NCBI GenBank assembly: GCA_048213135.1
Contig: PS015105.1
Coordinates: 152,695 to 187,424 of the forward strand
Length of the DNA stretch: 34,730 nt
Source: Reclinomonas americana ATCC 50394
Lineage: Eukaryota
Direction: 5' to 3'
Of this stretch, positions 1 through 34,730 are shown in pieces. The notes under the pieces were generated by a model. That model was not told the DNA's origin. It saw only the letters and a list, made by a program, of their open reading frames with translations, and ran no database searches. Made by a program: the position numbers and the translations under genes. Numbering within the stretch: the stretch's first letter is position 1; each line of letters opens with the position of its first letter.

Positions 1-10
1 CACGCAACAG

Positions 11-976
11 TCGAGGGAAGTGCGCGACGATTTCGCCGGCTACGATGCCGCGCCCTACTCAATGCCCACGGAAATGTTTCGCATCATCACACTCACAGTC
101 AACGCGCATACATCCGAGATGCTCATTCCCTCATTCTCCCTCCCGCTCACAGGTACCAAGAGGAGGCCTCGGGCAGTGGCTCCTCGAGCATGGCCAACAA
201 GCCGTCCATCCTGCTGATGGGCTTGCGCCGCTCCGGCAAGTCGTCGATCCAGAAGGTGGTCTTCCACAAGATGAGCCCGCACGAGACGCTCTTCTTGGAG
301 AGCACCAACAAGATTGTCAAGAACGGTTTGGGCAGCAGTGGACCGACTCGCGACTGTGCCGCGTGACTCACACTGTCGGGTGTGCAGACATTGCCAACAA
401 CTCGTTTGTGCAGTTCCAAGTGTGGGACATGCCGGGTCAGATTGACTTTTTTGACTCGACCTTTGACTCGGACCTGATCTTTGGCCACGGCGGCGCCATT
501 GTGTTCATCATTGACGCGCAGGATGACCTCACCGAGGCGCTCTCCAAGCTGCAGCACACAATACAAAAGGCCCACGAGGTGCGGCTGAAGCGCAACGCAC
601 GCACCACATCATTTTCCCGGCTGACCATTCGTGTCGCTTCGCAGGTCAACAAGAACATCATCTTCGACGTGTTCATCCACAAGGTCGACGGTCTGTCAGA
701 CGATCACAAGATTGGTGCGTTTGCGGCAGTGTGTGAACGAGCGAGTCTGTGCTTTGCTGGAGGTGCTGATGATGGCGATGGGAATGTGCAGCGTGCCAGC
801 GTGACATTCAGATGCAGACGGAGCAGGAGCTCGCCGAAGCACGCATTCAACCGCGTGTGGCGTTCCACCTGACCAGCATCTACGATCACAGCATCTTCGA
901 GGCCTTCTCCAAGGTCATCCAGAAGCTCATTCCGCAGCTGCCACCGCTGGAGAACCTGCTGGACATGCTCACCTCG
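11..976 (+). CDS. RRAGC: Rag C/D-type (Gtr2) small GTPase, partial (start upstream of window, 3' end in N-gap)
   Basis: Spliced translation [36 protein letters not shown]...[11 protein letters not shown]...[13 protein letters not shown]...[25 protein letters not shown] matches RagC/D motifs. GT-AG introns at 76-152, 326-387, 579-644, 715-791, with a further donor at 977. Confidence 0.95.
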
Positions 977-1025
977 GTGCGTGATGCCGATTAATCAGTA
1001 TTCGTCTCCCCCCGCTTTGCAACTC

Positions 1026-1674
1026 NNNNNNNNNNNNNNNNNNNNNNNNNNNNNNNNNNNNNNNNNNNNNNNNNNNNNNNNNNNNNNNNNNNNNNNNNNN
1101 NNNNNNNNNNNNNNNNNNNNNNNNNNNNNNNNNNNNNNNNNNNNNNNNNNNNNNNNNNNNNNNNNNNNNNNNNNNNNNNNNNNNNNNNNNNNNNNNNNNN
1201 NNNNNNNNNNNNNNNNNNNNNNNNNNNNNNNNNNNNNNNNNNNNNNNNNNNNNNNNNNNNNNNNNNNNNNNNNNNNNNNNNNNNNNNNNNNNNNNNNNNN
1301 NNNNNNNNNNNNNNNNNNNNNNNNNNNNNNNNNNNNNNNNNNNNNNNNNNNNNNNNNNNNNNNNNNNNNNNNNNNNNNNNNNNNNNNNNNNNNNNNNNNN
1401 NNNNNNNNNNNNNNNNNNNNNNNNNNNNNNNNNNNNNNNNNNNNNNNNNNNNNNNNNNNNNNNNNNNNNNNNNNNNNNNNNNNNNNNNNNNNNNNNNNNN
1501 NNNNNNNNNNNNNNNNNNNNNNNNNNNNNNNNNNNNNNNNNNNNNNNNNNNNNNNNNNNNNNNNNNNNNNNNNNNNNNNNNNNNNNNNNNNNNNNNNNNN
1601 NNNNNNNNNNNNNNNNNNNNNNNNNNNNNNNNNNNNNNNNNNNNNNNNNNNNNNNNNNNNNNNNNNNNNNNNNN
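1026..1674. other. Assembly gap (N run)
   Basis: N run. It hides the 3' ends of both the RagC gene and the convergent NCS1 gene. Confidence 0.99.
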
Positions 1675-1752
1675 GGAGACGGTGGCCGCTGCAAGTGATG
1701 GAGGAGAGATGAGCGGGGAGATCCAAGTGCGCGACAGTGCGGCTTAACTCAC

Positions 1753-4197
1753 CGACAAACCACGACAGGAAGTACAGGTACAGGAAAATGCGAATGCCCA
1801 AGTCTGCGCGCGCACACGAACATGTCAGCGACGAAGGGGGCAAGCATGGAGAGGCGCGACGCACTCTCGGTGGCCACTGTGAATCCCATGATGTCCATAA
1901 CAAGGCCTGGAATGCATGGCAGAGCGCCACTGAGCACGGAAATGATCACTCGCCAGTTCCAGAATCCAGGGACGAAGCAGGTGGGGCACCTGCACGGGGG
2001 TGGAACATGAATTTCTTTTTTCTGACAGGGACATGCGTACACAGAAAACGACGCACCAGCGAGCTTCGTTCTCCAGCAGCTCCTTTTGTCGGATCGACGT
2101 GTACAAGTACAACTCCACAGTGTTGATGGGCGGCGCCAGGAACCAATACTCGAGCAGCATCACCACCAGCATGCCACCGGTGACCATGGATGTGGCCAGC
2201 CACCAGTCGAGCAGAATGGTCGGCGGTGCCGAGAATGCCTTCCACGGCAGCAACGACATGCCAAGGACCAGGAAAATCACCAGACTGATGCGGAACGTGG
2301 TTGGCGAGCGCCGCCGATCGGTGGTCGGACCGTCGTTGTGCGACGGTGCCACGGCCGGTGGCGTAGGCTCCAGCACATCAATGACGGCACGCGGGAACAG
2401 ATCGGCAATGACGGCGGCACACGACATGACATTCATCGACCATTCGCTCGTGACGCAGAGCAGGAGGAACAAGCTGCACAGCGCAGTGAGTAAGGAGAGA
2501 GCAAAAAATAAAGAGTGGCGTGAGAACGAAACGAGGCCATCATCATTCGGAGCCACCACTGCTGCATGGCACGCATCACATCGATTGGGTTCCACGTGCT
2601 TCCGCCCACTGTCAGCTGCATGCTGGTGACGCCGATAATGCCTGAAAAACAGATTAAATATCGGGAAGATGTGAACATGCTGGACAAGAGAGCGCACTCA
2701 CCGACAAACGCAAAACCAGTGACAAAGAGCGGCAGCAGTGCGTGACCCACAATGTGCGTGCGCTGGAACTCGGCAAAGCGTGTAAAGTCGGCCGAGCTCA
2801 ACGCCACAATGGTCATGCCACCTGCGAGCGCATGAGGAGAAAGAGAGGATTGCAGCTGGCCGTGAAAAAAAGGCACACGCACCGACAGTGATACCGACTC
2901 CAGCCATGATACCAATCATGGGAGGGAAACGTTCTGCAGCAACAGAGAATGAGGCGTTGAAAGGGGGAGCCATTCGACACCAACTGCGGGGATTGCGTAC
3001 CCGGTTCAGGAACACGAAGCAAGGAGGTGGTGGTGAGAATGTCGTTGATCGAGTACTTGGTGAGTGCCCAGGCGAGTACACCGGCCGCGAAGCCGGCCAC
3101 AAACAGCGGAACCACGTAGCCAACCAGTTTCAGAGCTGCAGCAATCGATAAGAGAGTCAGTCTGCGATCCGAGAGAGAGACCAGAAAGGCAGTGCACGAA
3201 ACCGCGGTAGCCAAAGAATGCCAGCACAAACACCATGACAACAAAGGCCAGAATGCAGCCAATCTCCGCCAGTGAGGTCGGCCCGATCGTGTTCATCACC
3301 TGCGTCACGTCGCTCTTCTTGCCCGGCAGAATCGCCTCCACACACACGAGGAGCGACAGGCCGCCAAAGTACGCCGCCACTCCAAAGCACACGAGACCAA
3401 TGCTGCCGTGCAAGAGAGTTGTCATTGGTACGCCGCCACCGCAACTCGGAGAGATCACACGCAAAGACGCAACATGGCTCGGAAGACGGTAAAGATGCGT
3501 GCGCCGTAGTAGCCAAAGAAGGAGCGAGCGTAGACCACAAACGGAATGCCGGACGCGGTGCCGACCCACCCATTCATGATGATGAGCTGGGCGCCGAACG
3601 CACTGCCGAGTCCAACCGACAGCAGCGCCTGCCACCACTTCAACCCAATCGCATCACTGATCATGCTGCCACACAGCTGCACGCGCAAACGCGAGTCAGA
3701 CACTCCCATCAATCCACTCCTCTTCTTCTCCAACAGCCGCACCATAAACACTGCTGCGCTGCCGGCCAGCGACACAACATAATTGATGTAATTACACATG
3801 TTCCAGCACCGACGATCCTTGGTGGCCGGGACCGGCTCACGGTTCTCATCGGCGCCCCACTTCAGCAACTTGTCCTTGGTCTTGTCGGGCGACGCCGACC
3901 GTCCATTGCTTCGCCGACTCGACGCCGATGTGTACGACGCATCAGTGCCGCTTCCCTGTCACAAAGACGTGAGCTAATGAGGGAGGACGACCAGTGAGTG
4001 AGTGAGTGTGAGAGAGACGCACTCCAGTCGCCGCAGAGCCATCACTGCCATCCAGCAGCGGCTGTCGCTGCTCCTCAGCGGTCTGCCTGCCAGGAGGCCA
4101 CGGACTCACTGTTGTCCACACGCACATTAGCGCAAGAGCAGAGAAGGAGAAATAACGCACAAAGAGAGAGCCCGAAAGCGATGCACTCACCTGACAT
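1753..4197 (-). CDS. NCS1 family (uracil/allantoin/thiamine-type) nucleobase:cation symporter, 3' end in gap
   Basis: ATG at 4197, about 11 introns. Motifs GLKWWQALLSVGLG...NGWVGTASGIPFVVYARSFFGYYGA, ADFTRFA, WNPIDV, LLPWK, NWRVIISVLSGALPCIPG, LYFLSWFVG and many TM helices. Confidence 0.85.
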
Positions 4198-4270
4198 GTT
4201 CCTTCGGCGCTGAGATATCTCGCGAGCAGCGGCAAATATCAGCCGACTGTCCACCACTGTCCATTGTCGA
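4198..4270. promoter_or_regulatory. Putative bidirectional promoter between divergent NCS1 and HDAC genes
   Basis: Only 73 bp between inferred start codons. Contains ACTGTCCA twice. No transcript evidence. Confidence 0.5.
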
Positions 4271-6255
4271 ATGTCGAGTGTGGCTCTGGTTGCTGGCGAT
4301 GAGCACCTGCGCCGAGCCGATCTGATGACCAGTGTGCATCCCGGTCGAGTTGCGCTTCTGTCTCGTCCTTCTCTCCTACTCTTCTCGCTTGTTTTGTGGA
4401 CTCGTTGTGTGTGCAGGCGACTGCTGTGCACTCGCTGCTGCAGGCGTACGACTTGTACCGGCATGTGCGACTGTTGGACCCGGTGCTGCCGGTCACACGA
4501 CGCATGCTGGGCGAATTTCACAGTGATGACTATGTCGATCAGTTGCTGTGCAAGCGCGATGCAGATGGTATGCAACCCACATGCTGCTTGCTTGCTTGCT
4601 GGGGGAAGGAACAGGGGAAGGGGAGGAATGAGAAGGAGAGGGAGAACAGGAAGCAAAGAAGTGGGAGAGGAGAAAGGAGAAGGATGCAAGGAAAGGACGG
4701 AACGGAACGGAAATAGGAGGAAATGGAGGTAGAAGAGGGAAGCGGGGTAATGGGAGGGATGCAAACGAGAACGATATACACACTTGCTTGCGTGCAGGTC
4801 GACCCGTCGATCGCAGCGATTCGCTGTGTGGCGATGAGGAGGATCGTGAGAGGAAAGCGACGGCGGCTGGCGAGGACGTGCTGGCGTCGTTTGGGCTCAC
4901 TGGTGACACGGCGGTGTTTGCCGGACTCAATGAGTACGTGTCGACGATTGCGGGTGGCACGCTGGCGGCGGCGCGGGCGCTGATTGAGGAGCCGTCGCTC
5001 AAGGTGGCGATCCACTGGGAGGGCGGGAGGCATCACGCCAAGCGAGAAAAGGCGAACGGCTTTTGTTTTGTCAATGATGTGGTGTTGGGCGCTCTCGAGT
5101 TGCTGGCCAGCCGGCGCTTCAGTAAGAGTGCGTTTTTTTCTTGATGGTTGGTGTCCCGAGTCGCTCGCTTGTTGCTGACACGGGGCCAGTTCTCTACGTG
5201 GACATTGACATTCATCACGGCGACGGAGTGGAGGATGCATTCTATTTTTCCGACTCGGTGTTCTGCCTGTCCTTCCATCACAACTCACCGGGCTTCTTTC
5301 CTGGTTGCGTCTGTGACTGGCAGCGGCGATTGTGGAGAGAAGTCTGACGCACAGCACACGCTCACAGGCACCGGTGAATCGTGCGACGTTGGCGACGGTC
5401 GTGGTCTTGGTCACAGTTGCGCCCGCTTGCCCATGTCCATGTTACTTTCGGCCAAGATACTCATCGCCCTCTGCCCCCCACAGCGTTGAATGTGTGTCTG
5501 CCTGAGGGCATTGACGACGCAGGGTACATTGCTTGCTTCCGAAGCGCAATCAAGGTCGTCTTCAACGTGTTCCGCCCCGATGCCATGGTGGTGGTGTGGT
5601 GAGTCGATCGAAGTGTTCGTGTGCATCGCTGCAGCGCCTCACGCAATCTCTCTGCCATTCGCAGTGGGGCCGATGCACTGGCCGGCGATCCACTGGGTTG
5701 TTTCCAGCTTACGCCACAGGCGTTGTGCACGTGCGTCGAGCGGCTGCAGAAGTACCCTGCTCCCATGCTGCTTCTCGGCGGTGGCGGGTGAGTTCTCGAC
5801 ATTTCTTCCTCTTGCGCTCAACAACCATTGTTAATGCACTGAGGCATAGATATAATACTGCCAACACGGCACGGTTGTGGACCATGGTAACCGCGAAACT
5901 CGCCGGCGTCGAGATCAGCAACGACATTCCGTGCGTCCAGCCCACACGCTGTCACGATATACGTGTTCTAACATGCATTGCAGCTCGCACGACTTGATGG
6001 AACTGTACCGACCGAGCATGCTGCTGGAGGTCAAACTCGGTGCGTTCCTTCCACCCCACCCCCGCGTGTGAGCAACCGCTGCTAACAAGTGCGTCGTGCG
6101 CAGCGTACACGGCATCGGCAGAGATTCGCAAGACCGCAAGGCTGTCGACCGAAGAATCGATCGATGAGCTGCTGGATAGGTGGGAGATTGTGGAGGATGA
6201 CGCGGAGGAGGAGGCCGCGGCGGCGGAAGCAGGCAAAGACGGCAGTGACAGGTGA
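4271..6255 (+). CDS. HDAC8: Class I histone deacetylase, HDAC8-like
   Basis: 10 exons. [14 protein letters not shown] (HDAC8-type N-terminus), [54 protein letters not shown]. Catalytic His-His, Asp/His/Asp and Tyr are intact. AATAAA overlaps the TGA. Confidence 0.9.
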
Positions 6256-6294
6256 ATAAAGATTTACGCCATCCCTTCTCTACTCGGATCTCTC

Positions 6295-7529
6295 TCAAAA
6301 AGACGCCACGCCACTCCATCGCCGCACTCGCTCGTACACGAGCCAAAAGGTGAGCGACCACGGCGCCATGCGCATCCAGCACGGAATGAAACCCTGCGCT
6401 CAATGAGCAAAGAGTCACTCAATGCCCGTGTGCGTGTGCGCTACACAGACCTTCCACAGGGACCACAGGCCCTCGGAGGCGATGGTTTTTCTCAAGCAGT
6501 CCACAGAACCAGCGTACAAAAGTCCTCGGCCGTCGGGGCCGGTTGGCTGCGACGCACACGTGAGCGGAGGAGAACGCAAGAGAAGGGGAGGACGCGAAAA
6601 AACCTGGTTCATGACTCGGCTCTTGATTACATCGGCCGGGGTTCCCACTCTGCATGCACAGTCATGCATTACGCTACGAGCACGCGCGCACAGCGAGCGA
6701 CAGACATTGGAGGAGAACGCAACGAGGCGGCCACGAGACCAGCCGCAATACTCGACAGCGTGTGTGTCACCCAGTTGTCCTTGAGCGACGTATTCCGCAG
6801 AATGCGCTGCTTCACTTGATCGTAGGTCGTCAGCTCGCCGAGATTTACAAGAGCAGCTCGCTACACGTCGACAGTCAGCATCACCACCCATACACGCAGG
6901 AGCTCGGCGACCATCATCATCACCTGCACGTTGGGCACGGCGCCCTTCCACAACGCCCTCACTCCTCCCTCGCTGTAAATCACTCGATACGCCTCCCGCG
7001 AGTTCGTATAGCGTCGCGGCTTGCCCTCCAGCACCCGGCGACCATCCATCTGCATGCGCACCTTGACCAAGTCCGTGGGCGAGGCGACCATTTGCGCCGC
7101 CGCCCCACACGTCATGCCCGTCAGCATTCCCTGCCACAGAGGCACTGTTCCCGTCGACGGATCCACATGCAAGAGGTGCGTACGTGCGGCCTCGTAGAAC
7201 GAGATGCGGCAGCCAGTGTACACCAAGTGTCGCTGAATGGCGGGCGACACACCGCGCCACAACGATCGCAGTCCTTCCTCGCGAATGATGCCCACTGCAG
7301 TGCTCACCATGCCGCGTCGCATGGTCGCATGCAGTGTACCACCTACCACACAGCACTGAGCGTGACAAGCAAGAGAGAGAGATGAGGAGAGACAGTGCAT
7401 GCCTTCGCCTTGCAACTGCAATCGCGTCTTGGTCATATCCAGCGGGTACGTCACTGTCTCGGCCACAGCGGCTGAGATGGCCGACAGCACATACTTGGTC
7501 GGCAGTGGGTCGTTCTGCCCTGTCTTCAT
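6295..7529 (-). CDS. UCP4: Mitochondrial carrier, uncoupling protein 4 (SLC25A27)-like
   Basis: Three carrier signatures ([35 protein letters not shown]) plus UCP-type [18 protein letters not shown] and [17 protein letters not shown]. 5 introns, one GC-AG. Confidence 0.88.
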
Positions 7530-7572
7530 TGCACACACACACAAACAGACGCGAGCTGATTGTCTTTTTGTG

Positions 7573-9403
7573 ATGCACTCAGGCGAGCAGTACAGCTCCT
7601 TCCCCACCGCGCCTCCAGTGCCACTGGGCACACCAATAATGACACTGGAGAGCAGCTGTGTGGATGGTTGGGTGCCGCGACAGTGGTTCCCGCAGTATGT
7701 GGTCGATCAGTCGGCACTGGCAGTGCGCGTGGCGCGCGTCAACATGATCCTCTTCTCGTCGCTCTTCATTGTGGCCTTTGGTCTGCTGTTGTACTATCGG
7801 TTTCGGCAGCAGCCTACGGTCACGCATCAGGTGCGAGTGAGTTGGAGAGGGCATTGGTGATTTGATTGACCGCGCATGTTGTTGACTGCTGGCGAGTGTG
7901 AGCAGATCTTGAATCCGACTATAGACCAGTTCAATGCCATCCTCGACGAGCATCCCTTTTGCACGGTGGCGAATCCGACCATCTCTCTCGGTGCCTTTAT
8001 GGATGTCACTGGGTCGATGGACAGCATCTGCACTGCCCTCAACAACACGGCGTTACAGACGGTGTGCACTTTCTCCCTACTTCTCTTCCTCCAACCGTGA
8101 CGTTTCTCACACACTTGGGGTGCAGATGATGAATGATCCACGAAACATTGTTGCGAAACGAGCCTGCCTTGATTGCGCCTGTTGACACTCACTCATATGT
8201 GTGATGTGCAGCCGAATAATGTGGCGCGCGGTCTGCCGGCCATCTTCAACGGCATGATCATTGTGTGCGACCTGGCGACTGGCATCTTGCAGGACTTCAT
8301 CACCTCGTTTCCACTCCGCGAGTACGCGTCGACGGCGCTGTACAGCGAGCAATCGCTGCGGGTGCAGATGGCGGCACAGTTCAACGACCTGAGCAAGTCC
8401 ACGCGTCGCATTCTGCAGCAGGTGTTGCTACCGACCAATGCACTACTGGCCGTCAATATGGTAGCCACGGGCCAAGTGGTCAGCCCCGGCTCCTTCATGG
8501 ACACGAACAATCCACCACTGTACTTCGGCACGTTTGATTCGACTTGTACGTGCCTCACCAACATGTTGCGTCGGCGATGACGGTGTATGTGAGGGGAGTG
8601 TGCTGATAGCTGACTCTTGCCGTGTGCGTGCAGGAATGTGCGTTTTGTTCTGCGTCGAGTGTGTCCGTGCAGCGCATGATTAACTCACTCACTCTCCTCC
8701 CGTGCGACGAGCAGTGCGCGAAACCGATTGTGCGTTTCTTGGTTGTTGCACTGTCGCTCTGTTGCTTGACCATCATCACCACTGTGTCTGTCTGTGCGTG
8801 CAGGTTATTTACCAGACCAACGGAAGCACCCTCAATGCGACAGTGCACTGTTTCCAGATTTTGTCGCTTCTGGAACTGGATTCACAGCAGTTGTCAAACA
8901 CTGGGCTGATCTCGTCGCCATCCGCCTTCTCCAAGGTGCAAGATGCGCTCCTGGCCGGCTTTATCAAATCGCTGGAATACACGCTTGACTTTCAAAAGTA
9001 CTATGCGGTGCGTGTGACTGCATGCAGCGACGTTGTCGCGCGATCACTGACCTGTGAAATCGCTTACAACCGGACGACGCAGGCGGTGCAGCCTCTGGAG
9101 TGTCGGTACACGACTGTGGGATGGACAGTTGCGTCGCTGCAGTTTGTTGTTCATGTCGATGACTTCCTCATCGTCCGTGCGCAGATGACGGACGCCGTCA
9201 CGGTATTGCTCGGCGTCTTTGGTGGTCTCATTGGAGTGCTGCGCATTGTCGTGCCCATGCTCTCCGCACTGGTGGTGCGCTGCTGCTGCGTGCGACGCCG
9301 CCGAGAAACCTCGCTCTTCGACGCCGCCGAATCCACGCGCAAGCTGCTGCCCGACCAGCTTGCGGCTCGAGGCGGCGCAGTGGAGGCCACCATTAATCAG
9401 TAA
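7573..9403 (+). CDS. Uncharacterised membrane protein with two TM helices and a large Cys-containing luminal loop
   Basis: 9 exons splice in frame (donors 7831, 8062, 8150, 8565, 8638, 8730, 9008, 9128). TM1 [22 protein letters not shown]2 [23 protein letters not shown]. Start could be 7573 or the next ATG near 7639. Confidence 0.75.
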
Positions 9404-9526
9404 TCAATACTATACGAGTGTTTTGCGTGTTATCGCGCTGGCAGAGATTCAACGAAACGTCGTCGTTCGTCGAGTCGTCCCTCGTTGACAGGACTGCATC
9501 TTTGTGTGCCGGAAAAACCAAAACGA

Positions 9527-9721
9527 ATGTCGTCGTCGCCGCAAGGACGCGGCAAGCAGTTTGAAGAGCACTATGTGCACGCCAAGAAGGTCAGCTCGGG
9601 CAGAGCACACGCACACGCACACTCTCAGCGCGAAGAGAGAGAAAGAGCATGGCCATGTTTCTCTTGACACACACACAAGCGCACGCAGGCAAACGAAAGA
9701 GAGAAAGTATATATGTGTCTC

Positions 9722-9770
<49 letters not shown>

Positions 9771-11536
9771 TCATGTTCGATTTTCCTCATCGCATTACTC
9801 CACCAAATTCTCGCGTGCTGTCTCTCTCTCTCCCTCTCGTCCTCCTCTCGTCTGCGCGGGAGAGTTCTGCGAGACTCTCACACACACCATGATTGTTGTG
9901 CGACATCAGGTGCCACTCTCACTGGCCTCCAAGTTGTTTCTGCTGGTGGCCTCGGTGGAGCTCGGCGGTGTGCTTCTCCTCAGCATCCTACAGCTCGTCG
10001 CGCACAATCACTGTTGCGTTTGTGTCTCCGACTGGTGCAACACCTGTTCGCTCACTCGCTCGCACTGTGGTGCTATAGATGCCATGGTCTACTATGGTGT
10101 GTCCATTGCCAGCACAGCGTATGTGAGAGGATCGATCTGACGCGTTTCGTGCACAGTTGTCTTGTTGGATGTGTCGGCGGCGTTTTTGTATTACTTTGCC
10201 ATCGACTCCAGTTGTGTTTCACTCATTCATTCGTGCGTGTGTCGTTGGTGTGTTGACGACGATGGCTGATGCACGTGCGCCACAGTCATGAAGGAAAATG
10301 TGTTTGGATTAGCCGTCTTTATCACCACCTCTGTGGTGCTCTCTGTTCGGTGCGCCTGTGCCTTGGATAAGCAGTGGTTATTGTCAGTGACGGTTGTGCT
10401 CACGTGCCTCTGCGACAGCGTCTGCTACTTCTTTATCGCGGAACGGCAAGAGAACTTGGATCAGGCCATTATCGGCATTATTGTGCTGGTGTTTGTGTGC
10501 CAGGTGGTCTACTTGCCACTGACGTACTTTGCATGGAGGTCATTCGGCTGGCGCATCTTCAAGCGTTGCGTTGATTGTGTGAGTGTGAGTGTGGGGCGGC
10601 CTTGCTGGTGCTGAATGGTACAGGATGATGCATGGTGCAGGCGTCGGCAGCGACGTCAAGATGCGCCGCCGATACAAGACGTATCAGGTGTGGCTGGCCC
10701 TTGTGCGGCTCGACACACAGTTTGCACGTGCGTTTGCTCTCTCCTCCCCCCTTGTTCATATGTGACGCACGGCTAACGGTGTGCGTGATGCGGCAGTAAT
10801 CCTCACGATCATGGCCGGCTTCTTTGTCAACTATCGGTGGTTCCTGCCGGTGGTCATCTCGTGGGCCGGCATCACCGTCATTGTGACGTTCCTCGTTGTG
10901 TGCATGCTGTGATGGTGTGGACCTGTGTTGGAGTTTATGCGCTCACTCGCGCACGCCACAGATTCCGGTTGCCGTGCGTCGTGAGCGACCCTCCTTTGTG
11001 TGGGCGTTCTTCTTCTTCCAGATTGCCATGCCCGTGTACACGATCTACAAGGTGTGATGTGAGCAGTCCTATGTGCTCATCCACGCAGAGCATGACCCGT
11101 GCGCTGTGCAGCTGGTGGCCGTGTGGAACGATCCGCAGAATACGATTCATCACGTCGATCCCGACGAGCTTGCCGACATGCAAATCACCATCACGATGTC
11201 CGGTGCGTCCACAAGCTGCTCTCCGCAGTGAGGTGGCAGAGTCTCACCGTCCTCTCCTTTCTTGACACGCGCAGTGGTAATGGCACTGGTATGCCGCGCC
11301 TTCAACATGGTGTGGACGGTCTATGTGATTCGCAACTTTGGCCGTGGACTGCGGGATGTACGTGCCCCCTCATGTCTCCTGCACTGCTTTCCCACCGTCA
11401 CTCCTGCTGATTCGCATAAACACACACACAGATCTTCTTCCAGCCGGAAGAGAAGCTGCCGTTTGCCGCCACGGCGCCTCTTGCACCGAATGGGACGACA
11501 AAAGGAACGTACAGTTCGGTGAACTCGCCTGTGTAA
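9527..11536 (+). CDS. UPF0658/DUF7789-like multi-pass membrane protein
   Basis: Spliced translation contains IDSIMKENVFGL, FGWRIFKRVGSDVKMRRRYKTYQVWLALVRLD, AVRRE and NFGRGLRD, which recall the fungal UPF0658 family pattern. About 11 introns; the first exon is less certain. Confidence 0.7.
9726..9762. repeat. (CT)n microsatellite in intron
   Basis: Direct reading. Confidence 0.95.
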
Positions 11537-11665
11537 TTAGTAGTGTGGAGAGGAGAAGAAAAAATGAAAATGTTTGGAACGAGTTTTGATACGCGCGGCC
11601 CGTGTCCATTTCTCTCGCGAAACAAAAAAGAGGCAGCAATAAAGAAAACTCACGCACTCTCACAC

Positions 11666-14185
11666 TCACACTGCCGCCAGAAGCACATCTAGATTCTTCT
11701 CCAACGCCAGCTGCTCCACAATGCGGCCCGTGGCCTCGCCAGCCGTCTGCAGCGCCACTTGCGAAATATTCTGAATTGTGTCGCAGTCCTGGTGGTAGCA
11801 CTGCAGATAACGCACGTCAGCGAGACGGAGGAGGGAGAGGGGTACGCACTCTACACGCATCGCACCGGATCAAAGGCGGTCTTGGCCATGCCGCCGTACA
11901 GGCTGCGCAGCTCCATGTTCTTGACGCCCTCGGCGCCCGTCTCGAATCCGCTCGCAGGAATGCCCTTGGCAATGAAGGGGCCGTAGTCGGAGCGGCCATT
12001 GAAGTCGGTGGGCGTCGAGGTGTGGTTGAACGACATCAGTGCGTTCTGGAACATGCGCTGTAACCCAACATTCACATCGTCAGGCCAGAAGAAGAAGAGC
12101 TGCTCGCATGCGATTTCGGTCCACACCTGCAGAATGCTGCTGCCGACCTTGACGTCGTCGGGACCCGACGAGCCATTGTACACGCCGTAGAAGAAATTGG
12201 GCGAGGCCACCATGTCGAAATTCAGGTTGAGCGCAACGCGATTGAGAGTGCCGTCGGCCTCCAGCTTCTTGACGTACTCGGTCGAGCCCACCAAGCCAAT
12301 CTGTGTCGCCCAGAAACGGTAAGCGAGAAGGGAAAAGAGGGAAGGAAATAGGGTGAAGGAAAAGGGGCGACGGAAAAGGGAAGGAAAGGAGAGAAGGAAA
12401 GGTGAGGGAATGGGGAAACAAGGCATAAACAGACACGCGCGCTCTCGAAATGAGTGTGTGAGCGTGCGTGCGTGCGTGCGTGCGTGTGTGTGTACACACA
12501 CCTCCTCGGCACCCCAGAAGCCAAAGCGGATGCGGTTCACGGGTACCAACTTGGACTGCGCCATGCTGATGGCAACTTGCAGGTTCAGCGATGTACCTTT
12601 TCCGCACAAGTAGGAGTGAGAAACAGGAGAACAGTGACCGGTGCCGTGGATGACAATTCCTCACCGGAGCCATTGTCGTTGATGCCAGGACCGGCGGGCA
12701 CCGAGTCCAGGTGAGAGCCGAGCACAATGACACGATCGTCACGACCGGCGTCTGCAGTGCACGCCCGTGAGTTTCAGTTCGTCAGGAGCGTGAGGAGAAC
12801 AGCAGGGGACAACGGAACTTGTCTCGGCAATCACATTGCACGTCTGCTGAACGGAGAAGCGCGTCGAAGCCGCGATACGCACGTGCACGGGTGTGCCCAT
12901 GGACAGAGCCACCACCCACGAGCTGCCGAGTGCGTATGGGAGCGCCAGCACTGGCACCGGTTCGTACTCGCCAATCGTGCCGGAGAAGAGACCCTTGCGA
13001 TCGTCCGAGTTGCCCTCGTTGTAGATCAGCACGCCCTTCACTCCAGCACGCACCGCTGCCGCGCACTACTCACCCCACAATGAGACACGTCGATCACATG
13101 CAAGCGTTAATCTTGCACACGACATCACCTTCTCCTGGAACGTGCAGGTTCCACGCTTGATCAGCGCAATCGTGTCGACATTCTTGGGGAACGCCGCAAA
13201 GTTGTCGTCCACACAACCGTACGAATCGGCGGCCACCAGCGGGGCGGTCACATTGCCGGAGCCCTGCATGCATTGAGAAGAAAACGGCGCAAACAGAGAG
13301 AGACGGATCGCCGAGTTACCGAGTACGACAGCCACGTGAAATCGGTCTTGTACACGAGTGCCTTCTCCGCCGGCATCACTTGCTCCAACTCTGGATCCGC
13401 CAGCGGCTTCCATCTGCAGATGGCCATCTCTAAGAGGGACACGCGCATGCAGTGGACGACTCACACGGCACGCATGCAATCAAACGCAACACTGGCACCG
13501 TAAAGTTCTGTAACATGACCGAATAGTCGGGCGCATACGTGCGCAACGTCTGCAACACATACTGCACACTGGCATCGTAGCCAGGCGTGCCCACTGCGCG
13601 TGTGCCACCATTGGCCAGCGCGGCACTCTGCAGTGCATTCAAGTGTCCCATCATGCCCTCCCGAGTCACCAGCGTCCACAACGGAGGTCGCTCCACCTCT
13701 GGTGGCGGTGCCGTGCGATCGGGCAGTCGCGTCAGCATCGTGATGAAGATGGCCACGGTCGCCACCAGTGAGATGGCGGTCACAGAGAGCGCAATGTTGA
13801 ATCGTCGTCGCCACTGCAGAAGTGAGAGAGTGTGTGAGGGCCTGTCTCGTCACAGTGTATGTGTGCGTATCAGTGTGTGTGTGTGTGTGCGTGTGTGTGT
13901 GCGTGTGTGTGTGTGTGTGCATCAGTGTCATTCATGTGTCTCAAGAACGCACTCGTTGCGGTGATGCATTATTCCACGAGCTGTCATCGTACTTGACCGC
14001 CACCCCAGAGCTGAGAGTTGAGTGAGTGTGAGAGACAAGTGAGAAGCGCGCGCGAAAACATACATGTGAGTTGAGCTCACAGAAAAAGTGATTCTCTCGT
14101 TGTCAACTCACCGCATCTCATCGTTGGCGAGCAACTGCCCGCTGTCTGCAGGGCTGGTGGCCGCAGAAGACTCACCAGAACGCAT
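11666..14185 (-). CDS. M28 family aminopeptidase with PA domain and N-terminal TM anchor (aminopeptidase Y/SGAP-like)
   Basis: GTRAVGTPGYDASVQYV; PA domain IALIKRGTCTFQEK; SHLDSVPAGPGINDNGSG; FWGAEEIGLVGS; LNFDMVASPN; RSDYGPF; DPCYHQDCD. Zinc ligands are present. Confidence 0.92.
13873..13920. repeat. Imperfect (GT)n microsatellite in intron
   Basis: Direct reading. Confidence 0.9.
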
Positions 14186-14407
14186 GTTTTTCAATGAGGC
14201 GGGACAATGCGGACAGTTACTGGCTGCCACGTCACGGGTGTTCTGTCCCAAGCGTTGTTGTGTTTTTTTGGCGCGCATACTCTGCAAAGACACACAGCAC
14301 ACACACGCCCGCCCGCGCGCATTTTGCAAGTTTGTAGAGAGGACTCGCCTCTGTGTTTGTGCGTGCACGTGTCTGTGTGAGTGGTGAGAGAGTAAGAACC
14401 GCCAACC

Positions 14408-17400
14408 ATGGTAAGTGTATCTGCTCTCTCTCTCTCGCGCGCGCGCGCTCTCTCTGTCTCTCTGTCTGTGTTGCCCATTGGCCGTTGTTGTGTGCTGCAC
14501 AGAGTGGTGCCAATGGACACGGTGGTGGTGACAGTGACGAGGAGCTGCCGTTCACTCACGTACTGTCACAAGACGAGTTTGCGCAGCTGCGACGCTCGCG
14601 TGAACAGTATGGTGTGGGTGGCAGCGGAATGGTAGGCGCCGGCTCCAGTGGATCGGGCGGTGCAGGCGGTGGAGGAGGCGCGGGGCGAGGACCTCAGGCA
14701 TGTCACACACTCTCTCGCGCCCACAAACTGCTCGTGTGACTGACACACGACTTGTGCAGCGCCCGTCATCGCAACGACCGGCACACTTGCGTCTGCGCAG
14801 CTCACTGCGCAGTGCCGTTCCGCAGGTGTGTGTGTGTGCTCTCTCTCACTCTCTCTCTGGTTGACTCGCACTGCACTCTCGCTCACTCACTCACTCCGCA
14901 GCGACCGACGACTCCGGGCACTGCTGCTGCTGGTGCACCACGTGCGCCGACCTCGCCAACCTCTGCGGCGGCGGCGGCGGAGAGTGCAGCGGCGGCGAGT
15001 ATGGCGGCTGCGCCGGTCAAGCCGGCCGTGACTCAGGTGCGTCCGTCGGGCTTCTTCTCGGATCCGCTCAACGAGGCGGTGCCGCCATCGCGTGGCTCCA
15101 AGGTGGCCACGTCGGGCGACTACCGGTCTACGGTGCAACCGTTGCCGTCTGGTGCGTCTTGTCGACTGTTTTCCGTTTCTTTTTTTGTATAGTGTCTGAC
15201 CGCGTGTTGTGACTGTTTAGCCGGTGCGATTCCGGAGGGTGCGCTGGTCACCCCGGATCCGCAATTCACTCGCGAGACGCTGGATGCTGGTCGCATCACA
15301 GGCGTCGATGTCAAGGTCATGGTGCCGTACGATACTGCACCCGGTCAAGGTACTGCAGTGTGGTGAAAACCTTGCCCTGTTTCCTTGCTGTATCTCATTG
15401 TATGTGGGTGGTGACAGTACCCCGCGCGGTGGAAGTCGAGCGCAAGCGTCGCCTGTATGCGAGCGTGAATGTTGGTGAGGAGCTGGCAATGCGCGGCTAC
15501 GACTACCTGGAGCCGGGCGTGCTCGGTGGCCCCGACTCGGAACACCCGCCACCCGGTGGTGTGGGAGCCTCGTATCTCCCACTCGAGGTGTTCGACAATG
15601 AGGACTTTGATCCGCGCCCACCAGGCCAATGGCAGCAGCTGATGCAACTGGTGCGCATCTCTACATCGCCGCTTCTCTTCTCTGGCCCCGCGTCCCTTAA
15701 CCGTCTCTTCGCTTGCGTCACACAGGACGCCGATGGAGTGCGTTGCATCCCGTGCATGGCTGTGCGGCTTCTCCCCGGCGGCACTGGCGAGTGGGTGGAC
15801 GGCAAGATGATTGAGTACAATGGTGAGGAGGACCGGTACAAGGTCAGGGAGGTACAGACTGGCGAGGAATGGTGGCTGCCGCGTATCCACGTGTGCTTCA
15901 AGGTCGAGGACCCGTACCAGTTTGTGGAGCGTGTGATTGCCGCCCACAAGTACCGCCAGGAGACCGAGGCTGTACTGGTACGGCGCGCATCTCACTCACC
16001 CCCGCTACTTGTCTCTATCGCTGCTCACTGCTTGCTTCTCTTCTCCTGTGCGTAGCGCTACAATCTCTTTATCGATTCAATGCCGGTGGACGAGATTCCA
16101 CCACTGTCGCAGCAGCAGCTGGAGCGCATTCTGAACCTGTCGCTGAATGCCACACTGCGCGAGCACCAGCAGGAGCTGAGCATTGCGGACTTGCTGAAGG
16201 AAATCAATCTCGAGTACTTCCGCACGGCGAACAAGCTGATCTTTGACGAAGGCTTGCAAGATCCGGCGCAGGCCGACGTCTTCAAGGCTCTCGTGCTGCC
16301 GGAGCCGCAACTGCAGCCACCGCCGCCTGAGTTTCGTCTTCTACCGTTATCTCCTACCCCATCTCTCTTCCTTGCCCCCTCACTCATTCGTGATCGTTGG
16401 GCGTGCAGGTTCGGTCTCATGCCCATGCCCGAGTTCGATCTCATCACCCAAGTCCGCAACTTCCACTTTGCCACCTTCCTCAACGCACCGCAAGTCATCA
16501 TGTCGAACAACTTCGTGATGAAGGAGTGCGAGGAGTTGCACAAGATGAAGCTGTTCTGGGTCACGCTGACCAAGACCATGCGTCTGGACGAGTTTGAGCA
16601 GATTCAGATTCAGAACATTAACCAGCTCCGCACATTCCTGCGCGAAGTGTTGCGTGCCCCATTCTGCGATCTCGACTCGACCTTGTTTCCTTCGTTTTCA
16701 CTCACCATCGTTTTTGCGGGCGCAGTTGGGTGCACAACCTGAAAAAGGTGATTGTGCAATCACTGAAGGAGGTCGGCAAGGGCTGGCTCAACCTGCGCGA
16801 GCGCCGTCGCGAAATCTACGAGATGAGCAAGCTGCGCAAGTACATGCAGCAGATCAAGTTTGTCATGCAGGATCAACTGCGTTTCTTCACCGAAAAGTTG
16901 AGTCTCTGTGGTGTCGCGTGTCCACAGTTTGCGACCATGCTTATTCATCTCTCCTTCTCTTTTTGCGTGTGCAGTGCGCTGCGCGAGTACGTCGAGTTCA
17001 TCGAGTACCAGTGCCGCCTCGAGGTGGAGGTTCGCAACTCCGGCAACGTGGTGGTGGTGGATCCGGAGATTCTGCGCAAGGCCAAGCTCGGTCTCGTGGA
17101 GATTGTCGACTACCGCCACGCCAATGGCAGCATCGACAACGAATTCGTTGCGTTTCTTATTGCAAAAAGTGCACCATGATCCGACGCGGAGGTCTTACTT
17201 GTTGTTGTTGTTGTGTACACACACGCAGCGCATTCCCATGTTCTCGGTGGACTTGATGGAGCGCGAGGGCGAGTTGACGTACTCGACGACCCCCGAGCGC
17301 TTCCGCGAGGTTCTGCTCGGTGTATTCCAGCGCGGCCTCGACGNNNNNNNNNNNNNNNNNNNNNNNNNNNNNNNNNNNNNNNNNNNNNNNNNNNNNNNNN

Positions 17401-19109
17401 NNNNNNNNNNNNNNNNNNNNNNNNNNNNNNNNNNNNNNNNNNNNNNNNNNNNNNNNNNNNNNNNNNNNNNNNNNNNNNNNNNNNNNNNNNNNNNNNNNNN
17501 NNNNNNNNNNNNNNNNNNNNNNNNNNNNNNNNNNNNNNNNNNNNNNNNNNNNNNNNNGATCTCGGAGCAGATTGGCTTTGAGGTGTATCCCGGACGACAG
17601 ATCAAGACACTGCAGGTGCGTGCATGTGACCCATCGTCGTCGTCGTCTGCGATCTAACGCTTGAAATATGGTGTGAACAGGATGTCCATCGCCTCAAACT
17701 CACCAACTACCTCGACTCGATCAACGCTGTGGCCGAGAAGGCCAACAAGGAGTACAACTTGGAGGTGGCGCTTTCCGGCATGCAGTCCGACTGGGCCCCC
17801 ATCGAGTTCGACGTGGTGCCTCACAAGTTGCGTGTTGCTTGTTGTTGTCACTCGTCATTGACGTGCTCGCGAGTGCTGACCGCGTGCGTGTGTGTGCCAC
17901 CAAATCAGGGACAGCGGCACGTTCATTCTGCGCGGTCTCGACGACGTGTGGCAGATGCTCGACGACCACATTGTCAAAACGCAGTCAATGGGCTTCTCGC
18001 CATACAAGAAGCCGCATGAGGAGGGCATTACGAAGTGGGACAAGACGCTGAACCGCATCTCCGACATTCTCGACGAGTGGGTCAAGTTCCAGCAGGGCTG
18101 GATGCAGAACGAGCCCATTTTCAGCTCCGACGACATTATGGAGCAGCTGCCGAACGAAGGCAAGAAGTTCCGCGCCATCAACCGCCAGTGGCGCAAGACC
18201 ATGGACGCCGTCAAGGCGACTCCCAATGTGGTGGCCTTTTGCGAGGCCCACCCGCGTCTGCTGGACACCTTCAAGGAGTGCAATGCCACCATTGATGAGA
18301 TCCAGAAGGGTGAGTCGCGACTGTGGGGAAGGGGGGAGGTGTGTGTGGGAAAAATGTGATTTTGCTCACTGCTGTTTGCCGCTCCATCAGGACTCAACGA
18401 GTACTTGGAAAAGAAGCGTCAGGCCTTTGGTCGTTTCTATTTCCTCAGCGACGGCGAGTTGCTGGAAATTCTGTCGCAGACTCGCGAACCGCGTGCCGTG
18501 CAAAAGTACCTGCGCAAGTGCTTCGAGGCCATTTTCTCGCTCGAGTTCGAAAAGGACAACAAGATGACCAAGATGTTCAGGTGTGTTGTGTTGCGTTGTG
18601 TTCTCTTGCACTCCCGTGTAATAACCGCGACTCGTTCTCTCAGTGGTGAAGGTGAGATGGTTCCGTTCTCACGTGGCATCTACCCGGAGGGCAATGTGGA
18701 GCAGTGGCTGTGTGTCGTGGAGACAGTGATGAAGGAGAGTGTCAATGAGCAAATTCGACTCTCTCTGGAGGACTATCGCATCACTCCGCGTAATGTGCGT
18801 TCTATGTGTGCGTGCGTCTGTTGTTGCTCCAGCCTGACACGTGCGCCCTGTTTTCGCAGCAATGGGTGCTGAAATGGCCGGGCCAAGTGGTGCTTGTCGG
18901 TTCGCAGACATACTGGACCTCCGAAGTGGAGGAGACACTCAATTCGGGCAAGGATCTCGCCGGCTACTTCAAGCAGTGCCAGGACCAGCTGATTGATCTC
19001 ACGGCTGTCGTCCGAGGACCAATGACCAAGTTGCAGCGCATTGCCATGGGTGCCCTCATCACCATTGATGTGCACGCCCGTGATGTGGTCAAGCAGATGG
19101 TCGCCGAAA

Positions 19110-19148
<39 letters not shown>

Positions 19149-22100
19149 CTGGGCCGCGTGTTTAGTGTGCGCCTGGCTCACGCACTCGCGCCGCATTAGG
19201 TGACAAGCACGGCCGATTTCGAGTGGAGCTCGCAGCTGCGCTACTACTGGAGGGAGAAGGATCTGTACATTCAGCAGGTCGAGGCCAAATTCATCTACGG
19301 CTACGAGTACCTCGGCAACACCATGCGCCTTGTGATTACGCCGCTGACCGATCGTATCTACCTCACCCTCACTGGTGCCCTGCATTTGCACCTCGGTGGC
19401 GCTCCTGCCGGCCCTGCCGGTACTGGCAAGGTGCGGAACGACGAGTTTCCTCGCTGAACAGTGGAGAGACGGAAACTCACCGATTTTTTTGTTGGTTCTG
19501 CAGACGGAGACGACCAAGGATTTGGCCAAGGCCATGGCCAAGCAGTGTGTCGTGTTCAACTGCCAGGAAGGCCTGGACTATCTGGCCATGGAGAAGTTCT
19601 TCAAGGGACTGGCTATGGCTGGTGCATGGGCTTGCTTCGACGAGTTCAACCGTATCGACGTCGAAGTGCTGTCTGTCGTCGCTCAGCAAATCACCGAGTT
19701 GCAGCGTGCCATCTCTCTCGGACTGGCGCAAATTCAGTTCGGCTCGTCGATCATTCGTGTCGATCCCTCGTTTGCCGTGTTCATCACCATGAACCCCGGT
19801 TACGCTGGCCGGTACGTGATGCTTGGCCTGTCGTTGAGTTCCCCGCCGAATACCATTGACTCATTTGCCCCCTGCAGTACCGAGCTGCCCGACAACCTGA
19901 AGGCGCTGTTCCGCCCCGTCGCGTGCATGGTGCCCGATTACGCTCTGATTGCCGAAATCCGTCTGTTCTCGTTCGGTTTCGTCGACGCCTACCGCCTGGC
20001 GCGTAAGATGGTCGCCACTTTCCGCCTCTCATCCGAGCAGCTGTCCAGTCAGGATCACTACGATTTCGGCATGCGCGCTGTGACGACTGTCATTAACGCC
20101 GCCGGTCTGCTCAAGCGTGATGATCCGAACGGTGAGTCGCGAGGAGGGGGTATTTATCTATTGGTCAGTGTGCTGATTTTACGACAGGCAATGAGGAGCT
20201 GCTGCTGCTTCGTGCGCTGCGCGATTCCAACTTGCCCAAGTTCCTCACCGACGATATCACCCTGTTCAACGGTATCATTAGCGATTTGTTCCCGGGTGTC
20301 AACTTCCCGGAGCCCGACTACGAGAACCTGCTGCGCGGCATCAACAATGCGCTGGTGCACTTCAACCTGCAACCGGTGCCTGGTTTCATTGAGAAGACGC
20401 TGCAGTTGTACGAGATGACGGTGTTGCGCCACGGCCTCATGCTTGTCGGTCCAACCGGTTCTGGCAAGACCATGTGCTACAAGGTCCTGCAGCGGTGAGT
20501 GGAGAGATACTGCTGCGACTCCCCCCTTAATCATACTGGAGACGATCCACTCACACTTCCGCCATGTTGTTGTGCAGTGCCTTGACGGAGCTGTGCGATT
20601 TGCCGCGCTACGAAAAGGTCAAGACCTTTATCCTCAATCCCAAGTCCATCACCATGGACCAGCTGTATGGTGGCTCCGACCCCATGACGCACGAGTGGAC
20701 CGACGGCATTATTGCAGTGTTGCGTACAGCTCTTTACTGGTGCCTGTGACTTCTTTCATCTATGATGCTTAAAACCACACTCGCCATCAGGCTGTTCCGC
20801 AAGGCCGTGCGTGACGATTCGCCCGACAAGAAGTGGATCATTTTCGACGGACCAGTCGACGCGCTGTGGATCGAGTCCATGAACACGGTGCTGGACGACA
20901 ACAAAAAACTGTGCTTGGTCAGTGGTGAAATCATTTCGCTGTCTCCCGAAATGACCATCATGTTCGAGGTGGAGGACTTGGCCGTCGCCAGCCCTGGTGA
21001 GTGACGCCTGTTCCCTGTCTATATCTTTGGTGGTGATTGTCACTCACTAATGCGCGCGCGCAGCTACGGTGTCTCGCTGCGGTATGGTGTACCTGGAGCC
21101 CATCATGTGTGTCGGCACTCAGGCGCAAGTGACGTCGTGGCTCAACACACTGCCGGAGGTCCTCAAGCCCTTCCGTCAGCAGCTGCAGGAGCTGTTCGAC
21201 TACTACATGGACGACGCGCTCACGTTTGTGCGCCGTAACTGCTCCGAGTACATTCCGTCGGTGCCCAACAACCGCACGGCCTCGGTGTTCCGCCTGCTGG
21301 ATTGCTTCTTCGACAAGGTTTGTGAGATTTGTTGGCTGCGCTGCGCGTTGGGTGGTTTCGTGCGCCTCAACCTGTTTTTTCTTGTTTGCCAGTTTATCGA
21401 GCGAGAAGGCGTGCCGCGCCCGCAGGCTCTGATTGACCAGCTCGCGCGCATGGTGGAGCCGCTGTTCTTGTTCTCGCTGGTGTGGGGCGCTGGCGGTTCG
21501 GTCGATGGCAAGTCGCGCACCATGTTCAATGAGTACATGCGCGGTCGCATGCGCTCCAAGGGCGTGCGCATGCCGATTCCAGAGGCCAAGAGCGTGTACG
21601 ACTGGCTCTTTGTGGAGGACACGTGTGAGTGGAAGGCGTGGATGGAGACTGAGCCTGAGTTGCGTCACTTGTCAAGGAAATGTGTGTGTGGCGAGGGTTT
21701 TCCTGATTGATGGTTGCCTGTGCAGATTTGTGCTCGACCCGAAGACCCCGTTCCAAGACATTATCGTGCCCACCACCGACACCATCCGCTACAAGTGGCT
21801 GCTGCAGCACCTGTGCACTCATGGCAAGCACATGATTGCCATTGGTCCGACCGGTACCGGCAAGACCTTGACGCTGCAGGTTGGAAATACACGTTTATGT
21901 TTGTACCATGCATGCGCGCTGACTGGCTTGGCTTGTGTTCGTGCAGGACAAACTGATGAGGGGCATGCCGGAGAGCTTTGTGCCAATCTTTATCAGCTTC
22001 TCTGCGCAGACGTCTGCCAACCAGACGCAGGACATTCTCGACGGCAAGTTCGAGAAGCGCCGCAAGGGTGAGTTTGCATGCAGTGGGCGCGAACCATCTC

Positions 22101-25100
22101 TTGCGCCTGGCACTCACGTGCGTGCTCTTTCCCTTTCGCAGGCGTGTTTGGCCCGCTGCCGGGTCAGAACTTCACCATCTTTGTCGACGACTTGAACATG
22201 CCTGCTCGTCAGCAATACGGTGCGCAGCCGCCCATTGAGCTCATCCGTCAGTGGCTCGACCACGGTGGCTGGTACGATCGCAAGTTCCCCGACGATACGC
22301 CTTTTATGCGCATCATCGACGTCAACTGGGTCGGCACTCTCGGACCGCCTGGTGGCGGTCGTAACCCGGTCACCAACCGTATGCTGCGCCACTTTAACTT
22401 TATCACCTTCCCGGAGATGAGCGACGAGTCCATGACGACTGTGTTCAGCACAATTCTCGGTGCGTGATGCGGGAAGAGCGCAAAAGAGAGAGGGACACTC
22501 ATTCCTCGTTGTGTAGGCACGTACCTTTCGGCCTACTTCCCGCCGGAGCTCGGAGCCATGTGCAAGAACATTGTCGAGGCTGCCGTCACGTTGTACAACA
22601 CCATTGTGGAGGAGTTGCTGCCGACGCCGTCCAAGTCGCACTACACGTTCAACTTGCGTGATCTGGCCAAGGTATGTTCCTAAAGCGGATGGTGGTGTGA
22701 GTCGCGCAAGTCGAGCCGCTAATATCTCTCTCACACACACTCCAGGTGTTCCAAGGCGTGCTGATGGGCGACCCGAAGACAGTGGGCGACAAGAAGGCGT
22801 TGCTGCGCCTGTGGGTGCACGAGTCGCAGCGTGTGTTCCGCGATCGTCTGGTCGACAACATCGATCGCAAGTGGTTCGACGATCAGACCGAGAAGCGGTG
22901 CGTGTGCTTCTGTCCCCCCCGTGAACTCCGCGTGATGGTCGTACTCATTTTGTGTGTCTGTATGTTGTTGCGGCTGTGCAGTCTTCGCAGCTACTTCAAT
23001 CTGGGATACAACGATCTGGGTGCCGCCGAGCGCCTGCTGTTTGGTGACTTTATGGTGCCGGGCGCCGATCCGCGCATCTACGTGGAAATCAGCGACCTCA
23101 ATCACTTGAAGTCGGTTCGTTGTCTGCGGACCTCCCAGAGTGTGTACGTGTGTGTGCACGACCTCATCCACGCTCGCAGGTGCAAGAAGAGTACATGGAA
23201 ATGTACAACGCCGTCAACTCGAAGAAGCCACTGACGCTGGTGCTCTTCTTGGACGCCATTGAGCACGTCGCGCGTATCTCGCGTGTGTTGCGCCAGCCGG
23301 CCGGCAATGCCCTTCTGCTTGGTGTGGGTGGCTCTGGTCGTCAGTCGCTGACGGCACTCGCCGCGTTCATGTCGGACTACAAGGTGTTCCAGATCGAGGT
23401 GAGTGTGTGTTGACGCGAGAGGAGAGAGACCGTGGTGGCGCTGAATGGGTTTCGTTTCCGCAGATTACCAAGAGCTACAGTGTCGCCGATTGGCATGAGA
23501 ACATGAAGACACTGCTGAAGGCCGCCGGTTGCGAAGGCCAGCAGATGGTGTTCCTGTTCTCCGACACACAGATTGTGTACGAGTCGTTCCTCGAGGACAT
23601 TAACGGCATTCTCAACTCTGGTGAGGTGCCGAACCTGTGGGAGGTCGCCGATCTGGAGGAGATTTACGGCGCCATGCGTCAGATTCTTGCCGCCGCCAAC
23701 GAGCCGGTGCGTTGACGTGCTTACTCACCCGATGCTCGCATTTGTTGCGCACAATGCTGACTGACTGTGTGCGTGTGTGGGGGTGCAGATTTCCAAGATC
23801 AGCATGATGGCACGCTTCAACAAGCGTGTGAAGCAGAATCTGCACATTGTGCTGGCCATGAGCCCTGTCGGCGAGGCCTTCCGCAACCGTCTGCGTATGT
23901 TCCCGTCGCTGGTCAACTGCTGCACCATTGACTGGTTCTCGGCGTGGCCCGATGAGGCTCTGCGGTCGGTCGCGGTTGCGCAGCTTGGCGACGTGCGCCT
24001 GGACGACTCGCTCAAGCACAACATTGGCGAGATGTGTGTGAACATTCACCAGAGTGTCGAGGAGATCAGTGTCAAGTTCTTGGCCATTCTGCGCCGCCAC
24101 AACTACGTGACGCCGACCTCGTATCTGGAGCTGCTGTCGACCTTCAAGACGCAGCTGGCGACGCAGTCGGATGCTCTCGGCAAGCAGAAGCGCCGCTTCA
24201 CCGTTGGTCTCGACAAGCTCATGTCGACCGAGGTGCAAGTCAATGACTTGAAGGTGTGTCACAACAGCAAGTCCCTGATTGTCCTGCATGATACTCAAAC
24301 TATCATATGTGTGTGCTGTGCAGGACGATCTCGTGCGCATGCAGCCGAAGCTTATCGAGACGCAGAAGCAAGTCGACGAGCTGATGGTGCAAATCGCTCA
24401 CGATACCGAGGAAGCAAGTTGCGTCGATGTGCACAGGTTGTCGGTGACAAGAGCATGGACTGATGAGAACATTGTTTCTACGCAGAGGCCACCCAGGAAA
24501 TTGTGCTGAAGGATGAAGCCGAAGCCACGGCCAAGAAGGAGGAATGCGAAAGCATCAAGGCATCTGCCGAGGCCGAGCTGTCCGTCGGTGCGTACTCTTG
24601 TTGATCGGCAATCGCCATGTTATGCTGTTGATGTATTTGTATGCTGACCTGTTTCCTTTGTGCGTAGCCTTGCCGGCTCTCGAAAAGGCGCTGGTGTCGC
24701 TGAAGGATCTGAAGGTCAATGATATTACTGAGGTCGCCAACTACACCATTCCGCCGGCTCTTGTGAAGACAACGCTGGAAGCCGTGTGTATCATGAAGAA
24801 GGTGCCGCCGAAGATGGTCGGCGAAGTCGGTAAGAAGGTGGCCGACTACTGGGACAATGCCAAGGAAATGCTGAAGAAGGCCAACTTGGTGGGTGGCGAT
24901 TGCTTCTGTTTTTCCTCACGCCGCTGTTGTTTTTGCTCATGTACGTATGTGCGTAGTTGCGTGACGAAATGATCAACTTTGACCGCGACAACATCCCCGA
25001 GGCCATCATCGTCAAGGTGCAACCGTACATTGACAACCCACAGTTCGTGCCCGACCAAGTCGCCAAGAGCTCCAAGGCTTGCACGGCCATGTGCGCCTGG

Positions 25101-25655
25101 GTGCATGCCATGTACAACTACCACCACACCAACAAGAAGTTGCGTTTGTCTGACACTTAATGGGGGTGTTGGAATAAGCAGGCACTCATGACGTATGTGC
25201 GTGTGTGCAGGATCGAACCGCTGCGTGAGGCTCTGGCCAAGGCGCAGGCCGAGCTCGACATTGTGATGGCCAGTTTGGCCAAGACCAAGGCCAAGCTGAC
25301 CGATGTGGAGAACAAGCTTGTCGATCTGCAGCTGCAGTACGACGAGAATGTGGCCAAGAAGGAGGAGCTGGAGCACCAAGTCGAGATGTGCACCAAGAAG
25401 CTGGACCGCGCCGAGCGTCTGATTGGTGGTCTCGGCGGTGAGAAGACTCGTTGGCAGGAGCAAGTGGTGCGCTTGGCGATTGCCGAGGCCAACATTGTCG
25501 GTGACGTCGTGTTGGCCTCTGGTGCCATTGCGTACGCCGGTCCGTTCACGGCCGTGTACCGTGCCGAGCTGTACCAGCAGTGGCGCTCCAAGTTGGCAGA
25601 ACTGGGGTACGTTGTCGCCAGCGTCTTTGCAAGTGGCATGTCCGTTTGTGTCTGA

Positions 25656-25688
<33 letters not shown>

Positions 25689-28368
25689 NNNNNNNNNNNN
25701 NNNNNNNNNNNNNNNNNNNNNNNNNNNNNNNNNNNNNNNNNNNNNNNNNNNNNNNNNNNNNNNNNNNNNNNNNNNNNNNNNNNNNNNNNNNNNNNNNNNN
25801 NNNNNNNNNNNNNNNNNNNNNNNNNNNNNNNNNNNNNNNNNNNNNNNNNNNNNNNNNNNNNNNNNNNNNNNNNNNNNNNNNNNNNNNNNACAGAGGAGAG
25901 GGGAAAGGGGAAGGAGGACAGAGGAGAGGGGAAAGGGGAAAGGACGACAGATGGAGGGCTTGTGTGATGTCTTCACTTGCTGTCTGTGTGGTGTCGTGTG
26001 CGTGCACTCCCGCTGTGGATGTTCTCGTGCGCGTGCGTGTCTGTGTGTGCGTGTCTGCGTGTTTGTGACTCTTGATCTCTCTTGCTCTCTTCCTCTCTCA
26101 GTTCAGGTATCCCGTGCGTGTGCGTGCTACATGTCTGGCTGGTTATTTTTCTCTATCTCATTCTTATTGTTCTTGCTGCTCCATTCACGTATTTGTTCCG
26201 GTCAATGTGCCTCACTCAATGTTGTATCGTGTTCACGTACGCTTTTGTCTAACTCCGGCCCTCTTGCATCGTCACAGTTCCCGGTCAGTGTGCTGCAGAA
26301 TGGCGTCAAGATGACCAACGAGCCGCCCAAGGGCCTGCGTGCCAATGTGCGCTCCACGTACCAGCGCTTCACCGACAAGTTCATGGAGCACTCGAAGATG
26401 TCGCAGCTGAAGCGTGTGCTGCTCGGCTTTGCACTCTTCCACGCCGTCATTCAGGAGCGCCGCAAGTACGGCCCACTTGGCTGGTGCGTAGATTGTTGGC
26501 GGTGGAGAGAAATAATGAGACGGTCGCCACTCACTCGCCAATCGTGCAGGAACATTCGCTACGAATTCACCACTGGTGACATGCTCTGTGGTGTGAGCCA
26601 GCTGCGTCTGCTGTTGGACCAGTACGAGGAGCCGCCATACAAGGTCATCAAGACCCTCGTCGGTCACATCAACTATGGTGGTCGTGTGACAGACGACTGG
26701 GATCGCCGCGCGCTGATGACGCTGCTCGACGGTGTGTATTGCCACTCGTCCCCCCATTTGCATGGCTCGCATTGACTCACCATTGTCTGTGGCTGTGCAG
26801 ACTTTGTTGGCGCGAAGCAGCTGGAGCTCGGTTACCAGTACACCCCGGTGCCAGAGTACTATGTGATTGAGAAGGAGACACAGCGCGAGTACCTCGACTG
26901 GATCCAGGAGCTGCCGATCAAGGCTGGTACGTGACGGGGACAGCGATGTGGTGCAATGCATTGGTTGTGTAGATTACGGTGCTCAACCTCCACACACAGA
27001 CCCGCAAGTGTTTGGTCTGCATGAGAATGCCGATATCACTTGTGCGCAGGCCGAGTCGTACGGCATGCTGGAAACGATTCTCTCACTGCAAGCACGGTTC
27101 GTGTGTGTGTGTGTGTGTACGCCTGCATAGTGTGTGCTGCCAAAGGCACTCAACTGTGCTCGTCTCCTTCGCCTCCACAGTGTGGCCACCAGCGGTGGAC
27201 GCACACGCGAGGATGTGATTGGTGAGACCGCCAAGGAGATCCTCGACCGCCTACCGCCTGCATTCGACATTGAAATGGTGGCGGCCAAGTACCCGACGAC
27301 GTACACGGAAAGCATGAACACTGTGTTGTTGCAGGAGGTGTGTGTTGCCAGCTGTTTGTGTTGACATGTATGTGTGTGTGTGAGTTACTCACTGTTCCCT
27401 TCGCGCCACACGCACACAGGCCATTCGTTACAACCGACTGATTATCATCATGAAGAAGACGCTGCCGGAGCTGCTCAAGGCTCTGAAGGGTCTGGTGGTC
27501 ATGAGTGAGCAGCTGGAGAAAATTGCCAGCGGCATCTTTATCAACCGCGTTGCGTCACCACCGTCATCGTGCTATCGACCAGATGGCCATTGCGCTCATT
27601 TCTATCTGTGCGTTTGTGCAGGTGCCTGTGGCTTGGGCGGAGAAGGCGTATCCGTCACTCATGCCTCTCGCCTCGTGGTACGAGGATTTGTTGAAGCGTC
27701 TGCAATTCATTCAGGTGCGCCGACCGTAGCTTGTGGCTGACATCGAGGTCAAAGGTTACTGACTGACTGTATTCTTGTTTGTGACAGTCGTGGTACGACC
27801 ATGGCNNNNNNNNNNNNNNNNNNNNNNNNNNNNNNNNNNNNNNNNNNNNNNNNNNNNNNNNNNNNNNNNNNNNNNNNNNNNNNNNNNNNNNNNNNNNNNN
27901 NNNNNNNNNNNNNNNNNNNNNNNNNNNNNNNNNNNNNNNNNNNNNNNNNNNNNNNNNNNNNNNNNNNNNNNNNNNNNNNNNNNNNNNNNNNNNNNNNNNN
28001 NNNNNNNNNNNNNNNNNNNNNNNNNNNNNNNNNNNNNNNNNNNNNNNNNNNNNNNNNNNNNNNNNNNNNNNNNNNNNNNNNNNNNNNNNNNNNNNNNNNN
28101 NNNNNNNNNNNNNNNNNNNNNNNNNNNNNNNNNNNNNNNNNNNNNNNNNNNNNNNNNNNNNNNNNNNNNNNNNNNNNNNNNNNNNNNNNNNNNNNNNNNN
28201 NNNNCTAGAAAGGAAGAGAGAGAGAGAGAGATGGTGGATGTTCATGGATATGATAAACGAGTGACTGACGATCTCTTCCTTGTGTGCCCTCTGCAGTTGC
28301 CATCGGCGCAACCCGACAGCCACTGGATCAAGCGTGGTGTGGCGTTGTTCTGTGCACTAGACTTTTGA
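14408..28368 (+). CDS. DNAH1: Axonemal inner-arm dynein heavy chain, DNAH1-like; interrupted by three assembly gaps
   Basis: N-terminal [14 protein letters not shown]-loops [41 protein letters not shown]; coiled-coil stalk and MTBD; C-terminus [15 protein letters not shown]. More than 40 introns; first coding exon is ATG only. Confidence 0.93.
17344..17557. other. Assembly gap inside dynein gene
   Basis: N run. Confidence 0.99.
19112..19146. repeat. (GT)n microsatellite starting at the intron donor
   Basis: Direct reading. Confidence 0.9.
25658..25889. other. (GT)n run into assembly gap (N 25689-25889) inside dynein gene
   Basis: GT repeat followed by N run. Confidence 0.97.
27806..28204. 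other. Assembly gap inside dynein gene
   Basis: N run. Confidence 0.99.
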
Positions 28369-28479
28369 GCTGTAGTTTGTTTTTTTGTGTTTTTTCCCCA
28401 TACTCTGTTTATGCAAACAAAGAAAAAGTGTACACATTTTCCCCCCTTTCATTAGTTGTGCATTGATGATGATTGATGA

Positions 28480-29776
28480 TTACAGTGGCGTCAGGTATCC
28501 GTTGGACTTGTTGAGGACGGTGAGCTCCTCCACAAAGTCTTCGGCGCGCAACTCACCGTGCGCCATGAGGTCCAAGATCTCCTCCGTGGTGAACCACGAG
28601 GCTTGCAACGAGTCCAAATCGGCCTGAGTAGGAACATGTCAACTCATGGATACAATCGATTACCAGTGTGCGCAACGAGCAGCGTCACTCCACCTCTTCA
28701 ATGGTCTTCAGTGTGCCGCCAGTCAATCTAATGCAGCACCACGCAGTGTCAGAAAAAGAAGCAGTGACGGAACAAGGGGAAACAAACTCACTTGCCCGTC
28801 ACCGCAATCCGCAGCCAGTCTTGGTCACCTGCGCGCGCTACATTGGTGAGCACAACTCACACAGACTGACGCCCTCACCCGCATTCATGCGCACCACTGT
28901 AGTGGGTGACCTTGACAATGTGCGTCGGCTTCAGGTCCATGCCGGCCTCGGCTTTGCAACATCTGATCGCCGCGTCGGGGAACGTCTCGCCCACGTTGAC
29001 TTGCGCGGCAGGAGCGTACCATCTGGTGTTCACGGGGATCGTGAGGAAGGGAGATAGAGGGAGAAGGAGAGGGAGAGGGAGAGGGAGAAGGAGAGGGGTG
29101 AAGAGAGAGAAGCGAATGAAGAGAGAGGAAGAGAGAGCACATATGAGAGAGGCTAGGGACAGATGCATGCAAGCAGAGTGAAGAGCCAGCAGAGGAAGGG
29201 GCATGCGAGTAGTGCGGGAGGAGCCAGGAGATCATCACAGAGGGGGAAGAAGAAGGACAGAAGCATGCAAGCAGAGAAGGAGCGGAGCAGAGAACAAGTG
29301 AAGGAGAAGCAGACAGGAAGAGAAAGGAATTGACAGAATTATGCAACCACGGCACAGAAGGGGAGAAGACGAGGAGAAGAAGGGAGAAATAGTATCGAAG
29401 CATTATGGCAGACAGAGGAAAAAGCAAGCAGAGAACGAGTGAAGGAGAGGGAGAAAGGAAGGGAATGGAAAAGGGGACGAAGCATGCAAGCAGAGAGAAG
29501 GAGCGGAGCAGAGAACGAGTGAAGGATAGGGAGAAAGGAAGGGAATGGAAAAGGGACAGAAGTATGCAAGCAGAGAAGGAGTGGAGCAGAGAACAACAGT
29601 GAGAGACAGAGAGGAGAAGGGACAGAAGCATGCAAGCAGAGAGGGGAAGAGCCAGCACAGAACGACATGGAGAGAAGGAGAGGGGGGAAGAGAGAAAAAG
29701 GAGCAGCGAACAACAGAGAGAGACAGAGAGGAGAAGGGACAGATGCAAGAAGAGAGGGGTGTGCCGGCAGAGAACA

Positions 29777-29815
<39 letters not shown>

Positions 29816-30412
29816 AATGGAAAAGGGACGAAGCATGCACGCAGAGAAGGAGCGGAGCAGAGAACAAGTGAAGGAGAAGCAGACAGAGAGGAGAAGGGAC
29901 AGAAGTATGACCAGAGAGGTGAACAAGCAGAGAACGGCACAGAACGGCACAGAAGGGGAGAAGGCGAGGAGAAGAAGGGAGAAGAAGGATAGAAGCATAA
30001 AAGCAGAGAAGGAAGAGCCAGAACAGATCGACACAGAAAGGAGAACGACAGAGGAGAAGAAGAAGATGTGAGAGAATGACAGAAACCAACAAGCAGGCAT
30101 GCGACAGGCACACCGCTGACGCAACTTGCCACGCGACGACTCCTACGATGCGCATATGTGTCCAAGAAAAAGCACGGAGAGACAAAGATTCGATGTTGGT
30201 GGACAGCGACACACACACAGACGCAGGAACAAGCACACACCTTGGACTCTTGAATGAGGAGCATGCGTCCTTCATCGTCCTTGATGATGCACGACACGAT
30301 CAGGCGTCTGCGCACACGCACACACGCACAGTCAGGTTGTCATGAGTGACAGGAATGATTGGGGCGACGACGGATTCGGCAACCCGCCGCCTTGTTGCCC
30401 ATCAATGCGGTC
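28480..30412 (-). CDS. Nudix hydrolase NUDT18 (8-oxo-dGDP phosphatase)-like with degenerate Nudix box; 5' end unresolved
   Basis: RLIVSCIIKDDEGRMLLIQESK-ESSRGK-WYAPAAQVNVGETFPDAAIRCCKAEAG...WLRIAVTGKLTGGTLKTIEEADLDSLQASWF parallels the NUDT18 motifs LLIQEAK/WYLPAG/TGGILKT/ESLQAAW. Confidence 0.75.
29160..30070. repeat. Degenerate purine-rich (plus strand) minisatellite in the 1.1 kb Nudix intron
   Basis: Recurring blocks GAAGCATGCAAGCAGAGAAGGAGCGGAGCAGAGAAC(A/G)AGTGAAGGA and GAGGAGAAGGGACAGA, with a (GA)n run at about 29784-29812. Confidence 0.8.
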
Positions 30413-31045
30413 GCCTCGCGCAAAGAGAATCGCATCCACGAGCGTATCACACACATATACACATACACACACGAGGAGCACACGAGCACAGGAAAAGGGA
30501 GGAGGAGGAGGAGGAAGAGGGAGAGAGGAGTGTATCACGAACACACAAAGGCAACAGAGAAACGCAACACTCGATGCATGGTGTGTTGGAAAAACTGGGA
30601 GACAGCCGGCTGAGCGAGCGAGAGAGTGAGAGAGTGTGTGAGTGGCGCAGACAGCGAAGAGAGAGAGAGAGAACACAGGGCGTGTCCGCGCTGTGTTTTG
30701 TGTGTGTGCGCGCAGAGTCACAGTGTGCGCAACTGTGGAGAGAGCACTGGTGCGAGAGTCAACGAGCGCGGAAGGTGTTGAAGGGGTGGTGTGCGATGAA
30801 AGAAAGCAACGAGAGCAGAGCAACGAGTGCGCACAACACGTGAGCGACTGATTGATTGATTGGTGCGTTCGAAGTCTCGGATCCGGACGCCTTGCGAAGG
30901 CAGCGCTGTGCTTATCCCTGCGCCACAGTGCAGATGCATCTAACGAAGCGTCACCCCGAATAATGTCCACATCTCCATTCTCTGTACACTCATTTTTCTA
31001 CGTTTTTTCAACCTTGTTGCATTGCAAGTCGGGTCCCGTCCTCGT

Positions 31046-31774
31046 TTACACCGCAATGGCCTGCGTTCCGTGGCCCACGCTGCTCTTCAACACCTTGCGC
31101 AGGTTGGCAAGCAGCTGCGGGAATTTCGGGGAAATGAGCACACGCGCAGAGGGTGTTATCAAAATGAAGAGGCACTTGTCACGACGCAACGTTGTAGTGG
31201 AAGTCAAAGTACTCCTCAAAGGTGATCTTGCCGTCGTGGTTGGCGTCCAGCTCGCTGTGGATGGCCAAGCGTTTGCGTGAGCGAGTGAGAGAGACTGAGA
31301 GAGCAGAGAGTGAAAAACGCACGAAAAGTGCTTGTTCACGTGCTCCTCCTGATCCGGCGTCAGCGCGCTGGCGCTGCTCTGCTTGGTCCAGTAGTTGGCA
31401 AAGAGGCGACGCTGTGACACACAACGCGTACGTGGTGGTGTGTGAGAGACGCCACAGTCACACACACACATTGTTGTCGCGCGCACGACGTACCAGCTCA
31501 GCGATTTCGAGCGTCTGGTTGCGGTCGGCGTCGATGAGGTCGAACTCCATGCGGCAGTCGCTCTTCAGGCGCTGTTTTGTGCGGTGGGAGAGGTGAGAAG
31601 GGATGATGTGCGGCACGCGTCGTGGAGAGGAGGAGAAGAAAACGCAACGTCAACGTTGGTCAGCTGCTCGTCGAGCCATTGGATCTGCGTGGTGAGAGGT
31701 GAGGGGGTGAGAGAGAGAGAGAGGGTGGCGAGTGGGAAGGTGGGAGAGGGAGACGAAACGTAAGCGTCAGACAT
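31046..31774 (-). CDS. Small two-EF-hand calcium-binding protein (~115 aa)
   Basis: 6 exons give MSDAYIQWLDEQLTNVDRLKSDCRMEFDLI-DADRNQTLEIAE-...-DANHDGKITFEE-YFDFHYNLLANL...AIAV*, with two 12-residue EF loops. Confidence 0.85.
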
Positions 31775-31848
31775 GTTTTTCTCTCGCAAGACACGTGAAC
31801 GGCGGTTTCAATTCGTGTGCGGAATCGGTTTTGGAGGAAATCGCGGGT

Positions 31849-33317
31849 TTAATTGGCAAATCGTAGTCTACAGTACGACTCAATGCTGTTTCCTGCTAAC
31901 AAAAACTCAACAGCCTCCGCGTCGATGTCAAACACAGCGTCCACGGACCGGCCACCAATGGCAACTGTCTGGCCACCGGTAATGCGATTGAGATGGTACA
32001 GTTTCTTCTTCTCCAGCTCGAAGAAACTCAGGCCGACACGGCACGGCCCCGATTTCACCGGGTGCGGATAGATGTGCCACTGCCCCCAGTCTCCGAGGCA
32101 CACGGTGATGTGAAGCGGGTCGGCTGCGTGCTTGTACAAGCCGGCGGATAGAAAACGCCTCGACGGGTCACACGCATCCCACAGTGCACGGAACAGCTCG
32201 GCTTGTCGGCGTTGATAATCTCCGTTGCTTTTGCACGTCTCCAGGAACTCGAGGAGTTTCTTGTCCGTGATATGGTGCCTGGATCCGGAATAACCGGTAC
32301 CGTGAAACAAGCCCTTCTCGTCGACCAGGCCCACCGCGTGGCCGCTGTCACCGAAGACGGTGAAAGGAACCTGCAACGAAATGCAATGAGAAAAGCGGTA
32401 GCAACTGCAGCTGATGAGAAGCAGAACCTTGCGAACGACACAGTAGGCCTGTTCGTATATCCTTGCCCTCGCCAGTCGCTTTCCCTCGAAGCTCAAGCCG
32501 ACTTCGTCAAACGTGAACATCTCGCGGAGGTCCACGATGTCAGGGATGTAATTGCCGGTCCGCCTCGTGTACTCGAGCCTGACGTGTTGGCGTTGCTGCT
32601 CCCATACGCCTTCATCTGTGGCACTCTGTGCGACGAAAACGACGACGAGACACGAAATCAATTGCATCGAAATCTGCGCAGCGATGCGAAAGAAGGCTGC
32701 TTTCACCGACGAAGAAGCACCATCAGCGGAAGCTGAGCTGCTTGAATACGAAGTAGAACGGCTTGACGTGGCATTAGACGCAGTCTCATCATCGTCGTCG
32801 TCATTGTCTGTGGGCACCACACGCCGTCTTGGCGGTTCTGACAGGGATCTCGCAATTCTTCCATCGTGGTGAACTCGAGTCTGATCGGCCGGAAGGCGGC
32901 ATCTGTCGGCCTTCACCCGCTCCTCCCAATCAGCCTGACCACCTGTGGGATCCTCAACCACACTGTACTCTCCACCTGTTGCAGCTGCAACTGCATGCGC
33001 AGGCACCGCCGCCAGCGGTGGCTGCAATCGCGATCGCCATAATCAGTTCGAATTCATCTATCACACCTCAACAACGCAGCGATCGCGACATGCAGCATGA
33101 GGACATTCACCTCAAAGCCCTGAAGAGTGCACTCTTGGGGACCCCTCTCTCGTGTCAGCTGGCACGACGACACATCTCTCACGCGACTTGTTTGCAAGCC
33201 GGCGGCACAATCAATCGCGACTGCAGAGGAATGGCCAGACACTGGTGCCGCCGACAGCGCCCAGTGCGACACAGAATAGGAATCAGCCTCCTGGTCCACA
33301 CCACTGCCGCTCGCCAT
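31849..33317 (-). CDS. Hypothetical protein: acidic/Ser-rich linker and globular C-terminal domain; 5' structure uncertain
   Basis: Long open frame 31849-33021 with two in-frame intron-like segments and protein-like composition. Candidate ATG at 33317, but the joining of the upstream exon is unresolved. Confidence 0.6.
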
Positions 33318-33665
33318 GGCAATCGAAACAAACTCAAATTTAAATTGGTGGAATTTTACAATCCGCACGCCTGGATCGATCCGGATAGCGCCTGCGCTGT
33401 GCAGCTGTCGCTTGCCAACACGTGCACTTGTCACGAGCATCCACGAGGGTCACCAGCAAGTCTCATCTGCCCCATTTTCCAGAGAAACCGCCTTATGTAA
33501 ACACACTGCCACTCGTCACCAGCAGCAACGATCACCAATGGACACCTATCGTGATGCATCAGGTGTTGATTGTACTCGTGAACAGGAAAATGCACGGTGC
33601 GACGCCATTCTGATGTGCCACCATCTACAGAAACGGAAGCGTAGACCGACGTCATCACTTCTTGC

Positions 33666-34054
33666 ATGCTTTCGAACGCCCTCACCGCGCTCTCTCTCTT
33701 CAGCACCTCCGCCACCGTCTGGTGGTGGTTCTCCGCCGCCGTTCTCGTTGTCGCACTGGCCGCCTGGTGGCTCATCTCCTACACCACCTCTCTCGCACAA
33801 CCTCCCGAACTCTACCACGCTCCCACCGACCGCAACCGCGAGCTCGTGCGCCGCTGTCCCTCGCTCAACCAGCGCTTCTATCCCACACCTTGGGCCACCA
33901 ATGGTCACCTGCAGAGGTGTGCGCGATGTGTGTGTGAGAGAGTGATGACATCACGCGCTGTTTTTTTGACTGATGCATTGCAGCATTCTGTACTCGCAAC
34001 GCATGGCGCCAGAGACCAAGATCGAGCGGGACTTTATCCGCGCCTATGATGGGG
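33666..34054 (+). CDS. ABHD1/2/3 (YheT-like) alpha/beta hydrolase, first two exons
   Basis: N-terminal TM, then LVRRCPSLNQRFYPTPWATNGHLQSI and ERDFIRAYDGG, typical of the AB hydrolase-4 family. Intron 33917-33983, next donor 34055. Confidence 0.8.
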
Positions 34055-34288
34055 GTTAGTTGTGAGAGAAGAAGGGAGAGAAGGGAGAGAAGAGGGGAGA
34101 GTGATGCAGTAAGAAGGAAGAGCTTGTGATGCAGTGAGAAGGAAGTGTGTGCGATGCAGTGTGTGAGTGAGAGAGTGGAGAGTGAGTGAGAAGGGAGAGT
34201 GAGCGATTGCAGTGGTTGCAGCGACGAGAGGAAGATAGAAGAAGAGAAGGAAGATTGAGCGCATCAATGATTAGTGATTGCAATGTGC

Positions 34289-34405
<117 letters not shown>

Positions 34406-34558
34406 ATGAGGAAGAGAGAATGAGAGAGAGAGAGATAAAGAGAGAGAAAGGGAGAGAAGGATCACGAGAGAAGAGGGAAAGAAAGAAAGAAAGAGAGAGG
34501 CTAGGGTATGAGATCCATATCGCAACGGGAAGCGTGCTCTTCCACACCGCACACTCAC

Positions 34559-34687
34559 CACCACCAATACCGTGGTCCATCCCGACGCTCCGTGCGCGAG
34601 AATGGAACCGAAGCGTGCGGGCCCCACGAATGCCAGCACGGCAATCCATGGGCAGAGGAACAGTCCGGCAAACGCATACACCAGCCA
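34559..34687 (-). CDS. Probable internal exon of a membrane-protein gene starting beyond the window
   Basis: Pyrimidine tract and CACAG acceptor, then 129 nt giving WLVYAFAGLFLCPWIAVLAFVGPARFGSILAHGASGWTTVLVV, then a GTGAGT donor. Confidence 0.45.
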
Positions 34688-34730
34688 CTGTGCGAGAATG
34701 GGGCGAGGAGGAGCAAGATTGAGCGTGAGA

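Follow-up and report, generated by a model that had tools for sequence, protein, structure and literature searches.

Several introns of Reclinomonas americana appear to begin with GTTGCGT, the ordinary donor GTGCGT with one T added, which raises the question of whether such sites form a class of their own and, if so, how the cut is placed when the remainder of the signal lies one base farther downstream. Apart from GU itself, no intron base is usually as well conserved as the G at +5. A first-pass annotation of the window (the whole stretch of DNA analysed, 34,730 nucleotides) had listed 25 such donors, taken them for a major class and compared them with shifted or bulged U1 pairing in mammals. 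Here, the occurrence of the motif, the placement of the introns by homology, the profiles on both sides of the cut, the 3' ends and the predicted pairing with U1 are considered in turn.

Results

Occurrence of the displaced donor motif

All 25 listed sites carry the hexamer that had been claimed for them on the strand claimed (22 GTTGCG, GTTGAG at 16897, and GTTGTG at 10211 and 10895), and T occupies +7 in 22 of the 25, the exceptions being 4349 and 5416 (both C) and 8150 (A). Across the whole window, GTTGCG occurs 51 times compared to 31.5 ± 5.7 times in shuffled sequence, and GTTGCGT occurs 23 times compared to 7.5 ± 3.1, a count that was reached in 0 of 100 shuffles. When the 23 copies of GTTGCGT were assigned to the genes of our own map, the ratio of sense to antisense orientation was 22:1. 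In a set of 47 introns, GTTGCG and GTGCGT shared the position of commonest donor hexamer with 10 occurrences each, and the other ordinary donors included GTGAGT (8) and GTGTGT (5). A donor model with independent positions, which had been named as the appropriate null expectation, predicts 0.21 displaced donors among these 47 introns of the window, against the 10 observed (P = 1.3e-14).

Placement of introns by homology

Homologues of dynein, HDAC8 and a UCP4-like carrier were aligned to the DNA by a protein-to-genome spliced aligner whose sole splice-site rule was GT or GC at the start and AG at the end of an intron; the rule bars all other dinucleotides, so the GT...AG ends are partly a product of construction. 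The best homologues of HDAC8 were 58% identical (fungi and ticks) and those of the UCP4-like carrier 61% (molluscs); the two closest partial proteins were 78-85% identical, and the homology searches turned up no protein at 90% identity or above. In this sample of one 35-kb window, 12 of the 50 introns placed by homology (24%) began with GTTGCG (11) or GTTGAG (1), in line with the earlier estimate of a frequent class. The spliced alignments thus picked 12 of the 25 listed sites as donors, and at least 8 introns of this class lie within the dynein gene alone (Table 1).

Cleavage at the GT had been claimed to restore frame and conserved motifs, and the alignments bear this out: the spliced dynein and HDAC8 reading frames are free of stops, and all 10 inspected junctions are gapless relative to the homologues. 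The displaced donor was used in 29 of 30 local alignment runs, and banning it cost 2-21 score units. The GCGT block is moved from +3..+6 in GTGCGT to +4..+7 in GTTGCGT at the homology-placed donors, as the first-pass annotation had described.

Table 1. Introns and candidate introns with displaced donors. Homologue fractions give the alignments that use the donor; ranks are those of the listed donor among frame-compatible candidates in the donor-blind enumeration.
Gene	Donor	Coordinates	Strand	Evidence
HDAC8	GTTGCGC	4349..4416	+	4/8 homologues (remaining 4 alignments begin downstream); gapless HPGR/ATAVHSL junction
HDAC8	GTTGCGT	5304..5367	+	7/8 homologues; FFPG/TG restored at junction
HDAC8	GTTGCGC	5416..5483	+	7/8 homologues; junction gapless
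UCP4-like carrier	GTTGCGT	6650..6723	-	9/9 homologues; junction GLVAAS/VGTPADV
Dynein, tail	GTTTCGT (shifted form of GTTCGT)	16331..16408	+	4/8 tail homologues; rank 1
Dynein, tail	GTTGCGT	16649..16725	+	8/8 best tail homologues
Dynein, tail	GTTGAGT	16897..16974	+	8/8 best tail homologues
Dynein, tail	GTTGCGT	17147..17228	+	Acceptor 8/8, donor 1/8; rank 1/34; insertion at exon end compared with homologues
Dynein	GTTGCGT	17827..17908	+	5/5 full-length dyneins; banning the donor costs 16-19 score units
Dynein	GTTGCGT	20719..20790	+	5/5 full-length dyneins; junction gapless
Dynein	GTTGCGT	21659..21725	+	5/5 full-length dyneins
Dynein	GTTGCGT	24418..24485	+	3/5 full-length dyneins; coiled-coil stalk, weaker; 1/3 local runs favours a GT 11 nt downstream
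Dynein	GTTGCGT	25139..25210	+	5/5 full-length dyneins
Dynein	GTTGCGT	27549..27621	+	5/5 full-length dyneins; junction gapless
RagA	GTTTCGC	76..152	+	Candidate; rank 1/43, margin 0.3
Unnamed	GTTGCGT	3403..3473	-	Candidate; rank 1/9
	GTTGCGA	8150..8211	+	Candidate; rank 2/5; preceding 24-nt mini-exon skippable in frame
Unnamed membrane protein	GTTGCGT	8565..8659	+	Candidate; rank 1/6; acceptor uncertain
	GTTGCGT	9128..9184	+	Candidate; rank 3/9; preceding 45-nt mini-exon skippable in frame
	GTTGCGT	10013..10078	+	Candidate; rank 2/36
	GTTGTGT	10211..10285	+	Candidate; rank 2/23
	GTTGCGT	10565..10640	+	Candidate; rank 4/42
	GTTGTGT	10895..10961	+	Candidate; donor rank 1, acceptor at 10961
PA/M28 peptidase	GTTGCGT	13414..13490	-	Candidate; rank 8/68; in-frame alternatives 48 and 57 nt upstream
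NUDIX	GTTGCGT	29023..30125	-	Candidate, 1.1 kb; follows 17-nt micro-exon; enumeration not decisive
NUDIX, first intron	GTTGCGT	30308..30568	-	Candidate absent from the first-pass list; ATG..GT joins next exon in frame, giving MHRVRLIVS...
EF-hand	GTTGCGT	31115..31190	-	Candidate; rank 1/19, frame only
EF-hand	GTTGCGT	31572..31648	-	Candidate; rank 2/24; GTTGAC 6 nt upstream is rank 1

Candidate introns placed by reading frame

A further group of candidate introns was examined by donor-blind enumeration of all frame-compatible introns at 17 sites, namely 16331, 16649, 16897, 17147 and 13 sites placed by frame only (12 of the 25 listed, 30125 included, together with the GTTTCG site at 76). The listed donor ranked first at 7 of the 17 enumerated sites, second at 5 and lower at 5. 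The exon that follows the proposed 30125 intron begins at position 31 of the NUDIX profile (E 0.004, under the Pfam cut-off), and Pfam searches with the translated exons flanking 13490, 31190 and 31648 yielded no usable evidence on these junctions. An ab initio gene parser based on codon usage only was also tried and was discarded as too noisy, having split dynein and HDAC8 wrongly.

Exon and intron profiles at displaced and ordinary donors

The displaced and ordinary donors differ on the exon side, where a final G is present in 1 of 12 displaced sites versus 35 of 38 ordinary ones (Fisher P = 1.1e-7). The -1 position of the displaced class (A in 6 of 10) resembles the -2 position of ordinary sites (A in 15 of 37), and T at +7 in 8 of 10 displaced-class introns parallels T at +6 in 32 of 37 ordinary introns. 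That the exon-final G has been lost speaks for a shifted register and against a T that is simply inserted or bulged. Taken over the 25 sites, the bases at -3 and -2 of the exon fit the unshifted profile slightly better (+3.9 bits versus -4.7 bits for the shifted profile), which leaves some room for a register in which the -1 base, or the U at +2 or +3, is bulged.

The displaced class occurs almost exclusively in its GCG version. The base directly ahead of the displaced GT is C in 10 of 10 sites (22 of the 25 listed), compared with 14 of 31 at ordinary donors (P = 0.002). Among ordinary donors, C is over-represented at +4 (16 of 37 versus a background of 23%, P = 0.005), and the three ordinary sites without an exon-final G are all GTGCGT. 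The 22 GTTGCG introns share no information past +8, with a maximum of 0.47 bits at any position from +9 to +40.

3' ends and intron type

A CAG acceptor was found in all 12 homology-placed members, and a CTSAY branch-site-like motif precedes the 3' end by 19-29 nt in 8 of 12 displaced introns versus 31 of 38 ordinary ones. The displaced-class introns are 64-82 nt in length, the same as ordinary introns. The members of the class are best read as probable U2-type GT-AG introns of the major spliceosome with ordinary 3' ends.

The U12-type introns offer a formal parallel, since they too coexist with the major class and are set apart by a strict 5' motif. Their 5' motif is of the strict RTATCCTT type and is accompanied by a matching branch site. 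This identity was rejected for the displaced class: the motif is present in 0 of 22 GTTGCG introns, both the 5' motif and the branch site are unrelated, and, unlike U12-type introns, the displaced class has 3' ends and branch-like motifs that match those of the ordinary class.

Predicted pairing with U1

Duplexes predicted with the textbook U1 5' end were very weak for 10 GUUGCGU sites (+0.5 to -2.6 kcal/mol) and ranged from -1.1 to -10.1 kcal/mol for 13 ordinary sites. The textbook sequence favours GUUGAGU over GUUGCGU (-4.0 versus -1.4), opposite to the C preference observed. A hypothetical 5' end that matches GGUGCGU, paired in the shifted register, gave -7.5 kcal/mol for GUUGCGU and -1.8 kcal/mol for GUUGAGU.

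Discussion

The counts and alignments from this window show that a displaced donor class exists and is frequent, that its bases do not behave as independent positions, that it is without the exon-final G and that its 3' ends are ordinary; by the same data, it would comprise roughly one fifth to one quarter of introns. We consider it somewhat better than an even bet, with a probability of about 55%, that these are ordinary major-spliceosome introns whose 5' signal is recognised one base out of register with the cut. The common signal may be written as G/GUGCGU and the second class as N/GUUGCGU, where the slash marks the cut, and the words GGUGCGU and GUUGCGU differ at a single position of seven. 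U1 probably binds both seven-letter words alike; the first G of the intron would then replace the last exon G by filling its slot, and catalysis would use the sole GU present, one base upstream of the cut in the usual register.

The wording of the first-pass annotation, consensus plus one T, also describes an arrangement in which U1 pairs in its ordinary register and one U (+2 or +3) is bulged out, as at human bulge +2/+3 sites. The motif is indeed the ordinary one plus exactly one T, this register has been validated at human sites (PMC4856993), and the slightly better fit of exon positions -3 and -2 to the unshifted profile agrees with it; however, the exon-final G should still pair in such a duplex, yet it is kept at only one of the 12 sites, and the duplexes predicted with textbook U1 are very weak, so we hold a bulge to be unlikely. 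The first-pass annotation had proposed a variant U1 or U6, or relaxed U6 proofreading, to account for the class. Textbook U1 pairing cannot explain the C preference, and this keeps the variant-snRNA idea alive as a minority reading: the 5' splice-site reader may have been altered, either through a U1 5' end that has G and C instead of the two pseudouridines and would pair with G-C-G-U, or through an additional paralogue of U1 (or U6) with complementarity to GUUGCGU. To our knowledge, the positions in question are two pseudouridines in every known U1 RNA. A reader of this kind would account for the preference for C before the displaced GT, for the excess of C at +4 in ordinary donors and for the restriction of ordinary sites without an exon-final G to GTGCGT, and the hypothetical GGUGCGU-matching 5' end reproduces the preference for GUUGCGU; Irimia and Roy floated the same idea when they wondered about snRNA changes behind the GTGCGTG donors of Ostreococcus (PMC2483917). 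Against it, the U1 5' end is identical to the consensus in Aureococcus and two Micromonas, GC-rich algae with odd donors (PMC3033335), and GTGAGT and GTGTGT are nearly as frequent as GTGCGT among the ordinary sites. An altered reader seems to us a doubtful explanation. The fuller proposal that a changed U1 (with G and C) or a U1 paralogue dedicated to GUUGCGU maintains two registers side by side, with G-C-G-U as the optimum and the class sustained at about a quarter of introns, is likewise tentative and improbable on the present sequence data.

Two further explanations were weighed. The junctions could be misplaced, the true donor being the GC three bases downstream (GTT/GCGT) or a nearby site, through an artefact of modelling or assembly. 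With the GT banned, the next best path does often run through this +3 GC in frame, and 11-12 of the 25 listed sites are placed by reading frame only. The +3 donor, however, needs a one-residue insertion at all 10 conserved junctions, where the GT is gapless each time; the strand ratio and the distinct -1 profile are unlike modelling noise, and a run of two Ts is not a typical assembly error. We regard misplacement as very improbable. Common ancestry is another route to a uniform motif: a single burst of introners whose end happens to read GTTGCGT would leave a motif that reflects descent rather than a distinct mode of recognition. The motif is tight and near-invariant over seven bases, and its exon context is unlike that of ordinary sites, as a burst would have it, but no shared sequence extends into the introns beyond the donor, the 3' ends share nothing special and the lengths are ordinary, which together make an introner origin improbable in our view, with only a slim chance of being correct.

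The reading of the signal one base out of step with the cut has close precedents, and the analogy to rare mammalian shifted or bulged U1 registers drawn in the first-pass annotation is apt. Human shifted-register sites number a few dozen. In the mammalian shifted sites of Roca and Krainer (2009; via PMC4856993), GU is followed by U, the consensus is displaced by one base, the upstream GU is cut and U1 is thought to be out of step; these sites are rare, whereas the present class makes up 12 of 50 introns. The human sites carry the AAGU optimum, in contrast to the displaced block described here, which is almost exclusively GCGU and is not favoured by textbook U1. The human bulge +2/+3 sites (Roca et al. 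2012; Tan et al. 2016, PMC4856993) likewise have one more U separating GU from the paired block, and a bulge and a shifted register are indistinguishable from the intron sequence alone; the bulged form should keep the exon-final G, which the present class lacks. Both registers have been experimentally shown in human cells, where bulge +2/+3 accounts for 68 of 201,541 sites (0.03%) and all non-canonical registers together for 2.1% (PMC4856993). The same article describes, on the basis of its refs 22-24, U1 binding away from the cut, with U6 setting the site, so that the site marked by U1 is likewise apart from the site of cleavage; this is known from a few individual or engineered cases and is not known as a genome-wide class. 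Ostreococcus resembles the present case in having a GC-rich genome and an optimum donor with C at +4, but differs in its single unshifted consensus and intron-poor genome, and the part of that report used here describes no second displaced class (PMC2483917).

An abundant shifted donor class was not reported in the main texts of the literature searched, and searches by motif returned only primers and unrelated RNAs. An Rfam search of the whole window gave no match. A metagenome scan for the dynein locus of a close relative yielded only loci of about 50% identity (L001-L016), which are too distant for intron comparison.

An arrangement that is rare in mammals thus looks routine in this intron-rich window, as far as its sequence can be read. 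Gene finders that use donor matrices of fixed register would overlook or wrongly position about a quarter of the introns, which would leave most multi-exon models broken. The strict C before the displaced GU is a concrete reason to examine the snRNA genes of this organism. Should C indeed occupy +5 in roughly a quarter of its introns, with the entire signal moved by one base, R. americana would offer a natural system for studying what places the cut in relation to the pairing of U1 and U6, a question pursued so far only on rare human sites and engineered constructs.

Results

The 34,730-nt window has a G+C content of ~55% and four N gaps, in which one or more introns and part of the coding sequence are hidden. 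Gene identities were assigned by Pfam and homologue searches; no protein ≥90% identical to the window's genes was found in the homologue searches, and an Rfam search of the whole window gave zero matches. The window is intron-rich, and its introns are short (53-90 nt). Introns were placed with a protein-to-genome spliced aligner, written here, that needs only a GT (or, with a penalty, GC) start and an AG end and is otherwise blind to the donor. Twelve of 50 introns placed in this manner (24%) began with GTTGCG or GTTGAG, the class in which the usual GTGCGT signal lies one base deeper into the intron, in agreement with the frequent second donor class (~20%) proposed by the first-pass annotation. 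Alignment of five full-length dyneins yielded 34 introns in the dynein motor, six of them starting GTTGCGT; eight HDAC8 homologues yielded eight introns, three starting GTTGCG, with a ninth (6040) placed by reading-frame logic only; nine homologues of the UCP4-like carrier gave four firm introns; and the dynein tail was aligned with its eight best-scoring tail homologues. For dynein intron 23707, the donor was common to four of five homologues and three favored an acceptor 9 nt beyond the one we tabulated, an ambiguity that leaves the donor counts unaffected.

Genes, gaps and homology-placed introns (window coordinates and strands)
Feature	Position	Strand	Support
RagA GTPase gene	1-995	+	Pfam/homologues
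HDAC8 gene	4271-6260	+	Pfam/homologues
UCP4-like mitochondrial carrier	~7530-6298	-	Pfam/homologues
Two unnamed membrane-protein genes		+	Pfam/homologues
PA/M28 peptidase		-	Pfam/homologues
Axonemal dynein heavy chain	~14408-28365	+	Pfam/homologues
NUDIX gene		-	Pfam/homologues
EF-hand gene		-	Pfam/homologues
N gaps (three within dynein gene)	1026-1674, 17344-17557, 25689-25889, 27806-28204		
HDAC8 GTTGCG donor	4349	+	4/8 homologues; other four alignments begin downstream
HDAC8 intron	4568	+	2/8 homologues (weak)
HDAC8 GTTGCG donors	5304, 5416	+	7/8 homologues each
Carrier GTTGCGT donor	6723	-	9/9 homologues
Dynein tail donors	15978 (GTACGG), 16649 (GTTGCGT), 16897 (GTTGAGT)	+	8/8 homologues each
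Dynein tail GTTTCGT donor	16331	+	4/8 homologues
Dynein tail intron	17147	+	acceptor 8/8, donor only 1/8 homologues
Dynein motor GTTGCGT donors	17827, 20719, 21659, 25139, 27549	+	5/5 homologues each
Dynein motor GTTGCGT donor	24418	+	3/5 homologues

Cleavage at the GT had been said to restore frame and motifs in dynein and HDAC, and this was borne out: the spliced dynein and HDAC8 frames contained no stops, and all 10 junctions inspected aligned to homologues without gaps through conserved motifs, such as FFPG/TG in HDAC8, GLVAAS/VGTPADV in the carrier, and one in dynein. The site was used in 29 of 30 local alignment runs, and banning it cost 2-21 score units; the usual runner-up when the GT was banned, a GC three bases downstream, would add one residue at every junction.

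Within 6394-6923 (-), the carrier has weak-looking donors GTTTTTTCG (6603), GTCTGTG (6450) and GTGATG (6923), each supported by 8-9 of nine homologues and preceded by an exon-final G. Dynein intron 21880-21946 (+), found with all five homologues, starts GTTGGAAAT after CAG, a donor unlike both the ordinary motif and the displaced one. An intron seems to follow directly after the dynein ATG at 14408-14416 (+; ATG/GTAAGT, slash at the cut), and a possible GC-AG intron (CAG/GCATGT) lies at 14698 (+) in the poorly conserved 5' part of this gene.

All 25 hexamers claimed as displaced donors were present on the strands indicated, 22 with T at +7 as described (intron bases counted from the cut). GTTGCG occurred 51 times in the window versus 31.5 ± 5.7 in dinucleotide-preserving shuffles, and GTTGCGT 23 times versus 7.5 ± 3.1, a count reached in 0 of 100 shuffles. 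The sense strand of the gene map held 22 of the 23 GTTGCGT, and the comparison motif GTGCGT was found 55 times in sense versus 21 in antisense. Conserved dynein exons contained no GTTGCGT; unused GTTGCGC or GTTGCGA occurred there four times (20423, 23287, 23528 and 23975, +), and at 24956 (+) the G of GTTGCGT is the last intron base, leaving only TTGCGT in the exon.

An independent-position donor model built on the first 47 introns predicted 0.21 GTTGCG donors, and 10 were seen (P = 1.3e-14); this comparison, which the first-pass annotation had proposed genome-wide, was made on the window's introns. GTTGCG and GTGCGT were the joint commonest donor hexamers with 10 introns each, followed by GTGAGT (8) and GTGTGT (5). 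An exon-final G was present in 1 of 12 GTTGCG/GTTGAG introns versus 35 of 38 others (Fisher P = 1.1e-7). Position -1, the exon-final base, was A in 6 of 10 class introns, resembling -2 of ordinary (unshifted) sites, where A occurred in 15 of 37, and the seven-letter words G/GTGCGT and /GTTGCGT differ at one position. The base preceding the displaced GT was C in 10 of 10 (22 of the 25 claimed sites), versus 14 of 31 for the matching base in ordinary sites with G at +5 and T at +6 (P = 0.002). Class and ordinary introns did not differ in 3' ends, branch-like motifs or lengths. Nothing was conserved beyond +8 in class introns, and there was thus no sign of an origin from a repeated element.

For 17 sites, most of them without homology support, we enumerated all frame-compatible GT/GC...AG pairs without regard to the donor, scoring only codon usage, acceptor matrix and branch motif, a procedure that ranked 37 of 43 known introns first. 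The claimed donor ranked first in seven cases, second in five and lower in five; the sites without homology support are therefore consistent with, but unproven as, donors. Site 13490 (-) has in-frame alternative donors. Candidate mini-exons at 8126-8149 (24 nt) and 9083-9127 (45 nt), both + and followed by GTTGCG donors (8150, 9128), can be left out without changing the frame; they may thus be alternatively spliced, or may not be exons.

In the NUDIX gene, a profile match that falls short of the Pfam cut-off (E 0.004) puts the start of the exon following the candidate intron 29023-30125 (-) precisely at NUDIX profile position 31. This intron of ~1.1 kb far exceeds the usual length, is rich in pyrimidines when read on the strand of the gene and contains 80- and 117-nt tandem repeats. 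An apparent 17-nt micro-exon (30126-30142, -; ESSRG plus two bases) separates an intron starting GTGTGT from the GTTGCGT one, and the residue count up to profile position 31 agrees with it. At 30308-30568 (-), a further sense-strand GTTGCGT follows 11 bases past an ATG; splicing to the next exon yields an in-frame start, MHRVRLIVS..., and this donor may be a 26th site, absent from the first-pass list.

Discussion

The observation in the first-pass annotation was confirmed and its structural description was right. The sequence evidence indicates that introns of the GTTGCG class are most likely spliced by the ordinary major spliceosome, with a 5' signal offset by one base from the cleavage point. 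That these sites lack the exon-final G favors a shifted U1 register, known for rare human sites (PMC4856993), in which the first G of the intron would pair with the U1 base that normally faces the last exon G, and catalysis would then fall on the only GU available. U1 pairing in which a U at +2/+3 is simply bulged out would be expected to retain the exon-final G and is unlikely. The assignment to the shifted register is not clean. At exon positions -3 and -2 the unshifted profile gives a marginally better fit, and the -1 base might therefore be bulged instead; duplexes between the textbook U1 5' end and class sites are predicted to have very little stability (+0.5 to -2.6 kcal/mol); and textbook U1 pairing would favor A, whereas the class strictly prefers C. 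If the U1 end were one matching GGUGCGU, predicted pairing would yield this preference, and a changed or additional snRNA is therefore kept as an improbable minority reading. The algal precedent, in which the textbook U1 5' end is the consensus even for GC-rich species (PMC3033335), speaks against it.

Literature searches confined to article texts yielded no account of an abundant displaced donor class in any organism. The Ostreococcus donor consensus, GTGCGTG, is unshifted (PMC2483917), whereas the class described here is displaced. Human non-canonical registers together comprise 2.1% of sites, and the bulge +2/+3 register 68 of 201,541 (PMC4856993); in contrast, the equivalent class makes up about one-quarter of introns here. 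The only ordinary donors lacking an exon-final G (5128, 5931 and 18795, +) are all exactly GTGCGT, which suggests that on the intron side this organism's strongest signal is GTGCGT rather than GTGAGT.

Follow-up and report, generated by a model that had tools for sequence, protein, structure and literature searches.

A class of GTTGCGT splice donors coupled to the last exon base in an intron-rich microbial eukaryote

Results

Two donor classes and the last exon base

About a quarter of the introns in this intron-rich microbial eukaryote are predicted to start with GTTGCGT rather than GTGCGT, and the two kinds of donor differ in the exon base before the cut. Position -1 is G in 35 of 38 normal donors versus 1 of 14 extra-T donors, the single case being 5304 (Fisher p = 1.1e-8; 54 supported donors in four genes, i.e. 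those of a dynein heavy chain, HDAC8, a RagC-like GTPase and a mitochondrial carrier). The association between -1 base and donor class that the preliminary description had proposed to examine by contingency test is thus present in these genes. Our scope was the window, i.e. the whole analysed stretch of 34.7 kb, and these four genes.

Gene models were obtained by spliced alignment to homologues, which allowed only GT-AG and GC-AG introns and did not use the donor motif. The GT-AG rule was assumed for every boundary because homology cannot separate a boundary pair from the same pair displaced by a single base; the GT...AG boundaries of the 14 extra-T sites were set by reading frame and homology, with which a one-base slide is still compatible. 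Normal donors were defined as having G at +5 (GTRNGT, n = 38) and extra-T donors as having T at +3 and G at +6 (GTTNNGT, n = 14), so that the latter make up 14/54, or about 26%, of the donors found by this motif-blind alignment. The extra-T donors are as follows.

4349..4355 (+), GTTGCGC, -1 A, phase 0, HDAC8 intron 4349-4416; 7/19 homologues, those reaching the N-terminal junction
5304..5310 (+), GTTGCGT, -1 G, phase 1, HDAC8 intron 5304-5367; 17/19 homologues
5416..5422 (+), GTTGCGC, -1 A, phase 1, HDAC8 intron 5416-5483; 17/19 homologues
6717..6723 (-), GTTGCGT, -1 C, phase 2, mitochondrial carrier intron 6723-6650; UCP1 alignment and Pfam Mito_carr
16331..16337 (+), GTTTCGT, -1 A, phase 2, dynein intron 16331-16408; 9/25 queries (best-supported choice), also ab initio
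16649..16655 (+), GTTGCGT, -1 T, phase 2, dynein intron 16649-16725; 17/25 queries
16897..16903 (+), GTTGAGT, -1 A, phase 2, dynein intron 16897-16974; 18/25 queries
17147..17153 (+), GTTGCGT, -1 C, phase 0, dynein intron 17147-17228; weak donor, 2/25 queries, also ab initio
17827..17833 (+), GTTGCGT, -1 A, phase 2, dynein intron 17827-17908; 5/5 full-length homologues, 10/10 intron-free ORFs
20719..20725 (+), GTTGCGT, -1 T, phase 2, dynein intron 20719-20790; 5/5 full-length homologues, 10/10 intron-free ORFs
21659..21665 (+), GTTGCGT, -1 A, phase 2, dynein intron 21659-21725; 4/5 full-length homologues, 10/10 intron-free ORFs
24418..24424 (+), GTTGCGT, -1 A, phase 1, dynein intron 24418-24485; 3/5 full-length homologues, 10/10 intron-free ORFs
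25139..25145 (+), GTTGCGT, -1 A, phase 2, dynein intron 25139-25210; 5/5 full-length homologues, 10/10 intron-free ORFs
27549..27555 (+), GTTGCGT, -1 C, phase 0, dynein intron 27549-27621; 11/12 queries

The translations of the exons flanking intron 6723-6650 align to residues 186-229 and 232-275 of UCP1 chain 8g8w_A with none missing, and the Mito_carr profile resumes at position 23. Acceptor 17228 of the weak donor 17147 was picked by 13/25 queries. Removal of 27 core dynein introns gives an open frame of 2005 codons, and all five extra-T introns of this core were recovered with 10/10 intron-free homologous ORFs. Extra-T introns have a median length of 72 nt versus 70 nt for normal ones and the same composition, and CTNAY-like motifs in the branch regions of the 27 core introns are alike in both classes. 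U12-type donors read /RTATCCTT and are accompanied by a matching branch site; we rejected such introns here, since all 14 extra-T donors read GTTNNG(T/C) and the branch motifs are CTNAY-like in both classes. A 151-nt pond-metagenome record spans the 17827 donor, with no listed difference in the motif.

The preliminary description held that the great majority of normal donors end the exon in G, with 16331 and 18795 as the exceptions in dynein. The majority is as described and so is 18795, the one exception among 30 normal dynein donors (29/30), whereas 16331 turned out to be an extra-T donor (GTTTCGT); the extra-T class is therefore wider than GTTG. HDAC8 adds two exceptions. The normal donors that lack G at -1 are

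5128..5133 (+), GTGCGT, -1 A, HDAC8; 16/19 homologues
5931..5936 (+), GTGCGT, -1 C, HDAC8; 11/19 homologues
18795..18800 (+), GTGCGT, -1 T, dynein; 5/5 full-length homologues, 10/10 intron-free ORFs

The last is paired with acceptor 18859 in 4/5 full-length homologues. An alternative donor to 5128 is GTAAGA at 5122, likewise with A at -1. Two further donors in a permease gene come from ab initio prediction only and are outside the tally: one is of the extra-T class and follows an exonic G (GTTTCGT at 3202), the other is normal and follows an A (1864).

The coupling holds in the strict, majority-supported subset (29/32 normal versus 1/10 extra-T donors with -1 G, p = 4.5e-6) and persists inside each phase: for phases 0, 1 and 2, G is found at -1 in 16/18, 11/12 and 8/9 normal donors and in 0/3, 1/3 and 0/8 extra-T donors. 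In order to separate the effect of the T itself from that of the register, donors that start with GTT and have G at +5 are informative:

326..331 (+), GTTTGG, -1 G, RagC-like intron 326-387; Pfam Gtr1_RagA, whose profile continues from position 40 to 43 across the junction
21318..21323 (+), GTTTGT, -1 G, dynein; 10/10 intron-free ORFs, 1/5 homologues and query P0098
21880..21885 (+), GTTGGA, -1 G, dynein; 3/5 homologues, 10/10 intron-free ORFs
23115..23120 (+), GTTCGT, -1 G, dynein; 4/5 homologues, 10/10 intron-free ORFs
27097..27102 (+), GTTCGT, -1 G, dynein; 6/12 queries with acceptor 27180 and one with 27192

Among GTT donors, -1 is G in 5/5 when the downstream G is at +5 versus 1/14 when it is at +6 (p = 5e-4), which supports the view that the association tracks the register of the downstream G-T and not the T itself. 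Because an exonic G precedes every GTT donor with +5 G, a single heptamer, G-[G/T]-T-R-N-G-T, describes both classes; on the predicted boundaries it is cut before its first GT. When shifted by one base, extra-T donors equal the normal 7-mer except for T in place of the normal +1 G, and they match the U1 consensus better than unshifted, with the +1 G in the place of the -1 G and G-T at +6/+7 (all 14 have G at +6, which defines the class, and T or C at +7). Their -1 composition resembles that of the normal -2 position (p = 0.40) and differs from the normal -1 (p = 6e-7). The extra-T consensus is also nearly invariant (GTTGCGT in 10/14), while normal donors are degenerate, with 14 different hexamers among 38. 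C at the fifth heptamer position is found in 13/14 extra-T versus 20/38 normal donors (p = 0.009, computed on a 39-row normal table, 51%).

Discussion

A proposed shifted register for one heptamer

Judged from the predicted boundaries, there are two donor classes, a strict tie to the -1 base and a common register logic. We consider it somewhat better than even (roughly 0.55) that one 7-mer is read by an early factor, most likely U1, and cut before its first GU. In normal donors the exon would end with the first G of the 7-mer (G|GTRNGT). In extra-T donors the intron would start with this G (|GTTRNGT), so that any base could close the exon. The 5' end of U1 snRNA (C9 to A3) would bind the 7-mer with constant spacing to the downstream G-T, and later catalytic steps involving U6, U5 and Prp8 would cut directly 5' of the first GU. 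That the required G may be exonic or intronic at a constant distance to the G-T suggests a reader acting ahead of the choice of cut site. We infer that this reader is U1 and that cleavage is reset later. Extra-T donors may then suit introns at positions where coding constraint does not permit a final exonic G, and the extra T may be a compensatory solution for exons not ending in G.

Shifted-register sites, in which U1 pairs displaced by one position, were described by Roca and Krainer (2009, NSMB 16:176), as summarised in PMC4856993 and PMC9311317. According to PMC4856993, experiments in human cells have established both shifted and bulged registers, which are rare there. As at the human shifted sites, the intron +1 G here would lie opposite U1 C9, the cut is predicted at the true GU, and the exon end need not be G. 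Human shifted sites are summarised there as rare, atypical and dependent on long downstream complementarity, whereas the +1 shifted register would here be used by a major class (14/54) of fixed GTTGCGT form. We judge that shifted and bulged registers are known as rare human sites and that a register shift as a major donor class would be new. A trade-off between exonic -1/-2 and intronic positions within one site also resembles the dependencies with U5-side versus U6-side compensation in PMC10581693; as presented there, the trade-off concerns strength within one register, while here the whole motif moves by one base.

U1 pairing energies and other explanations

Duplex energies were computed with the textbook 5' end of U1, ACUUACCUG. 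The calculation reproduces the published value of -6.5 kcal/mol for the human test oligo ACA|GUCAAGUAUA. Normal donors have a median of -6.8 kcal/mol. For 13 extra-T donors the medians are +0.9 (canonical), +0.3 (shifted) and +0.5 kcal/mol (bulged), and the best register is the shifted one in 8/13 and the bulged one in 5/13. Because these medians are nearly equal, the shifted register is not meaningfully stabler, and the shifted duplex is not clearly stabler than the canonical one with textbook U1. The earlier proposal that the first intron G plays the role of the -1 G in a +1-shifted U1 duplex is thus borne out by composition and register and not by energetics with textbook U1; its own stability comparison, canonical versus shifted, went against it. 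Unlike human shifted sites, the donors here gain almost no calculated stability from the shift. In model sites, caa|GUGCGU gives -1.7 and caa|GUUGCGU +0.4 kcal/mol, so that the extra T adds no calculated gain. Normal donors would need their -1 G because it lowers the energy of a GUGCGU donor by about 6.6 kcal/mol (-8.3 versus -1.7). At extra-T donors, -2 is G in 6/13 and is mismatched to U1 G11, and C is preferred where A would pair better with textbook U1. Values near 0 kcal/mol in all registers suggest that either U1 differs in this organism or proteins carry recognition.

A dedicated or altered U1 is accordingly a possible, still doubtful, explanation: it would have A at position 8 opposite the extra U and maybe more changes that match GCGU, might coexist with standard U1, and would have the extra-T donors as its substrates in the shifted register. 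With textbook U1 all registers lie close to 0 kcal/mol, while a hypothetical C8A U1 gives medians of -3.8 kcal/mol for extra-T donors (shifted) and -1.3 for normal donors (canonical); the contrast between a near-invariant extra-T consensus and degenerate normal donors agrees with this. In the same tentative spirit, there could be two modes, standard U1 for G|GTRNGT and, dedicated to |GTTGCGT, either a second U1 species or a U1 with an altered 5' end that puts A against the extra U (and maybe GC against GC). If true, a register-shifted variant of the snRNA would define about a quarter of major-type introns, and in nature the register of U1 binding would be uncoupled from cleavage-site choice on a genome scale. 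The part of bioRxiv 10.1101/2022.06.08.495308 available to us gives precedents, i.e. altered U1 pairing regions that match the atypical donors of Entamoeba and of Mastigamoeba and, reported for Physarum, a standard U1 side by side with modified variants; U1 changes can thus track donor changes in lineages with GTGCGY donors. It also reports standard U1 in Thecamonas and Micromonas despite their +4 C preference. The consensus that it gives for Mastigamoeba, Thecamonas, Mamiellales and Entamoeba is similar to our normal donors (GTGCGT, GTGCGC and GTGAGT, with C at +4 in 20/38), and neither an inserted-T donor class nor -1 coupling is mentioned in that part. A second U1 is something that we infer throughout, and a search for a U1 gene gave no Rfam match within the 34.7-kb window.

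We regard a bulged register as unlikely. U1 would pair canonically at +1/+2 (C8, A7), one U of +2/+3 would be bulged and pairing would resume at GCGU; the absent -1 G would be non-functional, and sites with -1 G would drift to the simpler GTGCGT. Human sites of this kind are known (Roca et al. 2012, Genes Dev), with 68 of 201,541 sites projected and 54 after curation in Table 3 of PMC4856993; they likewise have an extra U right after GU and resumed downstream pairing. U6 must tolerate the extra base under any model, and the bulge is the best register in 5/13 donors, as given above. The human register as described there profits from -1 G, and under this explanation -1 G should be no less helpful than it is to normal donors (cag|GUUGCGU -6.1 versus caa|GUUGCGU +0.5 kcal/mol), yet G is found at -1 in 1/14 donors and before 1/29 motif sites. 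Without -1 G the bulged duplex is at about 0 kcal/mol (median +0.5), and anchoring by -1 G together with +1 G was not found.

It is quite improbable that the extra T is a by-product of origin, in which a younger intron family (introner-like or with a specific insertion mechanism) brought along a GTTGCGT end and inserted where the upstream sequence did not end in G. The heptamer is highly uniform, and relative P0121 (78% protein identity) is intronless at the 17827 position. Against this, pairwise local alignment of intron interiors showed no excess similarity beyond the splice signals (median score 7 for 78 extra-T, 561 normal and 442 mixed pairs), length and composition do not differ between classes, and no terminal repeats were noted.

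A gene-model artefact, i.e. GTTGCGT sites as mis-assigned boundaries, is very improbable: although 12 of 26 motif sites are candidates known by motif, the boundaries are predictions and ab initio models are wrong at some junctions (e.g. 6893 versus 6923), the aligner was limited to GT/GC-AG and protein similarity, four independent query sets gave the same boundaries, the motif has a strand bias (26 sense versus 3 antisense), and the 2005-codon frame opens only with these boundaries.

Motif sites in the window

GTTGCGT occurs 23 times in the window versus 7.5 expected, a count reached by 0/100 shuffles, and GTTG[CA]GT occurs 29 times, 26 sense to the host gene and 3 antisense. For 25 shifted donors the preliminary description had counted A 10, T 7, C 7 and G 1 as last exon base, the G only at 5304; our recount of sense GTTG[CA]G sites within 4349-31648 (n = 26) gives A 10, T 8, C 7 and G 1 with the same sole G. 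Supported donors account for 13/26 (4349, 5304, 5416, 6723(-), 16649, 16897, the weak 17147, 17827, 20719, 21659, 24418, 25139 and 27549), 18590 is probably unused, and 12/26 are known by motif only. In the local background, G precedes other GTTG in 63/327 (19%), and 1/29 before extra-T motif sites is a modest depletion relative to it (binomial p = 0.016); the strong contrast at -1 is the one with normal donors, of which 92% have G.

The site probably unused belongs to a tandem pair:

18581..18596 (+), in-phase dynein candidates 18581 GTGTGT (-1 G) and 18590 GTTGCGT (-1 T)

Of the pair, 18581 is the likelier donor, being preferred by 5/5 full-length homologues and 10/10 intron-free ORFs. The read-through ORF P0125 of a close relative is compatible with an exon end at the 18581 position. 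Three other GTTG[CA]G occurrences were rejected as donors: 19833 sits within intron 19812-19877, 20423 within the exon that encodes the AAA2 P-loop, and 24956 takes its first G from an acceptor AG. The motif-only sites, with the preceding base in brackets, are

8150 (t), 8565 (t), 9128 (a), 10013 (t), 10565 (c), spanning 8150..10571 (+), sense-strand motif in an unnamed membrane-protein gene
13490 (t) (-), motif in an M28 peptidase gene
13955 (c) (+), GTTGCGG
14017 (a) (+), GTTGAGT in the dynein 5' region
30125 (a), 30568 (t), 31190 (c), 31648 (c), spanning 30119..31648 (-), motif

For the membrane-protein gene (sites 8150-10565) neither a homologue nor a Pfam family was found. Each of its five sites has a YAG acceptor candidate 57-76 nt downstream, which is top-ranked for 4/5; for 10565 the top-ranked acceptor is at 232 nt. 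On the minus strand, the end of an EF-hand-like ab initio exon is exactly 31191, at motif site 31190(-), and acceptors lie 76-77 nt downstream of sites 31190(-) and 31648(-).

Donor classes and the last exon base

Donors in the window were sorted into a normal class with G at +5, an extra-T class with T at +3, G at +6 and no G at +5, and a third class with neither. The 54 supported donors come from four genes and comprise 38 normal, 14 extra-T and 2 other donors. Pfam and homology searches placed the following genes in this intron-rich eukaryotic sequence (34.7 kb, G+C about 56%, four assembly gaps); an Rfam scan of the window matched 0 families.

1-1000, forward strand, RagC-like GTPase
about 1750-3960, reverse strand, NCS1-type permease
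4250-6260, forward strand, HDAC8
6420-7560, reverse strand, mitochondrial carrier
7600-11300, forward strand, unnamed membrane protein
11650-13500, reverse strand, M28 peptidase
about 13900-27800, forward strand, inner-arm axonemal dynein heavy chain

Supported normal and extra-T donors (forward strand unless marked)
Normal, RagC-like: 326, 579, 715
Normal, HDAC8: 4568, 5128, 5599, 5788, 5931
Normal, dynein, first half: 15651, 15978, 17616, 18310, 18581, 18795, 19112, 19431, 19812, 20132, 20495, 20997, 21318, 21880, 22068
Normal, dynein, second half: 22460, 22672, 22898, 23115, 23399, 23707, 24254, 24588, 24889, 26484, 26732, 26927, 27097, 27338, 27715
Extra-T: 4349, 5304, 5416, 6723 (reverse strand), 16331, 16649, 16897, 17147, 17827, 20719, 21659, 24418, 25139, 27549

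A G at -1 precedes 35 of the 38 normal donors (exceptions: 5128, a; 5931, c; 18795, t) and one of the 14 extra-T donors (5304; the remainder are A 8, C 3, T 2; Fisher's exact test, p = 1.1e-8). The link between loss of the -1 G and the extra T that the preliminary description had proposed is therefore borne out, and the extra-T donor observation is confirmed. Both donors of the third class, 15350 (GTACTG) and 6923 on the minus strand (GTGATG), carry the -1 G. A strict subset, limited to donors on which most queries agreed in one or more runs, gave 29/32 and 1/10, respectively (p = 4.5e-6). The coupling is present in each phase: for phases 0, 1 and 2, -1 G was found in 16/18, 11/12 and 8/9 normal donors (row 6933 kept out of phase 0) and in 0/3, 1/3 and 0/8 extra-T donors. 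Since -1 is a second codon position in phase 2, the 8/9 among normal donors is no ordinary coding bias.

The earlier tally of preceding bases also holds, apart from one further site preceded by T. The 26 sense GTTG[CA]G sites in 4349-31648 are preceded by A10 T8 C7 G1 and consist of 13 supported donors, 12 sites known by motif only, and 18590. The last is probably not the donor in use, as 18581 was picked 5/5 and 10/10 times, and a close relative's ORF, which reads through the intron, agrees with an exon end there. As to the two exceptions formerly listed among normal donors, 18795 stands; 16331 reads GTTTCGT and is itself an extra-T member, so the class is GTTNNGT, broader than GTTG.

Gene models

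Donors were fixed with a protein-to-genome spliced aligner that uses GT-AG introns only (GC-AG penalised) and BLOSUM62, and that is blind to the bases flanking the GT. Queries were five full-length homologues for the dynein core, the 25 best-hitting homologues for its N-terminal part, 12 homologues with matches for its C-terminal part and 19 homologues for HDAC8. An independent set for the dynein core was made of uninterrupted ORFs from 10 of 16 marine metagenome contigs encoding the same dynein without introns. The homologue search for the permease matched nothing, and the permease, M28 peptidase, membrane-protein and EF-hand genes stand outside the donor table.

Excising the 27 core dynein introns, which contain CTNAY-like branch motifs, gave an open frame of 2005 codons, with 51 and 47 stops in the other two frames. 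In the RagC-like gene, Pfam profile coordinates are continuous over three junctions (2-40, 43-106, 109-129, 133-196). Translations of the carrier exons flanking intron 6723-6650 match UCP1 (8g8w_A) residues 186-229 and 232-275, residues 230 and 231 being supplied by the final residue of the exon plus the codon that the intron splits; the carrier intron upstream, 6923-6861, has an in-frame stop at its end. Introns are 53-88 nt long with a single exception of 230 nt, and the acceptors of 49 homology-supported introns are CAG (43) or TAG (6). Of the 27 core introns, ab initio models based on codon usage found 21 to 24. Outside the core they erred (6893 for 6923, 338 for 326, a 5-nt pseudo-exon in the M28 gene), and ab initio donors were left out of the counts.

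We retained three ambiguous junctions: 19112 versus 19160 (5 versus 5 among the intron-free ORFs), 22898 versus 22904, and 18581 versus 18590. Rejected as introns were 15526-15567 (42 nt, 4 of 25 queries), 6040 (1 of 19 queries), 15152 (ab initio support only) and all single-query alignment gaps. The HDAC8 intron 4568-4797 is GA-rich and, at about 230 nt, three times as long as most; for its ambiguous acceptor, 2 of the 19 queries chose 4797 and 6 chose 4857.

Register of the motif

Five donors carry T at +3 together with G at +5: 326 (GTTTGG), 21318 (GTTTGT), 21880 (GTTGGA), 23115 (GTTCGT) and 27097 (GTTCGT). All five have the -1 G; among GTT donors whose G lies at +6 the figure is 1/14 (p = 5e-4). 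The -1 base is thus set by the register rather than by the T. Counted from the obligatory G, both classes share the heptamer G-[G/T]-T-R-N-G-T; judging from the aligned donors, the cut would fall after its first G in normal and before it in extra-T donors, in both cases directly 5' of the first GT. The -1 composition of extra-T donors resembles that at -2 of normal donors (p = 0.40), unlike that at -1 (p = 6e-7). A required G on either side of the cut, at constant distance from the G-T, most likely points to a reader active prior to the choice of cut site. The U1 5' end, spanning exactly the seven positions (C9 to A3), would be the natural candidate. We consider U1 pairing shifted by one base the best available reading, with a probability slightly above one half (roughly 0.55).

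Several counts speak against it. The -1 G precedes 1/29 extra-T motif sites against a 19% background, a modest depletion (p = 0.016). By counts alone, the phase distributions of the two classes do not clearly differ, with 11/14 extra-T and 21/38 normal donors in phases 1-2, and at 2/3 of the phase-0 extra-T donors the codon would allow a synonymous G at -1. The uncounted ab initio models also hold counter-examples, an extra-T donor with -1 G (3202) and a normal donor with -1 A (1864).

Pairing energies and the identity of U1

We paired each donor with the textbook U1 5' end, AUACUUACCUG, in three fixed registers using ViennaRNA: canonical, shifted one base downstream, and bulged with the extra U looped out. 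The set-up returned the published values of three control oligos (-15.2, -12.6, -6.5). For normal donors the canonical median was -6.8 kcal/mol and this register was best in 35/35. Model sites gave -8.3 kcal/mol for cag|GUGCGU and -1.7 for caa|GUGCGU, so that U1 pairing accounts well for the near-obligatory -1 G of normal donors.

The shifted register had been expected to be the more stable one for extra-T donors. With the textbook U1, medians of 13 such donors (homology set) were +0.9 kcal/mol in the canonical, +0.3 in the shifted and +0.5 in the bulged register; on paper, the canonical register is about as stable as the shifted one. The thermodynamic leg of the shift fails for this U1, and values near zero in all registers mean that the extra T brings no gain. 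The model site caa|GUUGCGU likewise gave about +0.4 in all registers, and cag|GUUGCGU gave -6.1. A -1 G would therefore much stabilise a bulged extra-T donor, yet it is avoided, which counts against a plain bulge. Two further features fit the textbook U1 poorly: G at -2 in 6/13 extra-T donors is at odds with pairing to U1 G11, against the shift, and C prevails at the fifth heptamer position although A would pair better.

Without energetic support from the textbook sequence, the organism's own U1 becomes decisive, and a second or altered U1 may serve the extra-T donors. If U1 hypothetically carried A at position 8, the median would be -3.8 for extra-T donors paired in the shifted register and only -1.3 for normal donors paired canonically. 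The extra-T consensus is also oddly rigid, with GTTGCGT in 10/14 and C at the fifth heptamer position in 13/14 versus 20/38 normal donors (p = 0.009, computed on 39 rows including the mis-entered 6933). According to bioRxiv 10.1101/2022.06.08.495308, U1 pairing regions in Entamoeba and Mastigamoeba have changed to match atypical donors, and Physarum mixes standard and modified U1 variants; in Thecamonas and Micromonas, however, U1 is standard even though C is preferred at +4. Should a matching U1 variant exist, it would show clearly that snRNA and splice sites co-evolved within one genome. Alternatively, a standard U1 (5' end ACUUACCUG) may recognise the extra-T donors in the shifted register with the help of proteins.

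An introner-like origin of the extra-T introns is unlikely, as they are no more alike than normal introns (each of the three comparisons gave a median similarity score of 7) and equal them in length and composition. Four independent query sets, the open frame and the 26:3 strand preference of the motif likewise make a gene-model artefact unlikely.

Comparison with known systems

In humans, shifted and bulged U1 registers are established (PMC4856993 and PMC9311317). By the estimate of the former text, non-canonical registers of all kinds account for about 2.1% of 201,541 sites and the +2/+3 bulge register for 68, whereas 14/54 donors are extra-T here. Normal donors favour C at +4 (20/38) and G at +3, giving GTGCGT, which is unusual for pairing with a standard U1 and is close to what bioRxiv 10.1101/2022.06.08.495308 gives as the consensus in Mastigamoeba, Thecamonas and Mamiellales. 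Our literature search covered main texts, whereas supplements may hold donor logos of other protists; among the matches listed, none describes donors of the GUUGCGU or GUUGAGU type as a class, and those on shifted or bulged registers included no lineage with such a class.

To our knowledge, how the cut site is chosen after U1 departs is an open question in splicing, approached so far through a few rare human sites and reporter constructs. With 14/54 donors apparently carrying a U1-type motif one base off the cut, and the last exon base deciding, this genome would be a natural genome-wide experiment on that choice. In this lineage, one donor in four would be mis-scored by gene finders that have learned G|GTRAGT.

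Relatives and metagenomes

A pond metagenome run yielded few 151-nt records, four of them near-identical to the window (17819-20007, 0-3 differences) and the rest from other organisms. The organism or a close strain thus dwells in freshwater. The three differences of the record at 17819-17966 all lie within intron 17827-17908, none in the donor motif at 17827; the run yielded no other information on orthologous donors. Intron 19812-19877 is confirmed independently by two metagenome contigs from other organisms, which skip precisely its 66 nt.

Among close-relative proteins, P0125 (about 84-90% identical) is an ORF that continues across two in-frame introns, 54 and 66 nt long, located where the window has introns 18310-18390 and 18581-18643, and P0121 (78%) is continuous across the extra-T intron site 17827-17908, with a 2-residue deletion there. 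The metagenome scan for dynein relatives gave only those of about 52% identity, intron-free in this gene: of the marine loci L001-L016, the 10 that were translated each gave an unbroken ORF (3256-4733 codons). Intron density in this gene thus differs enormously between lineages.

Further observations

Over the assembly gap 25689-25889 (window 25600-26270), the dynein alignment leaps from residue ~3100 to ~3745 of full-length homologues, so about 650 codons are absent from the scaffold. Downstream of the dynein, 28200-30300 shows a strong purine skew (GC skew 0.31, AT skew 0.41) and GA-rich repeats; its long ORFs appear to be low-complexity translation rather than genes. In the unnamed membrane-protein gene, the first long exon ends at in-phase tandem candidate donors (7831-7842), cag|GTGCGA and, 6 nt on, cga|GTGAGT. 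A putative 24-nt micro-exon (8126-8149) lies between an acceptor at 8125 and the GTTGCGA at 8150, which is followed by a good acceptor at 8211.
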